Sequence record: NC_061443.1
Direction: 5' to 3' (one strand)
Length of the DNA: 64,000 nt
Position 1 is the stretch's first letter; each line of letters begins with the position of its first letter. Below, one piece after another: positions 1 through 64,000 of the stretch. Position numbers and translations under genes: made by a program. Below the pieces are notes generated by a model, which was not told where the DNA came from, did no database searches, and saw only the letters and a program-made list of their open reading frames with translations.

Positions 1-9
1 GAGCCTTTT

Positions 10-558
10 ATGCGTATTCTTTCAGGCGACCCGGGCAAGGTTAACTTCGCGTTGTCTGTTCAGGAGTTTAAGGACAAGCGCATTACCGTGCTGGGTACGC
101 GGATGTTTCAACATCCTATCCAGAATCTGCATTATGACATGCGCCAGCCTACAAAAGAGTTTCTGGCGGAGCTTGAATTGATGTGGAAACTATACGGACC
201 GTTCGACGCCATGTGCTTCGAGCGATTCCAGTCGCGTGGACTTGGCGGTAACACGATTGAAGCAATCAGTCTGATGCTGGGTGTTATCTCATTCTTCGCA
301 CTGAAAAAGAAATGCCCGCTTGATTTGATTACGGCGAGCCAGTGGAAGAACGCATTCAACCGCACAATGGATCTCAAAGGTTATTACGCAGAACATAACC
401 TGACGTCCAAAAAGAGTCGCAAAGCGATTCACGAATTTGACGCCAGCCTGATTGGCGTCTATACCTTTTACCGTCATTCAGGAATCAAACCGTTCGCTGG
501 CTTCAATCGCATCATTGATGTATATGTGCCTAAATTCCTGGACGCACCTGTGTTGTGA
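10..558 (+). CDS. RuvC-like Holliday junction resolvase
   Basis: N-terminal ILSGDPG matches the RuvC/RNase H-fold first strand (hhGhDPG); acidic residue in CFERFQ; C-terminal helix HEFDA; size 182 aa. Confidence 0.7.
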   Translation: MRILSGDPGKVNFALSVQEFKDKRITVLGTRMFQHPIQNLHYDMRQPTKEFLAELELMWKLYGPFDAMCFERFQSRGLGGNTIEAISLMLGVISFFALKKKCPLDLITASQWKNAFNRTMDLKGYYAEHNLTSKKSRKAIHEFDASLIGVYTFYRHSGIKPFAGFNRIIDVYVPKFLDAPVL

Positions 559-564
559 GGACAT

Positions 565-930
565 ATGGAACAGCTTGACCTGTTACGAGTAGTAAATGAG
601 ATCGTCAGTGAGTTCGGGCGCTCTCATTATCTGGCGCAAGGAAGTGTTGGTACAAACACAGAACACTATGCGACGTATGAAACTCTGATCTCAGTCATGG
701 CCGATAGCACTGGCTCTTTCCATGAGGCAGATCTTCGTGCTAAGATTGCGGCGCAGATTGACGAGTATCGTGTTGTGGGATTCACTCGCACCTACAACGA
801 GCAAGTCAAAGAGTTTGTGCTGAAACTGACCGACCCTGTGTTCACCTACCGCGACCCGCAGGAATGTCCTGCAAATGGTAAAGTTTTGTATTCTGTTTCC
901 ATTGGTTTCCCATTCGTTGCCGCCAATTAA
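565..930 (+). CDS. hypothetical protein
   Basis: GAGGA RBS then ATG; in operon with upstream gene. Confidence 0.75.
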   Translation: MEQLDLLRVVNEIVSEFGRSHYLAQGSVGTNTEHYATYETLISVMADSTGSFHEADLRAKIAAQIDEYRVVGFTRTYNEQVKEFVLKLTDPVFTYRDPQECPANGKVLYSVSIGFPFVAAN

Positions 931-931
931 T

Positions 932-940
932 CTGTAAATA
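932..940 (+). promoter_or_regulatory. CTGTAAATA box, candidate phage-sigma promoter
   Basis: intergenic, 45 nt upstream of ATG 977; motif recurs at similar spacing before several genes. Confidence 0.6.
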
Positions 941-976
941 TCCTTACTTGGTTAACGTGCGCGTGGGATATTGAAA

Positions 977-1654
977 ATGGCGAAGTTGAAGAAAGAACCA
1001 GCGGCGAAAGTCAAAAAGAAAAAGACTTTGGCTGTCAAAACAAATAAAGAAAAAACGATTCCTATTCGTGTTGTGCAGGACACACGACCGATCATCACTT
1101 GCCCTGAAATGGAAGATAAGCCTCAGCCGTTTCTGTTTCGTGGCCAATGTCCAATCGTCACCTGTCAGTATTGCACACGCGAGACACCGACAGGTTGCAT
1201 GGCGCTTGACCGTAAAGAGTCAGCGGATCGTTCAATCTCCAACAAGGAGATACTCCATTACAAGAAAGGTCTCTTCCCTGAACTTAAAGAGATGGATCAG
1301 AAGACGCTGGACAATACGATTCGACGCGCACAAAATCGTACCCGCAATGCTATCTGTCTTACTATGTTTATTGCCGGGATTGATGATTCTGATTGCGATC
1401 GGTCTTTTAAATATGTAGAGGGCCGCTCCAAACTCGTCGATCAGGTTCATAACTATCTGATTCAAACGTTCAACGATTACCGTCCGTGGATGCTTGCGTA
1501 CCTCGACGACGAAAAACGATTCAGCGACATGGTTGGCAAAATAACCAACTCTGACTTTAATTTAGTTAACGCATTACGTTTGACTCCTCGTAAGTATCAG
1601 ACGTTCTGCCAGTCGCTACAAAATCTTAAACAATCTGGAGACTCTCATGAGTAA
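977..1654 (+). CDS. hypothetical protein, Lys-rich N-terminus and Cys cluster (possible Zn binding)
   Basis: ATG at 977 preferred over TTG 971; CPIVTCQYC...GC. Confidence 0.7.
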   Translation: MAKLKKEPAAKVKKKKTLAVKTNKEKTIPIRVVQDTRPIITCPEMEDKPQPFLFRGQCPIVTCQYCTRETPTGCMALDRKESADRSISNKEILHYKKGLFPELKEMDQKTLDNTIRRAQNRTRNAICLTMFIAGIDDSDCDRSFKYVEGRSKLVDQVHNYLIQTFNDYRPWMLAYLDDEKRFSDMVGKITNSDFNLVNALRLTPRKYQTFCQSLQNLKQSGDSHE

Positions 1655-3419
1655 CTTTATCTCCCTCGATCAGTATCGCGCGTTCATCAAGCGCAATATC
1701 CTGAAAGAGCCTCAGATGCTCGTCATTAATCAGACGCAGCCTCTGGGACAAATCTTCTTCCAATGCCCCGGCGATAACTTTGCGATGAAAGATATCATCG
1801 TGCCTGCATCGAAGAACGCGGTCGATCTGACTCAACAGGCGCCACTGGAAAATCTGCTGGCATGTAGTCAACTGAAAGCGCTGCTGCAAACGCAGAAACT
1901 CGTGCTGCTGAATCCGGAAGAAATGCCAACTCCTGGCGAAGGTATTCAGATGCCGCAGTTGAACACGCCTCCTGTTGCTGGTGCAGTGTCTGTTGACGGC
2001 GTGACTATCCCGAACGCAATCGTGATTGTCGAGCAGAACGGTAACGTGTGGACTGGTGCTTCTAACGGCAGCGGCGTATTCACTGTTGACGTATCTGGCC
2101 TGGAAGAAGGCGTGTTCTCGATCACTGTTACTGCTGATGGATTCGTGCCTGCGCGTTACAACTTCACTGCCGGTGCGCAGCCTCTACAGCCAATGCCTGA
2201 GCCTACCGTACACGCTGTCTTCAAAGAGACAACTGTAACGGGAACCACTGTTGCGAATGCTAATATCTCCGTATCAGTGCAGAGCAAAACGTTTACTGGT
2301 CAGGCTGATGATCAAGGTGCGTTCAGCGTTGACGTTGACCCACTGCCGTTTGACACAATTCACCTGACGATTACTGCTGCTGGTTATCTGGATAAAGTTG
2401 TTAACCACGTTGTTGACAGCATTCCTGGTCTGGCTCAGATTAACAGCGCTCCGTTCTTGTCTACCACCATCGCAGGTAAAGCAAGTCCTGAAGCTGAAAT
2501 CGAAATCCTGATCACTGGTCAATCCAATCAGTTCGCTACCGCTGCCGCAAACGGTGACTGGTCTGCGACTGTTGGTGCCGTTAAAGGTGAAGTCTCTATT
2601 CGTGTGCTGGAAAAAGACGGCTACGACGAAGCGACTGCTACCATGCAGCCCACCAAACTGCCTGCTCCTGTGCTTGCTGTTGATGACGCTGATAACATCG
2701 GTGAGAATCAAACAGTATTTGGCGGGGCAATCACTGGCCTGAGTGCAGAAGCAAACGACGTAGCGGTAACGCTGACTGTTCAGGCCGGTCTCTATGAAGG
2801 TACTGTTGACCTGCAATCAAGCCACTGGTCTGTGACTGGTGTTGATGCGAAAGCTGGTGTGGGTTCTGTAGGTGTTGTTAATCTGACGTCGGCCTTCTAT
2901 GAAGATGCCTCAACGCAGTTCAACATTCTGGAAGAGTTCGCACAGCCTACGCTGCAACAAGCGCAGGACGGTCAAACTGCTGTGGTCGGTGACACCGTAG
3001 CTTCTGCTACTGTTAAGATCACGATGGGCGGTGAGACTAAAACTGCTTCTTCAAATCCGCAGGGAGCGTTCTCTGTTGATGGATTTACCAACGTTGTTCC
3101 TGGCTCGATTCGTATTGAACTGTCACGCAACGGTTATCTGCCTGCCGTGTTTAACGTGACGCTTGTTGTTCAGGCGCTCGGACAACTGGATAATGAACTG
3201 GCTGTCGGTGAGGACACCGCTACAGGCCACGCTACACCAGGGTCTACGGTAACACTGACTCAGGGTGGCATTAGTGGTGACGCTGTTGCTGACGCATCTA
3301 CTGGCGAATTTATTATTAGCCTGTCCAGCCCGCTTGCGGCAGACACCCAGGTAGAGCTGAAAGTAGAACACGCGAACTACGTGACGTACACTGAAACCTT
3401 AGCGGTTTCTAATCCTTAA
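1647..3419 (+). CDS. Ig-like repeat virion (decoration/fibre) protein
   Basis: about six beta-rich repeats of the type TTVTGT..ANA.I.V.....TGQADDQGAFSV (bacterial Ig / carboxypeptidase-regulatory-like); N-terminal domain shared with 3472..4119. Confidence 0.7.
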   Translation: MSNFISLDQYRAFIKRNILKEPQMLVINQTQPLGQIFFQCPGDNFAMKDIIVPASKNAVDLTQQAPLENLLACSQLKALLQTQKLVLLNPEEMPTPGEGIQMPQLNTPPVAGAVSVDGVTIPNAIVIVEQNGNVWTGASNGSGVFTVDVSGLEEGVFSITVTADGFVPARYNFTAGAQPLQPMPEPTVHAVFKETTVTGTTVANANISVSVQSKTFTGQADDQGAFSVDVDPLPFDTIHLTITAAGYLDKVVNHVVDSIPGLAQINSAPFLSTTIAGKASPEAEIEILITGQSNQFATAAANGDWSATVGAVKGEVSIRVLEKDGYDEATATMQPTKLPAPVLAVDDADNIGENQTVFGGAITGLSAEANDVAVTLTVQAGLYEGTVDLQSSHWSVTGVDAKAGVGSVGVVNLTSAFYEDASTQFNILEEFAQPTLQQAQDGQTAVVGDTVASATVKITMGGETKTASSNPQGAFSVDGFTNVVPGSIRIELSRNGYLPAVFNVTLVVQALGQLDNELAVGEDTATGHATPGSTVTLTQGGISGDAVADASTGEFIISLSSPLAADTQVELKVEHANYVTYTETLAVSNP

Positions 3420-3427
3420 TATTACCT

Positions 3428-3445
3428 AAGGGGCTTCGGCCCCTT
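3428..3445 (+). terminator. hairpin, probable intrinsic terminator or processing stem
   Basis: AAGGGGC-TTCG-GCCCCTT just after the stop codon. Confidence 0.65.
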
Positions 3446-3471
3446 GTTGAACTACAATTCGGAGATTTACC

Positions 3472-4119
3472 ATGTCAGAGAAAGTTAAAGTACAGCCCAT
3501 CACGCTGACCGCTTACAACGAAAAGTACGGTCAAGACGTTGTTGCACCGATGTATGTTGCTAACCGTACCGAGCCTCGTGGCAACGTAATGTTCAGCGCA
3601 CAGGATGACATGGGCCAGCCGGTTCCTGTTCTCGTTCCAGCTACCTTCATCCCAATCGATCTGACTCAGCAAGCTACCAAAGAGAGCCTGTTGAAATCTA
3701 CTCACCTGCGCCGTGCGTTGCAGCGTAATCAGTTGGTTATCATCGACACTGAAAGCGCCGAGCACTATCTGCGTACCTCAGCATTGGCTAAGTCTGAAAT
3801 GGCTAACCTGAACAAAATGGGTAGCGCTATCGCTGCTGACCTGGGCGAAGAAGGCGGTACTCTGGCTGCAATCGATCTGGGCGGTGCTGCTCGTCGTCAG
3901 GTACACTTCGAAGGTGGTACTCAGTATTCTGAAAACCAATTCGTTAACGCATTCATCGTCCGTGCTGCTGACGATAGCGACGAGTCTGATGACAACCTGC
4001 AACGTGAATTCCTGTCTCGCGGCATTAACCTGCCTACGTCCGAGCTGGAAATCCTGCGTAAGCACATCACTCGTCCTGCAATCGTCGAACTGATCATGCA
4101 GGCTCTTGACGACGCATAA
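3472..4119 (+). CDS. hypothetical protein, paralogue of the N-terminal domain of the Ig-repeat protein
   Basis: GGAG RBS; shared motif VP....IDLTQQA..E.LL....L. Confidence 0.8.
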   Translation: MSEKVKVQPITLTAYNEKYGQDVVAPMYVANRTEPRGNVMFSAQDDMGQPVPVLVPATFIPIDLTQQATKESLLKSTHLRRALQRNQLVIIDTESAEHYLRTSALAKSEMANLNKMGSAIAADLGEEGGTLAAIDLGGAARRQVHFEGGTQYSENQFVNAFIVRAADDSDESDDNLQREFLSRGINLPTSELEILRKHITRPAIVELIMQALDDA

Positions 4120-4134
4120 TTCAGTGCTACAGAC

Positions 4135-4174
4135 AAAAAAAAATGGGAGGCCCCGAAAGGAGTCTCCCATTTTT
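4135..4174. terminator. bidirectional intrinsic terminator
   Basis: A9-TGGGAG...CTCCCA-T5 between convergent genes 3472..4119(+) and primase(-). Confidence 0.8.
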
Positions 4175-4195
4175 GTTACAGCAATTTATTTTCTG

Positions 4196-5263
4196 CTACG
4201 CTCGTTTGTTGGATATTGCTTTCACTGCGTTAGGTCTATTCCATCCCAATGCCTTAGCTGGCATGATGCACTTCTTACCGTGCAGGTCTTTCAACGTCAT
4301 GCGCACTTCTTTGATCAAGTTCATCGGAGCATTGTCTGGGTCGAGCTTAATCAGCTTACCGTCTTCGTCGAACTCACGAGGAAGTTTGAAATGCTTGACT
4401 GGTACTGGAGAGTTTTTCTCAAACTCTGCCTTGATTTTATTACGCAGCAACTTCCCGCCACCATCGTTGTCTGTCATCGTGTAGACAACACTCACGCCTA
4501 ACATCTCAAGCGTTCTACGTTTCGTTTCACCGAACTGCTCTGCGCCTAATACAGCAAGAGCTGGGATCCCATACGATAACAAAGCCAGAGCGTCACGAGG
4601 ACCTTCGACGAGAACAATGTAGCGTAGCTTGTATTTCTTCAAACACTCTTTAACTAAAGGCAAAGGAAACAGACCTTTCTCTTTTGCCCAGTCGCCGTTC
4701 GAGTTCACATAGCTGGTGCCGTTCATTTGCTTACGCAGATACGCAGCGATACCTCCTATGTATTTCGTGCCGTGCTTACAAGGGAAGAAGCAAACGTTAC
4801 TGCCCGTGCGTTGTGCATTAAGCAAACCACCAGCAGCCTGAACAAGCGCTCCAGGATATCCGCGCCACTCAACATCGACTGGCCATTCCATGTAGCTGTT
4901 ACGACCAAGTGCTTTCATCAATAGACCGACAGAAGGGTACGTACCGATCTTATTACCAATCTGCTCATACGTCTTGAACAGCGCACTCAAGCTATTCGTG
5001 TTAGCGTCTTTAAGCGCCCAGCCCTTTATTTCTTGAAGCTTGGCGTGTGCCGCTAATTTATTCCAGCCACCTTTCTCACCGCAACCGAAGCAGTGGAAGA
5101 AACCTAGAGGTATCTCCATACCCACAGAAGTGTAAATACCACAACTAGGGGTCTTGTCACTGTGAAAGGGACAGCACACCATAACAGTGTCACCGTTGTA
5201 TTTCTTATCGCCCGGTATTTTACCGATTTCGTCAAGTATTATCTGATGAACATCTTCTGCCAT
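4196..5263 (-). CDS. dnaG: DNA primase (CHC2 zinc finger + TOPRIM)
   Basis: CCPFHSDKTPSC...HCFGC zinc finger; LVEGPRDAL and TDNDGGG TOPRIM motifs. Confidence 0.9.
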   Translation of the reverse strand: MAEDVHQIILDEIGKIPGDKKYNGDTVMVCCPFHSDKTPSCGIYTSVGMEIPLGFFHCFGCGEKGGWNKLAAHAKLQEIKGWALKDANTNSLSALFKTYEQIGNKIGTYPSVGLLMKALGRNSYMEWPVDVEWRGYPGALVQAAGGLLNAQRTGSNVCFFPCKHGTKYIGGIAAYLRKQMNGTSYVNSNGDWAKEKGLFPLPLVKECLKKYKLRYIVLVEGPRDALALLSYGIPALAVLGAEQFGETKRRTLEMLGVSVVYTMTDNDGGGKLLRNKIKAEFEKNSPVPVKHFKLPREFDEDGKLIKLDPDNAPMNLIKEVRMTLKDLHGKKCIMPAKALGWNRPNAVKAISNKRA

Positions 5264-5302
5264 ACCATCACCTGTTTGTTTCGTAATTTGAGCATATAAG
5301 CA

Positions 5303-5311
5303 TATTTACAG
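5303..5311 (-). promoter_or_regulatory. CTGTAAATA box upstream of primase
   Basis: TATTTACAG on + strand = CTGTAAATA on -, 48 nt before the primase ATG; orientation follows the only minus-strand gene. Confidence 0.65.
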
Positions 5312-5326
5312 AATAAGGACAATAGA

Positions 5327-5659
5327 ATGGGCAATCCACATCGTTACGTGCATACGGCACAGCGTCGGTTCTACGACAAGCACTGGATTGGATTCTGCGA
5401 TCTGATTCGTGTTGAACCTCAGACCTGTGGGGCATTCGACAAACAGGATGATATGATTGGCCTGTCGCTCCCACGAGATTTTGACGTAGACACAGCAACA
5501 AAGAGTCTGCGTCTGATTTATACCGAGACTGACGAGAATGTAGAAGTACGCTGTTACCTGTTTGGTACTCGCTACTATAAATTCGTATTCTTCGAGCAAA
5601 CCATTGCCGTAAGCGAGGACACCAATGAGAACGTTAGCAAACATACCCGCGCGAGTTAA
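5327..5659 (+). CDS. hypothetical protein
   Basis: AAGGA RBS, divergent from primase. Confidence 0.7.
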   Translation: MGNPHRYVHTAQRRFYDKHWIGFCDLIRVEPQTCGAFDKQDDMIGLSLPRDFDVDTATKSLRLIYTETDENVEVRCYLFGTRYYKFVFFEQTIAVSEDTNENVSKHTRAS

Positions 5660-6710
5660 TGATACGCGCAATCTGTCCCGCATCGGTAAAATGATTGACG
5701 CTGCCCTTGACGTAAAGAACCAAGAGAAGCGTTGGCCGAAGAAGCGCGTCAGTCCTTCGATGTTTCCTATCTGCCCGATTCAAGAGGCAGCCAAACTGAT
5801 CTACCAGAAGCATAATAACTGCATGACAGGTGAGTCTGGCACCTTGCTGAACATCTTCGCTAAGGCGGGGACTGGAATGCACGAATCATTGCAGAACGCT
5901 CTGGGACATAGTGGCCAGATGGTTGGTCACTGGAAATGTACGAACGATAAATGCGTTGAGTACCCAAAGACCAAAGGCAAGACTGTCGATGGTGAGTACG
6001 TCAAAGGCAAATACACGCGAACTCGAAGCACGAACAATCGCTGTCCATCGTGCGACAAGCCCATGGCTTATGCAGAACTTAAAGTCCTGTACAAGTCATT
6101 AAAGGGATACGTCGATGGACTGATTGATAATCTGGACGGTACGTACAGCCTGATAGATTTGAAATCGACTATGGTGACCAAAGCTGCTGACGGTTCTTTC
6201 TTCGTTAAGTATCACCGCTTCCAGATTGCGACATACGCATACCTGCTGAAAAAGCGTTACGGCTATAACATCGTAGACTACACCCTGGTCTATGTGCCAC
6301 GCGACAACCCTAAAAAGTTTGTCGAGAAGACCTTTATCTTCGACGAGGCTGAGTCTAAGCGCGCCAAAGACTTTATGATGGAACAAATACGCGCATGGGA
6401 TGCTGCGGTAAAATCGGTGCGCACAGGCGACTTGCTGCCCGCTATCAAGCGGAAGCCGTGCAAGAGTGCCGAGTATTATTGGGACGAGTTCCACGGATAT
6501 GACACATGCCCTTTTGTTGACTATTGCTTTATTCAATCACACATGATTGACTTCATGAAGAAGTTGGAGCAGCGAATCATGGCCAACCCCGAACTGACTT
6601 ATATGGAAATCGTAAGTACAGGGCGGAAAACTCAACAACAAGGTCTGCTGCCGGACAAGAAGTCCAAGACTGGACGTCCGAAGCATATCGTAAAAACATT
6701 TGAGCTATGA
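5625..6710 (+). CDS. Cas4/RecB-family PD-(D/E)xK exonuclease with Fe-S-type Cys set and inserted Zn finger
   Basis: SPSMFPICP, GTGMH, GYVDGLID, IDLKST, QIATYAYL, and C-terminal C...CPFVDYC; extra CTNDKC/CPSC. Confidence 0.8.
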   Translation: MRTLANIPARVNDTRNLSRIGKMIDAALDVKNQEKRWPKKRVSPSMFPICPIQEAAKLIYQKHNNCMTGESGTLLNIFAKAGTGMHESLQNALGHSGQMVGHWKCTNDKCVEYPKTKGKTVDGEYVKGKYTRTRSTNNRCPSCDKPMAYAELKVLYKSLKGYVDGLIDNLDGTYSLIDLKSTMVTKAADGSFFVKYHRFQIATYAYLLKKRYGYNIVDYTLVYVPRDNPKKFVEKTFIFDEAESKRAKDFMMEQIRAWDAAVKSVRTGDLLPAIKRKPCKSAEYYWDEFHGYDTCPFVDYCFIQSHMIDFMKKLEQRIMANPELTYMEIVSTGRKTQQQGLLPDKKSKTGRPKHIVKTFEL

Positions 6711-7117
6711 GCATACAAAAAGATTATGAACGATCTATGCGCCGACTTAAGGAGTCTGTCTATCGCAAAGAGCATCTCGGCTATGTAGTCCCGAGATGCG
6801 TTGACGTTGTTCTCTCGAAATTGAGATCGCCTGAACAGGTAGTGTCGAGAAAGTATTTGGTCATGCTGATGTTATTCAGTCAGACATGCGAACAGCTCGG
6901 CTCAGCCTTGACTATGCGCGAACAACTCGTGGTCAAGATGACTATCCTAAGTCGCAAGCATCCAACGCCAGACATTCAGCGTAAAATCAGACGCCTTGAA
7001 GAACTGGTAATAAGCCAGGATAGAAACATCGAGAGTCATAGATTGCTTCTCGATTATCGTGCCAGCGTATTGATTGATATACTCGACGGCAAAGAACCTA
7101 ATTCACGTTACACTTGA
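6707..7117 (+). CDS. hypothetical protein, coiled-coil-like
   Basis: ATGA overlap with upstream stop. Confidence 0.7.
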   Translation: MSIQKDYERSMRRLKESVYRKEHLGYVVPRCVDVVLSKLRSPEQVVSRKYLVMLMLFSQTCEQLGSALTMREQLVVKMTILSRKHPTPDIQRKIRRLEELVISQDRNIESHRLLLDYRASVLIDILDGKEPNSRYT

Positions 7118-7124
7118 GGTACTC

Positions 7125-7604
7125 ATGGAAATTTATGTAAGCCTGAGTCAGGACAGCACGGATAAGAACCGTAGTAAAGTCACTAGCCCTGAATCAAACA
7201 CTGGGCGTGTCGATGTGTCCGAATACGCTTCACTGGAGAAGAAACTCCGCTTGACAGATGAAGCAAAAGACAAAGAGAAGCTGGCTCAAAAGGCTGGTGG
7301 CGGTGATTCTGTAAAGGGTAAGAAAGGCGCTAAGAAAGATAGCGATAAACCCAAGGATGACGACACTGATACGGACGAAGATCCATCATTAGACGATGAA
7401 GGTGACGCAGATGATTCAGATGACTCTTCCGATACAGATGGAGACGACTCCGATGGAGACACTAAAGCTAAGAAGTCAGGAAAGAAATCTGACAAGTCTG
7501 GAGCAAAGGACTCAGCGGACGCAGAAGACCCTGACGCAGACGAACCCGAAAGTGATGACGGGGATGCAGATGCTGAAGGCGCTGATGACGAGGACATCGA
7601 ATAG
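7125..7604 (+). CDS. low-complexity Asp/Lys-rich protein with N-terminal VSLS motif
   Basis: GAGGT RBS before ATG 7125 (MEIYVSLSQD); D-rich and K-rich blocks. Confidence 0.75.
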   Translation: MEIYVSLSQDSTDKNRSKVTSPESNTGRVDVSEYASLEKKLRLTDEAKDKEKLAQKAGGGDSVKGKKGAKKDSDKPKDDDTDTDEDPSLDDEGDADDSDDSSDTDGDDSDGDTKAKKSGKKSDKSGAKDSADAEDPDADEPESDDGDADAEGADDEDIE

Positions 7605-7617
7605 CGATAACGTCGAT

Positions 7618-8145
7618 GTGCCGAAGACATATGAAGCGTTGCGCGATGTTCTGATTGCTATTCGCTACATGTGCACCAAGCGAATGATCTTTCCTGTCGT
7701 AGTCGCCAACATCGAACAACGTAACGACTATCTGGTGATGAACAAACTCACCTTTAGCATGAAGCCTGGTAAATTCCTGACCGCTATTCAGGACAGCAAC
7801 TGCCCTGTAAACGTGTGTTGGCTCATGCGGGCCTTCACACGCACTGCATTGCACTTCGACCTGAAGCCTGTGATAGCTGATCGTAGTGGGGACTTCCAAC
7901 CACTGGTCAGTCGTTACTTCACTCAGGAAGATCCCGACTTCGCTTACCGTCGTCATTACGACATTCGCTACATGGCTGCGCTCACTGATATTTGTAAGCC
8001 CCGCATGTACACGCTTAATGGAGTTAATTATGGCGTACAAGTCTCTAGCCAAGAAACCGAAGAAGTCGAAAGCTGCGAAAGAAGCCGAGACACGGAACAA
8101 GGCTCACAAGCAAGCTCGCCGTGGGAAGCTCGGTCAGGCTGTTAA
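7618..8145 (+). CDS. hypothetical protein
   Basis: probable GTG start at 7618 after the 7604 stop; the track's 7396 start runs through the upstream gene. Confidence 0.6.
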   Translation: MPKTYEALRDVLIAIRYMCTKRMIFPVVVANIEQRNDYLVMNKLTFSMKPGKFLTAIQDSNCPVNVCWLMRAFTRTALHFDLKPVIADRSGDFQPLVSRYFTQEDPDFAYRRHYDIRYMAALTDICKPRMYTLNGVNYGVQVSSQETEEVESCERSRDTEQGSQASSPWEARSGC

Positions 8146-8686
8146 GACACTCAGCGCTGCATCGAAGAAATCCCGCCGCATGACGAAAGGTGAGAAACGC
8201 GCTATTCAGTTGCAGCCGTTCAAACCTCAAGTCGTACCGCAGCCTCCTAAAACTCCTCTGATGGAGAAAGGTCTTTCACTGAACGCGCTGATCAAATCGA
8301 CGCCACGTTTGATGAAAGAGAACGCCATGGAATGTTATGTCAATGGCGTTAAGCGCGGCAAGACGAACAAAGGTCTGCCTATGATTATGGCAAACGTTCG
8401 TCACAAAGATCCACTGCGTCCTAATAAAACAGTACGCATTCACAAGCCGATGATTATCGGTCTGGATGACCCGTTCAAGCCTATTTCAAAACAAAAGCGT
8501 GTACTGGTCAGTTGTCCCTGCGAGAACTTCGTGTTCATGTGGGAGTATGCAGATACCGAACACGGTGCTGCGCGAATCATTTACGGTAACGGCGAACCAC
8601 CAGACTTCACTAACCCAGGTCATGCGCCCGGTCTGTGCAAGCACCTGATGGCCTTAGCCGATCAAGTAAAACGTAACGGAGACTAA
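8030..8686 (+). CDS. SWIM zinc-finger protein with basic N-terminus
   Basis: GGAG RBS before ATG 8030; VSCPCENF...GLCKHLMAL = CxC...CxH SWIM signature. Confidence 0.75.
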   Translation: MAYKSLAKKPKKSKAAKEAETRNKAHKQARRGKLGQAVKTLSAASKKSRRMTKGEKRAIQLQPFKPQVVPQPPKTPLMEKGLSLNALIKSTPRLMKENAMECYVNGVKRGKTNKGLPMIMANVRHKDPLRPNKTVRIHKPMIIGLDDPFKPISKQKRVLVSCPCENFVFMWEYADTEHGAARIIYGNGEPPDFTNPGHAPGLCKHLMALADQVKRNGD

Positions 8687-8691
8687 TCCGA

Positions 8692-8973
8692 ATGTTCTTT
8701 AACAATCCTGCACCTGGTGTAATCCCGAACTATCCGATTGTGCATTCGATTCATGAGATGCACCGTCGTGTGGCTGAACTGAACGGCGAACTGATTGCCG
8801 CTGGTTGTACTGTTGTCGAGAACTGCGGCGAGATGTTGATTGAAGTGCCTAAAGGCGCATCTGCCAAAGTGGATGATATCATCCAGCGCCATCAGGACAT
8901 GTTCAAAGGCCCTGTTGTCAGCCGACCGGGTCGCTTGCAGATTGGAGGCGAAGATGCAGAAACAGAAGTTTAA
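8692..8973 (+). CDS. hypothetical protein
   Basis: ORF in tight operon. Confidence 0.6.
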   Translation: MFFNNPAPGVIPNYPIVHSIHEMHRRVAELNGELIAAGCTVVENCGEMLIEVPKGASAKVDDIIQRHQDMFKGPVVSRPGRLQIGGEDAETEV

Positions 8974-9382
8974 TCCTGAAACGCATAGCGTGTCGCTGCA
9001 TTTCGGCCAGCACATTGTTCACGGCCACGCGCAAGAAAGCGTGTTTGGTGACGCAATGCAGACGTTGCTTATGCGCGAAATCGAACGCAGTACCAAAGAA
9101 GCTATGGAGCAGTTCTCGGGTATTGCGACTGCGCCTCCTACCATTGAGTGTGAAACGAAAGATGCCAGTTCGATTCTCGCTTCGCTTCGTCAGTGGCAGG
9201 CAGTGATTGAAGCACAAGAACCTGTGAAAGAGTTCGAGCCGTGCTCTATCCCAGACTGGATGCGTCCTAGTCTCAAAGCGAAGGGAATGACAGAGGAAGA
9301 GATTGATAAAATCTTGATCACTGGCATCGAACCTTCGTGGGACGATAAGCCTGGCGTTGTGTTCCGTACAGTCACCATCTAA
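8954..9382 (+). CDS. hypothetical protein
   Basis: GGAGG RBS before ATG 8954. Confidence 0.7.
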   Translation: MQKQKFNPETHSVSLHFGQHIVHGHAQESVFGDAMQTLLMREIERSTKEAMEQFSGIATAPPTIECETKDASSILASLRQWQAVIEAQEPVKEFEPCSIPDWMRPSLKAKGMTEEEIDKILITGIEPSWDDKPGVVFRTVTI

Positions 9383-9597
9383 TGGCCTGTGCAGGTTGTG
9401 GCCGTCGTAGCTCTCGCATTAGTTACAACGGCAGTTCTGCTCCTCAGACAGAAATGGAAGAGGACGATACGTTGAGCGCTGCGCGTTTGACACCTCATGG
9501 CTGGGTACGCACTTGCGTTAAGTGTGGTGCTATCTCCGAGCCTTCACCTTTTGCAGAGAACATTGAAAAGCCTTGTGACTGCAAAACAGACGAGTGA
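9382..9597 (+). CDS. small Cys-rich (Zn-binding) protein
   Basis: CAGC, CVKC, CDC motifs; TAATG overlap. Confidence 0.65.
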   Translation: MACAGCGRRSSRISYNGSSAPQTEMEEDDTLSAARLTPHGWVRTCVKCGAISEPSPFAENIEKPCDCKTDE

Positions 9598-10820
9598 TCA
9601 TGATGAACAATCTCGTTGGTACTGCTGTAGCTTTAGATCATTGTCGCTTCTACGTGGAGAACATGGTCAACCTTCAATTCGAGCAACCGCTGGCATCCAT
9701 TCCGCCAGAGCCTCCATACAACGAACCGATTAACTCTCGTGTTCTGCACTCTTTGATTGACGGCATTCAGACCGCGTTCGACAATGCAATCAGCCGCACT
9801 GATCTGCAATTCCCTTACGCACCGATTCTATACCGCTTTCGTTCTATTTACGGCGTGTACTGTAATCAGTATCTGGATGAGGCAACAATCAAACGTGCTA
9901 AGTCCGAACGTCCTGCGGGCTTCCCTGCTTCTCAGTCTGTTCCTGTTCGCGTCGAAAACGAACACGACAAAGAGTTCGCTGTACGTTTCCTCAGGCATAC
10001 TGCCGATCAAGTCAGCGCGTTCCTGTACATGGTTAGTATAGACCAGTACGCTCGTGAGCAAACAGACTGCTGGTTGCCTGCACCTCCCGATGCGTTTGAT
10101 TTGCCAAAAGCTATTTTGCTTGTGGGTAACGGTGTGGCGTACACCTCCGTGCACAACGAGCTGGTCAATCACTTGATGGAAGCGATGTTGAAAACGTACA
10201 GTGACACGCTGGACATTCATGTATCGCTGCGCGACTACGGTGTGTCTGTGTTGTTCCCGCTGGTGGCTGAATGCCGCAACGTGCTATACGCTGCATGGCC
10301 TATTCCCTCACGTCAGCCTCAGTTCAAGGATAGTGGTGAACACGTAACGTTTGATGATCTGCCTGTTGATGACGACGAGGAAGAGTTCGAGCCGATCCCA
10401 CCAATGGGACCTACGTTCGAGAATCAAGCTGAGTGGGTAACTACCGCAACTGAGATTGCGCAGTCATTCAATCTGCAAGCGTTTGCCGATGATGGAGATT
10501 CCTCTTTCGTACTCAAACCTGTATTGTATAAAAGCGGTGATGACTTCTTGTTCTGGTCAGAGGAGCAGATAACAGGAAAAGTTATCCTTGATATCGCGAT
10601 CAGTCCAATTATAGGTCAAGCCTATGAAGACATGGACGTTAAACTTCGTAGTGTTGGTAAAACACTTAGGGAGTATGCTGAAAAGCATAGTTGTCATATC
10701 ATCTCTCGTTACATCGAACAAGAAGATCAAATCATCGGTGCGTTATTCCGAGTTCGTCGTAACATCGACTTCCCTAATTCGCCGCTCGAAGTGACTACCC
10801 ACGTGGAGATAGCACTATGA
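9594..10820 (+). CDS. hypothetical protein; C-terminal domain paralogous to the next gene
   Basis: long ORF, GTGA overlap; shared TFE.Q..W ... KV.LDI.I ... GAL.RV.RN.DFP. Confidence 0.8.
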   Translation: MIMMNNLVGTAVALDHCRFYVENMVNLQFEQPLASIPPEPPYNEPINSRVLHSLIDGIQTAFDNAISRTDLQFPYAPILYRFRSIYGVYCNQYLDEATIKRAKSERPAGFPASQSVPVRVENEHDKEFAVRFLRHTADQVSAFLYMVSIDQYAREQTDCWLPAPPDAFDLPKAILLVGNGVAYTSVHNELVNHLMEAMLKTYSDTLDIHVSLRDYGVSVLFPLVAECRNVLYAAWPIPSRQPQFKDSGEHVTFDDLPVDDDEEEFEPIPPMGPTFENQAEWVTTATEIAQSFNLQAFADDGDSSFVLKPVLYKSGDDFLFWSEEQITGKVILDIAISPIIGQAYEDMDVKLRSVGKTLREYAEKHSCHIISRYIEQEDQIIGALFRVRRNIDFPNSPLEVTTHVEIAL

Positions 10821-11341
10821 CAGATCAAGTAATCACATTTGAAGACCAGCAGAGCTGGGAAGACTTCGGCAGTGCTGTCTACGAAGAATTTCGTTTGAAC
10901 ACTATGACCGGCAGTAGTCTCGCTATGCAGGTTCCAGAAGTCGGTCCGAACGAAGGTGTTAAACATGCGTTGACCTACCACACGTTGACGCAATGGTCTG
11001 AAAAAGTTGTGCTGGACATTTTGATCAACGAAGTAGCGCTGGCCGAAGGTGAGTCACGCAACTACGATGACGCTACTCTGGATGCTGCCGTACGCAAAGT
11101 CGTAGCGCTGTATCAGGCACGAGCGCGTGATCTCAAGTGTCACATTACAGGCCAGTTCCTGACAGAAGAAAACAATGTGGTTGGTGCGTTGCTGCGCGTC
11201 TATCGCAATGAAGACTTCCCATGTACTGGTCATCCTGAACTGCTGTATGGAAAACCAATAGGTATGTATCACTGCGATAAGTGTCGTGAGATGCAGGTCG
11301 CTGGTACATTCCATCTGCCGCTGGAGAACGACAATGGTTAA
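10817..11341 (+). CDS. hypothetical protein with C-terminal Zn ribbon
   Basis: FPCTGH...HCDKC; GGAG RBS. Confidence 0.8.
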   Translation: MTDQVITFEDQQSWEDFGSAVYEEFRLNTMTGSSLAMQVPEVGPNEGVKHALTYHTLTQWSEKVVLDILINEVALAEGESRNYDDATLDAAVRKVVALYQARARDLKCHITGQFLTEENNVVGALLRVYRNEDFPCTGHPELLYGKPIGMYHCDKCREMQVAGTFHLPLENDNG

Positions 11342-11801
11342 AGGTGGGTTATGGCGTGTCTTCCCTGACTATGACTCGGAAGAGATGCTGATGAAGCTGG
11401 GCGCTGCTATCGGTATTGAGCACGATGATGACGAAGGCCCAGGCGAGTTGCACGTTACTCTGGCTTACGATGACTCTAATCCAGACGTCAAAGCGGAGCA
11501 GAACGATGCTGGCGAGTTCTTCGCAATCGTCAACGGAGCTGAACTGTTTGGTGAAGGGCAGGATAAGATTCTGGTACTCGTACTTGACTCTCCTGACCTG
11601 ATTGCAGAGCATGATCGCATTCACGCCTGTGGTGCCGCTAAGTTCTCATTCAAGCCGTACCGTCCGCACGTTACGCTATTGAAGCAAGCCAAAGACAGTC
11701 AGGTTGAACATCTGAATCAGATCATTCAACACCCAGGCCGTCCTCCAATCACTCTGCGTTTCATCGAAGAAGATCGCAAGGTACTGGAGAAGCGTAACTA
11801 A
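11334..11801 (+). CDS. 2H phosphoesterase, T4 gp57B/Acb1-like anti-CBASS nuclease candidate
   Basis: two HxT motifs (LHVTLAY, PHVTLL); LVLVLDSPDLIAEH...YRPHVTL parallels T4 57B [14 protein letters not shown]...YTPHITL (recalled sequence). Confidence 0.75.
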   Translation: MVKGGLWRVFPDYDSEEMLMKLGAAIGIEHDDDEGPGELHVTLAYDDSNPDVKAEQNDAGEFFAIVNGAELFGEGQDKILVLVLDSPDLIAEHDRIHACGAAKFSFKPYRPHVTLLKQAKDSQVEHLNQIIQHPGRPPITLRFIEEDRKVLEKRN

Positions 11802-11852
11802 ATCCTAGCGGTGGCCATGTGCTGCCGCTTTTGTCATTCTGGAGATATTTCT

Positions 11853-12182
11853 ATGGAAATGCTCGTAAGCCTTAGCCACGAAATTCGCGTAGAGAAACAG
11901 GACAACGCTGCAACAGAAGCGCAGACGCAGGGACCAACTGACGCGCAACAAACAGCATTGGACATCCAAGAGCAACGTCGTATCGTAGAAGAATATGGTA
12001 TCGACGCTTCGAAAGAGGAAGTTGCTGACAAAGAGAAAGACCGCATCGAGCGTGAAGAAGAACAGGCAGATGAAAAACGCATTAAGCCTCCAGCAGATCT
12101 CGGTCAACGTAAGCCAATCGAAGATAAAGACCTGACAGCGACTGACATCCAAAATCAGCACGATAACCTGACGAAGATTTAG
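11853..12182 (+). CDS. acidic hypothetical protein with N-terminal VSLS motif
   Basis: GGAG RBS before ATG 11853 (MEMLVSLSHE). Confidence 0.75.
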   Translation: MEMLVSLSHEIRVEKQDNAATEAQTQGPTDAQQTALDIQEQRRIVEEYGIDASKEEVADKEKDRIEREEEQADEKRIKPPADLGQRKPIEDKDLTATDIQNQHDNLTKI

Positions 12183-12186
12183 GAAA

Positions 12187-12195
12187 CTGTAAATA
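12187..12195 (+). promoter_or_regulatory. CTGTAAATA box upstream of the sigma factor gene
   Basis: intergenic, 41 nt before ATG 12228. Confidence 0.65.
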
Positions 12196-12227
12196 AGAGT
12201 CAAAGCAACTAACAGGTGTATTTGACC

Positions 12228-13265
12228 ATGAACAATAAGTCGAATCTCACAGGCGGTCAGATAGAAAGCGTCATGGACACCATGTTGCATGACTGCCTGT
12301 GTGAAATCGTTGAGAACACGGACATATTCGACGTCCAGCTTACCTATTTATTGGGTCTGGTAACGTCGAATAAGAAACGAAAGCCATACAACGCTGAGAC
12401 ACGCGACCGTGCGATTAGCTTGTTGATTCGAGCACTCTCTGTCCCTCGTGATCAGAAAATGGTTTTCATCCGGGAACTTAAAATGGAGCGTAACTTCATT
12501 TACGTCTTCCTGGAAAATGTAATTAAACGGTACTACACGGTCTATGTCGGACTGTATCGCGCATTCATTACAACGCAAGATTCGACCAAGCGTGTTGCGT
12601 ATTCAAAACGACTTGACGTGTATGTGAAAATGTTTGGTGCCGAGTCGCGTTCAAAGTTATTCGTCGCGCTCTGCCGTCTGAACGATCTACTACCGCAGTT
12701 CATGGAATACTTCCACTCGGTAGTTGCTGACTTCTATCGTCTGTGCAGCAAGCAGACCAAGTTCTATGTTGATACCAATCGTGGTAAGCTCTACGACAGC
12801 AAAGACGTGCGCCAGAACTTCCTGCGTAACGTTATCATTGCAATCAACAAGTATGACTCGTCGCGTGGTGCGATAGTGAGTTATACGAAGTGGTGGATTC
12901 TTAACGCACAAACCTGTAGCAGTAGTGAGCATGAATATGGCATCGCGTACACTATCCCCCAGACTCAACGTAAGAAACTGGCGACAGGTGAAGACACTAC
13001 TTCTCTGAATTTCTCGGTAAGTCTCGATACTCCAGCGAACGAGTCTGATGAAGGGGCGGACGCGTCCTTGCATCAAAAGGTGAGTGACCATCATCACCTA
13101 GAAGATCACGTTGATAGTGAAAGACGTACCGAAAAACTGAGACTGCTTATTAAGCGCGTTGACCCTCTGGGCGTTGCTCGACTGACGATGGACGTTGGTG
13201 AGGAGTTCGATAAGTTTGAAATCGATCTCATGCGTAGACATATGCAAGCTCAAGGGCTAGCCTAA
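12228..13265 (+). CDS. phage sigma70-family RNA polymerase sigma factor
   Basis: DVRQNFLRNVIIAINKYDSSRGAIVSYTKWWI resembles sigma70 region 2 (DLIQEG...AVEKFD..RG..FSTYATWWI); no clear region 4 HTH. Confidence 0.7.
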   Translation: MNNKSNLTGGQIESVMDTMLHDCLCEIVENTDIFDVQLTYLLGLVTSNKKRKPYNAETRDRAISLLIRALSVPRDQKMVFIRELKMERNFIYVFLENVIKRYYTVYVGLYRAFITTQDSTKRVAYSKRLDVYVKMFGAESRSKLFVALCRLNDLLPQFMEYFHSVVADFYRLCSKQTKFYVDTNRGKLYDSKDVRQNFLRNVIIAINKYDSSRGAIVSYTKWWILNAQTCSSSEHEYGIAYTIPQTQRKKLATGEDTTSLNFSVSLDTPANESDEGADASLHQKVSDHHHLEDHVDSERRTEKLRLLIKRVDPLGVARLTMDVGEEFDKFEIDLMRRHMQAQGLA

Positions 13266-13267
13266 AA

Positions 13268-13276
13268 CTGTAAACA
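13268..13276 (+). promoter_or_regulatory. CTGTAAACA box upstream of SSB
   Basis: intergenic, 47 nt before ATG 13315. Confidence 0.6.
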
Positions 13277-13314
13277 GTGCATATCATAGCACAACTCAAT
13301 ATTGAGGAAATATA

Positions 13315-14583
13315 ATGGCACGTGGATTTGGTGACATTCAGGACAACAGCAAACGTGATAGTCTGCGTGAGTCCGAAATCTTTGAAATCTTCCCGCTCTC
13401 AAAGAAAGCAAACGGCAACTGGGTATCAATCCGCCTGTTAGATCTCGACCTGCTTCCTATCAAGAAGCACTGGATCAAGATCATGGGCGGCAAAGACAAA
13501 GATAAAGAAATCAAAATCCCGCGCATGTGCGTCAGCTTCGATCCGGACAATCAGAACAAACCTCTGAACGGTATGAAGTGTCCGTACTGCGGTATTGCAC
13601 ATGGCAACGACGAATCCGGTGCGCCCGCGCAGTACGACTACAAGTGGTATGCGCAAGCGATCATCCGTGACGAGCAAGCCGCCGCGCCACGTAAAATGCC
13701 GAAGCTCACTAAGAAAGAGCAGAAATCCGGCAAGAAAGAAATGGGTAGCGAATCATGGACCCCGGTCATGTGTATTCCGCTGTCTAACTCTCTGGCGCAG
13801 AAAATCAAAGACCTGGGTGAGCGCAACATTCACACGGTCAAAGATAAGAAGTCTGGCAAGAAGTCTAAGCAGGCATTCCAGGTCAACCATCCGAAGTACG
13901 GTTGTGATATCGAAATCAAATACAACCCGAAAAAATCTCCTGCCGAGCGTTACACGCTTGAGCGCGGTGACCCATCTCCACTGACCGGTGACGAGAAAGA
14001 ATATCTGACCTGGGACTTCGACAACTGGAACGAAATCTACGACATGCTCGGCCGTCTGAATGAAGAAGCTGCAATGGCTGACTTCAAGAAGATGGACGTT
14101 ATCGGCGTTAACACCAATGATTCTGACGATGGTGATGACGAAGATGAAGACGACGACATGGCGCTGGGTCGTGGCAAGAAGGGTGCTAAAGGCGATAAGA
14201 AAAAACGCCGCAGCGACGATGACGATGACGACGAAGATGAAGACGAAGATGATCGTCCGTCCAAGAAGTCTAAAAAGTCCAAGCCGACCAAGTCGCGCAA
14301 AATGCTGGACGATGATGAAGACGACGAAGATGATGAAGATGAAGACGAAGATGATCGTCCATCTAAAAAATCCAAGAAGTCTGCTAAGTCCAGCAAGTCT
14401 TCTAAGTCGTCCAAGAAGTCTAAGAAGTCAGATGATGACGACGAAGACGAAGACGACAAGCCTGCCAAGAAGAAAAAGAAATCTTCTGACAAGGTGAAAT
14501 CATCCGATAAGAAGAAAAAGAAAAAGTCTTCTGATGACGATGACGACGACAAGCCAGCGAAGAAGAAAAAGAAGAAAAAGTAA
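13315..14583 (+). CDS. gp32-like single-stranded DNA-binding protein with long charged tail
   Basis: N-terminal G.W..IRLL...H...C....CPYC pattern typical of T4 gp32-like SSBs; located directly upstream of recA; D/E and K blocks in the C-terminal third. Confidence 0.65.
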   Translation: MARGFGDIQDNSKRDSLRESEIFEIFPLSKKANGNWVSIRLLDLDLLPIKKHWIKIMGGKDKDKEIKIPRMCVSFDPDNQNKPLNGMKCPYCGIAHGNDESGAPAQYDYKWYAQAIIRDEQAAAPRKMPKLTKKEQKSGKKEMGSESWTPVMCIPLSNSLAQKIKDLGERNIHTVKDKKSGKKSKQAFQVNHPKYGCDIEIKYNPKKSPAERYTLERGDPSPLTGDEKEYLTWDFDNWNEIYDMLGRLNEEAAMADFKKMDVIGVNTNDSDDGDDEDEDDDMALGRGKKGAKGDKKKRRSDDDDDDEDEDEDDRPSKKSKKSKPTKSRKMLDDDEDDEDDEDEDEDDRPSKKSKKSAKSSKSSKSSKKSKKSDDDDEDEDDKPAKKKKKSSDKVKSSDKKKKKKSSDDDDDDKPAKKKKKKK

Positions 14584-14593
14584 TTCGTGTAAC

Positions 14594-14620
14594 GGGGTAG
14601 CTTAGGCTGCCCCTTCTTTT
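14594..14620 (+). terminator. intrinsic terminator
   Basis: GGGGTAGC-TTAG-GCTGCCCC followed by TTCTTTT. Confidence 0.75.
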
Positions 14621-14641
14621 CTCAATCTGGACTATCCCACA

Positions 14642-17164
14642 ATGGCGAAAGTGAACAACAAGGCCGAGAAAAAGGCCGAGAAGAAAGCTAAAGTTAAAGC
14701 GAAGAAAGGCGGAGCCGAAGCAGTAGCATCTGACGATGTTGGTGGCGTAGAGCTGCTGGGCTTTGACTTAGCAAGCCTGATGGACGATGTGCTTGACGGC
14801 ATCGAGAAGAAAACGAAAGTAAGTTCGCAAGACGCAGCACGACACGCACCTCGTATTTCGACTGGTTGCCTTGCGCTTGACATGTACCTCAGCGGCGGTA
14901 TCGTACCTGGCGGATGGTATACGTTCAGCGGCGGCGAGCAGTCCTGTAAGTCTACAATGACCATGAGCATTATGGCGAGCTTGATTCGTCTGAAATACTC
15001 TGGCATTAGCGTAGTGTTCGACTATGAAGGTTCAACCGATGCAGAGTACGTTGCTGGTCAGTTGAAAACGTTTGGCGTTAAGGTTGACCCGAAAACTATC
15101 TTCGGTGTGCGTGACGACAAAGATGGTAGCTGGATCGTTAAGCCTAAGATTCGCTACTATGCACCAGACAACGGTGAGCGCTTCTTCGACTACATGTCCA
15201 TGTTGCGTCGTCGTCTGCCTGATAAGATCGTAGAGAAAGATGGCTCTGCGTATTACCTCTTTGAGAACAACAAAGAGAACGCGAAGAAAGTTGCTGGCAA
15301 GTACGACAAGAAATGGTTCAGTCGTAACAACCAGTTCAAAGTACCTGCGAACGACGGTCATATGCAGGCTATGGTTATCGTTGACTCTTATCCAGCGATG
15401 CTGCCTGATCAGGTCGATGATGATGACGGTTCGAAAGCAATGGCGTTGCAAGCGCGTATGTTCTCTGACGGCATCAAACGTTTCCGTGGCGGTATGCGTC
15501 GTAAGATGATGACCATCGTGGGCGTTAACCAGTTGCGCCAGAAGCCTGCTGTAATGTTCGGCAGCCCTGAGTATGAACCTGGAGGCGATGCGTTGAAGTT
15601 CTACTGCTTCGACCGGGACACTCTGATTCGTACCGACCACGGCGTGTTGACTGCGCCTCAGATCAAAGAGCTGCTAGACGCTGGCACCGAAGTCTCTGTT
15701 GAATCGTTCGACGGTTATCAGAAGATCAACGGCGCATGGCTTGTCGATGACGCACCGTTCCCGTTCGAGTTGAACGCTGGTGGTCATGTGTATGTTGGCT
15801 CGGCAGAACATCGCCAGTTCACTCTCATGCACGACCTGACTGCCGAAGGTACTCCTGTGCTGCGTCCTGAGTGGAACACGCTCAATCAACTGGCGCAGCA
15901 TCCAGAATCGCAAGGTCAGTACGCTGCTTTACGTGTACCACCTGTTAAGGAACTGAAAGAGAAAGTTCCTGATGCCTTTGATGAAGCTAACGGCTTTATC
16001 TGCGCGTTGATTGAAACGTATAAGCCTGTCAGTCGTCAACTACCTCTGGTAACTCACGGCGATACAACGTTTGCTGCGAATTGCCTGTACATCGACATGA
16101 GCACCAGTGAGGACGATTCGTCATTCTGGGTTCAACGTCTGCTGGACATTGGCATCTTTGCGTATTCAGACGAAACGGGCATCTGGTTGCCAGGTCTGTA
16201 TGAGCACGAACTGACTGCGGCGCTTGCTGCCGACGAACTCGGTGCGTTTGCTGGTATCAGCTTTGAAGCGACCTGTCGTCAACGTCAGACTCAAATGCTG
16301 ACCGTGATTGTCGATCACTTCCCTGAGCTGGTGCGTTACGTTCTGGACTATCAGTTGCAGACAGGCGAAGACAAAATCTATCTGGCGCCTGAGAACGACT
16401 TCGCTCAAGCGCTTGATCTGATTCTGCACAAAGAGATCGCTGGCTACGATGACATGTACGACCTGCTGATGTTCCAGCTGGCGTATGTTGATGACTGGTA
16501 TAACTTCGACTCTGCAATTCTGCCTGTGCCGTTTACGCTTCGTGCGCTTGACGAACAACGCGAGTTCTGGGATGTGAACGTTGAAGAAACTGCGGTAGTT
16601 ATTACCAACGGCTTCGTGTCTCATAACAGTGACGTGCGTGTGCGTCTGGCTTCTCGTGCTGTGCCTGAAGGTTGGCCGAAGCTGAAAGATGCTCCAGGCA
16701 TCGTTGGTGAGAAGTCTGTTACCGTAGAAGGTGGTACTGACCGATACCGCTTCATCGCTGCTAAGACCATCAAGAACAAGATGGGCGGCATCCCGAACCA
16801 GCAGACGTGGTTACGTTTGTGGGAAGCTGATGGTAACGGCGAAGCGCGTGGCTTTGACCCAGTGTTTGACACATGGCACTATCTGAAAACTCTCGGCCTC
16901 GTTAACGGTAGCCGTAAGTCGTTCAAACTGAAAGCGCCATGCCCTCTCGCATCCGATGTTAAGATGGACTGGGATGACTTCCGTACTCTTATCAACGGCA
17001 GCAAAGAGCAAGTTGTCGGCGTGTGTAAGAAACTGAAAGTCAAACCATCTGGCCTTCGCCTGTGGTGCTTCAAGTTCGTTCAGTCCACTAAGGGCAACGA
17101 AATGTTGAAGAACGCAATCAGTAAGTCCGCCAAAAGCTCTGATGATGACGGCGACGACGATTAA
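14642..17164 (+). CDS. recA: RecA/UvsX-family recombinase with intein
   Basis: RISTG...LD..L.GG, Walker A GGEQSCKST, IVDSYPAML, MALQARM, VNQLRQK, GGDALKFY; extein resumes as SDVRVRL and ..KNK. Confidence 0.92.
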   Translation: MAKVNNKAEKKAEKKAKVKAKKGGAEAVASDDVGGVELLGFDLASLMDDVLDGIEKKTKVSSQDAARHAPRISTGCLALDMYLSGGIVPGGWYTFSGGEQSCKSTMTMSIMASLIRLKYSGISVVFDYEGSTDAEYVAGQLKTFGVKVDPKTIFGVRDDKDGSWIVKPKIRYYAPDNGERFFDYMSMLRRRLPDKIVEKDGSAYYLFENNKENAKKVAGKYDKKWFSRNNQFKVPANDGHMQAMVIVDSYPAMLPDQVDDDDGSKAMALQARMFSDGIKRFRGGMRRKMMTIVGVNQLRQKPAVMFGSPEYEPGGDALKFYCFDRDTLIRTDHGVLTAPQIKELLDAGTEVSVESFDGYQKINGAWLVDDAPFPFELNAGGHVYVGSAEHRQFTLMHDLTAEGTPVLRPEWNTLNQLAQHPESQGQYAALRVPPVKELKEKVPDAFDEANGFICALIETYKPVSRQLPLVTHGDTTFAANCLYIDMSTSEDDSSFWVQRLLDIGIFAYSDETGIWLPGLYEHELTAALAADELGAFAGISFEATCRQRQTQMLTVIVDHFPELVRYVLDYQLQTGEDKIYLAPENDFAQALDLILHKEIAGYDDMYDLLMFQLAYVDDWYNFDSAILPVPFTLRALDEQREFWDVNVEETAVVITNGFVSHNSDVRVRLASRAVPEGWPKLKDAPGIVGEKSVTVEGGTDRYRFIAAKTIKNKMGGIPNQQTWLRLWEADGNGEARGFDPVFDTWHYLKTLGLVNGSRKSFKLKAPCPLASDVKMDWDDFRTLINGSKEQVVGVCKKLKVKPSGLRLWCFKFVQSTKGNEMLKNAISKSAKSSDDDGDDD
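15605..16627 (+). mobile_element. intein (341 aa) in RecA
   Basis: begins CFDRDTLI (block A) right after ALKFY; ends ITNGFVSHN followed by Ser +1. Confidence 0.92.
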
Positions 17165-17169
17165 TCCCT

Positions 17170-17189
17170 GAGCGGGCTTCGGCCTGCTC
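17170..17189 (+). terminator. hairpin after recA
   Basis: GAGCGGGC-TTCG-GCCTGCTC; no U tract. Confidence 0.55.
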
Positions 17190-17207
17190 CCCACTCTGGA
17201 GTAAGAA

Positions 17208-17636
17208 ATGCGTACTCAAATCTACACCGCTGATATCGTTAATCTGGAGACCGTCGTCGTTGATGACGAAGGCCAAGAGACACGTAGCCCTACCATCGTT
17301 CCTAATCTCGAAGGCGAACGCGATCTGACTGTCAGCACGCTCGGTACTATCATGGCTACGGTGCAAGCGGAACCAAACGCTGATGCTCGCATGATCGTTC
17401 TGGTGTCTCGCGCTCTGGTCCCTGCATTCGCAGATCCTGAAGGTGACCTGTTCGATATCTTCGACCCAATCGAACGTGTTGCTGATGTTGTTGCTGGGAA
17501 TGTTGGTAGCATTCTCGGTATGCAGGTAGTAATCAACGATAAGTCTGACGACAACGTTCTGGCTATCGCTGATGTTCTCGACAACGAAGCTGGTGTTACC
17601 ATTCGTACCTACGGCGCTGCTGTTATTAGTGCGTAA
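17208..17636 (+). CDS. acidic hypothetical protein
   Basis: GGAG RBS. Confidence 0.8.
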   Translation: MRTQIYTADIVNLETVVVDDEGQETRSPTIVPNLEGERDLTVSTLGTIMATVQAEPNADARMIVLVSRALVPAFADPEGDLFDIFDPIERVADVVAGNVGSILGMQVVINDKSDDNVLAIADVLDNEAGVTIRTYGAAVISA

Positions 17637-17679
17637 GTAAATCGTGTGCGAGAGAATGCCCTTTCGCACACACTCTTAT

Positions 17680-17732
17680 CTCGATAGGCAATGCGCCACG
17701 AGAAAACAAACCACTCGATAGGCAATGCGCCA
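17680..17732 (+). repeat. two perfect 19-bp direct repeats CTCGATAGGCAATGCGCCA
   Basis: copies at 17680-17698 and 17714-17732 (34-bp period), ending at the RBS of 17743. Confidence 0.9.
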
Positions 17733-17742
17733 GGAGTAATGT

Positions 17743-18450
17743 ATGAAAAAGATTCAACACGTAGTTCTTCCGACTGATGCTCTTAACGGCCTTATTCACG
17801 GCTTCCATCATCACAGCAGGACAACCGAGGAGTTCTGCAAATCCCTGTTCTACATTGATGTGACTAATCGAAGCGCACATGACGCTCTCTATTCCATCCT
17901 CAAACGAGACAAGACCTTAGGAATTATCCCTATGGGTTACGACAACGAGAAAGATGCGCGAGGGCATACCTCCCCTGCATCGCTGGCTATCGTGCTGTCT
18001 AACAATTTACTGCATCTGGATGACACGAAAATGTCCAGAGGCATTCTCAATATCTTCGGAGCACTGGCCCGAACCACGCACACTAACGATACTCAAATAA
18101 CAGTGTACGGCGAACCAGGCGTAGATAAAATTCTCAATATCGTGCGTCGTGTTGACTACCGAGATTATACTGAGGGCTCCGGTGTTAGTGCTGACGTAGT
18201 GATTGGAGATTTTGAACTACAATCGAATATCACAATAGACAATTTCGTATCAATGGCGATTGACCCTAAGTTCGAAGACGATGTACGGAACTCGCCTGCC
18301 ACGGAATACAAACTCGGCAGCAACTTCATGTTCATGCACCCTGATGAACTTGCTAAGGCTGTTCGCCTGATACGACGTTGCAGCAAGACCTGCATAATGC
18401 ACCCTGACCTGCATCGCTATTACTTTGAGAATGTAATCTGTAAATACTGA
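17743..18450 (+). CDS. hypothetical protein, paralogue of 19589..20356
   Basis: AGGAG RBS; shared C-terminal F...PDEL....K..I.H.D..R..FE..I. Confidence 0.8.
   Translation: MKKIQHVVLPTDALNGLIHGFHHHSRTTEEFCKSLFYIDVTNRSAHDALYSILKRDKTLGIIPMGYDNEKDARGHTSPASLAIVLSNNLLHLDDTKMSRGILNIFGALARTTHTNDTQITVYGEPGVDKILNIVRRVDYRDYTEGSGVSADVVIGDFELQSNITIDNFVSMAIDPKFEDDVRNSPATEYKLGSNFMFMHPDELAKAVRLIRRCSKTCIMHPDLHRYYFENVICKY
18438..18446 (+). promoter_or_regulatory. CTGTAAATA box upstream of the AcrVA2-like gene
   Basis: at the 3' end of the upstream CDS, 115 nt before ATG 18553. Confidence 0.4.
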
Positions 18451-18497
18451 TCACCAACCGAACACATTGCTGTGTGTAGTCTAGCCCGACTTGGGCA

Positions 18498-18528
18498 GGG
18501 GAGAGCCGGATGGCCTCCCCATTTTTTT
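18498..18528 (+). terminator. intrinsic terminator or attenuator
   Basis: GGGGAG...CTCCCC-ATTTTTTT. Confidence 0.65.
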
Positions 18529-18552
18529 GTCTACAGGCAGCAGGAGAACACC

Positions 18553-19542
18553 ATGTCCAAATCGACTCCTCAAATCTTCCTTGACCTGTTTCTCAAGGAC
18601 GTCAGAATCTTTCTGCCTAAGTTCGACAAGGGACTTGAGGCGTATTTTCAGAAATGCAAAGGCAAGCCAGGTATGTCTGGTGTGTCACTTCATCAATATA
18701 TGAAGTGGCTCAACCCGCGCGCAAAATGCCCTGCTAGCCCGAGTGAGATCTCTATCATAACGTCAGGTTATCTGCATTACTTCTGGCAATTCTCAAAGCC
18801 GAACTTTGTCTTTGACCCTACGATTGTAAATCACTTGGTCGACTCAGTATTGCCTGACGAATTACCTGCCGAAGTGCTGCATCGACTGCCTTACTGGAGT
18901 CAGTGGATAACGATGCCTGTCAGATTGCAGAGCAAAGACAAGACTACGCAACTGGACTTCGATGGTGCGTTCGTGGGTTACACGAATATCAACGGTAGAC
19001 CTGCGCTTTCACTCGCAGCACCGTTTGTCTCAGATGACCTGAGCATACGCTCGAACGACTTCACACCGTTCGTCACATCATACGTGTATCTGGACCAACC
19101 TGTTAAGCCTGAGTTGCTGGTCACGAACTGCCACTTGCTTAATGTTGCAGACACGGTAAGCCGCGATCAATTCGCCTCACTGATAATCAACGTTCATCAC
19201 TACCTGACGAAGATTGTTTGCTGTGTGCTGTACATCTGCTCCGAACAGCAGGCGCTGCATACAGAAGGTCACTCGCAGCCTAGACCTCAACGCTTAGGCA
19301 AAAGCTATCGCATCACTCCGCCGAAGGATGATCGTGTGATCACGCTAGGCACGGAGATGGCGCAATTGCTTAAAGACTTCGAAGCGGAAGTCGAAACGTG
19401 TACTCGCGCTTTCAATGGACGCAGACCGCATCTGAGGAGAGCGCACTACCATCACTTCTGGACAGGACCTAAAGTAGGCGAACAGGTTCTGATCTGCAAG
19501 TGGTTGCCACCGAGAGTTGTTAGAGGAACCATCCCGCAATAA
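18553..19542 (+). CDS. AcrVA2/FinQ-family-like protein
   Basis: AGGAG RBS; LPDELPAEVLHRLPYW, LYICSEQ, C-terminal RRPHLRRAHYHHFWTG...KWLPP parallel AcrVA2 LPDDTPTSIFLNLPDW, LWLCVAEP, KRPHIRRGHWHGYWQG...RWQP (recalled sequence). Confidence 0.7.
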   Translation: MSKSTPQIFLDLFLKDVRIFLPKFDKGLEAYFQKCKGKPGMSGVSLHQYMKWLNPRAKCPASPSEISIITSGYLHYFWQFSKPNFVFDPTIVNHLVDSVLPDELPAEVLHRLPYWSQWITMPVRLQSKDKTTQLDFDGAFVGYTNINGRPALSLAAPFVSDDLSIRSNDFTPFVTSYVYLDQPVKPELLVTNCHLLNVADTVSRDQFASLIINVHHYLTKIVCCVLYICSEQQALHTEGHSQPRPQRLGKSYRITPPKDDRVITLGTEMAQLLKDFEAEVETCTRAFNGRRPHLRRAHYHHFWTGPKVGEQVLICKWLPPRVVRGTIPQ

Positions 19543-19588
19543 CTCGTTATCAATACTCCACGTATGGGCGTTAGGCCCGGAGGCTATT

Positions 19589-20356
19589 ATGAAATCTCGT
19601 GTACAAACTCTATGGATTCCTGATATGGAATCGTATGAACCTTACGTTCGGTCTCTGTGTCATATGGCGCGAGCACTGGAAAACACTGGCCGGAACTACG
19701 GCACGATGAAACGTGTTGTGGTCATTGGTATGTCAAAGCGTAGTGTCGAATCCTACGTCAAGCAGTTGCTCAACTCAAGCACACTGCCAAACACTCTCGT
19801 ATGCTACGGCATCGACGAATCGCCTGTGAGCCACAAGGAGTTCACGTTCTCAGGTGCACACATCGTACTGATGCACGATCTGCGTTACGCCTGTCACGAG
19901 TCACTAGGTCGTGTGGCAGGTCGTGTTGTTGATATCATCGACAGCCTGAAACAGAAAGACGGCGATAAGGAACTCAAGAACACCTGCCTGTCCGTCGTCT
20001 ACCAAATACCCTCACTGTGGTCAAACATTTTAGAGTATGGCGCAAACAGTTTCATTAACATGGGAAGCAAACACGTAGAGTACCGCAGCGGCTTGGTGTC
20101 GTCTGTCAGTCTTGATGCGTTGATGAAGTGTTATGAAAACAAAGACTACCATGAACTTCATGCTGAGGTGATCACGATAGGTAAGGAGTTCCTGTGCGTC
20201 CAGCCTGACGAACTGCTTAATAAGGTAGGCAACTTACTGTGGTCACTCGCATCTACTGGTAGTAAGTTTGAGAAGACACACAAAATTGTCTTCCACGAAG
20301 ACTTCCGACGCTTGTTCTTCGAAGAATACATCCTCAGAGACTTCCGGGGTTTTTAA
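19589..20356 (+). CDS. hypothetical protein, paralogue of 17743..18450
   Basis: GGAGG RBS before ATG 19589. Confidence 0.8.
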   Translation: MKSRVQTLWIPDMESYEPYVRSLCHMARALENTGRNYGTMKRVVVIGMSKRSVESYVKQLLNSSTLPNTLVCYGIDESPVSHKEFTFSGAHIVLMHDLRYACHESLGRVAGRVVDIIDSLKQKDGDKELKNTCLSVVYQIPSLWSNILEYGANSFINMGSKHVEYRSGLVSSVSLDALMKCYENKDYHELHAEVITIGKEFLCVQPDELLNKVGNLLWSLASTGSKFEKTHKIVFHEDFRRLFFEEYILRDFRGF

Positions 20357-20431
20357 GATTAATCTTAGTCCAGTTCTCTAATTTCAATATGTTGGCAAGT
20401 AGTGCTGACTTATCGTTATTGGAGAAATAAC

Positions 20432-20692
20432 ATGTGCGGACGTAGCCTAGTCAGGTTGAAGTACCTCGCACGGTCATCGAACTGGTGCAATAATAAAGTA
20501 AACGCTTGTAGTGAGCGGAAGGCGAAGAATGTACAATGCGAACAATTTTTGGAAGCAACCAAGAATTGCCGCAGTGAACAGAAGTCGTCCAGTGTAGTTT
20601 CTTTCTTCAAAGGTCATGAGCTGGTTGGTCAAGCTATATGGCATGAGATAGAAGGCGACAACACACTTCAATTCCGGTTGCTACTTGCCTAA
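20432..20692 (+). CDS. small hypothetical protein
   Basis: GGAG RBS before ATG 20432. Confidence 0.55.
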   Translation: MCGRSLVRLKYLARSSNWCNNKVNACSERKAKNVQCEQFLEATKNCRSEQKSSSVVSFFKGHELVGQAIWHEIEGDNTLQFRLLLA

Positions 20693-20791
20693 CGACAGAG
20701 GGCCTTTCAGAGTAAAATCTGGTGGGCCCTTTCTTCTTTATATGCTAATTTTCCCTGTCATTAACACACAATCCGACTTCGGGGTAACACT

Positions 20792-22789
20792 ATGTCTTTG
20801 ATTAAAATCGAAGGCGTCCAATCATTGTCTGCGCCAACCAAAGCCCAGAAAGACGCCGCTGTTTATATGTTTGGTTCTAAGGGCCATTCAATCGTTGCTG
20901 TGCTCGACAAATTCAGTCGCGCCAAAGAAGTGCGCACCGCACACATCGACGGTCTGCTCAAGCTGATGAAGGAAGGCGAAGATGATGATATCGTCAAGTT
21001 CGTCGCATCTGCTGCGGGCAAGAAGTCCATCGCTGCCGCGAAACAGTTTGCCATTGCCAAGACCTTGGCTGCGTCTATCAAAGCGCTGAAACTGGTACGT
21101 GTGCCAATGAAGTGGATTGAAGGTCACTCTGATGCTGCCGCTGCTCGCATCACCGAGACGAAAGAAATCCGCGCACGTAAGACTGCGGGCAACAAGCCAG
21201 AGAAGCCTATCAAGCTCGATAACCCACACGCTCCAGAAGCAGTCACTATCGATCAGACCAAAACCAACTCTGCTCTGAGCAAAGTCTACAAGCTGCCTAA
21301 GACCGCAGCGGGTTATGGTTCAGCGCTCACACCCCAGTGGAAAGCAATTATCGCTGCCGCTAATACTGCGTTAGGTGGTATGTTTGTTCTCAAGTGGGCC
21401 AAATCAGAAGGTGGCGCGCAGATCATTCCTACAGGTAAAGGCTATCGCTCAATTCCTAATGCGTACCTGACCGCGGCCATTGATGAAAACAGTTGGTTCA
21501 TGTATGCCGTTGCGCCTACTGATAAGAAAGGCGCAGGTATCGAAGGTAAGATGATCGGTAACCAACTGACCATGGCTTCTATCGCTGCCTTCATGCGTGA
21601 TGTTATGGCACAGCAAAACTCGCCAGTAACTGCTGCAATTAATAAAATGATTGCTGGTGCTACTGTCTTCGATAAAGAAATCGTTCACACAGAAGCAAAT
21701 GACCCTACACTGAAAGCAATTGGTGACGCCAAACGTGCTCAGGATGCAGAGGGTACTGCGAAAGGCGCTATCAACTCTGTTACTAAAATCACCTCTGCAA
21801 ACGTGTCTAAGATTACTCGTGGCGCACAGATCAAGATCGAGCAACAGCTTGATAGCAAATTGAGTGGCGTGTTGAATAACGCGCAGTTCCGTGAGAAAGG
21901 TACCTACGCAGCACTTGACGGCTACCTGTTCGAGATGAATGCGCCTACGTCGTACAAAGATATGCCAAATATCGCCAGCTACGCAATCATTCCTCCTCAG
22001 ACCCGAACAGGTCTGTCAGGTAAGAACTGGCGTGTGAGTGCGTTGGCTATCGGTCGTGCCTCAGCCACTGCTATCATTGATATCGGTCCTACGTTCTCTT
22101 TGGCTAAAGTCAAGTCTGCTGTACGTCAACTTGCCTCAGCCTCTCCTGTAGGCGGCTCGACTGGTACTTCTTCTCCCAAAGGCGTCAAAGAACAGCGCTT
22201 CCTGAACAACCTCCTGTTCAATCTGAACGCGAATGGTAAAGACATTCAGATCGACGGCGACAATGCCTCTATTGGTCTGTTTGAGAAGAACTACATTGAC
22301 ACTGCACCTGCTGCGCTCAATGTCAGCTTCTTGCCTCAGGACGGCTACGCGTTTGTTCGTGCACCTAATGCCACAAATGCCGCCAAATGGATTGCGTGGG
22401 CTAACAAGAAATCAAGCCGCACCCTTCTGCCTGAGCAAGCTGCTTCAATCCCACATTCACCAACAGGCAAATCTCCAATCGCCTTAGTTGATGAACTGGC
22501 CGAAGTCCCTGCACGTAAAATCTCTGCGAAGCCTCTGCAGGCGCGTGAAGAATATTTCAACGCACTGCGTACGGTAATCCAGAACAACCTGCCTAAGCGT
22601 GAAGTGTCTGCGACCTCTACTGGTGTTGTAATCGGTGGTGGTAGCAAGCTGCACACCTTACGTCTGGACAACAACGCATGGACGTTACAGACAGGCGTTA
22701 CTGGCAAAGCTAAACGTATCGGTACCACGTTCGATATCGTTGACTTGCTGGGGATGTTGGACAAAGGCATTCTGCGTCCTAAAGCATAA
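20792..22789 (+). CDS. large Ala/Lys-rich protein, probable virion/internal protein
   Basis: 665 aa, terminator on each side, N-terminal VQSLSA motif. Confidence 0.6.
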   Translation: MSLIKIEGVQSLSAPTKAQKDAAVYMFGSKGHSIVAVLDKFSRAKEVRTAHIDGLLKLMKEGEDDDIVKFVASAAGKKSIAAAKQFAIAKTLAASIKALKLVRVPMKWIEGHSDAAAARITETKEIRARKTAGNKPEKPIKLDNPHAPEAVTIDQTKTNSALSKVYKLPKTAAGYGSALTPQWKAIIAAANTALGGMFVLKWAKSEGGAQIIPTGKGYRSIPNAYLTAAIDENSWFMYAVAPTDKKGAGIEGKMIGNQLTMASIAAFMRDVMAQQNSPVTAAINKMIAGATVFDKEIVHTEANDPTLKAIGDAKRAQDAEGTAKGAINSVTKITSANVSKITRGAQIKIEQQLDSKLSGVLNNAQFREKGTYAALDGYLFEMNAPTSYKDMPNIASYAIIPPQTRTGLSGKNWRVSALAIGRASATAIIDIGPTFSLAKVKSAVRQLASASPVGGSTGTSSPKGVKEQRFLNNLLFNLNANGKDIQIDGDNASIGLFEKNYIDTAPAALNVSFLPQDGYAFVRAPNATNAAKWIAWANKKSSRTLLPEQAASIPHSPTGKSPIALVDELAEVPARKISAKPLQAREEYFNALRTVIQNNLPKREVSATSTGVVIGGGSKLHTLRLDNNAWTLQTGVTGKAKRIGTTFDIVDLLGMLDKGILRPKA

Positions 22790-22800
22790 TAGCAGTAATC

Positions 22801-22829
22801 AAAAGGGGTGGCTTCGGCTGCCCCTTTTT
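22801..22829. terminator. strong intrinsic terminator (possibly bidirectional)
   Basis: AAAAGGGGTGGC-TTCG-GCTGCCCCTTTTT. Confidence 0.85.
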
Positions 22830-22860
22830 GCGTCTACATGCGCCAGAAAGCTGATGAACT

Positions 22861-22915
22861 CTGCATATAATAGGACAAAATAGCTCTATGCTCGTAGCAG
22901 TCAAAATGATACTAT
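22861..22915 (+). promoter_or_regulatory. early promoter module 1
   Basis: box CTGCATATAATAGGACAAAATAGC, TG-A-TACTAT at 22910. Confidence 0.8.
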
Positions 22916-22966
22916 ATAGTCTCTGGCGCAATAACGCGCTCTACAACAACTGCCAAGGGGCACACT

Positions 22967-23338
22967 ATGACTAACTCATTCAATTCTGTTTGCGAAATCT
23001 TTGAAGCTATGAACGAATGCGCGAGCGATTCAGCATTCACCAAACAGTGTGGCTTCCCGTACCCTAAAGTAGAAATTTTGCAGTGTGGCCTGCAGGAAGA
23101 TTTAGGTGTGTACGCGTCGATGGCCGACGGCGTGAACTTCTTAATCGCAGATTCAGATGACCTGTTCTCTGAGCACCTTAAAGGTGACGGTGAGATCACT
23201 GTCTGCCGTATCGAAACACCTAACGGTGAGATGTTCGACGAACCTGAAGCTATCGTTACGCAGTTGGGGACATTTAACGACTTTGCAGAAGCATACGCAG
23301 CATTCACCGCTGCCGTAAACGCTGAACTCAACAAATAA
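22967..23338 (+). CDS. small acidic early protein
   Basis: AAGGGG RBS; about 22 D/E versus 5 K/R by hand count. Confidence 0.8.
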   Translation: MTNSFNSVCEIFEAMNECASDSAFTKQCGFPYPKVEILQCGLQEDLGVYASMADGVNFLIADSDDLFSEHLKGDGEITVCRIETPNGEMFDEPEAIVTQLGTFNDFAEAYAAFTAAVNAELNK

Positions 23339-23383
23339 TAGGTCAAAGGCGCTATAGAAATATAGCGCTGTTTATCGTACTAT
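23329..23383 (+). promoter_or_regulatory. early promoter module 2
   Basis: ..CAAATAATAGGTCAAAGGC box, TACTAT at 23378. Confidence 0.7.
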
Positions 23384-23434
23384 AAAGATGTTGCGCAATG
23401 ATGCGCACATACAACTTCTGCCAAGGGGCATACA

Positions 23435-23809
23435 ATGAAAGCAGCAAACTTTGATAAAGCATTTAACGCGAAAGATGAAGCAACCCTGAACGCATACGCA
23501 GCGCAGATTCTCGAAGCGCTCAACGCTCTGGGACGTAGCGACCTGAAGATTGAAATCATCTTCGGCACTGACCCGTTCAGCGAGTACCCTGACTTCGTTA
23601 ACGACCCCAACGGTTTTCGTATCAGCCAGAACGGCGAAGAAATTTTCGATATCTACACCCCGACAGAAAAACAAGTTGAAGGCGATGCGTCTGACGCTTT
23701 CATCTACGCTTCATGGGCCGAGGTCGAAGCTCCGTGGGGCAAGATCGTTTCTGATAATGACGTTGCTGAAATCGCAGCGCACCTGAACGAATCTATCCCA
23801 GCTCTGTAA
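23435..23809 (+). CDS. small acidic early protein
   Basis: AAGGGG RBS; about 23 D/E versus 8 K/R. Confidence 0.8.
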   Translation: MKAANFDKAFNAKDEATLNAYAAQILEALNALGRSDLKIEIIFGTDPFSEYPDFVNDPNGFRISQNGEEIFDIYTPTEKQVEGDASDAFIYASWAEVEAPWGKIVSDNDVAEIAAHLNESIPAL

Positions 23810-23867
23810 CGAACAACTGACTGCGGGGTTACGGCCCCGCTTATTACAACAACTGCCGAGGGGCACA

Positions 23868-23922
23868 GAGTAAATAACTGGCAGAAAGCGCCGTAGCAAT
23901 GCGGCGCATATCAACGTATTAT
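23868..23922 (+). promoter_or_regulatory. early promoter module 3
   Basis: GAGTAAATAACTGGCAGAAAGCG box, TATTAT at 23917. Confidence 0.65.
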
Positions 23923-23970
23923 GTAATCTCTAGCGCAATGACGCGCTCAACACTGAAAGAGGCAACAACA

Positions 23971-24216
23971 ATGTCAGAGAAACAAATCACTATCGACGTA
24001 ATCGCAGACGTAGCATCGCCAACAGAAGTTGTGTTTGAAGACGGCGAGACTTCTACTCAATGGCTCGCGCCGTTCGATCTGCGCCTGACTGTATCGCAGA
24101 ACTGCGGCCCTGCCGGCGTACCTGAAGTGAACATCATCGGCGATGAAGATAACTTGCGCCGCTTCTTGGCAGCGAACGATCAATTCGAAGACTCTGAGAT
24201 CGTAGACGTTATCTAA
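23971..24216 (+). CDS. small acidic early protein
   Basis: GAGG RBS before ATG 23971; about 17 D/E versus 4 K/R. Confidence 0.75.
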   Translation: MSEKQITIDVIADVASPTEVVFEDGETSTQWLAPFDLRLTVSQNCGPAGVPEVNIIGDEDNLRRFLAANDQFEDSEIVDVI

Positions 24217-24223
24217 CAAACAA

Positions 24224-24248
24224 AGAGCGGCGCTTCGGCGCTGCTTTT
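24224..24248 (+). terminator. intrinsic terminator
   Basis: GAGCGGCGC-TTCG-GCGCTGCTTTT. Confidence 0.75.
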
Positions 24249-24272
24249 CTATTTCTGACTGAGAAAGCCGCT

Positions 24273-24800
24273 ATGAAAAATCAATATCTCATTCTGCGTA
24301 TGCCTGCAACAAACTTCTACGACAAACAGTTTTTGATGCGAGGCTTCAACGCCGCGCGCATTGAGCAGGTCATTGGCGTTATCGTCATCATCGGCGACGA
24401 GCATTCACACTCGCTGAAAAACAGCATGTACCGCCTCGCAAAAATTCACGTCGAACAGCTTACATCTGACACGCAACAAAACTTAGTCAAGCTGCGCTGG
24501 TCGAGCGTAGACAGTAAACTCATTGAAGAAGGCATGACACGTATACCTACTGAGCTGACCGACGCCATACGTGCGATGCGTAACAATCGACTGTACTACG
24601 AAGTCGATACGACGATCCCGCAGGCGTTTCGTGAATGCCACACTGAATTTGATATGCCGACTGGCTCGCAGATGCGGGAGCGCATAAATAAACGCTTGCG
24701 TGACTCGCAGAAGAAAGACGTTCTTGATAAATTCACTGTAGAAGAATTGTTGCAGCACTTAAAGAAACGTACTGGCGCAGAGATTACAATCAAGCTGTAA
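24273..24800 (+). CDS. hypothetical protein
   Basis: ORF in operon. Confidence 0.75.
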   Translation: MKNQYLILRMPATNFYDKQFLMRGFNAARIEQVIGVIVIIGDEHSHSLKNSMYRLAKIHVEQLTSDTQQNLVKLRWSSVDSKLIEEGMTRIPTELTDAIRAMRNNRLYYEVDTTIPQAFRECHTEFDMPTGSQMRERINKRLRDSQKKDVLDKFTVEELLQHLKKRTGAEITIKL

Positions 24801-24863
24801 TAACGAATCAACGTGTGGCGTTACGGCGCCACATCGACACAACTTAATAGAGAGAATCAAATC

Positions 24864-25472
24864 ATGTCTATCGTAACCTTCTTTGTAAAACGCTCGTATG
24901 CTTCACTTGGCGCAGGCAACTTCGCTATCGCTTCATCTTGCGTTCAAGAGCTTGCCGAAGCTGAATGTCTAATCGTGTACACGAACACGGGACTTGGCAA
25001 CACGTTCGCCTTGAAGAACATCACGATTACACCGCTCGATGAAAACAGCGTGACACTTTCATTCGATCCACTGACCGATGTTCACGCGCTGCCTGCTTCG
25101 ATTCTCCCTAAAGAGCGACTGAAAGAATCAGTCGAACGTACCGTAATGTCAGAAGATGATATGCGTGAAGTGCCGCGTTTCTGTGTAGCCAACGATGCGT
25201 CAGGCAACAACCCGAATCTGCTGGCGCTTGATCTTAACTGTCGCCAACGTTTCGTGCAGTACCACGGCGGTCTATGTACACTGACTGATCTTGTGCTGGC
25301 GCTGTATGAAACAGGCGTTCATATCTCTGACATTCACCAAGGCGTGAAACAGAAAAGCAACGTTACTGCCGTGCTTGCACAATATCCCCGCACTGTGTTT
25401 GAGTTGAACAAAGACAACGGCGTTGTGAATGACCAGCTGCCTATGCTGGCGCGCATGACCGTACTAATGTAA
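24864..25472 (+). CDS. hypothetical protein
   Basis: ATG 24864 with GAGAG RBS. Confidence 0.75.
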   Translation: MSIVTFFVKRSYASLGAGNFAIASSCVQELAEAECLIVYTNTGLGNTFALKNITITPLDENSVTLSFDPLTDVHALPASILPKERLKESVERTVMSEDDMREVPRFCVANDASGNNPNLLALDLNCRQRFVQYHGGLCTLTDLVLALYETGVHISDIHQGVKQKSNVTAVLAQYPRTVFELNKDNGVVNDQLPMLARMTVLM

Positions 25473-25519
25473 ACATCTATCGCCTCGCACATGCGGGGCT
25501 TTTCTATTTGGAGAAAGCT

Positions 25520-25867
25520 ATGATCTACGAACGCGAAGGCCTTGAACAGAAAAACTGCATCGAGCTACACGCTATTGCTGAACAGCGTGGCCTGTTATCT
25601 GACTTCGATGAAGAAGATGATATCGACGAGCACCTGCTTATCGGCATTATTCTTGACGCGCAGAACGAAGACCTCGACGCTGAGGTCGAAGAATGTGAAG
25701 AACGCGACGCCGAAGAATACTGCGACGAGTGTGGTGGTTCATTCGAAGGTCATGAAGGCCTTGACGAAGATGAACAGGATGCGCTCGATAAGCAACGCGC
25801 CGAAGATGATCGCGACCCTCGTATCAATCGCCGTGACGGCCAGGATGGTTCTGACGACTACTGTTAA
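25520..25867 (+). CDS. acidic protein with N-terminal Rho-N/HeH-like module
   Basis: GGAG RBS; LEQKNCIELHAIAEQRGL...LLIGIILDAQ. Confidence 0.7.
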   Translation: MIYEREGLEQKNCIELHAIAEQRGLLSDFDEEDDIDEHLLIGIILDAQNEDLDAEVEECEERDAEEYCDECGGSFEGHEGLDEDEQDALDKQRAEDDRDPRINRRDGQDGSDDYC

Positions 25868-25922
25868 GTAAACCCGGAGTCTGCCAAGCGCTGGTGGCCT
25901 CACTCACAACGAAGGAGTAACA

Positions 25923-26273
25923 ATGAAGCGCAAAGTAATATTGATAGACATAGCAGAGTTTCAAAGCAACCTACCGATAGCTGTACCGTCGATAATCGAC
26001 TTCACTGATATCGAATCAGTGGTGTTTGTCGTGAAGACGAATGCAGAGTACGGCGGCATCGAATATTTAGGCGCGTACTTAGCGTCTGAGATCTTCGTGG
26101 ACTATACACAGATACCGTTGGCCCAAACGATCAAGATCAACGCGTACGGTGTCGTACCGTTAGAAGATTCAATGAAGAACAATCTTCAAAGCGGCTATCA
26201 GTACACGGACGATGTGCCTGACGAGCACAAACGCATCTATGCTGCAACGCCAACTACAATAACGTTCGCGTAA
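25923..26273 (+). CDS. hypothetical protein
   Basis: AAGGAG RBS. Confidence 0.75.
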   Translation: MKRKVILIDIAEFQSNLPIAVPSIIDFTDIESVVFVVKTNAEYGGIEYLGAYLASEIFVDYTQIPLAQTIKINAYGVVPLEDSMKNNLQSGYQYTDDVPDEHKRIYAATPTTITFA

Positions 26274-26278
26274 TACCT

Positions 26279-26309
26279 AAGGGCTGCCATTGCTGGTGGC
26301 CCTTTTTCA
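26279..26309 (+). terminator. intrinsic terminator
   Basis: AGGGCTGCCA-TTGC-TGGTGGCCCT-TTTT. Confidence 0.75.
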
Positions 26310-26312
26310 TTT

Positions 26313-26321
26313 CTGTAAATA
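26313..26321 (+). promoter_or_regulatory. CTGTAAATA box
   Basis: directly after a terminator, 39 nt before ATG 26352. Confidence 0.6.
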
Positions 26322-26351
26322 CCTCGTACATTCAACAATGCGAGATATACA

Positions 26352-26720
26352 ATGCGCCGCTTTCTGACAGTCTTCAATGTCACTCAACAAGAATTTGACG
26401 AGCTACGTTTCTATCGCCATAAGCTCAACATCATAACGACTCTGCGCCGTACACACGGTATCTTGCTGGCTGTACGTGAGACAGGCCGCGTGTTCAATGT
26501 CGTAACTGCTATCTATCAGCAGGCAGAAGAATACGATCTGCGCCGTGTAGACTTCACTGCTCCTTGTGAGGTCACGTTTGAACTTGGTGAGCGCTTCCTT
26601 GAATTGAAGCAAGCAATCGCAAATAACCTGCAAGATAAAAGCATCCATTACTTCGGGCGCACGTTGAATCTCAATGAAGTGCAGGAGCAACTGTACGCCA
26701 CCAAACTGGAGATAATCTGA
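26352..26720 (+). CDS. hypothetical protein
   Basis: ORF in operon. Confidence 0.7.
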   Translation: MRRFLTVFNVTQQEFDELRFYRHKLNIITTLRRTHGILLAVRETGRVFNVVTAIYQQAEEYDLRRVDFTAPCEVTFELGERFLELKQAIANNLQDKSIHYFGRTLNLNEVQEQLYATKLEII

Positions 26721-26965
26721 TGACAACAATCGGAGCATCACTTGGTGCTCGCTTCGCTGCCACATCTTCGGAGCGTTGTTCTGCCCGCAAGAAAGCGCAG
26801 CCTCGTAATAAAACGCTCACGGCCGCAACGACTGCTGATATTCATAAAGCTGTCGAACGCCTGTCTATTAAACTGAATCTCACTCGCTCGAACACAATCG
26901 AACTGGCTATCAAGGAGCTGTGTGCGAAACACGGCATTGCAATAGGCGAACCTGATGGCGTCTGA
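26720..26965 (+). CDS. ribbon-helix-helix (CopG/Arc-like) DNA-binding protein candidate
   Basis: KTLTAATTADIHKAVERLSIKLNLTRSNTIELAIKEL fits the beta-helix-helix pattern. Confidence 0.55.
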   Translation: MTTIGASLGARFAATSSERCSARKKAQPRNKTLTAATTADIHKAVERLSIKLNLTRSNTIELAIKELCAKHGIAIGEPDGV

Positions 26966-27320
26966 CACTATCTACTGCCGATTGTACGGCGTTCAGTACC
27001 GTCTGAGAGTTACAGGCATAGACTTCTCACAATCACCTACTGCGTACACCGTAGAGCCTTGTGACCTGTTGCGTATGATGCCACGTATCATGGTGGGCGT
27101 TGCTTACGACATATATACGCCGTACAACGTACTCAAAGCGGGACGCGCAGACTTCAAAATCAAACTGATTGAGAAGGTGAGCGCAGACGAGTGGCGATAT
27201 TCATTTGTTGATTACGCAGGCAGACCGTTCAGCACTATTCTTAAACGGAGAAAGTATGACCATTGGTTTGATCAAAGTCCTAGGCCTAAAGGACAAGGCC
27301 CCAAAAGGGTTCGACCTTGA
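26955..27320 (+). CDS. hypothetical protein
   Basis: ORF in operon. Confidence 0.65.
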   Translation: MASDTIYCRLYGVQYRLRVTGIDFSQSPTAYTVEPCDLLRMMPRIMVGVAYDIYTPYNVLKAGRADFKIKLIEKVSADEWRYSFVDYAGRPFSTILKRRKYDHWFDQSPRPKGQGPKRVRP

Positions 27321-27888
27321 TATCACGCCAGTCTCACGCGACGACGATTGGTGGTCACTGAGTCCTTTCTATCTTGGACCGTGCCGTAAGCCCGATGGAA
27401 CGATGTTCCTAAACATGGAGAACATGTGGCAGTACAGCAAGGTGTACGAAGAACATCTGGTCAACTCGAACGACCTGTTTCACGGTGAGATATCCCGCGA
27501 GTGGTGGGAGTGGCATTTAAAAGGCAGCACAACTGAACAGGCGCATCGCTATCCAGCGGGGAAGGGTCGAAAGGCCCTGTTCTCGAAATGGGGCGACTTG
27601 CGCCTTTCGTACATTCCCGCACGAAAACAGATCTACGTGCCTGAGTATGCGAAGTTGGTGCTCCATAAGCCGAAGTTCAAACGCTTGTTGAAGGAGTATA
27701 AGAAAGGTGCCAAGATAGTCCTCAGGGATTATGACACTTACGACATTCAGAAAGCCTATCCCGATTCTCGTAGTCCTTGGCTGTCTGCCATTCAAAACGA
27801 GAATGCAAAGTTCGGTCATGCGTTTGTTATTGCATTGGCCTTGATGTTTCACGAACGACCACTATGGTACAATCAATGGGTAATCTAA
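27256..27888 (+). CDS. NADAR-superfamily-like protein (DUF6939-like)
   Basis: GGAG RBS; LSPFY...DG..F..MENMWQYSKVY resembles NADAR SNF...DG....VEHYFQA.KF; also LSYIPARKQIYVPEY, KIVLRDYD, GHA. Confidence 0.5.
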   Translation: MTIGLIKVLGLKDKAPKGFDLDITPVSRDDDWWSLSPFYLGPCRKPDGTMFLNMENMWQYSKVYEEHLVNSNDLFHGEISREWWEWHLKGSTTEQAHRYPAGKGRKALFSKWGDLRLSYIPARKQIYVPEYAKLVLHKPKFKRLLKEYKKGAKIVLRDYDTYDIQKAYPDSRSPWLSAIQNENAKFGHAFVIALALMFHERPLWYNQWVI

Positions 27889-28193
27889 AGTATTTAGCCT
27901 GCATCGAGTTAAACACAAGAGAAGGCAACCTCAGAATGCCTATCTTGCCTCGCTGTGATATGCGTTCTTTTCTTCTCGATAGCCTCACAGGTATCAAGGT
28001 GCCTGTGACGTTCGATACCACAAATATCATCAAGATACACAACCAGACGTGCGGTAGCCTGCAAATGCTGACCGTGGCAGATATGATTCTATGGTCGTCG
28101 TTCGAGCCTGAAAGATTCACGTTATACATTGAACGGATATCTACTGCTATCGAGAACACAAGCGCCCAGCAGGCTGCTGAACTCTGCAAATAA
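27876..28193 (+). CDS. hypothetical protein
   Basis: ORF in operon. Confidence 0.6.
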   Translation: MGNLKYLACIELNTREGNLRMPILPRCDMRSFLLDSLTGIKVPVTFDTTNIIKIHNQTCGSLQMLTVADMILWSSFEPERFTLYIERISTAIENTSAQQAAELCK

Positions 28194-28238
28194 TTGGCTA
28201 AAATAGCCATTCAGTCTGATACGCTCCTGTGTTATACT
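28184..28238 (+). promoter_or_regulatory. early promoter module 4
   Basis: CTGCAAATAATTGGCTAAAATAGC box, TG-T-TATACT at 28233. Confidence 0.8.
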
Positions 28239-28283
28239 ATATGTGAGCGCAGTGCTCATACAACCCACGCTGAGGAGCGTATC

Positions 28284-28733
28284 ATGACCACTCTATCTAT
28301 CGCTGATTTGAAAACCCCTGCTGCTTTCACTACGAACCTGACTTTCGGTCACATGGAAGAACTGCGGGCCAACCTAGAACGCGCCTTGAATCGCCCTGAC
28401 CTTGAGGTCTATGTCGATTGTGATTCTAACTACACAATCGAAGAAGCAAACACTGACGGTCCTGACCAGCTGGTGGGCGACCATGAATGTATTAACGTTC
28501 ACGTTCGTTATGCGGGTATGTCGTTTGATGAATCAACGGCGAAAGGTGTGTGGGATATCCTGATGCAAACTCCACACGAAGATAACAGCATGAGTGAATG
28601 GTCGAACTCATACATCATGTTCGTGGCTGACGAAGACCTCGACGCGCTGGAAGAAGTGACGGTGGAAAACGGAAATCCACGTATGTACGAAACATTCGTT
28701 GATCGCATCAACTACTGGTTACCTAAGCTGTAA
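28284..28733 (+). CDS. acidic early protein
   Basis: GAGGAG RBS before ATG 28284. Confidence 0.8.
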   Translation: MTTLSIADLKTPAAFTTNLTFGHMEELRANLERALNRPDLEVYVDCDSNYTIEEANTDGPDQLVGDHECINVHVRYAGMSFDESTAKGVWDILMQTPHEDNSMSEWSNSYIMFVADEDLDALEEVTVENGNPRMYETFVDRINYWLPKL

Positions 28734-28735
28734 GC

Positions 28736-29157
28736 GATTTGTGAAGGGCATTTGCGAGTGCCCTTTGAAAATCCTAAACCATAAGCTGAGGAGCTTAACA
28801 TGTCATCTTCTACTACTCTGACTTTCATCTTCCCAGAACTCACCACTCTGGAAGTAACCATCGGCAACGGCGTTGTACCTGCGCGCCTTGAGGTTGCAGA
28901 GAATAAAAGCAAAACGTTCAGCGATATTGAAGCGCTGCGCCTGATGCAAGACTCAAACGTTAACGGCGTAATGTCGGGCTTCGACCTGTCGCTATTGAAT
29001 CTGCTTATTGACCGCCACAACAATCGTGAGCACTTTCACTGTCAGGAGTGCGTAATGTCAGGCGCAACATACGCCCCATCGACGGGCTTGTACCTGAGAG
29101 TATCGCACCACCGCTAAGATTTGTGAAGGGCATTCTAACGAGTGCCCTTTGAAAATC
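28736..29157 (+). repeat. duplicated intergenic hairpin cassette GATTTGTGAAGGGCA...GAGTGCCCTTTGAAAATC
   Basis: copies at 28736-28773 and 29118-29157, bracketing gene 28800..29117. Confidence 0.85.
28800..29117 (+). CDS. hypothetical protein
   Basis: GAGGAG RBS. Confidence 0.65.
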   Translation: MSSSTTLTFIFPELTTLEVTIGNGVVPARLEVAENKSKTFSDIEALRLMQDSNVNGVMSGFDLSLLNLLIDRHNNREHFHCQECVMSGATYAPSTGLYLRVSHHR

Positions 29158-29180
29158 AAACCTGTTCTAAGGAGAACAAC

Positions 29181-29534
29181 ATGCCAGTAACTGAACTGCC
29201 TATCGACGCTCGCGCTTTTGACGATCTGAGCAACAACGGTTTCGTGCAAGTAAGCAATGCAGTCTCTATGTGTGTCTGTCGTGGTGACCTTGAATTTCGC
29301 TATCACATTAAAGGTCGTCACATTGACGTTGCATATCGTGACCGCAGCCCGAATGTCTTCGGGATTAGCACCTGTCGCATTCTGATGCCTTCAGAAGTTC
29401 TACGCGAAGATATTGTCGAGGACTTTGAAATCGTATGTGGCGATGCGGTAATTCAGATTGAACGCCAGCGAGATTCGTTCTCGACGTTGCAGCGTATCGC
29501 TGGTGCTATCGAAGCGTGTATGCCTAAGAAGTGA
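29181..29534 (+). CDS. hypothetical protein
   Basis: AAGGAG RBS before ATG 29181. Confidence 0.75.
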   Translation: MPVTELPIDARAFDDLSNNGFVQVSNAVSMCVCRGDLEFRYHIKGRHIDVAYRDRSPNVFGISTCRILMPSEVLREDIVEDFEIVCGDAVIQIERQRDSFSTLQRIAGAIEACMPKK

Positions 29535-29598
29535 TTGTTGCTCGCAGGTTCTTACGAGAGCCTGCTGTCAACATAACCCATAAGCTGAGGAGCTTAAC

Positions 29599-30003
29599 AT
29601 GAAACAATATCCACTGCGCGGCCGAGTATACACTCTGAGAGAAATCGAGAATGACCTCGAATTGCGTGATAGTCCGTTCCTGCGCTTCGTTCCGCAGAAA
29701 GTTCGTCTGGCTGGGGAAAGCGAAGCTGGTATTCAGGTAATCCAGCAGTCACATATCGCCGACCTGTCTGACGTTGAAGGCTGGGCAGACACTGAATGGT
29801 CATACGTGCGCGAGACCGAAGAGTGGATTCCGCTTTTCCGTGCTGTTGATGACGCGGCGATTGAAGCGCTCTGTGTGATCGAGCCTGACGTGTCGCAGTA
29901 TCGTTCTGAAAACAGCATGTTCATTTATCCTAAAGGCACTGTCTGCAAACAGTACGACGGGTACGATGAATCAATTCACGGTGATATGCTGATTCGCCTC
30001 TAA
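29599..30003 (+). CDS. hypothetical protein
   Basis: GAGGAG RBS identical to that of 28800. Confidence 0.75.
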   Translation: MKQYPLRGRVYTLREIENDLELRDSPFLRFVPQKVRLAGESEAGIQVIQQSHIADLSDVEGWADTEWSYVRETEEWIPLFRAVDDAAIEALCVIEPDVSQYRSENSMFIYPKGTVCKQYDGYDESIHGDMLIRL

Positions 30004-30013
30004 TAACTAAACA

Positions 30014-30050
30014 GGGATGCTCACGCAGGTGGGTGTCCCATTTCTCATTT
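30014..30050 (+). terminator. intrinsic terminator
   Basis: GGGATGCTCAC-GCAG-GTGGGTGTCCC-ATTTCT. Confidence 0.6.
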
Positions 30051-30064
30051 AAGGACAATTTCCC

Positions 30065-30574
30065 ATGATACCAGAACTCACCCATATCTTTAACGTAATG
30101 ATGACCAGCCTGAAAGATATTCGCAGCGTTGATCGTCTCCATCTCATTAGCAAGAGCGCTGTACGCTTCCACCTGAAAGGCAAACAGTTCGACGTGCGGG
30201 GACACTTCCCGCTGTTCTCCGTACACGAAGTTGAAAGCCAGTGCTTGTCGTATTCGAAAGCCGCCAAAGAGATTGAAGCTCAACTCAATGGCGACCCTAT
30301 CGAAGAAATCGAAGACCACACCCATGACGTGGCTATGGATGACGTGTTGATTGCACATGTTGACAGCATGGAAGAAGATCGCGTTCGCGCATACAATGAA
30401 GAATGCGGCGGTCCTGATTTAGACCCGATCAACATGCAGCGCACTTGGCTCAAGACGCATTTCCTGCATATCGGGCACAACACACCAGACCTCCTCGAAA
30501 CAGTCCACATGATGGAGGGAACAGAACGCCGCAACGAACTGGCAGAAGCCGTTAAGGGGAAACTATGTTTCTAG
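30065..30574 (+). CDS. hypothetical protein
   Basis: AAGGA RBS. Confidence 0.75.
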   Translation: MIPELTHIFNVMMTSLKDIRSVDRLHLISKSAVRFHLKGKQFDVRGHFPLFSVHEVESQCLSYSKAAKEIEAQLNGDPIEEIEDHTHDVAMDDVLIAHVDSMEEDRVRAYNEECGGPDLDPINMQRTWLKTHFLHIGHNTPDLLETVHMMEGTERRNELAEAVKGKLCF

Positions 30575-30846
30575 CTTGGCTTAAATACTTGCGGAGTAAA
30601 CGCAACAATCAATTCATGATCGAAGTGACAGCGGCAATCGGCAAGTTAGACCAACGTGACCGTGACCTGCTATGTCGAGCATTCAACTTACCTGCAAGCG
30701 ATGACGGGTTGCTTACGTTAAGCAACATGAAGCGCAAGCAACTCGCCGTGCAGTGCAATCAATACTACACCCGTGTGTCGGGTAATAAGTGGAGCGTGTA
30801 CGAAGCGTTTCGCAAAGTCATTCACGTAGTAAGAACAGGAAAATAA
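30565..30846 (+). CDS. hypothetical protein
   Basis: ORF in operon. Confidence 0.7.
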   Translation: MFLAWLKYLRSKRNNQFMIEVTAAIGKLDQRDRDLLCRAFNLPASDDGLLTLSNMKRKQLAVQCNQYYTRVSGNKWSVYEAFRKVIHVVRTGK

Positions 30847-30849
30847 ACC

Positions 30850-31290
30850 ATGAACGAAATAGATATTCTGATCCGTGAGTTCGACCGGGCGTATCTGAAA
30901 GCAGAAGCATCACCTTTCGGTAACGTCGCCTATCACGTACAAGACCAAACAGACGGCCTGAAAAACATTGCACTCTATCTGCGTTTTCGTTCTGGCCCGC
31001 AGGCTCTTTGGCGGCGCCCTTGTTTAGTGCTCGCCACTATTGATGTACGCAACTCAGGTAAAGGTACATTCAGTGAATTGCTTCGCCGCACGAAAGACTT
31101 ATGCCGTGAGCGTGACTGGATTCTTCAAATTGAAAACGTCCTGACCCCTCAATTCAGGAAATTCTTACAGCGTGGTGGCTTCAAGCCATTCGGCATCGAC
31201 AAGGATGTACCGTACGGAAGTCTCTACTGGTTTCATGACGAAACAATCCCGCAGCAATGTGGTATGTATCAAGAGAGGGCACACCCATGA
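30850..31290 (+). CDS. GNAT-fold acetyltransferase-like protein
   Basis: IDVRNSGKGTFSELL resembles acetyl-CoA binding motif A (R/QxxGxG); FRKFLQRGGF resembles the FYxxxGF motif. Confidence 0.55.
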   Translation: MNEIDILIREFDRAYLKAEASPFGNVAYHVQDQTDGLKNIALYLRFRSGPQALWRRPCLVLATIDVRNSGKGTFSELLRRTKDLCRERDWILQIENVLTPQFRKFLQRGGFKPFGIDKDVPYGSLYWFHDETIPQQCGMYQERAHP

Positions 31291-31727
31291 TTAACTGGCC
31301 TGTAGTTCTCTGTGGATTGTTTCCGCTGATTGCTTGCTACATAACAATCCCGTGGTTTCGCGTTGCTGTCAATCGTAGGCTGACATTCAAAGCGTTTGAC
31401 TATGATGCACTGGACGAAATACTGACTGATGGTATGCCTGAGAAACTATCGATCACATGCCTGCAGGCTGTGTACAGAGTCAACACGCCCGCACACTCCC
31501 ATGTTGATATCTACGCACACAAAGACAACGTTGCTGTTGTGCGTATGCTGGTGGACCCTAACTTCCCGATAGCGCGTTGCTTTCATGATGTACTGAACGC
31601 GAACATAAACGCATTCGCCTTGAAGTCACATAGACCTCCTGCACTCATAATCAACCAGTGTATCTATCCTGTAGTTGAATATGAGTATGACGATACGTAC
31701 CTGTTGATTTACGTTAAGCACAAGTAA
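31287..31727 (+). CDS. hypothetical membrane-anchored protein
   Basis: N-terminal hydrophobic segment WPVVLCGLFPLIACYITIPWF. Confidence 0.65.
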   Translation: MINWPVVLCGLFPLIACYITIPWFRVAVNRRLTFKAFDYDALDEILTDGMPEKLSITCLQAVYRVNTPAHSHVDIYAHKDNVAVVRMLVDPNFPIARCFHDVLNANINAFALKSHRPPALIINQCIYPVVEYEYDDTYLLIYVKHK

Positions 31728-31736
31728 GGAAACATC

Positions 31737-32036
31737 ATGGTCACCCAACAACAACTAACCGAGTTCGCTCTGCTGCCAACACTGCATCGTAAAGTTGTAC
31801 TGCGTAGTATGCAGGTTGAAATGTTGGGTGCCTTGCCTGAGCTTACCGACATTGTGCGTGAAATGCTTTATCGTGCGATTGTCGTGGATGTGGCTCAGGC
31901 TGAACTGGCACTCTTAGCCGCCCGTCAAATGTGTGACAACAAAGATGTCCGCAAAGACATTGATGACCTTCTGCAATTTGCTGCGCGTCTGCATGACGTT
32001 GCAACTGATAACTTTATTACTGGAGATTTACTATGA
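31737..32036 (+). CDS. hypothetical protein
   Basis: AAGGA RBS. Confidence 0.75.
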   Translation: MVTQQQLTEFALLPTLHRKVVLRSMQVEMLGALPELTDIVREMLYRAIVVDVAQAELALLAARQMCDNKDVRKDIDDLLQFAARLHDVATDNFITGDLL

Positions 32037-33097
32037 ACAAGACTGTTGGCCTGATGATTGATGAAGACGTAATGAACTGGCTGGACATGCTCATGCCTCA
32101 CGAACTGCGCCGCGTTATCGACGCTCTGAATAACATCGTGTACGCTCGTCGTCAGGAACTTACTGTCGAACGTCTGACCGAAGATGAAGACGTAGGCGCC
32201 CTGTCTCATAAAGAGCTGGAGATCATTCTACGTCACGCTTCCCCTAAGCATGAGTACGACACGTCCGTTCTGTCTAATGAGCAACTGCTCCGCTTGGCTA
32301 TTGACGCGCAATCCATCATCCAGTACACACTGCCGTGTCACTGTTCGCCTATCATGGTCAAACGTGCTTTTGCTAACGGTCTTACGTGCTCCCTGCTGGG
32401 TAGCTTCTCGAATCGTGCTGATATCATCATGGCTGTTCATCATTGGGAGTACGGCCTATCTAACATCTCACTTGATTCTATTACCGATAGCGATGCGCGT
32501 CCTGATGAACAGGGCCTGTACCTGTGCTATGACGAACACAAACAGATTCGCTATGGTCGTCTATTCAAGAATGCAAACGAAGGCTGGACCTTCCATGAAT
32601 CGTATTCGAATGGCGGCTCGACTTCATGGCTCGAAGCTGCGGAAGGTAAAGCACTTGATGACGATGACCTGCCGATCTGCTTGCTGTCTAATTGGGTATT
32701 CGTAGCACCCGACCAGTCTCCGTCAATCATTCGCAAAGAGACAGATATCAAACGTCTGTCTGACACACAACGCATCTTCCTCTACCTGCGTAGCCTGAGT
32801 CCTCACGTTAAGGCTGAAATCGTTACTCACTTCGACGGTGTGCTCGACAATCGCGTATTCACGTCTGTTGATCAGATTGGTCGTCTGACAGAAACTGATT
32901 GGCGCAATGCTGCTATCGCAATCGGTGAAGAAGAACGTGGTCAAGAAGGTAAACACTACTGGGATGATCGCAGTGCTTGGGCCTGTTTCGTCGCTGTGCT
33001 CAACTCTCTGTGTTATGACATGGAAACACGCGACTTCCAACCTCAGTACGAGTATCAGGCTAACGACGACACTATGGAAGAAGATAACAATGGCTAA
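32033..33097 (+). CDS. hypothetical protein with HeH-like module near the N-terminus
   Basis: GGAG RBS; LSHKELEIILRH...LSNEQLLRLAIDAQ. Confidence 0.8.
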   Translation: MNKTVGLMIDEDVMNWLDMLMPHELRRVIDALNNIVYARRQELTVERLTEDEDVGALSHKELEIILRHASPKHEYDTSVLSNEQLLRLAIDAQSIIQYTLPCHCSPIMVKRAFANGLTCSLLGSFSNRADIIMAVHHWEYGLSNISLDSITDSDARPDEQGLYLCYDEHKQIRYGRLFKNANEGWTFHESYSNGGSTSWLEAAEGKALDDDDLPICLLSNWVFVAPDQSPSIIRKETDIKRLSDTQRIFLYLRSLSPHVKAEIVTHFDGVLDNRVFTSVDQIGRLTETDWRNAAIAIGEEERGQEGKHYWDDRSAWACFVAVLNSLCYDMETRDFQPQYEYQANDDTMEEDNNG

Positions 33098-33623
33098 ATC
33101 ACTTGGCGTATACATGACTTACATTCTGCGCCACAAGCCGCAGGATATCGGAATTGCAATGGACACTCAAGGCTGGGTGTCTGTTCTGGACTTTTTGCAG
33201 AAAGCGAAGTATGCGAAACAGGTCACGCTCGAAATGCTGATTGCAGAAGTTGAGGCAGACGAGAAAGGCCGCTTCGAGTTCAACTCAAACAAGTCCAAGA
33301 TTCGTTGTGTTCAAGGCCACTCGGTAGAGAACGTCATCCTGAACCTTGAGCCGTTCACAGAACTTGAACCTCTGTATCACGGCACGGCAGAAAAGAACGT
33401 TGCTTCGATCATGCACGAAGGTATCACGAAACGCCGACGCAAACATGTTCACATTAGTCGTGAGCAAGAAACTGCCGAGAACGTTGGGCGCCGTCACGGT
33501 CTGCCTGTTGTGTTCGAGATCGACACATTGGCGATGATCACTCACGGCTACAAGTTCTACCGTGCAGAGAACGGTGTGATCTTAACGGACCACGTACCTT
33601 CCAGATACATCAAGCTGGTGTGA
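33090..33623 (+). CDS. kptA: RNA 2'-phosphotransferase, Tpt1/KptA family
   Basis: YILRH, MD..GWV, KGRFE, IRCVQGHS, LYHGT, I..EG....R.HVH, G.KFY.AENGV.L. Confidence 0.92.
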   Translation: MAKSLGVYMTYILRHKPQDIGIAMDTQGWVSVLDFLQKAKYAKQVTLEMLIAEVEADEKGRFEFNSNKSKIRCVQGHSVENVILNLEPFTELEPLYHGTAEKNVASIMHEGITKRRRKHVHISREQETAENVGRRHGLPVVFEIDTLAMITHGYKFYRAENGVILTDHVPSRYIKLV

Positions 33624-33624
33624 T

Positions 33625-34026
33625 ATGGAAAAGACGTACATGACACATTGGGGATCGCGCTATGTGCGGTCCTCTTCCGGAAAGTGGTATTCAGTTCATG
33701 GGCGTGATGGTACTTGGGTAACGAATCGTTATGGTACGCAGTTCTATCGTAGCGGCTCTGAGGTATGGAGGGACATAACTCTTGCCGACCGTCAGTCGTT
33801 GGAACGTGAGTTAATCAAACGCACCAGTGAAGACTACACCGAGCAAAAGCGTAGGTACGAATACTGGGGACGATTGGTGAGAGCGATTGCTCGCTGTTCA
33901 GAAGAGGAGAAGAATGAGCATACGGCAGAACTTGCCGAGATGATCGAAGCGCTTAGACAGCAATTCTATGGACAGAAAGTGCAGCAATTAAGCACAACAT
34001 TGGACGAAATAGCCGTTAAATCATAA
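33625..34026 (+). CDS. hypothetical protein
   Basis: ORF in operon. Confidence 0.7.
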   Translation: MEKTYMTHWGSRYVRSSSGKWYSVHGRDGTWVTNRYGTQFYRSGSEVWRDITLADRQSLERELIKRTSEDYTEQKRRYEYWGRLVRAIARCSEEEKNEHTAELAEMIEALRQQFYGQKVQQLSTTLDEIAVKS

Positions 34027-34044
34027 GCTCGTTCGTGCTATAAT
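33990..34044 (+). promoter_or_regulatory. early promoter module 5
   Basis: AAGCACAACATTGGACGAAATAGC box, TG-C-TATAAT at 34039. Confidence 0.75.
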
Positions 34045-34093
34045 AGAGATGAACGCTAGACAGTCGTTTAGCTACTTACATGAGGATATGTAT

Positions 34094-35671
34094 ATGAAAA
34101 AGATTAAACACACTTTCCGTCTGACCGACTTGGTACACATCGCCAAACTTCCTGCAGGTATGTCCAAATTCCATGAAGGTTCGGATGCGATTGTTGTCGG
34201 CCGCAACGAAGATAGTGACCAGTATACCCTGCATGTTAAACATGTCGGTGAGCTTTCTTGGTATGAAGGTAAATCGTTGACGTTGATCAGCCATAACAAT
34301 GGCGAACTGCTTGACCAGTGGGAAGCGGGCGACTACGGCCGTGACAAGAAAAAGAAACGCAAGATCCCAAAAGAGCTGCGTAACTTCACGGCTATCCTGC
34401 CTGTTACCTGCAACGCCGATTGTTCGTTCTGCCCTGAGAAAGAAATGGAGCAGAAAGCCACTCAACAAGAGTGGCAAGACAATCTGATCTACAGCATCAA
34501 ACGTATGACGCTGAAAACCCGATTCGACCACATATCAATCTCAGGTGGCGAGCCTTCGTTGCGTTCGAAGTTCTTGTTCGAGACTATCGACCGCATTCAG
34601 AAAGAAACGCCAATCAAGAAAGTCGGCCTGACTTCTAACGGCTTCTTCCTTGAAAAGCAAAACAGCACGTTCGACTTCTTAGATCGCAACACTACGCCTG
34701 AGATGACTAGCAAGCTGTCGCATCTGAATATCAGTATGCACTCGTTTATGCGTGAACGTGCGAACAAGATCATGGGCGTGAACTACAAACAGACGCTGGA
34801 AGATTTGGTTCGTTTCCGTCGCCAGCTGGGTCGTGATGTTAGCTTTCACATCAATTTTGTGATCAACGACAAGACTGGCTCTATTACGGAAGAGTTCAAA
34901 ATGGCCGCTAACTTCATGCGAGCCAATCCGTTTATCGACGTTGTGTTCCGTGTTGACTACAACGATGTTGAACTGTCGAAAGCGTTGCGTGAATACGCTA
35001 TGGAATATGAAGCGTGGCAGGAAGCAAGCCGTATCGCAATCGCAACTCGCAAGAAATGCAAAGTGAAAGAGCCTAAAGCTCCGCACATCGTTCAGAAGTT
35101 TGACCGCTACTTCGGTGGCCAGAACCTTGCAGATGTTGAAAGCGCTTGGACTACAGGCTGCCCGTCATGTTTCACCCATGCGTCGAACCCTGTCAATAAC
35201 AGTCGCGCATATTTGAAAGCGTCCTCGTATGAACCGAACGAAGACGAAGAAGAATACACTGAGCTGGTGTATCACATGGACGGCACACTGTACTGGGATT
35301 GGACTCGTAATGACCCAGTGCCTGCGCCGCGTAGCAAGCGTTTTGACTTCGACATGAAAGACGAAGAAGATACGCAGCCTAAGAGCAAGAGCAAGAACAA
35401 AAAGACTGAACAAGATAAGGCGTGGGAACATGGTTCCGTAGCCGAGGCGATTAACGCCAATCGCTGCTCGTTCGGTCCTGCGGCACCTCATCATTGCTCT
35501 TACGATTCTACTGGTACTGCCGTGGCTCCGCAGACAGTCAAGCCGCAGCCTAAGACTGTTAAGGCGAAAACAGTCAAACCTTCTAAGAAAGTGAGCAAAG
35601 GTAAAGTTTCAACCACACCTGGCGGTTCCCCTGGCGTGTGTGGTTACGGTCATAGTCGTTGTGGTTACTAA
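34094..35671 (+). CDS. radical SAM protein with N-terminal extra domain and Cys/Gly-rich C-terminal tail
   Basis: CNADCSFC (CxxxCxxC) at 34409; ISGGEPSL; LTSNG; NISMH; GAGGA RBS favours ATG 34094. Confidence 0.85.
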   Translation: MKKIKHTFRLTDLVHIAKLPAGMSKFHEGSDAIVVGRNEDSDQYTLHVKHVGELSWYEGKSLTLISHNNGELLDQWEAGDYGRDKKKKRKIPKELRNFTAILPVTCNADCSFCPEKEMEQKATQQEWQDNLIYSIKRMTLKTRFDHISISGGEPSLRSKFLFETIDRIQKETPIKKVGLTSNGFFLEKQNSTFDFLDRNTTPEMTSKLSHLNISMHSFMRERANKIMGVNYKQTLEDLVRFRRQLGRDVSFHINFVINDKTGSITEEFKMAANFMRANPFIDVVFRVDYNDVELSKALREYAMEYEAWQEASRIAIATRKKCKVKEPKAPHIVQKFDRYFGGQNLADVESAWTTGCPSCFTHASNPVNNSRAYLKASSYEPNEDEEEYTELVYHMDGTLYWDWTRNDPVPAPRSKRFDFDMKDEEDTQPKSKSKNKKTEQDKAWEHGSVAEAINANRCSFGPAAPHHCSYDSTGTAVAPQTVKPQPKTVKAKTVKPSKKVSKGKVSTTPGGSPGVCGYGHSRCGY

Positions 35672-35678
35672 GAGGAAT

Positions 35679-36239
35679 ATGAAAATGAAAAAAGAATTGA
35701 ATCATGAAGGCTACTGGTACAGCACTTACGAAAAACATCTGCCTCAGCCTCTTGCGCGTGTTCGTCCATTCAAAGGTAAAGCGGAGTTTCTTGCTGCGCT
35801 TGAAGCTGTAGAGTCTAAGGCCCAGAAACGCCAGTACAAAGGCTTCTCTACTTGTCGTATTTGTGACTGTGCAAACGGTAGTGCTGACTATAACTACAAA
35901 GACTGGCAGTGGCCGTCGGGTTATTCTCACTACATCAAAAAGCATAACGTACAGCCTTCGAAAGAGTTCCATGAGTTTATCCTGGAGTGTGCTGAGACAC
36001 TGCTGGGACCGACGAACAAAACAGTTGAGCCTGCGGTGACCAAGCGCGAGCTGCGCCAGCTAATGGGCGTTGTTATGGAGTATACAGGCTCCGAGAAGCA
36101 TCGACTATATGCAATGCTGACCGTGAAGAAGTTGCAGCGTCAACTTAACGGTCAGAAGATTCCAGCCTCTATCGCTGCCTTAACTGTGAAAGCAACGGAA
36201 GACGAACTTAATAAAGCGCTCAAGCGTCTGGGAGACTGA
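35679..36239 (+). CDS. hypothetical protein with probable metal-binding motif
   Basis: YKGFSTCRICDCANG...WPSGYSHYIKKH. Confidence 0.75.
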   Translation: MKMKKELNHEGYWYSTYEKHLPQPLARVRPFKGKAEFLAALEAVESKAQKRQYKGFSTCRICDCANGSADYNYKDWQWPSGYSHYIKKHNVQPSKEFHEFILECAETLLGPTNKTVEPAVTKRELRQLMGVVMEYTGSEKHRLYAMLTVKKLQRQLNGQKIPASIAALTVKATEDELNKALKRLGD

Positions 36240-36240
36240 C

Positions 36241-36603
36241 ATGAAAGAACGTCGTAACTATTACTATGACAGTCCGTTCTATTACGGTCTGATCACTTGG
36301 CGCAAACGCCTGTTCATCGTCGTGGCCTTCTTTGTCTTCATCGTAATGTTCCATGCAGACAAGCCGCACGTATCAAACCATCAGTGGGTGTGGACAGCAA
36401 TCATCTTTGGCTTGTTGTTCGCTCTCTGTTATATCAAGCTGCGTGTGTACGAAACGTATTTGCTTGAAGCGATGGGTCCGCTGGACAACAACACCATTAT
36501 TGGTAGTTTGTCGTTTGATCGTCTTGAACGTCAGCATGAAGTCTGGTACGAAAAGAAGTTTGGTCACAAGCCACCTAAGACTAACACATGGAGCATCGAC
36601 TAA
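36241..36603 (+). CDS. membrane protein (2 TM)
   Basis: two hydrophobic segments. Confidence 0.7.
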   Translation: MKERRNYYYDSPFYYGLITWRKRLFIVVAFFVFIVMFHADKPHVSNHQWVWTAIIFGLLFALCYIKLRVYETYLLEAMGPLDNNTIIGSLSFDRLERQHEVWYEKKFGHKPPKTNTWSID

Positions 36604-36980
36604 TGGCACTCATGTTTACTGAACGGCATCGCAAGCAGTTCGGCCGCGATAGCAGTGACCCGCAGTATCATGGCGATGCGTGTGAAGCTGTGTACAATCA
36701 TGGCATGGAATTGCTGCGTGAGCATAAGCGCCTGATGTTGATCATTGGTGCAAAGCGTAGAACGCGCATGGGAAGTAAAGCACCTCTGACCAAACGTTCA
36801 CGCAAGCAGTGGATTGAAGACAAGTCACTGGCGAACGAAGACACACGACCAATCGCTATGTTGATTGCTCGATTCAAAGAAGTGTCTGTGCTGTTAAAGC
36901 TGGCCCGTATGAATTACACCGACCTGCACACTTTGCGTCACGGCATTCGTCGTCCAAGCTACTTCCACTGGAGAGACTAA
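36603..36980 (+). CDS. hypothetical protein
   Basis: TAATG overlap. Confidence 0.7.
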   Translation: MALMFTERHRKQFGRDSSDPQYHGDACEAVYNHGMELLREHKRLMLIIGAKRRTRMGSKAPLTKRSRKQWIEDKSLANEDTRPIAMLIARFKEVSVLLKLARMNYTDLHTLRHGIRRPSYFHWRD

Positions 36981-36981
36981 C

Positions 36982-37557
36982 ATGGAAAAGAAATTCTGCA
37001 AACTGGCGCACATTGGCGCTGATGTGATCATGCCAGCTATCCTGTACGCACTGAATAGAAAGATGCAGGCAGGCATTCAAGTAGATCTGGCCGAAGCGTA
37101 CACCTTGCTTAACGATACTCAAGCCGTGTATCTCACTATCGCAAGCGGGCAGCCAGATCGTTACTACACGCAACTTGAGCCTACCATTCGAGCGCTCCTT
37201 GTGAAGTATGAGATACAGTGGGCGCTTGACCGTGATGCGTTGGCGAAATACTGTCAATCGTATATGAAGCGTAAAGGTTTCACTCACGTTGAAGACGATG
37301 TGTATTCATATCCAGAAGTTGTCGCGTATAACAATTACGACCGCGTGTTCATACGTGCTCTGATTGGTACGCCTGAATACAACCCACTGGAAGCTGCTAT
37401 CCAAGACGAGATGGACGTCGCGGCTGAGATGGACGTGATTGATAAGAAACTCGACCGCATAGAGGAAGGCTGCTGCTCTGAGTGCGGCACAAAACTCGAT
37501 CCCGATATTGATGGTCCGTTCATGTGCTTGGCATGTGACGAGGACGATGGAGAATAA
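36982..37557 (+). CDS. hypothetical protein with C-terminal Zn ribbon
   Basis: CSECG...MCLAC. Confidence 0.75.
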   Translation: MEKKFCKLAHIGADVIMPAILYALNRKMQAGIQVDLAEAYTLLNDTQAVYLTIASGQPDRYYTQLEPTIRALLVKYEIQWALDRDALAKYCQSYMKRKGFTHVEDDVYSYPEVVAYNNYDRVFIRALIGTPEYNPLEAAIQDEMDVAAEMDVIDKKLDRIEEGCCSECGTKLDPDIDGPFMCLACDEDDGE

Positions 37558-37559
37558 AA

Positions 37560-37823
37560 ATGGCTGTAGGCTTCGTAAAAGATGATGGCGTTAACGACAC
37601 CATCGAAGCTAACCTGAACAACGAGATTGACCGCGCCCGTGCAGAGCTGTTGGGTAAGGGCACTACGCATTGCGTTAACCCTGATTGCGGTGCAGAGATT
37701 CCTCTCATGCGCCGTGTAGCTATGCCGAATGCACGTTACTGTGTTACCTGTCAATCAAGCCACGATGGTTCGGCTGTTAGCCACTATAATCGTCGTGGTT
37801 CAAAAGATTCTCAACTGAGGTAA
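37560..37823 (+). CDS. TraR/DksA C4-type zinc finger protein (YbiI-like)
   Basis: HCVNPDCGAEIPLMRRVAMPNARYCVTCQS; N-terminal helix with acidic D..E. Confidence 0.85.
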   Translation: MAVGFVKDDGVNDTIEANLNNEIDRARAELLGKGTTHCVNPDCGAEIPLMRRVAMPNARYCVTCQSSHDGSAVSHYNRRGSKDSQLR

Positions 37824-37827
37824 GATT

Positions 37828-38145
37828 ATGCTGCGTAAACTTTGGGTAGCAATGGGTTTCATGTTCCCTACTGTTAGGGATGCGCTGAATAGCGGCGCAC
37901 ACTGTACTCGCATTGGATATCGTAACTATTGTGTTCGAAGCTCTGGTGGTTTTGCCGAAGCCTTCTCTGACCACTTGATTCAGTATCGTGGAAGCTCAAT
38001 GTCTCTTGCACGGAATGAAGACAGGCACGAAGACGTGCTGAATAAAGCGCGCCATTTGGAATATCCGTGCGTCATCTATTTCAACGACAACACGTTCAAC
38101 TCTATTCCTGTAGAAGAACCTCATATAAGGTACCCTGCGCCATGA
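37828..38145 (+). CDS. hypothetical protein
   Basis: GAGGT RBS. Confidence 0.65.
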   Translation: MLRKLWVAMGFMFPTVRDALNSGAHCTRIGYRNYCVRSSGGFAEAFSDHLIQYRGSSMSLARNEDRHEDVLNKARHLEYPCVIYFNDNTFNSIPVEEPHIRYPAP

Positions 38146-38167
38146 AACCTAACTTAGGAGTGTGATC

Positions 38168-38404
38168 ATGACTGACGAAGAATATCAACGCTTCCTCCAG
38201 CGTATAGCTGAACGCGGTGCCTCGCGTATGACTCCAGAAGAGATGGAGAGTCTGCACTTCAAAGCAAGGGTCGGTCAGACGCAGCGCCCTATGCCTGATT
38301 CTCACACTATGCCTGACCCGAAATTCGATACGCACAAGATTGACCCGAGCACTGATATGATTGTCGGGGATATCAAACACCACTTTCCGCCGAAAGGTAA
38401 TTGA
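38168..38404 (+). CDS. hypothetical protein
   Basis: AGGAG RBS. Confidence 0.65.
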   Translation: MTDEEYQRFLQRIAERGASRMTPEEMESLHFKARVGQTQRPMPDSHTMPDPKFDTHKIDPSTDMIVGDIKHHFPPKGN

Positions 38405-38405
38405 A

Positions 38406-38534
38406 ATGTCAGAACCGTATTCTAAATGTGAAGACTGCCGTACACCTCTGAACGAGGGTGAAGTGTATGGTGAGTGGGATGACCTGTGTGAGAACTGTTG
38501 CGCTGATCGTGAGGACGAAGGAGAGTCAACGTGA
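38406..38534 (+). CDS. 42-aa Zn-ribbon microprotein (not in the ORF track)
   Basis: MSEPYSKCEDCRTPLNEGEVYGEWDDLCENCCADREDEGEST*; AAGGT RBS, GTGA overlap with next gene. Confidence 0.65.
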   Translation: MSEPYSKCEDCRTPLNEGEVYGEWDDLCENCCADREDEGEST

Positions 38535-38866
38535 AGAAGGTAACTAATGCTGTAAATGCAGTGCATGGTAAGCGTGTCATCCCAATCTTCTTCGACGACA
38601 AAGCCACGCCGTATATCGGTAAAGCATTCTGGGACAGCCTGTGCTTGCGTGACGACCTGTTCAAAGAACCTGAAACGCAACAGGTCTTGCATGAAGATGA
38701 ACGCGTGAACAGAACCGAGTTCGTCCGCGTGTCTACTTTCCCTGATGTGATCAGCGCACTGCACCACTGCCGCAACTACATCCGTTACTTTGAGTATATC
38801 AGTGACGAAGACATTGACGACCTGAGTGAAGCTCTTAGCCACTGGGTAAAAGAGGAAGCATCCTAA
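38531..38866 (+). CDS. hypothetical protein
   Basis: AAGGAG RBS, GTG start. Confidence 0.7.
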   Translation: MKKVTNAVNAVHGKRVIPIFFDDKATPYIGKAFWDSLCLRDDLFKEPETQQVLHEDERVNRTEFVRVSTFPDVISALHHCRNYIRYFEYISDEDIDDLSEALSHWVKEEAS

Positions 38867-39585
38867 TGGAACACGAAAAGCATTTAGAAGCAATCAAGCA
38901 AATCACCGTCAACCAGATTCAATCGTTCAGCTACGTGGCCGCAATCATTCACACGCAGGCCGGTAGTCAACCCGAAGTTCTGTCAGAAGTATGGCAGCGT
39001 CATATGTGTGCTACGCTCGGTCTGACTTATGAACACTGGACGTATTACAATGAGCTGGCTAACTACATGGAACTGGGTATGGTTCCTTACATGCCTGTGC
39101 TGCAAGTTGCCGTCACTGCATTCGTTGGTGCAGACGTTCGTGAGACACTGGCCCGCTTCTCGCATCTCGATAAAGAGCTGGTAGTGTCTGCATATGAAGT
39201 AGGTAACGAGTGGTTGCTGGACAATCATCGTCTAATCTGCACCTGTCGTGCAATCGACGCGCTGATCAGTCTGTACTCTACGCACAAGCTGGAGATAGAC
39301 GAACAGGAAGAGAGTCGCTGCATCGCCTACCCTGGGATGCCGAACATGCCGCATCAGTTTGTTGAGATGTACAAACTGATCGAAGAAGCGCGTATGAGTG
39401 TAGACGGTCACTGGCGCTCACCTCTGCGTTACTTCCATTCCAGAGAACGTGACTATCTCTGGAACTATCCGCCGAACATGTCCAGTATGCAGAACGTGAT
39501 CATTCAGACAGACGCAGGTACTATCTATCTGACTGGTGCACCTAAACGCGGCGATACTAACGCTAACCACCTGCGTTCTGTGTGA
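38866..39585 (+). CDS. hypothetical protein
   Basis: TAATG overlap. Confidence 0.75.
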   Translation: MEHEKHLEAIKQITVNQIQSFSYVAAIIHTQAGSQPEVLSEVWQRHMCATLGLTYEHWTYYNELANYMELGMVPYMPVLQVAVTAFVGADVRETLARFSHLDKELVVSAYEVGNEWLLDNHRLICTCRAIDALISLYSTHKLEIDEQEESRCIAYPGMPNMPHQFVEMYKLIEEARMSVDGHWRSPLRYFHSRERDYLWNYPPNMSSMQNVIIQTDAGTIYLTGAPKRGDTNANHLRSV

Positions 39586-39586
39586 A

Positions 39587-39595
39587 CTGTAAACC
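39587..39595 (+). promoter_or_regulatory. CTGTAAACC variant box
   Basis: intergenic, 40 nt before ATG 39627. Confidence 0.5.
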
Positions 39596-39626
39596 TATAA
39601 CATCAACCTGATTGAGGTATTGAGAC

Positions 39627-39995
39627 ATGATTAAGAAAGTGACAGCGTTCATCGCTAAAGATGAAATGACCGTAGAGCAAATGGCAGAGAAACTCAACCT
39701 GTCCAATTACAATGCGATTCATCGTGGTGGCTACACGGTAGTTTGTGGTACTGATGGTCAAGGTGATCGTATCAGCTTGGTTTGCGGTCCGTACGTGTTG
39801 CAGCAAAGTCTTTGGGGAGTTCAGAAGATGCTGGATGCAGGGTTCAGTGAGACTGACGCGCTGCTTGCTCTCGGCCTGACTCGTCATGCTTACACCGCCC
39901 TCAAGAAGAAAGAGCGTGAACAAAAGAAAGCTGCTGAGCAAGCCGCTAAACAACAACCACGACGTGGTTCTGCCTTATCTCTTGATGACCTCTAA
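39627..39995 (+). CDS. hypothetical protein
   Basis: GAGGT RBS. Confidence 0.75.
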   Translation: MIKKVTAFIAKDEMTVEQMAEKLNLSNYNAIHRGGYTVVCGTDGQGDRISLVCGPYVLQQSLWGVQKMLDAGFSETDALLALGLTRHAYTALKKKEREQKKAAEQAAKQQPRRGSALSLDDL

Positions 39996-40005
39996 GGAAA
40001 CAGCA

Positions 40006-40515
40006 ATGAAACAGTTATTCGTAGGTAGCCATCCAAACGTTGTTAAGTTCTCTGACCTTGACGGACGTGATCGCGTCTGTGAGATTCGTGTTATGATCGC
40101 TGCGGCGTACACTGTGTTGCGCGATGCTATCGGCGAGCAAGCTAAGATCGAAAGCAATACCTTCCACGGTCCGTGGCTTGTGTTCCGTAATCTCATGAAT
40201 GAACACCCTGCTGCCTGTCTTGAGGAGTATCGCCACGCTTCGATTTATTTCGACGCTGACACAGAAGGCAAGATCACTGAAATCTGCGAACTGATTGAAC
40301 AGCACATCGAACTGACCAGAGAGTCACTCGACTTGCGCGGTACGTATAAACATCAGGCTGATGCTATGATCGGTATCGCAAGCACCGCTGGTAAAATGGA
40401 AACGACCGTATTGCAGGGAGCTGGCAAGACACGCGGCTCTGACCCAAGCCAGAACTTCGATTTTGATATCGGCGATGACCCGGCGGCTGGCGATGAAAAC
40501 TATGCGTTTCGTTAA
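40006..40515 (+). CDS. hypothetical protein
   Basis: AAGGA RBS before ATG 40006. Confidence 0.75.
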   Translation: MKQLFVGSHPNVVKFSDLDGRDRVCEIRVMIAAAYTVLRDAIGEQAKIESNTFHGPWLVFRNLMNEHPAACLEEYRHASIYFDADTEGKITEICELIEQHIELTRESLDLRGTYKHQADAMIGIASTAGKMETTVLQGAGKTRGSDPSQNFDFDIGDDPAAGDENYAFR

Positions 40516-40699
40516 ACTCTACTGGCGTGAGGCGATGATACTGACTGTGTTGGTCGTCATCGCTTTCGCTCTCCCTTTCTTCGAAGTACGCAACCCGACG
40601 TTGGTAATGCTTGTCGCTGTTATCGTCGCTGCGTATTTTATTGCTACTTGGGCATGTAAGCCTGTATATGGATCAGACGACGATGAAAAAGAAAAATGA
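40493..40699 (+). CDS. small membrane protein (2 TM)
   Basis: two hydrophobic helices. Confidence 0.6.
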   Translation: MKTMRFVKLYWREAMILTVLVVIAFALPFFEVRNPTLVMLVAVIVAAYFIATWACKPVYGSDDDEKEK

Positions 40700-41237
40700 A
40701 ATCAAATTGAGCGATGCCGATATTTCGACAGGTATCGTCTGCATTAATGAAGCTCTGGCGAAACATGGCTTGTCCTGTGCATTAGGTGATGTGGGATACG
40801 AAACTGTGTACACTGACGACCACGGTGAAACACAGGGTGGTTGGTATGCAGAGTTTGATAAGAAGTCCCGTGAGAAGCTGCGGGAATCTAAACAAGTGTC
40901 ATGGCGCAACACGGGTATGTTGAGCGGTGATACGATTGACAGCATCCTGCGCACAATCGCAAGTCTCAAGTTCCGCAATCACGCTAAAGAGCCTACGCCG
41001 TTGCAGTTGAAAAAGGCTGAGACAGCTCTGAGCAAAGAAGAAGCTACTAAGAAAGCGCTGGACGTCTATAACTCGGCACTTCCTCTGTCTGACGCGGATC
41101 TAAAGCTGTGTATCGATCACTTCCGTACGCTGGAGAAGATGATTCGAATCGACCCTATGTTGAAGCTCGCACAGCCTTACGTTGTGAACAATCTATATCA
41201 ACTCGAAAACTATTTACACGCACGTAAGTGTAAGTAA
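40683..41237 (+). CDS. hypothetical protein
   Basis: ORF in operon. Confidence 0.7.
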   Translation: MKKKNEIKLSDADISTGIVCINEALAKHGLSCALGDVGYETVYTDDHGETQGGWYAEFDKKSREKLRESKQVSWRNTGMLSGDTIDSILRTIASLKFRNHAKEPTPLQLKKAETALSKEEATKKALDVYNSALPLSDADLKLCIDHFRTLEKMIRIDPMLKLAQPYVVNNLYQLENYLHARKCK

Positions 41238-41240
41238 ACA

Positions 41241-41270
41241 ATAGGGAGGTCCTTAACGGGATCTCCCTAT
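41241..41270 (+). terminator. hairpin / intrinsic terminator
   Basis: ATAGGGAGGTCC-TTAACG-GGATCTCCCTAT. Confidence 0.6.
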
Positions 41271-41291
41271 GTCATTTCTGGAGTAAATTTT

Positions 41292-42272
41292 ATGCGATTC
41301 GGATTCGCCTGCAAACTGATTGAACCGAACGGTAAGCAGCCCTACACAAATAAGAGCCTGAGCTATAAGCACTTCTCTGCGTTGTCTGCGCCTGACCAGC
41401 ACGGTAAACTCTTGGACGTTGTTACGCACAATCTGACTTCATTGCTCAACATGATAAAGCACGTTGGCAGACTGCGTACCGATATGCGTATGTTCCGAAT
41501 CACAAGTGAGTTGCTTCCACTGTATACTCACCCTAAGGTGTTTCACATGTACCTACGCCACGATATCGCGGCACTGGTTGAATCGTTACTTGCCTTATGT
41601 GGTGCAGAGGCTCGACGACGTGATGTGCGACTTTCGTTTCACCCAGGACAATTCACGGTGCTCGCATCTGATCGACCTGACGTTGTTCAGAACTCGATTG
41701 CCGAACTTGAGTACCATGCGTACTGCGCCTATCACATGGGATATGGCAGACGCTTTCAAGACTTCAAGATCAACATTCACCTGAGTGGTAGACTCGGTGC
41801 TACGGGATTTAGAACAGCCTTTAGCAAACTCTCTGACCGCTGCCGTTTGATGCTGACCGTGGAGAATGATGAAATCACTTCGAGCGTCGAGGACTGCTTA
41901 ACGTTATCCGACATATGCCCTATAGTGTTGGACATTCATCACCACTGGGTAATGACTAACGAATACATACGACCAGAAGATGATCGTGTCCAGAGAGTTA
42001 TAGACTCTTGGAGAGGCGTTCGACCTGTCGCGCATTACTCTGTGTCTCGACCTGAGTTCGTTAAGTCTCGTGGACTGCCTGATCAAAACAAGCTGTCTGC
42101 TAATCGTATGCAGTTACGAGCACACTCTGATTACTATCACAATGAAGACGTAAACGAGTGGGCGCTTTCGTTCACTGCTTTTGACCTAATGTGCGAGTCA
42201 AAAGCGAAGAATCTAGCTAGATCGAAATTGGCATGTTTTAGCCTCAACTCTGCAAATAACTGGACAAAATAA
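41292..42272 (+). CDS. uvsE: UV damage endonuclease UvsE/UvdE
   Basis: RFGFAC, MFRITSELLP, RLSFHPGQFTVL.S, INIH, LTVENDE, VLDIHHH, HSDY, DLMCESKAKNLA. Confidence 0.92.
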   Translation: MRFGFACKLIEPNGKQPYTNKSLSYKHFSALSAPDQHGKLLDVVTHNLTSLLNMIKHVGRLRTDMRMFRITSELLPLYTHPKVFHMYLRHDIAALVESLLALCGAEARRRDVRLSFHPGQFTVLASDRPDVVQNSIAELEYHAYCAYHMGYGRRFQDFKINIHLSGRLGATGFRTAFSKLSDRCRLMLTVENDEITSSVEDCLTLSDICPIVLDIHHHWVMTNEYIRPEDDRVQRVIDSWRGVRPVAHYSVSRPEFVKSRGLPDQNKLSANRMQLRAHSDYYHNEDVNEWALSFTAFDLMCESKAKNLARSKLACFSLNSANNWTK

Positions 42273-42305
42273 GGCTTGTTTCTGTAGGTAGCCCTGTGAT
42301 ACACT
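42250..42305 (+). promoter_or_regulatory. early promoter module 6
   Basis: CTGCAAATAACTGGACAAAATAAG box, TTGTTT -35, TG-A-TACACT at 42300. Confidence 0.8.
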
Positions 42306-42356
42306 AGATATGAGCAATATCGCTCGCTTATAACTAGACTGACTGAGGAAATCGCA

Positions 42357-42650
42357 ATGTTCACAACTACCCTCTCAACACGGAAGCCTGCTATCAACAT
42401 GTCCTATTCGAACGGCAACGCATATGCACCACGCAATCGTATCTCGTGTGTTTGGCCTGGCGCTTTGGACGTTCCTGCTCCAATCAAACGCTGGTGCCGT
42501 GCCCATGAAATCATTATTGACCTCGACGCCTACATGCGCGTTCGTTTTCGTGGTCGTCGTCCTGACATTCTGCTTTTGATTGCAGAACAGATCGCGCCGA
42601 ACAATCCTGACCTTGCCGGTCGAATCTTTGCAACTATCACTGAGGCTTAA
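42357..42650 (+). CDS. hypothetical protein
   Basis: GAGGA RBS. Confidence 0.7.
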   Translation: MFTTTLSTRKPAINMSYSNGNAYAPRNRISCVWPGALDVPAPIKRWCRAHEIIIDLDAYMRVRFRGRRPDILLLIAEQIAPNNPDLAGRIFATITEA

Positions 42651-42651
42651 A

Positions 42652-42915
42652 ATGAAAGTTCAATCTATGGAAGCTGTATATGGTGCTCAATACACCAACT
42701 CTCCTATGACGGAGAAACGCGGCTTTCGTTCTATCGAATCGCAGTATGTCGATGGAACGGAGGTTAGATTACAACGGCTATCGCATGATATACATGAACG
42801 TGTGATTGTGGGCTATGACCGTCTTGGTCGTGCTGTGTACGGGACATTCGTACCGCAAACAACGTTCGAAGTGCGTGACAGCAAGGAAAGCGAACCGAAT
42901 AAGACGGCGCCCTAG
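42652..42915 (+). CDS. hypothetical protein
   Basis: GAGG RBS before ATG 42652. Confidence 0.65.
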   Translation: MKVQSMEAVYGAQYTNSPMTEKRGFRSIESQYVDGTEVRLQRLSHDIHERVIVGYDRLGRAVYGTFVPQTTFEVRDSKESEPNKTAP

Positions 42916-42986
42916 CAAGCTCACAACCAGAAGCCATAGAATAACAATACCAATTCATGCGCTTACCTATCGTGGGGTGTCTTAAA

Positions 42987-43364
42987 ATGATCGTTATATG
43001 TAATAGCTCGAAAGAATTTTCAGCCGACCGTTTGGCTCATGGTGACGCTTTTGTTTTTGGGAAGACACGCATGTTGTTACGTGCTGACTTCATCGTCCTG
43101 ACCGACAAGAACAATAACGTTTTCGTAGTACGCAAATCTGATGTTGTTTGGTCTCCCGAGCTTACGGGCGCAACGCATGTGATTAAAATCCGGGCGTATG
43201 CCCAGGTTAAGCCGTTTGAACTCAACGCAGCATGTCCTCAGTTTAACAGTCGTGTGTTTGGGACAATCGCGTTCCGTAACCCACACTTCGAGCACCGTCT
43301 TGGTAGCTTGAAATATACAGAGACAATCTTCGGAGGTTTACATGGCACGGTATCATGTGTTTAG
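42987..43364 (+). CDS. hypothetical protein
   Basis: ORF in operon; start uncertain. Confidence 0.6.
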   Translation: MIVICNSSKEFSADRLAHGDAFVFGKTRMLLRADFIVLTDKNNNVFVVRKSDVVWSPELTGATHVIKIRAYAQVKPFELNAACPQFNSRVFGTIAFRNPHFEHRLGSLKYTETIFGGLHGTVSCV

Positions 43365-43593
43365 TGCGACTCATAAATACTACGGCGAAGCATATGAAGG
43401 GACTTGGCTGAAAGAGGTAACTCTTAACGGTCATCAAGTCCTCAACGCAGAGTTCCCCAACTTCGAATCGGCAAAAGAGTGTGCCGACAAGTTGCATGAG
43501 GTTTGCGATATTGGGTGGATCGTGTATAACGCTTTCTCTGAACGCGCTATGTACGATACCCGTACTGAACAAGGCGAGTCTGTAAACAACTAA
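43342..43593 (+). CDS. hypothetical protein
   Basis: GGAGGT RBS. Confidence 0.7.
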   Translation: MARYHVFSATHKYYGEAYEGTWLKEVTLNGHQVLNAEFPNFESAKECADKLHEVCDIGWIVYNAFSERAMYDTRTEQGESVNN

Positions 43594-43611
43594 CAGGCCC
43601 GCCTGTAAATC
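43580..43611 (+). promoter_or_regulatory. tandem CTGTAAACA / CTGTAAATC boxes
   Basis: copies at 43580 and 43603, upstream of ATG 43665. Confidence 0.5.
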
Positions 43612-43664
43612 CCTAATCGTGATGCTTACGGGCTTCACACAAATACACAATACGAGGCTATAAA

Positions 43665-44174
43665 ATGAAATTCACTGCAATCGCTATCGCACTGGTTATG
43701 TCTGCTTCCGCTTCTGCTGCCAACTTCGTTGCACCTGCTCCTACCGCGGGCATGAAGTCTTCTGGTATGACTATCAGCGACAAGCTGGACGATAGCTGCC
43801 AGCAGAAACTTAGTCAGGCAATTGACCTGCGTCATTCTGTGATTGACTTCGCCGTGTCTAAAGATGCAATCGACACTGTGGCTGCTTGGCCGCTTGTGTG
43901 TTCTCCAACTGTCGAATCTGCCTCTGTCACTATCGAGCGTATCGGCAGTGACATTACGATCACCTACGTGAACAACGACAAGACGCTGGCGAATCTGAGC
44001 CTCGTATTGCAGCGTGTAGAGTCCACCACTGAGGACGACGCACCAGCGTATCAAATCGTTCAGATTGGTGACCTGAACGCTATGGGATATCAAGAGCAAA
44101 CTGATCTGAAAGAGTGGTTGCTCGATTGTTATGCCGCCACTGTCCAAGACAATCTGGCAATGGCGAAGAACTGA
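43665..44174 (+). CDS. secreted/periplasmic protein with Sec signal peptide
   Basis: MKFTAIAIALVMSASASA|A: basic N-terminus, hydrophobic core, A-x-A cleavage site. Confidence 0.75.
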   Translation: MKFTAIAIALVMSASASAANFVAPAPTAGMKSSGMTISDKLDDSCQQKLSQAIDLRHSVIDFAVSKDAIDTVAAWPLVCSPTVESASVTIERIGSDITITYVNNDKTLANLSLVLQRVESTTEDDAPAYQIVQIGDLNAMGYQEQTDLKEWLLDCYAATVQDNLAMAKN

Positions 44175-44479
44175 TGAAAGGAAAAAAGTTAAACGTATTC
44201 TTGCAGCAACGAACGGCAGTAAACAAAGTTGCGTCCAGCCCTGAAGATTGGGAGACGTATAAAGAAATGCTGCTAAACATACGTCTAGCTGTCGCGGTTG
44301 ACCCACGCCCGGATGCTGCTATTCGCCACTTGGCTCGTACTTGGTACGCTGAATCAAAGTACGCGCTCCCTGTTTGTCAGGCCACGCTTTTAAAACTAAT
44401 GACGTTGAAGAAAGCAAACCAGACGCTCGAAGAAATGATTGTTCTTTATATTGACTTAGAGGAAGGAACTGAAAAATGA
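44174..44479 (+). CDS. hypothetical protein
   Basis: TGATG overlap. Confidence 0.7.
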   Translation: MKGKKLNVFLQQRTAVNKVASSPEDWETYKEMLLNIRLAVAVDPRPDAAIRHLARTWYAESKYALPVCQATLLKLMTLKKANQTLEEMIVLYIDLEEGTEK

Positions 44480-45672
44480 CCGAAGACAGAATGAACATTG
44501 AACATATCCGTAGCGTTACAAAAGAAGTCTTCAAAAAAGGCACCGTGCAGCAACGCGATGCGCTACGTTCAATCGCTAACAAGGTGCTGGCGCCAAGCGT
44601 TATGTTTGCCTGTGAAGACACCGCCCCTGATGTAGAGACTGCGTACCGTCTGCTGGAAGATATTAAGTTCAGTGGCGACGGTACTCAGATGCTGCCTGCC
44701 GACGGCGTGTATGCACTCGATTCTATTCTGAATAAAACGTGGCGCGAAGACTTCTTTAGCGCCGTGTGTAACATGGCATTGACAATGTATGCCACTGACC
44801 CAGCTACTGTGGGTAAAGGCTACTGGCCAAAGAATCACAATGACTTTAACCGACTGATCACCCGCGCATTCATCTGGGTTGTGGCCCAGCACGGTCTGAT
44901 CAATCTACTCTCCCCGAGAGATGCTCATGTGGTAAGCCATACTCGTCTGCCGCAGTTCATGATTGCTACACAGGTCGTTGGACAAGACGAAGGTTGCTTG
45001 CGTCACTACACCCTGTACCAACCGCAGCAAGATACAGGCAGCATGGATTCCTACAATGTAGTGCCTGATAGCTACATCGAAAAAATTCGTGCAGACCGCC
45101 GGGCGAATCAGCCGCCTGAATACGAAGAAGCCGCAAACATGTCGTTCTCTGATCTTGCCGATCTGTGTGAGCGCCTGCACGTCATTGGTCCTGAGGCCAC
45201 GTTCCCTCCTTGCAAATGCAAAGTGGAAGATGATTGTGAATGTGACGAAGATGAATACCAGTCGCGTGAAGATTTTGATGAAGACCAGGAAGAGCTACTC
45301 GAAACTTTCTACAATAAGTTCGGCTTCCCTGACGATAGCTCCGACGAGCCAGAAGAAGAAAAGTGGCTTGAAGGTATCTCACTCATGGAAGTTGAAGTCG
45401 ATCTGCCGACCGTGCGACTGCCTACGCCTGAACTCAACACTATGCGCAACAATAGCCGCATGAAGAAGCCTCACCAAAAAGCGCGTCGTGAGAAAATCAG
45501 ACTTACTCCTGAACAACAAATCTGGCATAAGGTTGATACGGATCCGCTGTCTATTGATCGTCGTTTCGCTATCAGTCTCGTATCTCGCCACACATGCGGC
45601 GTTAATCGTGCTGTCGCTACGCAGCGTGAAGCTATGGCAGTCGCTGCTGCTTTGATGGAAGTCAGCGAATAA
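44476..45672 (+). CDS. hypothetical protein with acidic tract
   Basis: long ORF; GAGGAAGG RBS. Confidence 0.8.
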   Translation: MTEDRMNIEHIRSVTKEVFKKGTVQQRDALRSIANKVLAPSVMFACEDTAPDVETAYRLLEDIKFSGDGTQMLPADGVYALDSILNKTWREDFFSAVCNMALTMYATDPATVGKGYWPKNHNDFNRLITRAFIWVVAQHGLINLLSPRDAHVVSHTRLPQFMIATQVVGQDEGCLRHYTLYQPQQDTGSMDSYNVVPDSYIEKIRADRRANQPPEYEEAANMSFSDLADLCERLHVIGPEATFPPCKCKVEDDCECDEDEYQSREDFDEDQEELLETFYNKFGFPDDSSDEPEEEKWLEGISLMEVEVDLPTVRLPTPELNTMRNNSRMKKPHQKARREKIRLTPEQQIWHKVDTDPLSIDRRFAISLVSRHTCGVNRAVATQREAMAVAAALMEVSE

Positions 45673-45717
45673 CTGGTCAGAATAGCGCTTCTTCGTGAGG
45701 CGCTTCTATGATATAAT
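45663..45717 (+). promoter_or_regulatory. early promoter module 7
   Basis: CAGCGAATAACTGGTCAGAATAGC box, TG-A-TATAAT at 45712. Confidence 0.8.
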
Positions 45718-45785
45718 CATAGATAGAGCAATAGTGCTCTCAACGTTATCTCAACCATACGTTTAACAACGGGAATTGTCATACT

Positions 45786-46088
45786 ATGTCACGCACCATT
45801 TCACGCAAGAAAGCATTAGAACTGATGGCTAAAACTTACAACGCCAAGCACCCTGAATATCTGCCACGCTTGATGGCCGAAGATATGGATTCGAAAGACC
45901 TGTTCGAATTCCGTGAAGATGTTGTCGCCCAGATTCGTGAAGGCAAAGATCCTGTTAAAGTTGTTGATGCTATGATCGACAACGCAATTCGTGTGACTCT
46001 GGTACGCCGTCGTTCAAGCAACGATTACAATCCTAAAATCTCCGACGTACTTACTGATGAAATTCGTGATATGCTCCGTAACCTATAA
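45786..46088 (+). CDS. hypothetical protein
   Basis: first gene after the promoter. Confidence 0.75.
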   Translation: MSRTISRKKALELMAKTYNAKHPEYLPRLMAEDMDSKDLFEFREDVVAQIREGKDPVKVVDAMIDNAIRVTLVRRRSSNDYNPKISDVLTDEIRDMLRNL

Positions 46089-46096
46089 GGAATAAA

Positions 46097-46648
46097 ATGA
46101 AAAGCTACGGTTACTTTTATATGTTGAACCACATCGCAATGGCCGTAGACGCACCCAGCAAGGACGCTGGGTTTAAAGCTATGGTTGAGCTGGATATGTT
46201 CAATCGCGCGTCTATCTTCACCCGCCCCGACGCTGAGCCTCGTGCTGCTCAACTCGTCAAAGACCTGACTGCTGCAATCTACCCTGTCGGCGATTGTCAC
46301 CCGACTATTGAACAACGCATGATGCTTGTTCAAGCTCTGCACGATCAAGAGCTGGAAAAGATTGTAGGCTCGATTCGTTTCTTCGTACCTTTCGCATACA
46401 CGAAAGAAGTGTTATGCGATACGTTCGGCTTCTTCGACAACGGAGATACGTTAAGCATTCCGTATTTCTTGCGTCATCATTTCATGGACGACCAAGCCGT
46501 CTTCTGCGAAGGCAAGTTGACCAGCTTCGCACACTCCTGTTCTCATGGAGAAGTGTCGCAGACTGCTCGCCAGTACGGCTTGTTCCCAGCATACGCTTAT
46601 GGTAAGAATGATATACCTGAGCAATTCAAACATCTGCCTCTGTTTTAG
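46097..46648 (+). CDS. hypothetical protein
   Basis: AAGGA RBS. Confidence 0.75.
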   Translation: MKSYGYFYMLNHIAMAVDAPSKDAGFKAMVELDMFNRASIFTRPDAEPRAAQLVKDLTAAIYPVGDCHPTIEQRMMLVQALHDQELEKIVGSIRFFVPFAYTKEVLCDTFGFFDNGDTLSIPYFLRHHFMDDQAVFCEGKLTSFAHSCSHGEVSQTARQYGLFPAYAYGKNDIPEQFKHLPLF

Positions 46649-46657
46649 GAGACTCTC

Positions 46658-47119
46658 ATGGGAGTAGTTAAAGGCATAACCGCCACCACGTTCCCTTCTC
46701 GGGGACGTGACGAGGGCCAGAAGATTGCTCTCAAAACTCGCTGGGGGATTTTCCCTGCTACTGTTGTTCGTCAAGACAATGATCTTCCTCATAACGAGAT
46801 TTGGAAGATTGACGCAAAGAATCTTCCTCGTCGTTACTTCACTGAGATGGACGACTTGTATGTGTCCCGCACGTTCATTGAGAACTTCCCTAAGCTCTCG
46901 CCGATTTGTGCGAAAGGCGAACACGAAGACAAGTTCGTTGACGTTGTGTTCGACCATGACGTGCAAAACAAGTGCGAAGGTATTGTCCTGACACACAGGA
47001 ACTCGTTGCTGATTATTTTGATAACGACAGGTCCACATGAAGGTCGTTATGTCACCGGTAAAGAATGCCAGTACGCCGAGAAGCCCCGTAAGGTTAAGGA
47101 GCTGATCGATGAAAACTGA
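46658..47119 (+). CDS. hypothetical protein
   Basis: AGGAG RBS. Confidence 0.75.
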   Translation: MGVVKGITATTFPSRGRDEGQKIALKTRWGIFPATVVRQDNDLPHNEIWKIDAKNLPRRYFTEMDDLYVSRTFIENFPKLSPICAKGEHEDKFVDVVFDHDVQNKCEGIVLTHRNSLLIILITTGPHEGRYVTGKECQYAEKPRKVKELIDEN

Positions 47120-47390
47120 GAACGGTAATTTTCTTGCACGTTTGCAATCGGGCGAAACATTCTACATGAGTGTTAGCGGCAAGAAGAAAGGTCAGCCGCG
47201 TCAGGGTGTGACGCTAGGCCATGATGCTCGATACAAAGACTTGATGATGGCTGTTGGCGGTGTAGCATTCACTCACGGCTACAAGAACATTCAAGTATCA
47301 TTCAGCCGCAACATCATGGCGGACGCTGATGGTGTTGTGATATTTCGTGTTAAACAATCAATCACTGTTAAAGAAGAAAGGACGTACTAA
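47109..47390 (+). CDS. hypothetical protein
   Basis: AAGGAG RBS. Confidence 0.7.
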   Translation: MKTENGNFLARLQSGETFYMSVSGKKKGQPRQGVTLGHDARYKDLMMAVGGVAFTHGYKNIQVSFSRNIMADADGVVIFRVKQSITVKEERTY

Positions 47391-47929
47391 TGGAATTTTT
47401 GATTAAGCCTGATGCAGACCGTTTCCCGAACTTCATTCCTCCTGCTCGCGCTACAGCCAAAGCTGCTGGCTTCGACCTGTTCGCTCAGGAAGATATGATC
47501 ATCACGGGCGACACTGTGCTGTTTGACTTGGGCTTCCGCACCAAGGTGCCAAAAGACCACGTTGCTATCATCTTCCCTCGCTCAGGTCTGGGCGCTAAGT
47601 TCCACGTTGAGCTGTCGAACACTAACGGCGTTATCGACGAAGACTACACCGGCCTCTGGATGGCAGCGCTGCATCTGGGCGGTAAAGGCACTAAGGTCGA
47701 ACAACTCGATTGGCTGTCTGCTGCCTACGAGCAATCCAGCTTCAAAGAAATCCCTGACATTGACGACGACGAAGACCAGAAAGCGTTGTTGATCAAGCGT
47801 GGCGATGCGTTCGCGCAAGTGCTGTTCTTCCCTGTGCCTGATGTTGAAGTCGTTATCACGCACGAAGAACTGCCTGAAACTGATCGCGGTGAGGGTGGCT
47901 TCGGTTCTACCACGAAGGCCAGTGCCTAG
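47390..47929 (+). CDS. dut: trimeric dUTPase with an insertion between motifs III and IV
   Basis: AAGFDL, PRSGLG, GVIDEDYTG, GDAFAQ, RGEGGFGST. Confidence 0.95.
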   Translation: MEFLIKPDADRFPNFIPPARATAKAAGFDLFAQEDMIITGDTVLFDLGFRTKVPKDHVAIIFPRSGLGAKFHVELSNTNGVIDEDYTGLWMAALHLGGKGTKVEQLDWLSAAYEQSSFKEIPDIDDDEDQKALLIKRGDAFAQVLFFPVPDVEVVITHEELPETDRGEGGFGSTTKASA

Positions 47930-48140
47930 CCTATTGACAGTAGTGCTCATTGCTTACTACGTTGTTGGTACTATTCACTTTGTCCTGGAAGTTCGTTCTA
48001 TACCTGACGACGACCCAAGCATAGTGATGTTCAACCATCACATGGACACTGAGTCCCACGCGCAGTTGCTTTGGTCAGCGACAAAACTTTTGCTGTATGT
48101 GTTATTCATTCACATTCCGTGCTGGATATTCCGCATATAG
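47922..48140 (+). CDS. small membrane protein
   Basis: GTG start overlapping the dut stop; two hydrophobic segments. Confidence 0.55.
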   Translation: MPSLLTVVLIAYYVVGTIHFVLEVRSIPDDDPSIVMFNHHMDTESHAQLLWSATKLLLYVLFIHIPCWIFRI

Positions 48141-48198
48141 TGATATCGTTCACACGAGGGGCCTTACGTGGGCTCCTCATTATCGTAATATAAATGCT

Positions 48199-48513
48199 AT
48201 GGGAAAGAAAACTTATCTGCTGCCACGCGAACGCCCTAGCCCTCTGCCGAACTTACGTGCCTATCTCGCGTATCTCGCCCGGAAGCCTAACGCTCACCGC
48301 GAAGTATTAGAAACGTATTGTAATGCAAGTCTAGCTCAAATGCGCCGCGAACGGTTTTTCGTCGGTAAGCTCTTTGCCTACAAAGTGTATACGAAATCGA
48401 ATAAGCTCGCGTACACGGTTGTCTGGATTGACCCATACAACTACGACTGCCTTGTTCTCAACCACCAAAGGAGATGTGTAGAGTTTAAAAACTTATACGG
48501 CCTGCTATTATAG
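48199..48513 (+). CDS. basic hypothetical protein
   Basis: ORF; weak RBS. Confidence 0.55.
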   Translation: MGKKTYLLPRERPSPLPNLRAYLAYLARKPNAHREVLETYCNASLAQMRRERFFVGKLFAYKVYTKSNKLAYTVVWIDPYNYDCLVLNHQRRCVEFKNLYGLLL

Positions 48514-48551
48514 TTGGGTCCTAGCGCCTTCACACTAGGGGAAATATTCCG

Positions 48552-49232
48552 ATGATAACTGTCCTTAACAATCGTACCGACGAGGTAATGAAACGCCTGA
48601 ACGTAGCAGTATGGGTTTGCGTTGTGTTCGCTTTCGCTGTCTTAATAGCGCTGCGTATCTCACCAGCATTCGCCAGTATGTCTACAGGCCCTGACAACGC
48701 CATTGATGTATCTTCCGCCGTGTCACTCGATCCCTCCAATCGTGTGGCGACAAAATACAAGGAGATCGAAAAGGCAGTAGCAGTCAAAGACGAACGAAGG
48801 CCAAAACGCTATGTAACCCGCGAGCGCCTCCGACAACTTTATGCGCACTTGCCTCATCCTTCTGACTTAGGCAAGCAGATTGATTTGGCCGCAGAGAAGT
48901 ATAGTGTAGATGCAAAACTGCTTCTCTCTATCTGCGTCTCCGAGTCGCATCTTCGTGCAAAGGTCAGAAACAAGTCCGGCGCTACAGGTCTGTGTCAAAT
49001 CATGCCTGACATGCACGGACGTTCTGTGCGGGAACTTATGGACTACCGAGTCAATGTTGATCAGGCAGCCCAAATAGTTGCGTTACTAAACAAGCAGTGC
49101 AAGGGACGACGCGCCTGCGTCATTCAATCTTACAACACTGGTTGGGGAGCATATTTGAAGGGCGTTCGTTCGCCTCAATATTTAGCTAAAGTTCAGACCG
49201 AGTATCGCCGCAAGCATACTCCTTCTTCCTGA
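48552..49232 (+). CDS. SLT-type lytic transglycosylase with N-terminal TM segment
   Basis: A..Y.VD..LL..I..SES (catalytic Glu), GATGLCQIMP, SYNTG; hydrophobic N-terminus. Confidence 0.85.
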   Translation: MITVLNNRTDEVMKRLNVAVWVCVVFAFAVLIALRISPAFASMSTGPDNAIDVSSAVSLDPSNRVATKYKEIEKAVAVKDERRPKRYVTRERLRQLYAHLPHPSDLGKQIDLAAEKYSVDAKLLLSICVSESHLRAKVRNKSGATGLCQIMPDMHGRSVRELMDYRVNVDQAAQIVALLNKQCKGRRACVIQSYNTGWGAYLKGVRSPQYLAKVQTEYRRKHTPSS

Positions 49233-49246
49233 TAGAGGATATAATA

Positions 49247-49921
49247 ATGAACATGAATATTACCGCGCTGTACAAAATGCAGTTCCAGTTGTTGAAACCC
49301 CTGTCACCTCGTCAAGAGTACGCACTGGTAGTGCTGCTGTGTGATGACATTGTTGATGGTGATGTTAAAGCAATGGCAGAAGTAATCATCCGTGACTATC
49401 CGCACGTTGCCCGTCTGTATGACGCATTCGCTGCGGCAAATCAATACGATAACGCAGTACCGTTCATCGTGCCTGTGCTTAACTCGGAAGAAGTGACCGA
49501 AGAGATCTTCTGCATCCGTGACCATGCACTCGTCGTTGCTCCAGAACTGCGTGAACTTCTGAATCAGGCGCTGTCTCGTGTCGTAACAATGCACGAAACG
49601 CCTGATGAACTGCTGATGCGTGAAGGTGCCGAGCTGCTACTCTGTGAAGATGCGATGCCATTTATCTTGGGTCAATTCATGGACAGTATGCTCGATGCCT
49701 ACAACTGCGGTGTATTGCCTATGATCGTGCGCCCTTCGAAAGAGCAACAGGCAATGCGTCCTGAACGTTTGCTCTCATTCGAAATGCTACGCGAACATAA
49801 CATGTTCTCAGGAAGTCTGGACTTTACTAAAGCGCTACAGCCGAGTGAGAAAGCTCGCGTTATTGCACAACAGTTGCTGGCACGTTTACGCCACAATTCG
49901 TTACGTGTTGTAGCTCAATAA
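49247..49921 (+). CDS. hypothetical protein
   Basis: GAGGA RBS. Confidence 0.75.
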   Translation: MNMNITALYKMQFQLLKPLSPRQEYALVVLLCDDIVDGDVKAMAEVIIRDYPHVARLYDAFAAANQYDNAVPFIVPVLNSEEVTEEIFCIRDHALVVAPELRELLNQALSRVVTMHETPDELLMREGAELLLCEDAMPFILGQFMDSMLDAYNCGVLPMIVRPSKEQQAMRPERLLSFEMLREHNMFSGSLDFTKALQPSEKARVIAQQLLARLRHNSLRVVAQ

Positions 49922-49926
49922 AACCC

Positions 49927-49960
49927 AACGGGAGACCTTAACTGGTTTCCCGTTTTTCAT
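49927..49960 (+). terminator. intrinsic terminator
   Basis: AACGGGAGACC-TTAACT-GGTTTCCCGTT-TTT. Confidence 0.75.
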
Positions 49961-49989
49961 TTCTGCGCAAATTTTTAAGGACTACCACA

Positions 49990-50931
49990 ATGACTAAAAT
50001 GATCAACATGCCGTTTGCTACTTTTTCTAGTCGTAGCTCATTCTTCTCGGCAAAAGTTCGTGAACTCGATCTCCAGAACGTCTGGAGCTACGTTGTATCA
50101 AACAACAAACCACAATGGCAAGGCGACCCATTGCTGCACCACATGCACTATCATTCTACCGAGCACATGAAGCAAGTAACTGCTCTCGCCCTGTGGCTGC
50201 TGAATGAAGAAGCCGAACAACCATGGCAGTATGATCTGGGTGCGCTGCCGCTGGCTGTCGCCTGTATGTTCCACGATATGCACCATTCTCTTGGCCGCTT
50301 GAGCGATGCAGTCAACGTGCGTACTGCACAAGACGCTTTCAAACAATATGTGACCGTGTGTGAAGACCCACGCATTATCGACCAGCAGGAAATCATTCTC
50401 GAACTGATAGGCATTACGGAATTCCCGTACATGAAGAACCGCCAGCCGAAGAATCTGATTGAGCGTTGCATTCGTGATGCGGATATCCTATACGGTATGC
50501 AGGACGATGCACTGGACGTTGTGATGTTCGCACTACGCCGTGAGGTGAATCGTGCTGTGAACAAGCCAACGCACTTCACGCCAGAACAGTGGGCAGTAGG
50601 TCGTGTTGACTTCCTCATGTCTGTTGAGATGTATACGCCTGCAGCAAGTGCGATCATGGACTGGCTGTTGGCAAAAGACAACGATCACAATCATCAGTCT
50701 AAGATTGATAGCTGGATGCGGGATAACGTTATCTTCCGTGATACGTCAGCACACAAGCTCCAGGCCAATGATGTGTTGTTTATCGACACTGAGGCAGACA
50801 GTACGCCGAAGCGCCGTTTGATTGAACGTGTTGAGTCAGTACATCCGTACATCAACTTCTATTTCCACGACGGCGAAACTATCTCGCTGCGTGACGGTGA
50901 GAGTTGTGTGGTCTGCGAAAGACGCAAATAA
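49990..50931 (+). CDS. HD-domain metal-dependent phosphohydrolase
   Basis: YHSTEH, ACMFHDMHH, IRDAD. Confidence 0.8.
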   Translation: MTKMINMPFATFSSRSSFFSAKVRELDLQNVWSYVVSNNKPQWQGDPLLHHMHYHSTEHMKQVTALALWLLNEEAEQPWQYDLGALPLAVACMFHDMHHSLGRLSDAVNVRTAQDAFKQYVTVCEDPRIIDQQEIILELIGITEFPYMKNRQPKNLIERCIRDADILYGMQDDALDVVMFALRREVNRAVNKPTHFTPEQWAVGRVDFLMSVEMYTPAASAIMDWLLAKDNDHNHQSKIDSWMRDNVIFRDTSAHKLQANDVLFIDTEADSTPKRRLIERVESVHPYINFYFHDGETISLRDGESCVVCERRK

Positions 50932-50975
50932 TAGGCTGAAATAGACGTATACGAACCACGTGCCTGTGATATAAT
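50922..50975 (+). promoter_or_regulatory. early promoter module 8
   Basis: ACGCAAATAATAGGCTGAAATAGA box, TG-A-TATAAT at 50970. Confidence 0.75.
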
Positions 50976-51007
50976 ACGCATAGGCACACATAATAGAGAG
51001 AACTCGA

Positions 51008-51712
51008 ATGAAATACTTGAAGCGCATTCATCCCGGTGTGGACGCAAGTCTGTTTGCGATTAACGGAATCGTAATACCGATGGCTTTCTTCTACATGGAC
51101 GTCACTATCCATGATCAAGAGCGCGGTGACAAAGAAATAAAGCTCGGTGTGCGTATGAATCCACACGTTCCTGTAGAATCCTATCTGCCTGGCGTGGACT
51201 ACAGAACGTATATTCCAGTGTTGGCCTGCGACCCATCTGATGACGAAGGGTTCCATACGGAGCTGGGATTTATTGACATTAACAGTCGCTATGTTGATCT
51301 GCATCACCAGAAGCGAACGTATCTTGCTTATCTAGGTTCGTTGCCTGATGTTGCGGAGTCCGATGTGCGCGACAAACGATATGTATGTCCGATAGACATA
51401 CGCCAAATACCGCCGCACCCTGACATGCCTCAACGTTTTCGCAACACACCACGCTACGGCGCAACGATTCGCACGGATTACCTGCGTACCTCTGCCCTCG
51501 ACCAGATCGACGATGAAACGTGGGAAGCGCTGCGCACCATTGACCACGCTAAAGGTACTACGTGGTCACAGTTTTTAGACGCCGCAACGTCAGGGCGCTT
51601 CACGCCACACGATGATCTGTCAGACTGTTTGGAGAACATCGACCACGAGTACATGCCTGAACATATCTTCAAGCGTATTCGTATCGCTCAATTCGAGAAA
51701 AGAAGGAACTGA
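51008..51712 (+). CDS. hypothetical protein
   Basis: first gene after the promoter. Confidence 0.75.
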   Translation: MKYLKRIHPGVDASLFAINGIVIPMAFFYMDVTIHDQERGDKEIKLGVRMNPHVPVESYLPGVDYRTYIPVLACDPSDDEGFHTELGFIDINSRYVDLHHQKRTYLAYLGSLPDVAESDVRDKRYVCPIDIRQIPPHPDMPQRFRNTPRYGATIRTDYLRTSALDQIDDETWEALRTIDHAKGTTWSQFLDAATSGRFTPHDDLSDCLENIDHEYMPEHIFKRIRIAQFEKRRN

Positions 51713-51714
51713 TC

Positions 51715-51945
51715 ATGATGCACGATTTGTATAAGGTAAGTGCTATCCTGTTCTACACGCTGGGCGCTATGGCTTTCCTTGCACATATCGTAGGCTTCAT
51801 GAAGAACTGGATGAAAATTCAGGAGATGCGCCAGAAGGCAAAAGCGAAAGCCGCTAAGGTACGCTCTCCACTGCAAGACATTAAACGCCGTCTGCGTAAA
51901 GCAGAAGAACGCGCACGGCATCGCCCACGTAAATTGAGAGACTAA
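51715..51945 (+). CDS. small membrane-anchored basic protein
   Basis: one TM helix followed by a basic coiled tail. Confidence 0.7.
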   Translation: MMHDLYKVSAILFYTLGAMAFLAHIVGFMKNWMKIQEMRQKAKAKAAKVRSPLQDIKRRLRKAEERARHRPRKLRD

Positions 51946-51947
51946 TC

Positions 51948-52256
51948 ATGGCTGAATTAACCCGCGACGATAATCTGGCGAACAAAGTACAACGTGCTTT
52001 GGAAATCTGCTGGGAAGAGACAACGAAGCGTAATGAAGGTGAACACACCTATGCGTTTCTCGCGTCTGAGTTTGCCGCTAACGGTAAAAACTTGTTTGAC
52101 GGCGAATTGCGAATGCTGAACGTCATGTTACGTGACGCCGTTAACATCAACATGTACGGCCGTTACGTTGCAACCGTTTATACAGGTAACAAAGGCATCA
52201 TGGTTGCGTTCCAGCCTGTTGCTGATCTGGAAGATATCATCGAAATGAGGTTCTAG
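51948..52256 (+). CDS. hypothetical protein
   Basis: ORF in operon. Confidence 0.7.
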   Translation: MAELTRDDNLANKVQRALEICWEETTKRNEGEHTYAFLASEFAANGKNLFDGELRMLNVMLRDAVNINMYGRYVATVYTGNKGIMVAFQPVADLEDIIEMRF

Positions 52257-52257
52257 C

Positions 52258-52833
52258 ATGGAACAGATTGATATGTTCGAAACGTACGGCGCGCATGAGA
52301 TCTCTGACTACACTCAACTTGAGTATGAGCGTCTGGCGCCCGACTATATAGCTAAGTCTGACCGTCGAGTTCAGGTCGCGTTCGGTACTCAGGCTCCGAC
52401 TGCCGAGACGATTGAGTTGCACCCGCATCTGACGCCAGGCACGTTGAAGTTCCGTAAGAAGCTGGTTATGATTCAGGAGTTCGTACTTGTTACGCACGAT
52501 AAACTGAAAGCCAGCTTGATTAAGAACCCGGGCCGTCTTAGTGACGTGAACAACATCGACCCGCAGTATTTGATCAACGTGTACAATCACAATGAGAAGC
52601 TCGCGCTGTTCATGAGTGACTTCCACGACTTCATGAGCGACTTCATGAATGCCGTCTACCTGTTCACAGTTGCAACCGTGTATGATGGTCGCTTGTTGGT
52701 CTATGCAGAGAACGGCGAGCCTCTTGTTACTACCAAAGAAACGCTGGATATGCTGACAGAGATCGAGCACTTCATCAACAAAAGCAAGGTCTACCGCGTA
52801 CTGTCCAGCAACTCTATCTATCGCACAATCTAA
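52258..52833 (+). CDS. hypothetical protein
   Basis: GAGGT RBS. Confidence 0.75.
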   Translation: MEQIDMFETYGAHEISDYTQLEYERLAPDYIAKSDRRVQVAFGTQAPTAETIELHPHLTPGTLKFRKKLVMIQEFVLVTHDKLKASLIKNPGRLSDVNNIDPQYLINVYNHNEKLALFMSDFHDFMSDFMNAVYLFTVATVYDGRLLVYAENGEPLVTTKETLDMLTEIEHFINKSKVYRVLSSNSIYRTI

Positions 52834-52880
52834 ACCTTACTTAACATGGGCGCTTACGGGCGCTCTACTGGAGAAACATT

Positions 52881-54503
52881 ATGTCATTCGATCTTCGTCA
52901 AAACTTACTGCTTGTTCGTGACGCTACTCTGACAGGCAAGCCACTGTTCTATTTCTACAACGCTATGGGCCGTGAGATGGTACTCACAGGTGATGTGCTG
53001 CGTGAAATCCTTGATCGTCAGAAAGACGGTACGCTCTGCACTAACACGTACTGGGGTTTTGCTACTGACCCTACGCTGGAAGTTTGGTCGTTCGATGATA
53101 ACAATGACCTAATGCTTCACCACCACATCGGCAAGTCCTGCAAAACGTTTCTGCCTTACGAAATGATTGCAAGCGCCCATGACGGATTCAAGCCAATCAA
53201 TGGCATGTTCATTGAAGACAGCCTGCGCCGTATCATCGCTATTCACCTCAAGGCGACTTGTCGTGAAGAACAAAAGATTACGTGGTTCGCTGACATGCCT
53301 GAGCCTGAGATGCGTAGCATGTTACTTTCGTTTGGTCTGGGCCCGCTGCGTGTGTCGCGTGAAGACAAAGAAGGTCTGGTCAAGCTGCACGATCAGTGGC
53401 TGGAAGACTTTGACGACAAATACAAATACACGCACAACGCGATTGGCCTTGATGACGACGAGAAGATACCTGCTGACTACCGCCCTGAACGTATTCGTGA
53501 CATTATGAAGCGTATGATGCACAACACCAAGACGCAGGAGATGATGGTTCAGACTCTGAATGACCTGTTGCGTCAGTGTCGTATCAGAGGCGATATCCCA
53601 ATGCCTGGTGCCAACTTCAATCTCCAGCAGTTGATCTGCTACTACGCAACGCATTTAATCTATGCGCCTGATGCAGACGAAAAGCTGCGCAGCCTGATCG
53701 ATAATCCGCAGTTCGTTGTCAACTTCATCTACGGCTGGTACCCAGACTATTCGTGGATTGCGGTCAATGAAGAAACGTTCGACTATCAGCAATCGCTGGT
53801 ACGCGCGGCGCTGATCTCGTTAAAGCGTCATGTAGAGAATGAAATCGGTACGTACAAGATTGTTCACGGCATGGTTAAGTTTGCGGACGGCTTCGACCCA
53901 CACGCGAAAGACAAACCAGAAGAAGTCGAAGAGGAAGAGTTCGACGAGGACGAAGACGAAGACGAGACTGATGACCAAGAGAAAGAGGTCATCGACTACC
54001 TGCGTACCAAGACCGAAGACGAACTGCGTAAAGCAGCGCTCAGAAATAAAATGGCACGTCCGATTAAATTGAAGAACATGGACATGGAAGATTTGCTTGA
54101 GCTGTGTGCTGACTACTACGGCACTTCGATGCCAGAAGACTTCGATGAAGAAGAAAAGGAACAGGAGCGTGTTCCAGGGACTCGCAAGTTCCCTGCGCTG
54201 TCTAACGAGTCCAACATTAGTTATGAGACTATCCGCAGTATTCTGAGCCGTGCTCGTTTGTATAAGGCACGACCTGTACGCGTTAAGAACAAAGATCGTA
54301 ATGCACGTAAAGAAGCAGAAGCTGTCGAGCGTAAGAACATTACTAGCGTCCTTCGTGATGCTATCAATGATGGCTGGTTGGAATCTCTGCCTGCGAATAC
54401 GTTAACGGCTCTTGCATACTCCCTGACTAGGATGAAAGACAACGACCGTTATCCTCGTGACTGCGCATTCCTGAAAGAACTAATTAAACACGCGGTCAAG
54501 TGA
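52881..54503 (+). CDS. large hypothetical protein with acidic tracts and HeH-like module
   Basis: GGAG RBS; KTEDELRKAALRNKM...MDMEDLLELCADY. Confidence 0.85.
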   Translation: MSFDLRQNLLLVRDATLTGKPLFYFYNAMGREMVLTGDVLREILDRQKDGTLCTNTYWGFATDPTLEVWSFDDNNDLMLHHHIGKSCKTFLPYEMIASAHDGFKPINGMFIEDSLRRIIAIHLKATCREEQKITWFADMPEPEMRSMLLSFGLGPLRVSREDKEGLVKLHDQWLEDFDDKYKYTHNAIGLDDDEKIPADYRPERIRDIMKRMMHNTKTQEMMVQTLNDLLRQCRIRGDIPMPGANFNLQQLICYYATHLIYAPDADEKLRSLIDNPQFVVNFIYGWYPDYSWIAVNEETFDYQQSLVRAALISLKRHVENEIGTYKIVHGMVKFADGFDPHAKDKPEEVEEEEFDEDEDEDETDDQEKEVIDYLRTKTEDELRKAALRNKMARPIKLKNMDMEDLLELCADYYGTSMPEDFDEEEKEQERVPGTRKFPALSNESNISYETIRSILSRARLYKARPVRVKNKDRNARKEAEAVERKNITSVLRDAINDGWLESLPANTLTALAYSLTRMKDNDRYPRDCAFLKELIKHAVK

Positions 54504-54961
54504 ATCGTAAACAATACCTAACATTGAAGGGAAACAAAATGCAATTCGAACAAAACATTCTGGTAGTTAATCGTGTAGCTCTTATCATGGGTGATGACTT
54601 AGTGGCTAAGTGGGGCGAGGCAGCAAATGCCAATCGCGATCAAGCTGCATACGCAACAATCGTCATTCTGTCTCGCTTGCAGCAAAAGATTATCACCGCT
54701 CTTGCTGCTGAGAATCCAGAAGCCTGTTGTCGTCCTGATATGCTTTGGACGGACTACGGTTCAATCTCAACGTCCGGCCTGTTCGTTATTGCCTCATCGG
54801 CAGATCGTGAGGTGCTGAATCACTTCGAGGACCACGACTACCTGAATCATCTGCACACGATCAAACGTGTCGCCGAAGAGAACGGGTTCACGTTAACAGT
54901 TACTCCAGTGAAGCACTTATTCCCATTCACTAACACTGAAATCCCAGCTAACATGAAATGA
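54500..54961 (+). CDS. hypothetical protein
   Basis: GTG 54500 or ATG 54539. Confidence 0.7.
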   Translation: MNRKQYLTLKGNKMQFEQNILVVNRVALIMGDDLVAKWGEAANANRDQAAYATIVILSRLQQKIITALAAENPEACCRPDMLWTDYGSISTSGLFVIASSADREVLNHFEDHDYLNHLHTIKRVAEENGFTLTVTPVKHLFPFTNTEIPANMK

Positions 54962-54969
54962 GGTGACAT

Positions 54970-55269
54970 ATGCCACGTGAACAAATCCTGATGAATGATG
55001 TTGCCATCGTCCTGACTATGAGTGAGCGCCGTGCGTTCCTTGGTCCGAAAGCAGACGGCTTTGTGTACCTCCCATCGAAGGAGGCCCTTACGAAGTTTGA
55101 GGCGCATATCAAGAAGTATGGCAGTTCTGATGACTATGCGTTTATCGAACACCGTGAACTGCACTCTCTGAACTCTGCGGGTATTGTAGCTATCGCTCAT
55201 GCTGTCGAGTCTGACTCTGAGCGCCCATGGCTGTGGACGAAAGAAGACTTCCGCGTCAAGCTGTGGTAA
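54970..55269 (+). CDS. hypothetical protein
   Basis: GAGGTG RBS. Confidence 0.75.
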   Translation: MPREQILMNDVAIVLTMSERRAFLGPKADGFVYLPSKEALTKFEAHIKKYGSSDDYAFIEHRELHSLNSAGIVAIAHAVESDSERPWLWTKEDFRVKLW

Positions 55270-55322
55270 GCATAAAACTGGCTAAAATCGCGGTATCAAT
55301 CTGAGTCTGTCTGTGATACAAT
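55268..55322 (+). promoter_or_regulatory. early promoter module 9
   Basis: AAGCATAAAACTGGCTAAAATCGC box, TG-A-TACAAT at 55317. Confidence 0.8.
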
Positions 55323-55374
55323 AGAAGCGTAGCTTGTGCTGCGCTTTCTTACACTACGTCTGAGGAGACAACTG

Positions 55375-55836
55375 ATGGAAACAATCAAACCCACATTTTC
55401 TGATTTAGAGCTGCAAGATCAAATGATGGATGTGGCTGCCCAGAAGATTATCGAACTGAAACCTGAATGGGTGGACGTTTGTGTTGCTGCGTTGCGCCTG
55501 TATCTGATCGTGTGCGACGATATCGGTGGCCCTATCCCTGAACTGCGTTTCGTTCATAACGCGAAGCCTTGCCGCCTACAGTTCAACTTGCTGGAATCGT
55601 CTGGCGGTACCGAGTTCGTTGCGAATGAGATCGATAAAGACAAGCAGATGGAAATTGTTGAAGCGCTGTTGTCTACAGCCGAGGCGAGTCCGACAGGTCA
55701 CTCTATGTTAGACTTCGCAATCTGTTCTGGCCGCCTGTTTATGATTGGCTATGACGGTCTTGCTGGTACGCTCGATAAGATCTGCTTCCGTGCTGACAAG
55801 AAAAACTACACCATGAATCTGGTCGAAGGGGAATAA
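55375..55836 (+). CDS. hypothetical protein
   Basis: GAGGAG RBS before ATG 55375. Confidence 0.75.
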   Translation: METIKPTFSDLELQDQMMDVAAQKIIELKPEWVDVCVAALRLYLIVCDDIGGPIPELRFVHNAKPCRLQFNLLESSGGTEFVANEIDKDKQMEIVEALLSTAEASPTGHSMLDFAICSGRLFMIGYDGLAGTLDKICFRADKKNYTMNLVEGE

Positions 55837-55837
55837 T

Positions 55838-56518
55838 ATGAAACCTGATTACACTCTGCTTAAACGCAGTAAGACGAACGAAGATGTTTTCGCTTTCGTG
55901 TTTGATGGCGACGTGTTGGCTAAATTCAATGCCTCCAACTTATACAGAGCGTTTGTGGAGACGCTCAAGACAAACTGCATCAATGAGGTCGATATCCTGT
56001 GGCGTGACGGCACACGCACTGTTGAGCAACTGGTGATTCATCATACCAAAGAGTTCGCCTCGTTCGACACTATCGTCCACGACTACCTCGTATGCTTGAT
56101 GCTTCGCGCACAGGGTGTTGGTCATTCGCTCGCTGTCCCTGTCGATATTCGCTCTATGTATGATGCCGACGGCCCGATGATCAATGAGATTCGCATTGAT
56201 AGTGAAATCGTCGCTGACATGATGCGCCATATCAAAGACGCGCCTGTGGACGTCATAGACGATGAAGACGATGAAGACGACGACATGGACGAAGACGACG
56301 AGTGCTGGGATGAAGACCAGACCGAGTTCCACGATATCGAAACAGAATCTATCGCCGACAACAAATTGCAGATTGGCGATTGGGGATATCGCGCACATGA
56401 CTGGGCGATCACTCTGACCGACGAACAGGTAGACCGCATCCACTTCCTCGAAGTTGGAATTGACCCTGACATTGAACTGCCTCTTGCAGATGATGCTAAG
56501 AAGGACGCATTCTTCTAA
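55838..56518 (+). CDS. acidic hypothetical protein
   Basis: AAGGGG RBS; D/E tract. Confidence 0.75.
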   Translation: MKPDYTLLKRSKTNEDVFAFVFDGDVLAKFNASNLYRAFVETLKTNCINEVDILWRDGTRTVEQLVIHHTKEFASFDTIVHDYLVCLMLRAQGVGHSLAVPVDIRSMYDADGPMINEIRIDSEIVADMMRHIKDAPVDVIDDEDDEDDDMDEDDECWDEDQTEFHDIETESIADNKLQIGDWGYRAHDWAITLTDEQVDRIHFLEVGIDPDIELPLADDAKKDAFF

Positions 56519-56709
56519 TGAAAACGATTAACGAACAGGTCAAAGAATTGAAACAGCGCGGCGTGCTTATTATCGAAGAACACCAGAAACACACGCTGCC
56601 TGATTTAACCTTCACGCTAGATTGCATGTGCCTGTCACACACGAAGCGAGAAGTAGAGACAACCACGCGCGGCCGCGTTGTTAAGATTCGACTGACTAAC
56701 GTTCACTAA
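56518..56709 (+). CDS. small hypothetical protein
   Basis: TAATG overlap. Confidence 0.6.
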   Translation: MKTINEQVKELKQRGVLIIEEHQKHTLPDLTFTLDCMCLSHTKREVETTTRGRVVKIRLTNVH

Positions 56710-56722
56710 CTTTTGTGGTCTT

Positions 56723-56797
56723 GGCCCGCCCGTCCAGCAATGCTCACCCCCAATGAGGTGTCTCGCGCAGAGGCATGACGGTCACCGGGTCCTTTTT
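56723..56797 (+). ncRNA. candidate structured RNA (multi-stem junction)
   Basis: nested pairings GGCCCG/CGGGTC, CCGTC/GACGG, ATGC/GCAT enclosing CACC/GGTG and CTC/GAG, then TTTTT. Confidence 0.35.
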
Positions 56798-56853
56798 AGA
56801 GCGCACTTCCTAGTACGCTGTATAAAGTAAAACACAATCAACAGGAGGCTGTT

Positions 56854-57252
56854 ATGAAGTTCAACGATGTGTCCACTAAAGCTCAGGTGGTTCTTATGGC
56901 GAGTGCATTCGGTGGTGCGGTGGAAGTTCTGTCCCGTTCAATGGACGATGAAGGTCGCAAGTTTCTGGAAGTTGCGTTGCAGCGTGTCGGTCTAACCGTT
57001 GGTGAGTTCCAAACTCTTATCAATGACCTCGACGATCCTACCAGTCGAGAGATCGTTGCTGTTATGGAAACAGCGCAGGCAGAAGATTCTGAGCGTGATG
57101 CAGAAGCGCAACGCCAACGTCTGGCTGATGAAGAGGACGATGAAGACGAAGAAGCTGCCGACGACTCTGATACAGACGCAGACGGTTGGCAGGACCTGCA
57201 TGAAGATCGCATATGTCTCATATGTAACCGTGAATACTGCGTCTGTCACTAA
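56854..57252 (+). CDS. acidic protein with C-terminal Cys/His motif
   Basis: AGGAGG RBS; CLICNREYCVCH. Confidence 0.8.
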   Translation: MKFNDVSTKAQVVLMASAFGGAVEVLSRSMDDEGRKFLEVALQRVGLTVGEFQTLINDLDDPTSREIVAVMETAQAEDSERDAEAQRQRLADEEDDEDEEAADDSDTDADGWQDLHEDRICLICNREYCVCH

Positions 57253-57253
57253 T

Positions 57254-57308
57254 CTGCATAAATCTGGACAAAACGACGGTTGTCTCAAATAGCTGCCTGA
57301 ACTATACT
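57254..57308 (+). promoter_or_regulatory. early promoter module 10
   Basis: CTGCATAAATCTGGACAAAACGAC box, TTGTCT-17-TATACT. Confidence 0.8.
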
Positions 57309-57315
57309 ATATAGA

Positions 57316-57505
57316 CAGCGAGACAACGTTCTCTCTGAATGCCTTTGTAATTGCTTTGACCATGTGTTTTCTTTTTCCCGGCACATGGTCCTTTTTAAAG
57401 ACGGCTTCCAGCGAGGCTGCTTTAAAAAGGGTTCGATACCCTTTGAGCGCGTCGGGCTTTACGCGGTTTTCGCCTTACGTGCTCTCATGCTAAACCGCAA
57501 AGGAA
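57316..57505 (+). ncRNA. structured 5' leader or ncRNA with possible pseudoknot
   Basis: perfect 9-bp and 11-bp inverted repeats, an alternative hairpin, and a loop GCGGTTT complementary to AAACCGC just before the RBS. Confidence 0.5.
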
Positions 57506-57511
57506 ATTGAA

Positions 57512-58225
57512 ATGCCTACTACTTCACGTCCTAAGACAGAAGACAAGTTCTCCCGTGCTCGCGCTGCTAAGAACTCACCTGAACGTCAGGCAGCGGCTGC
57601 TAAGAAAACTCCACGAGGTCCTTCCTCGGTTCGTCCTAAATCAACGGCAGATCGTGAGCCTAAGATTCGTGACGAGGAGCGTGTGTACAATCTCGTACAT
57701 GCAATTCTGAGCGCGTGGAAAGCTGATGTGGGACATGCCGAAAACACGGCAGCATCTGCTGGTATCATCAAAGTGTCTCGTCGTAAAATTGAAGGTGCAT
57801 TGCGTGACCTCAAGAATACACGCTTCACTAAAATCCCGACGCTCATTAATGATATCCTGACAGGCTCTGATATCTGCGACGAGTTCGGCATGTGGGTGTA
57901 CGTCGAGCACGATAGTCCTGATTGGATTTTCGTCCGTCTGCCTGATAACAGCACACCTGTGATTCGTGCCGATATCAGTTACGAAAAGACTGGCGAAAGG
58001 TCCGCGTCTGTCACAACGTCCAGTGAAGCACTCATGGAAACGTTCGACGACAATGAAGACGAAATCGAGATCGAAATCTTCGACTGCACTGAAAGCGATA
58101 TTGAAGACCTCGAAGCTGCTGAGATGCGCAAGCGTCTGATCGATGCGAAAATCATCAATCCAGAAGCTGCCCCGAAGCTGTCACGCAATGACTTAATGAA
58201 GCTCTGCGCGTACTACAGCGCATAA
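57512..58225 (+). CDS. hypothetical protein with basic N-tail and C-terminal HeH-like module
   Basis: AAGGA RBS; IEDLEAAEMRKRLIDA...LSRNDLMKLC. Confidence 0.8.
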   Translation: MPTTSRPKTEDKFSRARAAKNSPERQAAAAKKTPRGPSSVRPKSTADREPKIRDEERVYNLVHAILSAWKADVGHAENTAASAGIIKVSRRKIEGALRDLKNTRFTKIPTLINDILTGSDICDEFGMWVYVEHDSPDWIFVRLPDNSTPVIRADISYEKTGERSASVTTSSEALMETFDDNEDEIEIEIFDCTESDIEDLEAAEMRKRLIDAKIINPEAAPKLSRNDLMKLCAYYSA

Positions 58226-58271
58226 GCAATAACGAGCAGGCAGCACGTACACTGCCTGCTATCTGCGAAGT

Positions 58272-58327
58272 ATGCAGAAAACTGGACAAAATCGTGGTTG
58301 TTATCTGACGACCACCTATGCTATACT
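58272..58327 (+). promoter_or_regulatory. early promoter module 11
   Basis: ATGCAGAAAACTGGACAAAATCGT box, TTGTTA -35, TG-C-TATACT at 58322. Confidence 0.8.
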
Positions 58328-58387
58328 TAATGCAGGTGCACAACGCACCGCAAACAAAACTACCACTTATACTGAGGAGTATTAAAC

Positions 58388-60007
58388 ATGGCTCGTATCG
58401 AAACTAACACTAATCTGGTTGGCAAAACTATCGTCCTGCTGAACGGCACCAAAGCTAAAATCGAAGATGCAATCGCGTCTGGTTACAAAGTGAAAGGCCA
58501 GACCAAACGTATCGCCACTCGCTGCGTTATCAAAGAAGGCGCTCACTTCAAAGAAATCGAGCGCATGAACATGAGCCTGCTGGAAGATACTGGCGAAGGT
58601 TATGTGAAGCTGAAAGACGCGAAAGCGGCGAAAGCGTCAACCAAGAAACCAGCGGCGAAAGAGAAAGCGCCGAAAGCAGATAAGAAAGCTGCGAAGCCTG
58701 CGAAAGAGAAAGAACCTAAGGTTCGTCGTAAGTCTTCAAAAGAGAAAGGCGACGAGTATCAAGATCTGGCACACGCTATCATCAAAGGCGGCAAACGTGC
58801 GGCGCCTGTTGAAATCGCTGAAATCGACGCTGACCTGACCGACTGTGTTGCTCAACGTCTGGTAGACGTGTTGAACAATAGCGAAGTTGCGAAGCTGTGC
58901 GCCGATAACAAGACGCCGATCGCAAACGCAGTCGAAGTAACGTACGGCGCTGAGTTCGCTCCTGAGACGAACGTCATGCAGATCACGTTGAGCCTGCAAT
59001 ATGCGAAGCCTGTTCAAGCGCTGTCTCGTCCGACTCTGGAAAACGCAGAAGCTATCGCGTTACGTGCTCAAAAAATGGCGGCGCCTAAGCTGTCTATGAA
59101 ACTCAAGAAAGCGATTCGTGAAGCGTTCAGCCTTGAAGACGCTAACGACCTTGAGCTGGGCACTGTGTTGTTGTCTGACGGCGAAGAATTTGTGTACTTC
59201 GGCGAATCTGCGAAGCATGTCGGCAAAGCGCTGCTGTATGTCGTAGAGACCGACAAGTTCAAATCTGTGCTGGGTTCTACTCTGGGTGAGTATGAAATCC
59301 CAGACGAAGAAGACGGCGAAGAGGAAGAAGAAGAAGTCGAAGACGAGTCCGAGGAAGAGGAAGAAGAGGATGAAGTCGAAGACGGCGAAGAAGAAGACGG
59401 CGAAGAAGAAGACGACGCCGAATATGAATACGTCGCAGTTAACAAAGACCAGCTCGATATGGTCAACAAGAAAGTGACTGCCAAGTATCACGCTGCGCTG
59501 GCTGAACGATTCAATACGACCGAAGAAGTTCTGATTCCTGGCCTGATGCTGACTGATGGCGAAACTACTTTCGCTTATCTGGGCTGTGATAGTAAAGGCG
59601 GGCTGCTGGTAATCGACTGTGGTGATGAAGGCGAAGGTGAAGACGTGCTGATGTATAGCAAGTCTGATATCAAACAGCTGGACGACTTCAATCCTGTGAT
59701 GGGCGAAGCTGACGAAGACGGCGAAGAATCTGATGCCGAAGAAGACGACGGCGAAGACGGCGACGATGAAGAAGATCTGGATGATGAAGAAGACGGCGAC
59801 GATGAAGAAGATCTGGATGATGAAGAAGGCGACGACGAAGACGAAGACGACAACGACTTTGACTTCGACGATGTGCCAGAAGCTGATATCGAAGATCTGA
59901 CCGAAGACGAACTGCGTGACCGCGTAGTTGAAGCCGGCCTGACTACTCCGCGTAAAGCTGATAACATGGACGAAGCTAAACTGCGCAAGCTGCTGAAAAG
60001 CGCATAA
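58388..60007 (+). CDS. large acidic multidomain protein (histone-like K/A linker, acidic tracts, HeH-like C-terminus)
   Basis: GAGGAG RBS; strongly biased codons suggest high expression. Confidence 0.85.
   Translation: MARIETNTNLVGKTIVLLNGTKAKIEDAIASGYKVKGQTKRIATRCVIKEGAHFKEIERMNMSLLEDTGEGYVKLKDAKAAKASTKKPAAKEKAPKADKKAAKPAKEKEPKVRRKSSKEKGDEYQDLAHAIIKGGKRAAPVEIAEIDADLTDCVAQRLVDVLNNSEVAKLCADNKTPIANAVEVTYGAEFAPETNVMQITLSLQYAKPVQALSRPTLENAEAIALRAQKMAAPKLSMKLKKAIREAFSLEDANDLELGTVLLSDGEEFVYFGESAKHVGKALLYVVETDKFKSVLGSTLGEYEIPDEEDGEEEEEEVEDESEEEEEEDEVEDGEEEDGEEEDDAEYEYVAVNKDQLDMVNKKVTAKYHAALAERFNTTEEVLIPGLMLTDGETTFAYLGCDSKGGLLVIDCGDEGEGEDVLMYSKSDIKQLDDFNPVMGEADEDGEESDAEEDDGEDGDDEEDLDDEEDGDDEEDLDDEEGDDEDEDDNDFDFDDVPEADIEDLTEDELRDRVVEAGLTTPRKADNMDEAKLRKLLKSA
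59756..59827 (+). repeat. 36-bp perfect tandem duplication (DGDDEEDLDDEE x2)
   Basis: units 59756-59791 and 59792-59827. Confidence 0.9.
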
Positions 60008-60089
60008 CGATCTAACGTAACATCGAAACACTGTGCGGCTCTCACGGGGCCGCATACTTGACAAATAAAGCTGATTGAGGAATCACACT

Positions 60090-61346
60090 ATGTCAAACGC
60101 AAACAAAATTCTGCTTAACGCTCGTGTACGCCGTTTAGACGGAACCAGCACCTACATCAACAAAGTGAACGCTAACGGCTATAGCACCGATGCGAAAGGC
60201 CCGCAGATTCCTGTGAAGCGTATCGTGTTTGCAGGCAAGACGCTGAAAGAGATTGAAGCGCCGTTCGAGAAAGGCGAGTATGTCATTGTGCAGGGCGTTG
60301 CAGTGAAGCTGAACAAGCGCCAGCAACGTGAACTGGCGGATAACACTCTCGACGAAAAAGCGCTGCGTCCTGACTTCGGACGTCTGGCATTCATCGACCG
60401 CGATGACGGCAAAGCAACTGACGGCAAGAAAGTGAAGCCGAAAGCTGAGAAGAAAGAAGGCGGGTTGAAAGCAACTCGCAAGCAGAACGGTGACAAGCGC
60501 ACCAAGAAAGAGCGCAAGGCAGAGAAGGCGAATCTGAAAGACGACCTCGACTTCATCGCGTCTGACAAGATCGACCGTAAAGCTGAACTGGCTCACATCA
60601 TCGACGCTACCATCGAAGACTGCAACACTAAAGAGCGCCGCAAGCTGCTGTCTGACTCGTTTGACATGGACTGGAAAGACATTAAGAAGCACGGCGGTAA
60701 GGGTGTCGTCAAACACATGGGACGCAAAGCCGCTCAAGCTGCTGTGAACAAAATGAGCGCGACTGTTACTCAAGACGCATTCATCAAACAGATGCCTGCT
60801 GAGTTGAAGCGACTGATTGCTGACCGTCGCCTCGTACTGAACAAGCGCCAGATAGAAGCTGTGCTCTCTGCGCTTGGGCTTGACGTGAAGTTCTATAACA
60901 TCGCAATGCAGACGCTGCTGGGTAATCTGTCGCTCGCTGTGGATGACACGCTGGTCAAGCCTAAGGCTGAGAAGCCTGCAAAGCTGAAAAAGCACAAGCA
61001 AGCGAAGCCGCAGTATCTGACTGAGAAAGACCAGCAACGTCGCATGAAGAAAATGAAAGTGAAGCTGTTGGCGCCTACTGAGAAAGGCATGAAGAAAGCC
61101 AAAGCGCATTTGAAACAGGCGAAAGTAATTCTCGCAAATAAGCTGGGCATCACGTCGAAAGAAATCAAACGTGGTCTGATTGCGTATCGCCCGAACGGCG
61201 TGGACTATATGTTCGTTGCCAGCGATGCGCGCGGCCCGATCTTCATCGACAAGCACGGCGACCCATGCGTGTACACTTACGAGAATCTCGAAGCAACTTT
61301 CGACTTCACTTTGAACAAACCTTCTGAACTGGATGCTACTGTATGA
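60090..61346 (+). CDS. Lys-rich paralogue of 58388..60007
   Basis: GAGGA RBS before ATG 60090; shared N-terminal and C-terminal domains. Confidence 0.85.
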   Translation: MSNANKILLNARVRRLDGTSTYINKVNANGYSTDAKGPQIPVKRIVFAGKTLKEIEAPFEKGEYVIVQGVAVKLNKRQQRELADNTLDEKALRPDFGRLAFIDRDDGKATDGKKVKPKAEKKEGGLKATRKQNGDKRTKKERKAEKANLKDDLDFIASDKIDRKAELAHIIDATIEDCNTKERRKLLSDSFDMDWKDIKKHGGKGVVKHMGRKAAQAAVNKMSATVTQDAFIKQMPAELKRLIADRRLVLNKRQIEAVLSALGLDVKFYNIAMQTLLGNLSLAVDDTLVKPKAEKPAKLKKHKQAKPQYLTEKDQQRRMKKMKVKLLAPTEKGMKKAKAHLKQAKVILANKLGITSKEIKRGLIAYRPNGVDYMFVASDARGPIFIDKHGDPCVYTYENLEATFDFTLNKPSELDATV

Positions 61347-61726
61347 TTAATAGTGAGGTCATTCTGACTGGTGTTTTCGCTCAACTGTATTCGCGGCTAG
61401 TAATGGCCGCTATACAGCGCGTCCATGTATACTACTCTGATCTCGCACCTGTCATCTTCGGCGTACAGTTTACGCGCATGGGAAAAGCGCAGTATAAAGC
61501 ACTGGAAGCGCTCGTTGTGGAAACGATGCGCGTTGATATTAAAAACGGCCGTCCGCCTATAGCGGCCATCTATGTGTCACGAGCAAACGACACTAAGAAG
61601 CCGACCCAGTCCTTCTTTGATGAATACGAAAGACTGACTGGGAAGCGACTCACTGACGATGAATGGTTGGTGCTCGTTGAACAAGTGTGGAAACAATATG
61701 CACCAGACCTTCGGGAGCCATCATGA
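61343..61726 (+). CDS. hypothetical protein
   Basis: ATGA overlap. Confidence 0.7.
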   Translation: MINSEVILTGVFAQLYSRLVMAAIQRVHVYYSDLAPVIFGVQFTRMGKAQYKALEALVVETMRVDIKNGRPPIAAIYVSRANDTKKPTQSFFDEYERLTGKRLTDDEWLVLVEQVWKQYAPDLREPS

Positions 61727-62184
61727 AAAAGTCAAAAGTTGTAATTAGCCGTGGTGGGTATCGACCCGTATCGGCAGAAGAAGCAAAGAAGTTGGTTGTT
61801 GAAATGCTGCTTGCCTCCATCGGCGTTGACCCGACAATTCTGAGCCAGCAGATGTTGTTGAACATTGCGAACTACAATTACCTGACGTCTATTGTAGACA
61901 CGGGCAAAGCGAATACTGCGAACCAGACAGTTCTGCATAAAACTGTAAAAGAACTTAATGCGTTCTGTAGATTGCACAAGATTCCTCTGGGCTTACTAAT
62001 TATGCCCCATACATCGGCAAGTGATTACTCCGGTGACGAGGTTGTAGCGATTCCCTGGGAGTCTGTGCGCAAGAACGCATCGAGCCAGTCCGCTGTCAAC
62101 TCCCTGTTCCAAACAGTCGAAGCTGATGGCTATCCGCAGTTTGTGACTGATGCGAAAACAGTAGAGGACTACAATGTTTTATGA
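61723..62184 (+). CDS. hypothetical protein
   Basis: GGGAG RBS before ATG 61723. Confidence 0.7.
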   Translation: MKKSKVVISRGGYRPVSAEEAKKLVVEMLLASIGVDPTILSQQMLLNIANYNYLTSIVDTGKANTANQTVLHKTVKELNAFCRLHKIPLGLLIMPHTSASDYSGDEVVAIPWESVRKNASSQSAVNSLFQTVEADGYPQFVTDAKTVEDYNVL

Positions 62185-63454
62185 TCACGTATTCAACCAC
62201 GACGAGAAGCAATTGCTCCTGAATGTGGCTGAGACTCGATATCTGGTGCGGCTTGATTGCCCTGAGTATTTGAAGAAGTCAAAACACTCGATTGAAATTC
62301 GCCATACAGTTACCAACCGTGGTGAGCAACGTCGAAGCGGTGTTGTTAACACAACGTTTGTGCCGCGTATTCACGCCTCAACTGTGCAGCGCCTGTTACG
62401 TGAAATACGTGACAACGCAACTGTCAGTTCGGCAAACAGTCTGGCTGCATTGTTTGAGCTGGGACTTGGTGTGCCGAAGCAACGTGATATCGCAACGTAC
62501 CTGCGTGACTACTCTCGGGAGAACGATAAGAAAGGCGTGGGTATCAAGTATATCCGCAAGCTGGTAAATGAGTATCACCGCAAGCACCGCCATAGTTTTG
62601 CGGGTAGTCGCTGGATGATGCCTGCCGCTTACACGGCGAACTTGCTGAACATGCAGTCCTTCATTCATCTGAAAGAAGACGGCTATAGCAAGAAAGTGAA
62701 AGTGCCTGACGGTCTGCCTGTTGTTCTGATCTATCATAACACGAACCACGCCGAGTCTGAGTTCTCTCTGTGTGACGCATTCGCTATTAGCCCGCTGGGT
62801 TATCCTATGCCATTCGCCCAGATTGCTCTACGCCCAGAGTTCAAAGCTGTGCCGAAGACGTTTCAATCTAAAGCGCTGCGTGGGCAAGGCATGTACAGCA
62901 TGGTGATGGGCATTGTTCACTGGGCAAAGGGCGATGCGCTGACGAACGTCCGTGAGCTAAACGCTATCGACGATGACCCGTACCTGACGTTGCTTGCAAG
63001 TGACCAGTATGCTGATCGTCGTTCGCCTGAGTATCAAGAACTGCTGGACAAACGCGCTGCATTCGCTGAACAGCGCCATGAGTGGACAGAAGTGCTTGCG
63101 AAGTATGGCAACACAACACGTACACTCAAGCCTAAGCAGTTAGAACGATTGGCGCAGGCAGAAGACTTCTTCAAAGAACGTAAATCGTTTATGGACGAGT
63201 TTGATAAGTTCGAGAAGAAAGAGAACCACCACGCTGCTAAGAAGTTCGCAGTAGCCAGTGCGCAATTCGCTGCCGTTGACTGTGGTACCATCGCTGACCG
63301 TTCAACGTATATGTCCGTTGCTTCTGGCCTCGACAAGGTACACAAGATTCTCACGAAGTGGGGATTCACCACGGTCGATACTGTTAATAGTAGTTTGAAG
63401 AAATCAATCCTTACATTCGACCCAACAACCGCTACTCGCGTGTGGTCACTGTAA
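62174..63454 (+). CDS. hypothetical protein
   Basis: GAGGA RBS; long ORF. Confidence 0.8.
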   Translation: MFYDHVFNHDEKQLLLNVAETRYLVRLDCPEYLKKSKHSIEIRHTVTNRGEQRRSGVVNTTFVPRIHASTVQRLLREIRDNATVSSANSLAALFELGLGVPKQRDIATYLRDYSRENDKKGVGIKYIRKLVNEYHRKHRHSFAGSRWMMPAAYTANLLNMQSFIHLKEDGYSKKVKVPDGLPVVLIYHNTNHAESEFSLCDAFAISPLGYPMPFAQIALRPEFKAVPKTFQSKALRGQGMYSMVMGIVHWAKGDALTNVRELNAIDDDPYLTLLASDQYADRRSPEYQELLDKRAAFAEQRHEWTEVLAKYGNTTRTLKPKQLERLAQAEDFFKERKSFMDEFDKFEKKENHHAAKKFAVASAQFAAVDCGTIADRSTYMSVASGLDKVHKILTKWGFTTVDTVNSSLKKSILTFDPTTATRVWSL

Positions 63455-63480
63455 ACACAACTTATCTGAGGAGATAACGC

Positions 63481-64000
63481 ATGTCTGACAATAACCTGGG
63501 CGCTGCTGCAACATTCGGCTCTGAGACTCAAAAGCAATTAAACGACCAACAGCGTCGTGCGCATTCTGCTGAGTCCGGCCACGTAAACAAATGTACCATC
63601 GTCGTGCTGACTGCGCTTAACGCGCACGGCCGCTTCTCTTTCCTGACCTCTGACGAGCAACTGCGTGAACGGTCCATCGAAGGTAAAGTGATGGACCGTC
63701 TGCCGGATCTGATTGGACGTGCATCAGGCCCGTCTACTGACCCGAACAGCGCGTACCACATTCTGCATCCGAACAACGGCGTGCCAACTCGCATTGACGA
63801 GCGCATCAAAGTTGGCGAAGCGGATTCGGTCATCATTTCATATACTGTAAATAAAGCAGTGTCAGAGATGTATGGCAGTTTATCGCTGGCGCTGTTTAGT
63901 GCTGGTGAAAGTGATATCGCTGATTTGGCGGCTGAGTTTGGTATTCACTCCATCTCAATCGTTGAAGAAGCGAAAGCGCCTGACTATATCAAAGCTCTTA
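63481..64000 (+). CDS. hypothetical protein, truncated by the window end
   Basis: GAGGAG RBS; open frame MSDNNLGAAATFGSE... to 64000. Confidence 0.75.
   Translation, partial: MSDNNLGAAATFGSETQKQLNDQQRRAHSAESGHVNKCTIVVLTALNAHGRFSFLTSDEQLRERSIEGKVMDRLPDLIGRASGPSTDPNSAYHILHPNNGVPTRIDERIKVGEADSVIISYTVNKAVSEMYGSLSLALFSAGESDIADLAAEFGIHSISIVEEAKAPDYIKAL

What the first reader, a model, noticed from the sequence alone, without database searches (positions are those of the whole stretch)
932..43611. CTGTAAAYA single-box promoter regulon, probably read by the phage sigma factor, which carries the box itself
Seen: CTGTAAAYA occurs at 932, 5311 (minus strand), 12187, 13268, 18438, 26313, 43580 and 63845, with near variants at 39587 and 43603. 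About one copy would be expected by chance (64,000 x 2 strands x 2 variants / 4^9). Six copies lie 39-48 nt upstream of a start codon (977, primase, sigma, SSB, 26352, and 39627 for the variant), and the box flips strand exactly where the only minus-strand gene does. No -35 consensus accompanies it. Known: T4 gp55 lacks region 4 and reads only TATAAATA. Inference: the sigma-like gene 12228..13265, which has region 2 but no clear region 4, defines a middle/late regulon through this box and amplifies its own expression.
Basis: partly seen in the sequence, partly recalled or inferred. Interest (0 to 1): 0.7.

Follow-up and report, generated by a model that had tools for sequence, protein, structure and literature searches.

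The report
Single-box middle promoter, jumbo phage
The repeated word CTGTAAAYA is a real, gene-oriented promoter box with no -35 element that heads the replication-type genes of an Erwinia jumbo phage; it is conserved across a wide jumbo-phage lineage and was already flagged as a putative promoter in a relative, but which of two phage sigma-like proteins reads it is not settled.

Summary
The window is Erwinia amylovora jumbo phage pEa_SNUABM_2 (record 186001-250000).

**Observation: confirmed.** CTGTAAAYA occurs 9 times in the window against 0.9 expected. It occurs 34 times in the 265-kb genome, and every copy points the same way as the local genes. Most copies lie 25-70 nt before a start codon, and several follow a terminator. 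The box extends to rAAT-CTGTAAAYA, carries no -35 information, and shows an A preference 7 nt downstream.

**Conservation.** The box is kept at syntenic sites in Yoloswag, JA29, Lu11 and PaBG. It is the top oriented 8-mer in Xanthomonas phage PhiXhv-12 and recurs in a Vibrio and a P. putida jumbo phage. Lu11's GenBank record already labels it "putative middle/late promoter".

**Regulon.** It heads primase, SSB, clamp loader, polymerase, ligase and both sigma-like genes. Most structural and lysis genes carry a different box, (G)CTAATTT. A third class, sigma70-type with an extended -10, marks early genes.

**Reader of the box: unresolved.**
- gp242 is a true sigma70-family protein with no detectable region 4.
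- The phage also encodes a probable second, ECF-like sigma, gp335. Its operon has a host-type promoter; gp242's gene does not.
- My split is gp242 about 0.4 and gp335 about 0.3.

No transcript data exist. This is a new member of a known kind, of moderate interest.

The parts
928..940 (+). Class-1 box (TAAT-CTGTAAATA), 45 nt before the start of gp225 (977-1654)
   Evidence: Conserved at the syntenic site in Yoloswag and JA29.
5303..5315 (-). Class-1 box on the minus strand, 48 nt before the primase gp228 start (5263)
   Evidence: DnaG zinc ribbon + Toprim. Conserved in Yoloswag and JA29. Vibrio GR7B primase also has TGTAAAG upstream.
12183..12195 (+). Class-1 box 41 nt before the sigma gene gp242. 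It follows gp241 and lies downstream of a terminator-like hairpin at 11807-11829.
   Evidence: Present in Yoloswag (CTGTAAAGA) and JA29; absent in Lu11, PaBG, Peetri, PhiXhv-12 and GR7B.
12228..13265 (+). gp242, a sigma70-family protein with regions 1.2-2.4 (and possibly 3.0), a 3.2-like linker, and a short C-terminal module carrying an invariant DPxGxAR motif. No region 4 is detectable.
   Evidence: phrog_17569. PF04542 in homologues, never a region-4 family. Model pLDDT 81. Foldseek and VIA-align match E. coli and Caulobacter sigma70 over residues 3-233, Z up to 15.3. The PDB profile search aligns only region 2. Family alignment.
13264..13276 (+). Class-1 box (AAAA-CTGTAAACA) 47 nt before SSB gp243 (13315-14583). 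This is the most deeply conserved copy.
   Evidence: Syntenic copies in Yoloswag, JA29, Lu11 (annotated as promoter), PaBG (CTGTCAATA), Peetri, PhiXhv-12 and GR7B.
18434..18446 (+). Class-1 box overlapping the end of gp246, before gp247 (GTG at 18472 or RefSeq ATG at 18553)
26309..26321 (+). Class-1 box directly after a terminator hairpin and T-run (about 26281-26311), 39 nt before gp258 (26352)
39587..39595 (+). Variant box CTGTAAACC, 40 nt before gp285 (39627)
43580..43611 (+). Box CTGTAAACA (43580) plus variant CTGTAAATC (43603), 85 and 62 nt before gp294 (43665)
63449..63457 (+). Box CTGTAAACA, 32 nt before gp322 (63481).
63845..63853 (+). Box inside gp322. Either an internal promoter or a non-functional copy.

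Best explanation
rAAT-CTGTAAAYA is the promoter of the phage's 'middle' gene class. That class covers DNA replication, recombination and nucleotide metabolism genes, plus both sigma-like genes.

The box acts as a single, extended -10-type element. In this reading TAAATA occupies about -12 to -7, CTG and the A/T-rich bases lie just upstream, and transcription starts at an A about 7 nt downstream. No -35 element is involved.

The box is read by the host's core RNA polymerase carrying a phage-encoded sigma factor in place of sigma70. I marginally favour gp242 (window 12228-13265) as that factor. It has a sigma70-like 1.2-2.4(-3.0) body and lacks a region-4 DNA-binding domain. In the Erwinia/Dickeya subclade the copy in front of gp242 would then give positive feedback.

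What is shown: the statistics, orientation, placement and conservation of the box, and the sigma fold of gp242.

What is inferred: promoter function (about 0.9), dependence on a phage-encoded sigma (about 0.7), and gp242 as that sigma (about 0.4, which is the confidence given here).
For: **The box is a promoter-like element**
- 9 copies in the window against 0.92 expected.
- 34 of 34 genomic copies are co-oriented with the genes.
- TGTAAATA is the top oriented 8-mer in the genome, and CTGTAAA is the top word enriched in spacers.
- About 21 of 34 copies lie 25-70 nt before annotated starts, and about 7 follow a hairpin plus T-run.
- There is no -35 information, and there is an A preference at +7.

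**It is not a host sigma70 promoter**
- It lacks T at -7 and the canonical TGn spacing.
- The same genome writes good extended -10 sigma70 promoters elsewhere.
- Canonical sigma70 sites are depleted.

**Conservation**
- Footprints at syntenic sites in Yoloswag and JA29.
- Lu11 has the box annotated as promoter, and PaBG has variants.
- Peetri and PhiXhv-12 carry it. In PhiXhv-12 it is 11 sense, 0 antisense, 0.18 expected.
- GR7B carries it.

- Sigma fold with Z up to 15.3.
- No region-4 HMM in 120 homologues.
- The C-terminus is even shorter in Peetri and GR7B, which still keep the box.
- Some structural alignments reach sigma70 residues about 467-500, a region 3.0-like helix that could contact the CTG/AAT extension.
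- By established knowledge, T4 gp55 is a region-4-less sigma that reads the one-box TATAAATA.
Against: - No TSS or expression data exist for any member of the clade.
- gp242's gene has no sigma70-type promoter nearby. The count in window 1-20000 is 11 against 18.7 expected, and a terminator-like hairpin separates the gene from the upstream operon. If gp242 reads its own promoter class, its first expression is unexplained.
- A second sigma-like gene, gp335, is co-conserved with the box, and its operon has a host-type promoter in two Erwinia phages.
- A sigma70-like sigma-2 domain would be expected to prefer T at -7. The other box, TAATTT, offers that; this box does not.
- phiEco32's sigma reads a similar TGTA-core single box.
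- gp242 shows no homology to T4 gp55, and no gp33 was found.
Confidence: 0.4

Rival explanations
1. Sigma cascade. The box is a middle promoter read by the second, ECF-like sigma gp335 (record 263903-265045, outside the window). gp335 is made early from a host sigma70-type promoter. gp242, whose gene sits behind the box, is a middle product that reads the late box (G)CTAATTT.
For: - The gp332-336 operon has a class-1 box followed by a well-formed sigma70-type promoter with the shared upstream element. This layout is conserved in Yoloswag.
- gp242 has only the class-1 box and no host-type promoter.
- The gp335-family model matches ECF sigmas first in four libraries. VIA-align gives Z 9.2 and rmsd 3.0 A to a sigma-2 domain, and Z 6-7.5 to whole sigH, sigE and AlgU.
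- The PaBG authors report HHpred 97% to sigmaE for the orthologue.
- gp335 homologues are present wherever tested, including PhiXhv-12 (hhalign 94%).
- TAATTT keeps T-12, A-11 and T-7, as expected for a sigma70-like sigma-2 domain such as gp242's.
- phiEco32 gp36 reads the single box AATGTA centred at -11.5 (PMC12276001).
Against: - The sigma identity of gp335 rests on weak scores: Foldseek E >= 0.2, hhalign against the gp242 family not significant, and no PDB sequence hit.
- ECF sigmas normally need a -35 element and lack region 3.0, yet the box has an upstream extension and no -35.
- JA29 has no sigma70-type promoter before the gp335 operon; it has three class-1 boxes instead.
- No CTAATTT-type box was seen in PhiXhv-12, although it has a gp242-type sigma.
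Confidence: 0.3
2. No phage sigma is needed. The box is read by the host sigma70 holoenzyme, either directly as a weak -10-like element or after modification or appropriation by a non-sigma phage factor, as in the T4 MotA/AsiA system.
For: - TAAATA shares T-12, A-11 and A-9 with TATAAT.
- In JA29 neither sigma-like gene has an evident host-type promoter, so some basal host recognition of the box may be needed to start the programme.
- Many phage proteins here are of unknown function.
Against: - There is no -35 element and no second element at fixed spacing.
- The box has A rather than T at -7, and the TG is displaced by one base from the extended -10 position.
- The phage uses a clearly different, canonical extended -10 design for its presumed early promoters.
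- The box is invariant across hosts as different as Erwinia, Pseudomonas, Xanthomonas and Vibrio. This points to a phage-borne reader.
Confidence: 0.15
3. The box is not a promoter. It is an RNA-level or other DNA signal at gene starts, such as an RNA processing site, a translational signal or a regulator's operator.
For: - Strict orientation and placement before genes would also fit an RNA signal.
- Four of the 34 copies lie inside genes.
Against: - Several copies sit immediately after intrinsic-terminator hairpins, where little upstream transcript would exist.
- The box-to-start distance varies from 18 to about 60 nt, while Shine-Dalgarno sequences are separate.
- The box is A/T-rich and -10-like, with a purine at +7.
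- Divergent primase/gp229 promoters share one spacer.
Confidence: 0.05

Closest known systems
'Putative middle/late promoter' annotated in Pseudomonas phage Lu11 (GenBank JQ768459)
   Same: Same sequence (AAAA-CTGTAAAT-A/G), same orientation, and the same syntenic site between the sigma and SSB genes. The two phages belong to the same lineage, the Lu11/PaBG/Alexandra group (PMC7412058).
   Different: The Lu11 annotation is only a prediction, with no reader assigned in the record. Here the upstream flank is rAAT rather than AAAA, an extra copy sits before the sigma gene, and a separate late box is distinguished.
T4 late promoters (TATAAATA) read by gp55 with gp33 and the gp45 clamp
   Same: A single A/T-rich box of 8-9 bp at the -10 region with no -35. 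TGTAAATA differs from TATAAATA by one base.
   Different: gp242 has no detectable homology to gp55 (hhalign 0.2%). No gp55 or gp33 homologue was found. The box heads replication-type genes rather than virion genes. gp242 is 345 aa with a sigma70-like 1.2-2.4 body.
phiEco32 middle/late promoters (AATGTA centred at -11.5) read by the phage sigma gp36 (PMC12276001)
   Same: One-box promoters with a TGTA core at a similar position, read by a phage-encoded sigma on host core RNAP, within an early, middle and late programme.
   Different: phiEco32 is a different phage group (a podovirus). gp36 serves both middle and late genes, whereas here two distinct boxes and two sigma-like proteins exist. No gp79-like factor has been identified here.
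Bacterial extended -10 (TGnTATAAT) promoters of sigma70
   Same: Function without a -35 element, through extra contacts just upstream of the -10 hexamer.
   Different: The consensus is not met: TG is one base closer to the hexamer, and the hexamer is TAAATA with A at -7. The phage's own presumed early promoters do meet the consensus.
Bacillus phage SPO1 sigma cascade (gp28, then gp33/34); from general knowledge
   Same: Successive phage sigma factors would switch host core RNAP between promoter classes. One sigma gene lies in the regulon of the previous class.
   Different: SPO1 promoters are bipartite. The order and even the identity of the two sigmas here is unproven.

Membership tests
Sigma70-family sigma factor (gp242) | Sigma-2 domain (regions 2.1-2.4) with the core-binding and -10-melting motif | tested here: met
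   The PDB profile search aligns positions 110-233 to RpoD/SigA region 2, including the KYD...SY.KWWI motif. VIA-align gives Z up to 15.3 over residues 3-233 against sigma70 residues 111-446. Several homologues carry PF04542.
Sigma70-family sigma factor (gp242) | Region 4 helix-turn-helix that binds the -35 element | tested here: not met
   No region-4 Pfam family in gp242 or in 120 homologues. No structural alignment covers residues 288-341. The Peetri and GR7B orthologues end right after the DPxGxAR motif.
Sigma70-family sigma factor (gp242) | Binds host core RNAP and directs promoter-specific initiation | not testable with these tools
   Needs biochemistry.
T4 gp55-type late transcription system | Sigma homologous to gp55 | tested here: not met
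   hhalign of the gp242 family against T4 gp55 gives probability 0.2%. phmmer of gp55 against all phage ORFs gives no hit below E 0.06.
T4 gp55-type late transcription system | gp33-type co-activator present | tested here: inconclusive
   phmmer of T4 gp33 finds nothing significant. Iyer et al. 2021 state that group-2 jumbo phages have a gp33 orthologue, and a single-sequence search is insensitive.
T4 gp55-type late transcription system | Box TATAAATA before late (virion) genes | tested here: not met
   The box is TGTAAATA and heads replication-type genes. Virion and lysis genes mostly carry (G)CTAATTT.
Single-element (-10-only) phage promoter | Conserved box, co-oriented with genes, in spacers, without -35 information | tested here: met
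Single-element (-10-only) phage promoter | Transcripts start a fixed short distance downstream | not testable with these tools
   No infection transcriptome is available. Metatranscriptome contigs were uninformative. The only hint is an A in 21 of 34 copies at +7.
Lu11-type 'middle/late promoter' | Same consensus at syntenic positions in related genomes | tested here: met
Sigma70 extended -10 promoter | TG at -15/-14 plus a TATAAT-like hexamer with T at -7 | tested here: not met
   Box profile. Contrast with the class-3 sites TGTGATATAAT.
ECF-type sigma factor (gp335, candidate alternative reader) | Sigma-2 and sigma-4 domains | tested here: inconclusive
   ECF sigmas are the first hits in PDB, VIA-align (Z 9.2 for residues 149-251; Z 6-7.5 for 150-380), AFDB-SwissProt and BFVD, but all scores are weak. 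There is no sequence-profile support here. HHpred 97% is reported for the PaBG orthologue.

The most novel reading that the evidence does not exclude
A whole lineage of RNAP-less jumbo phages, infecting Erwinia, Dickeya, Pseudomonas, Xanthomonas and Vibrio, shares an ancient transcription switch. In it a sigma70-like factor has replaced region 4 with a short DPxGxAR module and reads a 12-13 bp '-10 plus upstream extension' box (TGTAAATA core) with no -35 contact. This would be a natural intermediate between bacterial extended -10 recognition and T4's gp55 system. It would work alongside a second, N-terminally extended ECF-like sigma that reads a separate late box, giving a two-sigma, three-tier programme not yet described for jumbo phages.
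Probability: 0.3. Interest if true: 0.6.

Novelty: new member of a known kind. Interest (0 to 1): 0.4.

Why it matters
Most jumbo phages lack their own RNA polymerase, and how they time their genes is largely untested. This phage group now offers a concrete hypothesis that can be tested in vitro. It has three sequence-defined promoter classes and two candidate phage sigma factors. The middle box is conserved across hosts from Erwinia to Vibrio.

If confirmed, the work would give:
- portable, host-independent promoter and sigma pairs;
- a better basis for annotating operons and start codons in about 80 related genomes;
- a natural example of how a sigma70-like protein works without region 4.

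As it stands, the finding mainly re-discovers a motif that Lu11's authors annotated in 2012 and fits the generic expectation for phage sigma factors.

Tried and rejected
1. **Transcript evidence.** The look-up of sequencing runs found only metagenome and metatranscriptome contigs of relatives. Laying four RNA-type runs on 11800-14700 gave fragmentary contigs and no usable 5' ends.

2. **Literature.** There are no papers on transcription in Alexandravirus, Yoloswag, HRDY3 or fHe-Yen9-02. The motif string returns only unrelated papers. The Lu11 announcement is not held.

3. **Phyletic argument, retracted.** I first argued that distant phages have the box and a gp242-type sigma but no gp335. A more divergent query gives weak hits in the Peetri group, and PhiXhv-12's syntenic protein is a gp335 homologue by hhalign.

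4. **Assumption that an ECF-like sigma must need a -35 element.** This was weakened by phiEco32 gp36.

5. **Conservation of recognition helices.** I compared them between the two sigma families across deep divergences. Both are similarly conserved, so the comparison does not discriminate.

6. **GGACATT as a second promoter word in PhiXhv-12.** Rejected; it reflects coding (Asp-Ile) bias inside genes.

7. **Strict TTGACA-N17-TATAAT scan.** Such sites are depleted and not co-oriented. The real early class was only seen by reading the spacers.

8. **T4 gp55 and gp33 homology searches.** Negative.

9. **Paralogue search with the gp242 profile in the genome.** None found.

10. **Fourth, bipartite motif upstream of the remaining late genes.** None evident.

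Full report
**Identity of the window**

The window is 100% identical to Erwinia phage pEa_SNUABM_2 (NC_061443.1, Alexandravirus, 265,442 bp), positions 186001-250000. I fetched the rest of the genome so that the motif could be judged genome-wide. Genes run on the plus strand from about 186 kb round to 43 kb, and on the minus strand from 43 to 186 kb. The one exception is the primase gp228.

**Observation**

- CTGTAAAYA occurs 9 times in the window against 0.92 expected, and 0 of 100 shuffles reach 9.
- The near variants at 39587 and 43603 exist.
- The stated 39-48 nt distances to start codons are correct against the RefSeq annotation.
- In the whole genome there are 34 copies, and all 34 point the same way as the local genes.
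- TGTAAATA is the single most over-represented sense-strand 8-mer: 27 sense, 2 antisense, 1.9 expected.
- CTGTAAA is the word most enriched in spacers.
- About 21 copies lie 25-70 nt before an annotated start, 4 lie inside genes, and about 7 follow a hairpin plus T-run directly.
- The aligned copies extend the box to rAAT-CTGTAAAYA. They show no information at all from -40 to -5, so there is no -35 element. They show an A in 21 of 34 copies 7 nt downstream, a plausible +1.
- A PWM scan adds variants (CTGTAAAGA, CTGTAAATG and others) at the right distance from starts. It gives 54 hits, 49 of them co-oriented, against about 22 in random sequence.

**Which genes follow the box**

The box precedes primase, sigma gp242, SSB, clamp loader, a DNA polymerase gene, NAD ligase, a DNA methylase, an HNH gene, and the gp332-336 operon next to the topoisomerase genes, among others. 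It is not found before the major capsid, sheath or portal genes. This is a middle-type, replication-centred set.

**Two further promoter-like classes**

1. (G)CTAATTT(nA).
   - CTAATTT occurs 23 times, all in the sense orientation.
   - It lies 22-45 nt before virion and lysis genes: the portal region, PAAR, head-tail connector, endolysin and others.
   - In the window it occurs at 20378 and 20745.
   - A TAATTTGA variant lies at 5284 before the gp229 operon, divergent from the primase box.
2. Sigma70-type promoters.
   - They have an extended -10 (TGTGATATAAT, TATGCTATACT), a weak -35, and a shared element (C/T)TGGACAAAA 36-37 nt upstream of the TG.
   - They lie in the small-gene region at about 28.2, 34.0, 42.3, 45.7, 51.0, 55.3, 57.3 and 58.3 kb.

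Strict sigma70 consensus sites are depleted. The genome therefore looks three-tiered: a host-type early class, the CTGTAAAYA class, and the CTAATTT late class.

**Conservation**

- The box is retained at the syntenic spots before gp225, primase, sigma and SSB in Yoloswag and JA29, while the flanking spacer has diverged.
- In Lu11 (sigma 37% identical) AAAA-CTGTAAAT(A/G) is enriched and co-oriented. The GenBank record annotates it as 'putative middle/late promoter', including the copy between sigma and SSB.
- PaBG has TGTAAAC and CTGTCAATA variants. It keeps TAATTT before its sheath genes: 6 sense, 0 antisense.
- The box persists in much more distant jumbo phages whose sigma is only about 25% identical:
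  - P. putida phage Peetri has CTGTAAA 4 sense and 0 antisense.
  - In Xanthomonas PhiXhv-12, TGTAAATA is the top 8-mer in 82 kb (11 sense, 0 antisense, 0.18 expected) but is absent from the 38-kb structural block.
  - Vibrio GR7B has seven copies 35-50 nt before starts.
- In all of these, one copy lies right after the sigma gene.
- The copy in front of the sigma gene itself is confined to the Erwinia/Dickeya subclade.

**gp242**

- It belongs to phrog_17569 'sigma factor' and has no Pfam hit itself, but some homologues carry Sigma70_r2 and none carries a region-4 family.
- An AlphaFold model (pLDDT 81) matches E. coli and Caulobacter sigma70 over residues 3-233 (regions 1.2 to 2.4), with Z up to 15.3. 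A few alignments run on into region 3.0.
- A profile search of PDB sequences aligns only region 2.
- After a disordered 3.2-like linker (NFSVSLD...), the C-terminus is three helices with an invariant DPxGxAR motif. Peetri and GR7B orthologues stop right after that motif.
- gp242 is not a gp55 orthologue (hhalign 0.2%), and no gp55 or gp33 homologue was detected.

**A second candidate reader**

- The PaBG paper (PMC7412058) mentions a possible second sigma, gene 112. Its counterpart here is gp335 (record 263903-265045; BLASTP E 8e-28, phrog_19229 'unknown').
- A model of the family (pLDDT 83) hits ECF sigmas first in four libraries. Residues 149-251 superpose on a sigma-2 domain at Z 9.2 and 3.0 A. 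Residues 150-380 superpose on whole sigH, sigE and AlgU at Z 6-7.5. HI_1459, ShbA, FecI and phage 'RpoE/ECF' models also appear. Every score is weak, and profile searches give nothing. I rate it about 70% a sigma.
- It is co-conserved with the box. PhiXhv-12's syntenic protein matches at hhalign 94%, and the Peetri group gives weak hits.
- Its operon is preceded by a class-1 box followed by a well-formed sigma70-type promoter, and this layout is conserved in Yoloswag. JA29 has three class-1 boxes instead.
- gp242, by contrast, has no host-type promoter for 12 kb upstream, and a terminator-like hairpin (11807-11829) precedes it.

**Weighing the readers**

For gp242:
- It has no region 4 and possibly a region 3.0-like helix, which fits a box with an upstream extension.
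- T4 gp55 provides a precedent.
- It is the more conserved of the two proteins, matching an invariant box.

For gp335:
- TAATTT, with T at -7, suits a sigma70-like sigma-2 domain better than TAAATA does.
- phiEco32's sigma reads a similar single TGTA-core box (PMC12276001).

My estimates are:
- the box is a promoter: about 0.9;
- it depends on a phage sigma: about 0.7;
- the box is not a promoter: about 0.05.

**Comparison with known systems and novelty**

The element works like the one-box promoters of T4 (gp55) and phiEco32 (gp36). It is the same element that Lu11's authors annotated in 2012. Reviews already expect sigma homologues of RNAP-less jumbo phages to read phage-specific promoters (PMC7824862, PMC13282480). 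What is new here:
- the breadth of conservation;
- the separation into three classes;
- the middle-type rather than late gene content;
- the recognition that two sigma-like proteins compete for the assignment.

I file it as a new member of a known kind, with interest 0.4.

Noticed in passing
window 20378-20386, 20745-20751, 5284-5291; genome-wide in L003-L006: A second oriented one-box motif, (G)CTAATTT(nA). CTAATTT occurs 23 times in sense and 0 in antisense, 22-45 nt before virion and lysis genes, so it is probably the late promoter. In the window it precedes gp249, gp250 and, as the variant TAATTTGA, the gp229 operon divergent from primase. It is conserved in Yoloswag, JA29 and PaBG.
   Followed up: partly
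window ~28194-28238, 34000-34044, 42260-42305, 45673-45717, 50932-50975, 55278-55322, 57264-57308, 58282-58327: A family of sigma70-type promoters with an extended -10 (TGnTAYAMT), a weak -35, and a conserved (C/T)TGGACAAAA element 36-37 nt upstream of the TG. They are probably the host-read early promoters of the small-gene region. The upstream element could be an UP element or an activator site.
   Followed up: partly
L007:13903-15045 (record 263903-265045, outside the window): gp335, annotated as hypothetical, is the orthologue of PaBG gene 112. It folds like an ECF sigma (sigma-2 plus a sigma-4-like C-terminus) with a 150-aa N-terminal extension. Its operon has both a class-1 box (record 260910) and a sigma70-type promoter (record ~260930-260977).
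   Followed up: yes
L004:34035-35099 (record 84035-85099): About 1 kb with no annotated gene lies directly downstream of a perfect class-1 box (record 85088-85096, minus strand). ARAGORN finds no tRNA. It may hold unannotated small ORFs or a non-coding RNA.
   Followed up: partly
L007:2557-2565 (record 252557-252565): A box CTGTAAACA that follows a terminator overlaps the annotated ATG of gp323. The start codon of gp323 is probably mis-called, or the transcript is nearly leaderless.
   Followed up: no
window 14128-14515: The acidic, low-complexity C-terminal part of the SSB gene (GAAGAC/GATGAC repeats) attracts very high, chimeric contig depth from wastewater runs. This is an artefact source for read-based analyses.
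   Followed up: no
L016 and L013 (Xanthomonas phage PhiXhv-12): Many TGTAAATA boxes there are abutted by an inverted repeat, TGCCA-N4-TGGCA (for example ggtgccattttggcatccTGTAAATA). This may be an operator for a regulator or a small hairpin. It is not present in the Erwinia phage.
   Followed up: no
window 14642-17164: The 'UvsX-like recombinase' gp244 is 840 aa, and its best RecA-domain match covers only residues 244-325. It is much longer than the approximately 500-aa orthologues in PaBG, Lu11 and JA29, so it carries large extra regions.
   Followed up: no

Follow-up and report, generated by a model that had tools for sequence, protein, structure and literature searches.

Gene gp240 of the Erwinia jumbo phage pEa_SNUABM_2 encodes a predicted Acb1-family 2H phosphodiesterase with departures at ligand-contact positions

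Profile searches and structure prediction support the assignment of gp240, a 155-residue protein of Erwinia phage pEa_SNUABM_2, to the Acb1 family, whose enzymes are used by phages to destroy bacterial cyclic-nucleotide alarm signals. An Acb1-type enzyme acting on cyclic oligonucleotide signals is the best overall explanation of the evidence from sequence, modelling and analogy with known family members, and we put its probability at roughly 0.6. Because gp240 carries Leu6 and Lys149 at two ligand-contact positions and has no Trp-bearing lid, its substrate range probably differs to some extent from that of T4 Acb1. The DNA analysed (the window, 64,000 nt) is 100 % identical to the genome of pEa_SNUABM_2 (NC_061443.1/MZ443786.1; 265,442 bp; Alexandravirus; host Erwinia amylovora), a match that bears out the original prediction of a jumbo phage; window coordinates are those of the NC_061443.1 record minus 186,000.

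The gp240 reading frame runs from an ATG to a TAA codon with no internal stops (Table 1). Its start is backed in three ways, by the GGAG element, by the overlap with the upstream gene gp239, and by the conservation of the N-terminus in homologs. The ATG overlaps the gp239 stop codon (ATGGTTAA), and this overlap suggests translational coupling. Pairwise dN/dS values of gp240 against four orthologs were 0.07–0.18, indicating a coding gene under purifying selection.

Table 1. Position of gp240 and associated features in the window
Feature	Position	Strand	Identifier, basis or remark
Upstream gene gp239 (174 aa, phrog_29033)	10817..11341	+	Stop overlaps gp240 start
Shine-Dalgarno-like GGAG	11323..11326	+	7 nt 5′ of ATG; direct sequence reading
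Predicted Acb1-family 2H phosphodiesterase gene (155 aa + stop)	11334..11801	+	gp240, MPK66_gp240, YP_010300681.1; ORF, Pfam, PHROG, AF2, Foldseek
Leu6 codon, at the position of base-stacking Tyr12 of T4 Acb1	11349..11351	+	Profile mapping
First catalytic motif, H40-V41-T42	11451..11459	+	Aligns with T4 H44/T46; His invariant, Thr in 137/138
Second catalytic motif, H112-V113-T114	11667..11675	+	Aligns with T4 H113/T115; His invariant, Thr/Ser in 138/138
Lys149 codon, at the position of adenine-N6-contacting Glu141 of T4 Acb1	11778..11780	+	Profile mapping
Terminator-like hairpin, 9 pairs (6 G-C), T-rich tail	11807..11839	+	6 nt past stop; consensus scan, pattern match only

Sequence comparisons gave concordant family assignments. 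Against Pfam Acb1 (PF23474; cut-off 27 bits) gp240 scored 46.6 bits (E=3.8e-12), against PHROG 755 it reached E=9e-31, and the single sequence searched against the sequences of the PDB matched the Acb1 of Erwinia phage FBB1 (7T26; E=5e-4). A profile built from 18 close homologs and searched against 1.84 billion representatives returned 586 hits; the alignment used below, A2, holds 138 sequences (130 single-domain hits, the query and seven close homologs), every one of which matches Pfam Acb1. The A2 profile matched the whole of 7T26 (E=1e-30) and also PDE-9 of the Burkholderia phage BCSR5 (9Q2G; 1.5e-25), as against only 3e-4 for plant CPDase. A Tequatrovirus 57B protein, whose gene lies in a T4-like neighbourhood with those for dNMP kinase, 57A and an internal head protein, aligned with gp240 by BLASTP (36 % identity over 80 aa, E=3e-7), and this pair reached a probability of 95 % in hhalign. 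PADLOC returned no hit on gp240, as is expected for a counter-defence gene.

The predicted structure points the same way. An AlphaFold2 model computed from the A2 alignment (pLDDT 92.6, pTM 0.87) has a high-confidence core and the compact fold of a 2H phosphoesterase. Foldseek searches of the PDB with this model ranked 9Q2Y and 9Q2G best, at TM 0.70–0.75 (9Q2Y 0.75/0.73), and matched FBB1 Acb1 (7T26) at 0.64/0.72, whilst plant CPDase, Usb1 and LigT reached about 0.5. An HMM and Foldseek comparison with Acb1 had been proposed as a check on the original prediction, and with the Pfam score given above and top PDB matches that are all Acb1-type (9Q2Y, 9Q2G and 7T26), the outcome was favourable. 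Amongst predicted structures in BFVD, the best matches were proteins that UniProt names ‘Anti-CBASS protein Acb1’, from phages JA29 (TM 0.87/0.90), fHe-Yen9-04, PaBG, RisingSun and pEt-SU. The family assignment is therefore not new, as UniProt already calls a 41 %-identical ortholog Acb1 and acb1 of Erwinia phages has already been published.

The two HxT motifs from which the prediction had started are present as described: gp240 contains exactly two, at residues 40–42 and 112–114, each reading H-V-T-L, and the 36-residue stretch that had been quoted is residues 80–115 of the protein. Such a pair is weak evidence by itself, because 8 of the 168 stop-to-stop ORFs of 100–250 aa in this window carry two HxT motifs, and the significance of the assignment rests on the profile scores (Pfam Acb1, PHROG 755) rather than on motif counts. 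With the pattern narrowed to H-[LIVM]-T-[LIVM], gp240 was the only one of the 168 ORFs to hold two copies. A stricter, five-residue motif was rejected as a significance test in favour of these simpler counts, as it missed the second gp240 site, where a Pro precedes His112.

Whilst the catalytic centre follows the family pattern, the predicted substrate pocket departs from it. In T4 Acb1 the catalytic tetrad is H44/T46/H113/T115, the stacking aromatics are Y12, W74, F107 and W147, E141 contacts adenine N6, and residues 145–152 form a C-terminal lid (Hobbs 2022, PMC9117128). We aligned both gp240 and the actual Tequatrovirus 57B protein, whose annotated numbering is the T4 numbering minus 1, to the A2 profile. 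T4 residues Y12, H44, T46, W74, F107, H113, T115 and E141 correspond to gp240 L6, H40, T42, F72, F106, H112, T114 and K149, respectively, and W147 lies past the end of gp240, the last residue of which (N155) is level with the Trp147 column. The tetrad H40/T42/H112/T114 is thus complete, and two of the four stacking aromatics, those of the core, are kept as F72 and F106, at columns that hold F 68, L 33 and W 19 (W74) and F 65 and Y 56 (F107) amongst the 138 sequences. Of the five ligand contacts defined for T4/FBB1 Acb1, two have changed, to Leu6 and Lys149. The Tyr12 column is aromatic in about 130 of 138 sequences (Y 115, F 15, L 4). The Glu141 column holds Glu in 73 of 138, which indicates that this residue is not essential to the family and instead marks the T4/FBB1 subtype. 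The orientation of Leu6, Trp7 and Lys149 relative to the pocket is read from the alignment and the strand register.

The ends of the protein are short. The C-terminal lid with Trp147 is absent, and the tail past the last strand bears no aromatic residue; a tail Trp of any kind occurs in 38 of the 138 relatives. Only five residues precede strand 1 in the model, which starts at residue 6, and six follow the last strand, so an N-terminal lid is also absent. The original prediction of a T4 gp57B-like Acb1 is supported as regards family homology, by profiles and by predicted fold; its proposal that the enzyme would destroy CBASS and perhaps cA3 signals is weaker in the details, since Tyr12 has become Leu6, Glu141 has become Lys149 and the Trp147 lid is missing.

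Comparison with characterized proteins and with orthologs places these departures in context. Like T4 Acb1 (gp57B, NP_049750.1) and FBB1 Acb1 (7T26/7T27), gp240 is a compact 2H protein of about 150 aa that shares their tetrad, carries aromatic residues where W74 and F107 stand, matches PF23474, and keeps the conserved stretch with Ser-x-x-Leu and His93 that separates the motifs. It differs from them in sequence (about 22 % of the aligned profile columns are identical), in Leu6, Lys149 and the want of a lid Trp, and in an extra conserved loop, H133–I139, where FBB1 Acb1 is gapped. BCSR5 PDE-9 (9Q2G/9Q2Y), the best structural match in the PDB and a member of the same Pfam family, likewise has no C-terminal Trp lid, but it is only 22 % identical and has a 15-residue N-terminal lid where gp240 has just five residues. 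The Acb1 of Dickeya phage vB_DsoM_JA29 (A0A384ZXI9) and its counterparts in Yoloswag and fHe-Yen9-02 are true orthologs, at about 41–50 % identity, which occupy the same syntenic slot and have the same lid-less ends. The orthologs of JA29 (Salmondvirus), Yoloswag and fHe-Yen9-02 keep the Tyr/Glu pair, whereas Leu at the Tyr12 position is combined with Lys at the Glu141 position in pEa_SNUABM_2, Alexandra, SNUABM_36, SNUABM_46 and Y3 (Sasquatchvirus). On the sequences compared, the Leu/Lys pair is specific to the Alexandravirus/Sasquatchvirus group, with the qualification that position 149 is Thr in one of 13 close clusters and so is not strictly fixed.

Catalytic activity, cyclic di- or trinucleotide substrates and protection of the phage are what we infer for gp240. 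The protein would be a compact, metal-independent 2H phosphodiesterase in which the two His-x-Thr motifs carry out acid–base catalysis on a 3′-5′ phosphodiester of a small cyclic oligonucleotide, as in T4 and FBB1 Acb1, opening the ring by way of a 2′,3′-cyclic phosphate intermediate. Removal of the second messenger would then leave a CBASS-type signalling defence of the host unable to switch on its effector. All ten Acb1 proteins assayed by Hobbs 2022 (PMC9117128) cleaved 3′3′-cGAMP and cAAA, and PDE-9 stripped of its lid retained 3′3′-cGAMP cleavage (Doherty 2025 preprint). Lid-less T4 Acb1, however, was inactive in the Panoptes read-out, and this counts against gp240 as an active Acb1. Two of the seven 2H structural groups assayed by Doherty et al. 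2025 cleaved nothing in the panel. The proteins tested by Hobbs 2022 and Doherty 2025, supplements included, contain none from the lid-less jumbo-phage subgroup.

What is reported of host defences also bears on the substrate. Of the 227 Erwinia phage genomes surveyed in a 2026 study, 61 carried acb1, and no other phage anti-defence gene was as common amongst them (PMC13480210). In the same work, DefenseFinder applied to 317 E. amylovora genomes found RM systems, type I-E CRISPR and Mok/Hok/Sok to be prevalent, listed CBASS_I only amongst the rarely found systems, and reported no type III CRISPR amongst the prevalent ones (PMC13480210). The rarity of CBASS in E. amylovora, taken together with the residue changes, means that the T4 substrate list is not simply transferable to gp240.

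The genomic position of the gene is stable. The order phrog_29033 gene, 2H gene, gene of about 100 aa, sigma-like factor, SSB and UvsX-like recombinase is identical in Alexandravirus, Salmondvirus, Yoloswagvirus and fHe-Yen9-02, with flanks detectably homologous in most comparisons, and a gp239 homolog lies in the matching overlapping position in JA29 and Yoloswag. The 2H gene is thus a core gene of a replication/transcription block in at least five genera rather than part of a variable anti-defence island, and this fixed position counts against an anti-CBASS role. T4-type 57B, by comparison, lies next to internal protein I. Context otherwise informs little on gp240, because its neighbours gp231–239 and gp241 match no Pfam family and only PHROGs of unknown function. 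The phrog_29033 protein could be a partner of the gp240 enzyme. The plus-strand genes at 9600–10820 and 10817–11341, both upstream of gp240, are paralogs that have a C-terminal domain in common (phrog_29033; BLASTP E=1.6e-13).

The strongest competitor to the Acb1-type reading, to which we give a modest chance, keeps the fold and the chemistry and changes the target. The lid-less enzymes with Leu6 and Lys149, those of Alexandravirus and Sasquatchvirus, would form an Acb1 subtype whose rebuilt base pocket has shifted from adenine-containing CBASS signals to a messenger that T4 Acb1 handles poorly or not at all; alternatively, they would deliberately spare one messenger. The new target may, for example, be a messenger with a carbonyl-bearing base (G or U) facing the Lys, or a narrower set that avoids decoys such as Panoptes. 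In favour of this proposal are the joint change of two ligand-contact positions in a single clade, against the Tyr/Glu of its sister genera, and the purifying selection acting on both the Tyr/Glu and the Leu/Lys states. T4 Acb1 depends on adenosine because of Glu141 and does not cleave cGG (PMC9117128); specificity is also set by the fold core and varies even inside one structural group (Doherty 2025 preprint). Against it stand the Thr found at position 149 in one close cluster, the presence of Glu in only about half of the family at the Glu141 column, and the fact that the roles given to the side chains derive from aligned sequences, not from coordinates. If the proposal were true, gp240 would represent the natural re-targeting of an anti-signalling enzyme that a jumbo-phage lineage retains amongst its core genes.

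A housekeeping role in RNA metabolism is less probable again. Here gp240 would be a 2′,3′-cyclic phosphodiesterase of the LigT/ThpR kind that trims RNA ends bearing cyclic phosphates, possibly feeding a repair pathway that ends with the phage Tpt1/KptA. ThpR and LigT (TIGR02258; 5LDI, 4QAK) are, like gp240, members of the 2H superfamily with two HxT motifs, and gp240 just passes the Pfam 2_5_RNA_ligase2 model (30.6 bits, cut-off 27). It fails LigT_PEase (19.4 bits, cut-off 23.3) and the NCBIfam ThpR equivalog TIGR02258 (24.1 bits, cut-off 65.7); it is also about 20–30 residues shorter than these proteins, and the LigT structures 5LDI, 5LDM and 4QAK match its model at TM 0.45–0.51, ranking 15th or lower, which is about 0.5 as against 0.72–0.90 for Acb1-type proteins. 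The genome does hold a strong Tpt1/KptA homolog (150 bits) 21 kb downstream, gp240 is a conserved core gene of a nucleic-acid-metabolism block, and the authors of the phage Y3 annotation named its ortholog ‘putative cyclic phosphodiesterase’. However, the genome carries no annotated RNA ligase or polynucleotide kinase, the sole ‘RNA ligase’ label being that of gp240 itself, the window has no tRNA genes, and the Tpt1 and 2H genes do not co-distribute: Tpt1 was found in 98 phage records, which include Ea35-70-like phages and no T4-like phages, whereas a T4-type Acb1 relative gave 1,497 hits, mainly in T4-like phages. A link between Tpt1 and gp240 in RNA repair was accordingly rejected, for want of an annotated ligase or kinase in the genome and of co-distribution.

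The Tpt1/KptA RNA 2′-phosphotransferase gene (33090–33623, plus strand; Pfam 150 bits) begins within the end of a 354-aa gene (32033–33097) for which we found no Pfam, PHROG or PDB relative, and it is followed, after one 133-aa gene, by a 525-aa radical-SAM protein (34094–35671). The phage records with Tpt1 are mostly those of Erwinia, Dickeya and Klebsiella jumbo phages, together with Clostridioides phages.

That gp240 is a catalytically dead or purely structural 2H remnant is very improbable: some distant homologs, in CBB and pEa_SNUABM_47, carry structural-protein annotations and the portal protein of cyanophage Pam3 (8HDS) includes a fused 2H domain, but gp240 retains the two His and the two Thr of its motifs, at positions that are invariant or nearly so, the dN/dS values are low and the core is modelled with high confidence. 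The Pam3 portal is itself worth recording, as the C-terminal domain of 8HDS chain A (residues ~482–613) matches the Acb1-family profile at E=2.8e-12 and has both HxT-type motifs. Some Acb1-like domains may travel in the virion.

As well as supporting an Acb1-type enzyme, the analysis corrects the annotation of gp240, from ‘RNA ligase’ to Acb1-family 2H phosphodiesterase. The product is labelled ‘RNA ligase’ in RefSeq, after PHROG 755, and hypothetical in GenBank. We consider ‘RNA ligase’ a naming artefact, because the gene 57B homologs of T4-like phages bear the same PHROG 755 label. Its use for gene 57B (Acb1) homologs of many T4-like phages constitutes a systematic error that affects hundreds of records. 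On this assignment a whole lineage of jumbo phages, from Erwinia, Dickeya and Yersinia, carries an Acb1-family enzyme as a core gene in a syntenic position. Both the family with its mechanism and its occurrence in Erwinia phages are on record in the literature, and no new question is opened in those respects; the natural subtype pair, Tyr/Glu and Leu/Lys, could inform how specificity is set in the fold.

Other genes of the window also carry labels or features of note. The plus-strand gene at 5691–6710, which RefSeq calls ‘CRISPR/Cas system associated’, encodes a PD-(D/E)XK nuclease (Pfam PDDEXK_1, 34 bits; PHROG 1706); its RefSeq name repeats that of the PHROG and does not constitute evidence of a CRISPR link, and in JA29 a counterpart of this nuclease likewise lies upstream of the 2H block. 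The annotated SSB (13315–14583, plus strand) has a tail of about 150 residues in which Asp/Glu runs alternate with Lys/Ser, arranged as near-repeats in which each acidic run precedes a Lys/Ser-rich one. Lastly, the plus-strand gene at 41292–42272, annotated only as ‘endonuclease’, encodes a homolog of the UV-damage endonuclease UvdE (Pfam 148 bits).

What the first reader, a model, noticed from the sequence alone, without database searches (positions are those of the whole stretch)
18553..19542. Full-length AcrVA2/FinQ-like protein in an enterobacterial-type jumbo phage: likely a co-translational silencer of an unknown host target
Seen: collinear motifs along the whole protein (FW...F.FD..I...L.D..LPDELPAEVLHRLPYW; FDG.F..Y; ..KIVCCVLYICSEQ; P......LG; RRPHLRRAHYHHFWTG...KWLPP). 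Known: AcrVA2, recalled as having LPDDTPTSIFLNLPDW, LLWLCVAEP and KRPHIRRGHWHGYWQG...RWQP, binds the nascent Cas12a N-terminus and triggers loss of its mRNA; homologues include plasmid FinQ. Cas12a is uncommon in enterobacteria. Inference: the same nascent-chain-directed mRNA-decay mechanism may here target a different defence or host protein, which would be a new anti-defence activity.
Basis: partly seen in the sequence, partly recalled or inferred. Interest (0 to 1): 0.8.

Follow-up and report, generated by a model that had tools for sequence, protein, structure and literature searches.

The report
AcrVA2/FinQ-family gene in Erwinia jumbo phage
An unannotated gene of a large Erwinia phage is a clear, full-length relative of AcrVA2, a protein that silences one chosen gene while it is being translated; the host has no known Cas12a, so the target here is probably something else and remains unknown.

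Summary
Window 18553-19542 (+) is an intact 329-aa ORF, gp247 of Erwinia phage pEa_SNUABM_2 (265 kb, Alexandravirus), annotated "hypothetical protein".

- **Family membership is firm.** A single-sequence search hits only AcrVA2 in the PDB (E 1.9e-5). A family profile hits it end to end (E 8.5e-41). The AlphaFold model matches only 7CI1/7CI2. tblastn reaches plasmid FinQ. All five residues shown experimentally to matter in AcrVA2 are conserved.
- **Function is inferred, not shown.** The proposed role is co-translational, polypeptide-specific mRNA silencing of a non-Cas12a target. E. amylovora is reported to carry only type I-E CRISPR-Cas.
- **The idea is not new.** The AcrVA2 paper already says homologues on megaphages and plasmids probably act on other targets, and Pfam has an "AcrVA2-like" family. 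This is a new member of a known kind.
- **What I add.** The gene sits at one fixed locus beside sigma-SSB-UvsX in five jumbo-phage genera. It behaves as an exchangeable cassette: phages with 98% identical UvsX carry alleles only 31% identical, with sharp boundaries at conserved intergenic spacers, under purifying selection. A conserved leader ends in a terminator-like hairpin 24 nt before the start codon.

The target is unknown.

The parts
18553..19542 (+). AcrVA2/FinQ-family protein gene (gp247, 329 aa, 37.7 kDa, pI 8.9), intact
   Evidence: ORF and start. PDB hit is AcrVA2 only: E 1.9e-5 single sequence, 8.5e-41 profile. The fold matches 7CI1/7CI2 only. PHROG 6160, E 2.5e-51.
18553..18792 (+). 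N-terminal helical part (residues 1-80); variable across the family, contains the near-invariant W78
   Evidence: Model helices 6-34, 46-53 and 63-78. Share of the commonest residue is 0.34 for residues 1-60. W78 aligns with AcrVA2 W79.
18793..19272 (+). Middle beta-sheet domain plus long helix (residues 81-240); presumed target-peptide-binding body, variable; contains D88 and the conserved Y227/C229/S230 patch
   Evidence: Model strands 83-179 and helix 204-237. Conservation 0.36-0.49. D88 aligns with AcrVA2 D89.
19273..19539 (+). C-terminal module (residues 241-329) with the invariant core P292 H293 R295 H298 H300 ... K316 W317 (residues 290-320 = nt 19420-19512)
   Evidence: These columns are invariant in 29 diverse relatives. 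H293/R295/H298 align with AcrVA2 H286/R288/H291, whose mutation abolishes mRNA down-regulation. The C-terminal part is reported to bind ribosomes.
18543..18548 (+). Ribosome-binding site (GGAGAA) 5-10 nt before the ATG
   Evidence: Sequence; invariant in five relatives.
18459..18530 (+). Conserved non-coding leader between gp246 and gp247. It holds a conserved box, a small hairpin, then a G+C-rich hairpin (18498-18520) followed by T7 (18522-18528), i.e. terminator-like, 24 nt before the ATG
   Evidence: 91-98% nucleotide identity in relatives whose flanking genes are about 70% identical. Retained before both allele types and in Y3 and SNUABM_7. Unique in the window. No Rfam hit.
19543..19588 (+). 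Conserved spacer downstream of the gene; the 3' boundary of the exchangeable cassette
   Evidence: 83-100% identity. In AD1 versus SNUABM_33 identity jumps from about 0.5 to 0.96 here.
17743..18450 (+). gp246, upstream neighbour of unknown function; variable, and its alleles assort independently of gp247
   Evidence: 30-83% aa identity within the genus. No Pfam, PHROG or PDB hit.
19589..20356 (+). gp248, downstream neighbour of unknown function; always adjacent in this phage clade, alpha/beta fold with no known match
   Evidence: 46 phage records, Erwinia and Dickeya only. Model pLDDT 83.8. Best PDB match E 0.017.

Best explanation
gp247 is a bona fide member of the AcrVA2/FinQ family (Pfam 'AcrVA2-like'). 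By analogy with AcrVA2, its variable N-terminal and middle parts most likely recognise a short peptide near the N-terminus of one particular protein as it emerges from the ribosome. Its invariant C-terminal module (H293-x-R295-x-x-H298 ... K316-W317) would hold it on the ribosome and trigger loss of that protein's mRNA through a host enzyme. The phage is lytic and the mechanism blocks only new synthesis. The target should therefore be something made during infection, and it is not Cas12a: an induced host defence or stress protein, or a gene of a rival resident or co-infecting element, as FinQ does to the F plasmid. Shown: homology, fold, conserved functional residues, purifying selection, fixed locus, allele replacement. 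Inferred: the activity, ribosome binding and the class of target. Unknown: the target itself.
For: Sequence, profile and fold place it in the family with no competing hit. FinQ is reached directly by tblastn: 593 plasmid records, E about 9e-6, 85% coverage. All five AcrVA2 residues whose mutation weakens or abolishes function have identical counterparts (W78, D88, H293, R295, H298). The C-terminal three are invariant in 29 diverse relatives. The conservation pattern fits 'variable recogniser plus constant effector': 0.73 for residues 291-325 against 0.34-0.49 elsewhere. [quoted passage not shown] The gene is functional: dN/dS is 0.07-0.13 and composition is phage-like. It is kept at one locus in five genera. 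Deeply diverged alleles are swapped within a genus: UvsX 98% against 31%. That is the pattern expected of a gene whose specificity is under diversifying pressure. E. amylovora is described as having only type I-E CRISPR-Cas plus a I-F remnant.
Against: No expression, binding or transcript data exist for this protein or for any jumbo-phage homologue. AcrVA2 and this protein share only about 17% identity in the structural alignment, with TM 0.54-0.59, so the activity could have drifted. Silencing new synthesis does little against defences already present, which weakens the anti-defence reading for a lytic phage. That caveat comes from the AcrVA2 authors themselves. A fixed position next to replication and recombination genes is more typical of a core phage function than of an accessory anti-defence gene. 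Absence of Cas12a from the hosts rests on literature, not on a genome scan done here.
Confidence: 0.6

Rival explanations
1. Same biochemical mechanism, but the target is the phage's own or a housekeeping host gene. On this reading gp247 is a temporal regulator or host-takeover factor, for example shutting off an early phage protein or one host protein co-translationally, rather than an anti-defence or anti-rival weapon.
For: Single copy at a fixed locus inside the sigma-SSB-UvsX module in five genera. Purifying selection. A gene-specific conserved leader suggests regulated expression. Silencing of new synthesis suits temporal control in a lytic cycle.
Against: Alleles only 31% identical replace each other in backbones with 98% identical UvsX, with no matching swap in the immediate neighbour. 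gp248 stays 90% identical at nucleotide level between AD1 and SNUABM_33. gp246 and gp247 alleles assort independently. A regulator of a conserved phage or host protein would be expected to stay conserved. Only about 15 kb around the locus was compared, so a co-swapped partner elsewhere in the genome is not excluded.
Confidence: 0.2
2. The fold and motif are conserved but the activity differs from the AcrVA2 model. One possibility is a factor that causes premature transcription termination or polarity, or general modulation of translation, without recognition of a specific nascent chain.
For: The biochemical step that destroys the mRNA is still undefined for AcrVA2 itself. FinQ is known only to lower F transfer-gene mRNA levels, with the mechanism never determined. 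No enzyme-like structural neighbour was found for the model; the next PDB hit is E 0.45.
Against: The residues required for mRNA down-regulation in AcrVA2 are invariant across the family, which argues for a shared core activity. The variable remainder of the protein is hard to explain without a variable ligand.
Confidence: 0.15
3. It is a genuine type V-A anti-CRISPR that silences Cas12a in the phage's hosts.
For: Homology to AcrVA2. AcrVA2 acts on Cas12a orthologues only 35% identical to each other.
Against: E. amylovora is described as carrying type I-E CRISPR-Cas and a I-F remnant only, and the paper never mentions Cas12. Most family members occur where Cas12a is absent. Of the three AcrVA2 residues that contact a Cas12a peptide, only one has an identical counterpart, and those columns are variable or gapped in the family. 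The Moraxella phage homologues are only about 19% identical to gp247.
Confidence: 0.03

Closest known systems
AcrVA2 (Moraxella bovoculi prophage; PDB 7CI1 / 7CI2; Marino et al., bioRxiv 10.1101/2022.11.29.518452)
   Same: Same length class (329 against about 322 aa) and the same three-part architecture. It is the only PDB match by sequence, profile and fold. Counterparts of W79, D89, H286, R288 and H291 are identical.
   Different: About 17% identity. The host lacks Cas12a according to the literature. It is carried by a strictly lytic 265-kb phage rather than a prophage, and no AcrVA1-like partner is evident beside it. The peptide-contact residues reported for the Cas12a 620-636 peptide are mostly not conserved. 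The target is unknown.
FinQ (fertility inhibition protein of IncI-type conjugative plasmids)
   Same: Direct tblastn similarity over 85% of the protein (E about 9e-6). It is a family member that acts on a non-CRISPR target, lowering F transfer-gene mRNA levels. This is the best precedent for the family being used in conflicts between mobile elements in enterobacteria.
   Different: About 23% identity. FinQ is plasmid-borne and acts in long-term co-residence, whereas gp247 must act within one lytic cycle.
Other phage homologues: Shewanella phage vB_SbaS_Y11 ORF43 (annotated AcrVA2), Erwinia phage RisingSun gp126 (annotated 'putative mycothiosynthase'), and Klebsiella, Salmonella and Escherichia jumbo phages
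   Same: Same family by tblastn and by predicted fold. The hosts likewise have type I systems or no reported Cas12a.
   Different: They lie in other genomic contexts. None has been tested either.
Modular gene shuffling between conserved regulatory cassettes in T4-type phages (promoter/stem-loop 'PeSL' elements; cited from my own knowledge, not checked here)
   Same: Variable coding cassettes are bounded by intergenic sequences better conserved than the genes, with sharp identity jumps at those spacers.
   Different: The spacers here are unique rather than a repeated family within the window, so exchange would occur between homologous loci of different phages, not between loci.

Membership tests
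AcrVA2-like / FinQ protein family (Pfam PF26125) | Significant, near full-length sequence similarity to AcrVA2 | tested here: met
   phmmer E 1.9e-5, query 66-321 against chain 68-314. Profile of 29 relatives: E 8.5e-41, positions 15-319 of 324 against chain 14-318 of 323, and no other PDB hit.
AcrVA2-like / FinQ protein family (Pfam PF26125) | Match to the Pfam model PF26125 itself | tested here: inconclusive
   hmmscan against the Pfam copy at hand gave nothing for gp247, nor for relatives that carry the precomputed PF26125 label. The model therefore seems to be missing from that copy. All 54 relatives, including a 96%-identical cluster, are labelled PF26125, and that accession is named 'AcrVA2-like'. 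NCBIfam gave no hit.
AcrVA2-like / FinQ protein family (Pfam PF26125) | Three-part fold of the AcrVA2 crystal structure | tested here: met
   Model pLDDT 85.1, pTM 0.85. Foldseek against PDB: 7ci2_A and 7ci1_A/B at E 3e-11 to 1e-10, probability 1.00, TM 0.49-0.59 over about 334-344 columns. The next hit is E 0.45.
AcrVA2-like / FinQ protein family (Pfam PF26125) | C-terminal H-x-R-x-x-H motif (AcrVA2 H286, R288, H291), required for mRNA down-regulation | tested here: met
   H293, R295 and H298 align to these residues (numbering). They are invariant in 29 of 29 sequences, as are H300, K316 and W317.
AcrVA2-like / FinQ protein family (Pfam PF26125) | Conserved N-terminal-half residues W79 and D89 (moderate loss of function when mutated) | tested here: met
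   W78 and D88 align to them. W is present in 28 of 29 sequences and D in 23 of 29.
AcrVA2-like / FinQ protein family (Pfam PF26125) | Similarity to plasmid FinQ | tested here: met
   tblastn against plasmids: 593 records, mostly genes annotated finQ on conjugative E. coli and Salmonella plasmids, E about 9e-6, residues 41-320.
Type V-A anti-CRISPR (functional class of AcrVA2) | The host carries Cas12a | tested here: not met
   Literature only: E. amylovora has a type I-E system flanked by two arrays plus a remnant I-F array, and the paper does not mention Cas12. No genome scan for Cas12a was run here.
Type V-A anti-CRISPR (functional class of AcrVA2) | Residues of AcrVA2 that hold the Cas12a 620-636 peptide (E98, D129, D195) | tested here: not met
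   E98 aligns with V99 and D129 with D129; the D195 region aligns poorly. Column 99 is variable and column 129 is mostly gaps in the family. Caveat: the triple mutant kept its activity in vivo, so these residues do not define function.
Type V-A anti-CRISPR (functional class of AcrVA2) | Lies in an acr locus (next to another acr or an aca regulator) | tested here: inconclusive
   The neighbours gp245, gp246, gp248 and gp249 have no Pfam, PHROG or PDB match. No helix-turn-helix regulator was detected. AcrVA1 cannot be searched for by name.
Nascent-chain-directed mRNA silencer (mechanism of AcrVA2) | Selective, translation-dependent loss of one mRNA; binding to the target's N-terminal peptide | not testable with these tools
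   Needs transcript and binding data; none exist for this protein.
Nascent-chain-directed mRNA silencer (mechanism of AcrVA2) | [quoted passage not shown] | not testable with these tools
   Reported for AcrVA2 in a 2026 summary. Here only the conservation of that part can be shown.

The most novel reading that the evidence does not exclude
The locus is a natural specificity-swap site. Jumbo phages of at least five genera keep one slot, with a conserved leader and conserved spacers. Deeply diverged AcrVA2-family alleles are exchanged into that slot, each tuned to a different nascent polypeptide, for example different inducible defence proteins or genes of rival elements in Erwinia and Dickeya. 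That would make these phages a ready-made collection of polypeptide-specific gene silencers with non-CRISPR targets. It would also show that co-translational silencing is a general phage strategy, not a Cas12a curiosity.
Probability: 0.3. Interest if true: 0.75.

Novelty: new member of a known kind. Interest (0 to 1): 0.45.

Why it matters
AcrVA2 is so far the only bacterial example of a protein that destroys one specific mRNA after reading the peptide it encodes, and only its Cas12a target is known. The family is very large: 6,085 clusters at 50% identity in the profile search. Most members sit where Cas12a is absent. A culturable phage-host pair with several natural, sharply different alleles at one locus is a practical place to find a second target. 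It would also show how recognition is encoded. For annotation, more than 50 Erwinia and Dickeya jumbo-phage records that read 'hypothetical protein', and one that reads 'putative mycothiosynthase', can be renamed AcrVA2-like.

Tried and rejected
- **Family scans.** Pfam and NCBIfam scans of gp247 and its relatives gave nothing. I read this as a missing model, not as evidence against membership.
- **Promoters and terminators.** The sigma-70 promoter and terminator scan found nothing above chance near the gene and missed the bulged hairpin.
- **Leader as a repeated element.** I asked whether the conserved leader is a repeated mobile cassette. It is unique in the window.
- **Rfam.** No match in 17600-20900.
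- **Leader covariation.** Only 1 compensatory pair of 17, too few distinct sequences to decide.
- **gp246 and gp248 as paralogues.** Only a 54-residue C-terminal similarity at E 0.001, treated as weak.
- **gp246 paralogue near 34094.** Suggested by short DNA repeats but rejected. That ORF is a radical-SAM protein with no real similarity.
- **gp248 as a possible recruited nuclease.** The model is good (pLDDT 83.8), but there is no significant structural or sequence match.
- **UvsX insertion as an intein.** No Pfam, PHROG or PDB support.
- **Positive selection.** dN/dS is low, and both dN and dS are raised. The divergence therefore reflects old alleles, not fast protein evolution.
- It was redone without that row.

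Full report
**What is there.** The window is part of Erwinia phage pEa_SNUABM_2 (NC_061443.1, Alexandravirus, 265,442 bp, host Erwinia amylovora). Window position 1 is record position 186,001.

At 18553-19542 on the + strand there is an intact ORF of 329 codons. It has a GGAG ribosome-binding site 6 nt before the ATG. It is annotated MPK66_gp247, "hypothetical protein".

A longer GTG-started frame from 18472 exists mechanically. It runs through a conserved hairpin, and relatives conserve the ATG and the N-terminus, so 18553 is the start.

**Family.**
- A single-sequence search of all PDB chains returns AcrVA2 (7CI1/7CI2) as the only meaningful hit: E 1.9e-5, query 66-321 against chain 68-314.
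- A profile built from gp247 and 28 diverse relatives returns AcrVA2 alone at E 8.5e-41, over 305 of 324 profile positions.
- An AlphaFold2 model (pLDDT 85.1, pTM 0.85) matches only the AcrVA2 chains in the PDB: E 3e-11 to 1e-10, probability 1.00, TM 0.49-0.59, about 334-344 aligned columns. The next hit is E 0.45.
- tblastn against plasmids reaches 593 records, mostly genes annotated finQ on conjugative E. coli and Salmonella plasmids (E about 9e-6, 85% of the protein).
- PHROG 6160, of unknown function, matches at E 2.5e-51.
- The Pfam copy at hand gave no hit for gp247 or for its relatives. Yet all 54 relatives found in the large protein collection carry the precomputed label PF26125, which another tool names "AcrVA2-like". 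I conclude the model is absent from the local copy. NCBIfam has no model that hits.

**Functional residues.** Marino et al. (bioRxiv 10.1101/2022.11.29.518452) report two classes of AcrVA2 mutations. W79A and D89A weaken AcrVA2. H286A, R288A and H291A abolish mRNA down-regulation while leaving Cas12a binding intact.

The PDB chain index is the paper's number plus one. In the alignment these five residues face W78, D88, H293, R295 and H298 of gp247, all identical.

Across 29 diverse relatives, H293, R295, H298, H300, K316 and W317 are invariant, W78 is present in 28 and D88 in 23. Residues 291-325 are far better conserved than the rest: the share of the commonest residue is 0.73 against 0.34-0.49. 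This fits the paper's remark that AcrVA2 and FinQ agree in the C-terminal domain and diverge towards the N-terminus. It also fits a 2026 summary stating that the C-terminal part binds ribosomes and polysomes and that a cellular enzyme is recruited to degrade the mRNA.

Of the three residues that hold the Cas12a 620-636 peptide in the crystal, only one has an identical counterpart, and those columns are variable in the family. The paper shows these residues are dispensable in vivo.

**Distribution.** The family is very large. The profile finds 6,085 clusters at 50% identity with E <= 0.001 and 2,348 with E <= 1e-30, nearly all single-domain proteins of 300-360 aa.

Among sequenced phages, 92 records hold a relative:
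- 56 Erwinia phages;
- jumbo phages of Klebsiella, Salmonella, Escherichia and Dickeya (240-307 kb);
- temperate phages of Moraxella, Leptospira, Lactobacillus and Pasteurella;
- the Shewanella phage whose ORF43 has been published as a putative AcrVA2.

Each record holds one copy.

**Locus and evolution (my addition).** In Alexandravirus, Sasquatchvirus (Y3), Yoloswagvirus, Snuvirus (SNUABM_7) and Rivsvirus (SNUABM_5) the gene sits at the same place. The order is sigma factor, SSB, UvsX-like recombinase, one or two small ORFs, then the AcrVA2-like gene. A metagenomic contig shows the same order. In JA13 and RisingSun the context differs.

Within Alexandravirus the replication genes are conserved and the gp246-gp248 trio is not:

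| Protein | aa identity to the window |
|---|---|
| sigma, SSB, UvsX | 86-99% |
| gp246 | 30-83% |
| gp247 | 69-96% |
| gp248 | 64-68% |

For gp247 both dN and dS are raised: dS is 1.5-2.2 against 0.34-0.93 for UvsX and sigma. dN/dS is 0.07-0.13. These are therefore old alleles under purifying selection, not a fast-evolving protein. Composition matches the phage.

Alleles assort independently. Alexandra shares the gp247 allele (96%) but not gp246 (30%). SNUABM_35 shares gp246 (83%) but has a 69% gp247.

The clearest case is AD1 against SNUABM_33. UvsX is 98% identical, while the AcrVA2-like proteins are 31% identical. At nucleotide level identity falls from 0.83-0.89 in the upstream leader to 0.2-0.6 across the CDS. 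It returns to 0.96 in the downstream spacer.

The window-type allele group is 27-36% identical to all others. The alleles of SNUABM_33, Y3, SNUABM_7, Yoloswag and SNUABM_5 are 35-56% identical to one another.

The intergenic spacers are better conserved than the genes they separate: 91-98% before gp247 and 83-100% after it, against about 70% for most CDS comparisons. I read this as exchange of coding cassettes by recombination in conserved spacers.

**Leader.** The 102-nt spacer before gp247 holds a conserved box, a small hairpin and a G+C-rich hairpin (18498-18520) followed by seven T. It looks like an intrinsic terminator ending 24 nt before the ATG.

It is nearly invariant in Alexandravirus before both allele types. 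It is recognisable, with changed stem bases, in Y3 and SNUABM_7. Yoloswag and SNUABM_5 have a simpler hairpin plus T-run. Covariation support is thin, at one compensatory pair of 17. There is no Rfam match, and the element is unique in the window.

Whether it ends gp246 transcripts, attenuates gp247 or marks a small RNA cannot be told from sequence.

**Mechanism.** I commit to this reading: gp247 works like AcrVA2. Its variable body binds a short peptide near the N-terminus of one nascent protein. Its constant C-terminal module sits on the ribosome and triggers loss of the mRNA through a host enzyme.

The phage is lytic and the mechanism blocks only new synthesis, a limit the AcrVA2 authors note themselves. 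The target should therefore be made during infection. Cas12a is unlikely, because E. amylovora is described with a type I-E system and a I-F remnant only.

The allele replacement pattern favours a variable opponent over a conserved phage or host gene. Such an opponent could be an inducible defence, or genes of resident or co-infecting elements, as with FinQ and F. The fixed position in a replication module keeps the regulatory reading alive.

Homology, fold, residue conservation, selection and locus behaviour are shown. Activity, ribosome binding and target class are inferred. The target is unknown.

**Novelty.** The AcrVA2 paper already states that homologues occur on plasmids and megaphages, mostly without Cas12a, and may act on other targets. 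The huge-phage survey noted proteins clustering with AcrVA2. Pfam has the family. I found no paper that mentions these Erwinia and Dickeya phage genes in this light.

The finding is therefore a correct and useful annotation: a new member of a known kind. The cassette behaviour and the leader are the new descriptive elements.

**Limits.**
- Cas12a absence was taken from one paper, not scanned.
- Only about 15 kb around the locus was compared between phages.
- The neighbours remain without function.

Noticed in passing
window 17165-20431: gp245-gp248 form a variable block inside a well-conserved replication module. The intergenic spacers are better conserved than the genes (91-98% against about 70%), and alleles of neighbouring genes assort independently. 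This points to cassette exchange by recombination in the spacers.
   Followed up: yes
window 18459-18530: A conserved structured leader ends in a terminator-like hairpin plus T7 just before the AcrVA2-like gene. It is kept before both allele types and in three genera. It has no Rfam match and is unique in the window.
   Followed up: partly
window 17680-17739: Two tandem copies (92% identical, 34 nt apart) of a 26-nt sequence lie immediately upstream of the gp246 start codon (family D17). This may be a regulatory site.
   Followed up: no
window 14642-17164: The UvsX-like recombinase is 840 aa, although the profile is about 500. The RecA match is split by an insertion of roughly 370 aa that starts with Cys and ends with His-Asn before Ser, which is intein-like. 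The long form is shared by all related phages. The insertion has no Pfam, PHROG or PDB hit.
   Followed up: partly
window 22857, 28180, 42246, 45659, 57250, 58268 (35 nt each): A repeated 35-nt motif occurs six times in the window, the first copy just after gp250. It is a candidate phage-specific promoter or regulatory box (family D6).
   Followed up: no
window 20792-22789: gp250 (665 aa, no family hit) is also highly variable between relatives (43-69% nucleotide identity). In Yoloswag, SNUABM_7 and SNUABM_5 the same neighbourhood holds an EPS depolymerase or tail-spike glycosidase.
   Followed up: no
window 34094-35671: A 525-aa protein with a radical-SAM / 4Fe-4S domain (Pfam E 1.9e-11). I looked at it only to reject a suspected paralogy with gp246.
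   Followed up: partly
window 14117-14573, 59285-59900 and others: Many genes carry long Asp/Glu-rich low-complexity stretches, including the C-terminal part of the SSB (families D1-D4).
   Followed up: no
L004:5764-6765 (RisingSun gp126); L011:6854-8478 (JA13): The RisingSun homologue is annotated 'putative mycothiosynthase', which the fold and sequence do not support. In JA13 the homologue is followed directly by a gene annotated as a (p)ppGpp synthetase/hydrolase.
   Followed up: no
L005:6938-7990; L007:7064-7990: The annotated starts of the orthologues differ from the conserved ATG. Alexandra's CDS is extended upstream into the leader, and AD1's starts about 20 codons too late.
   Followed up: partly
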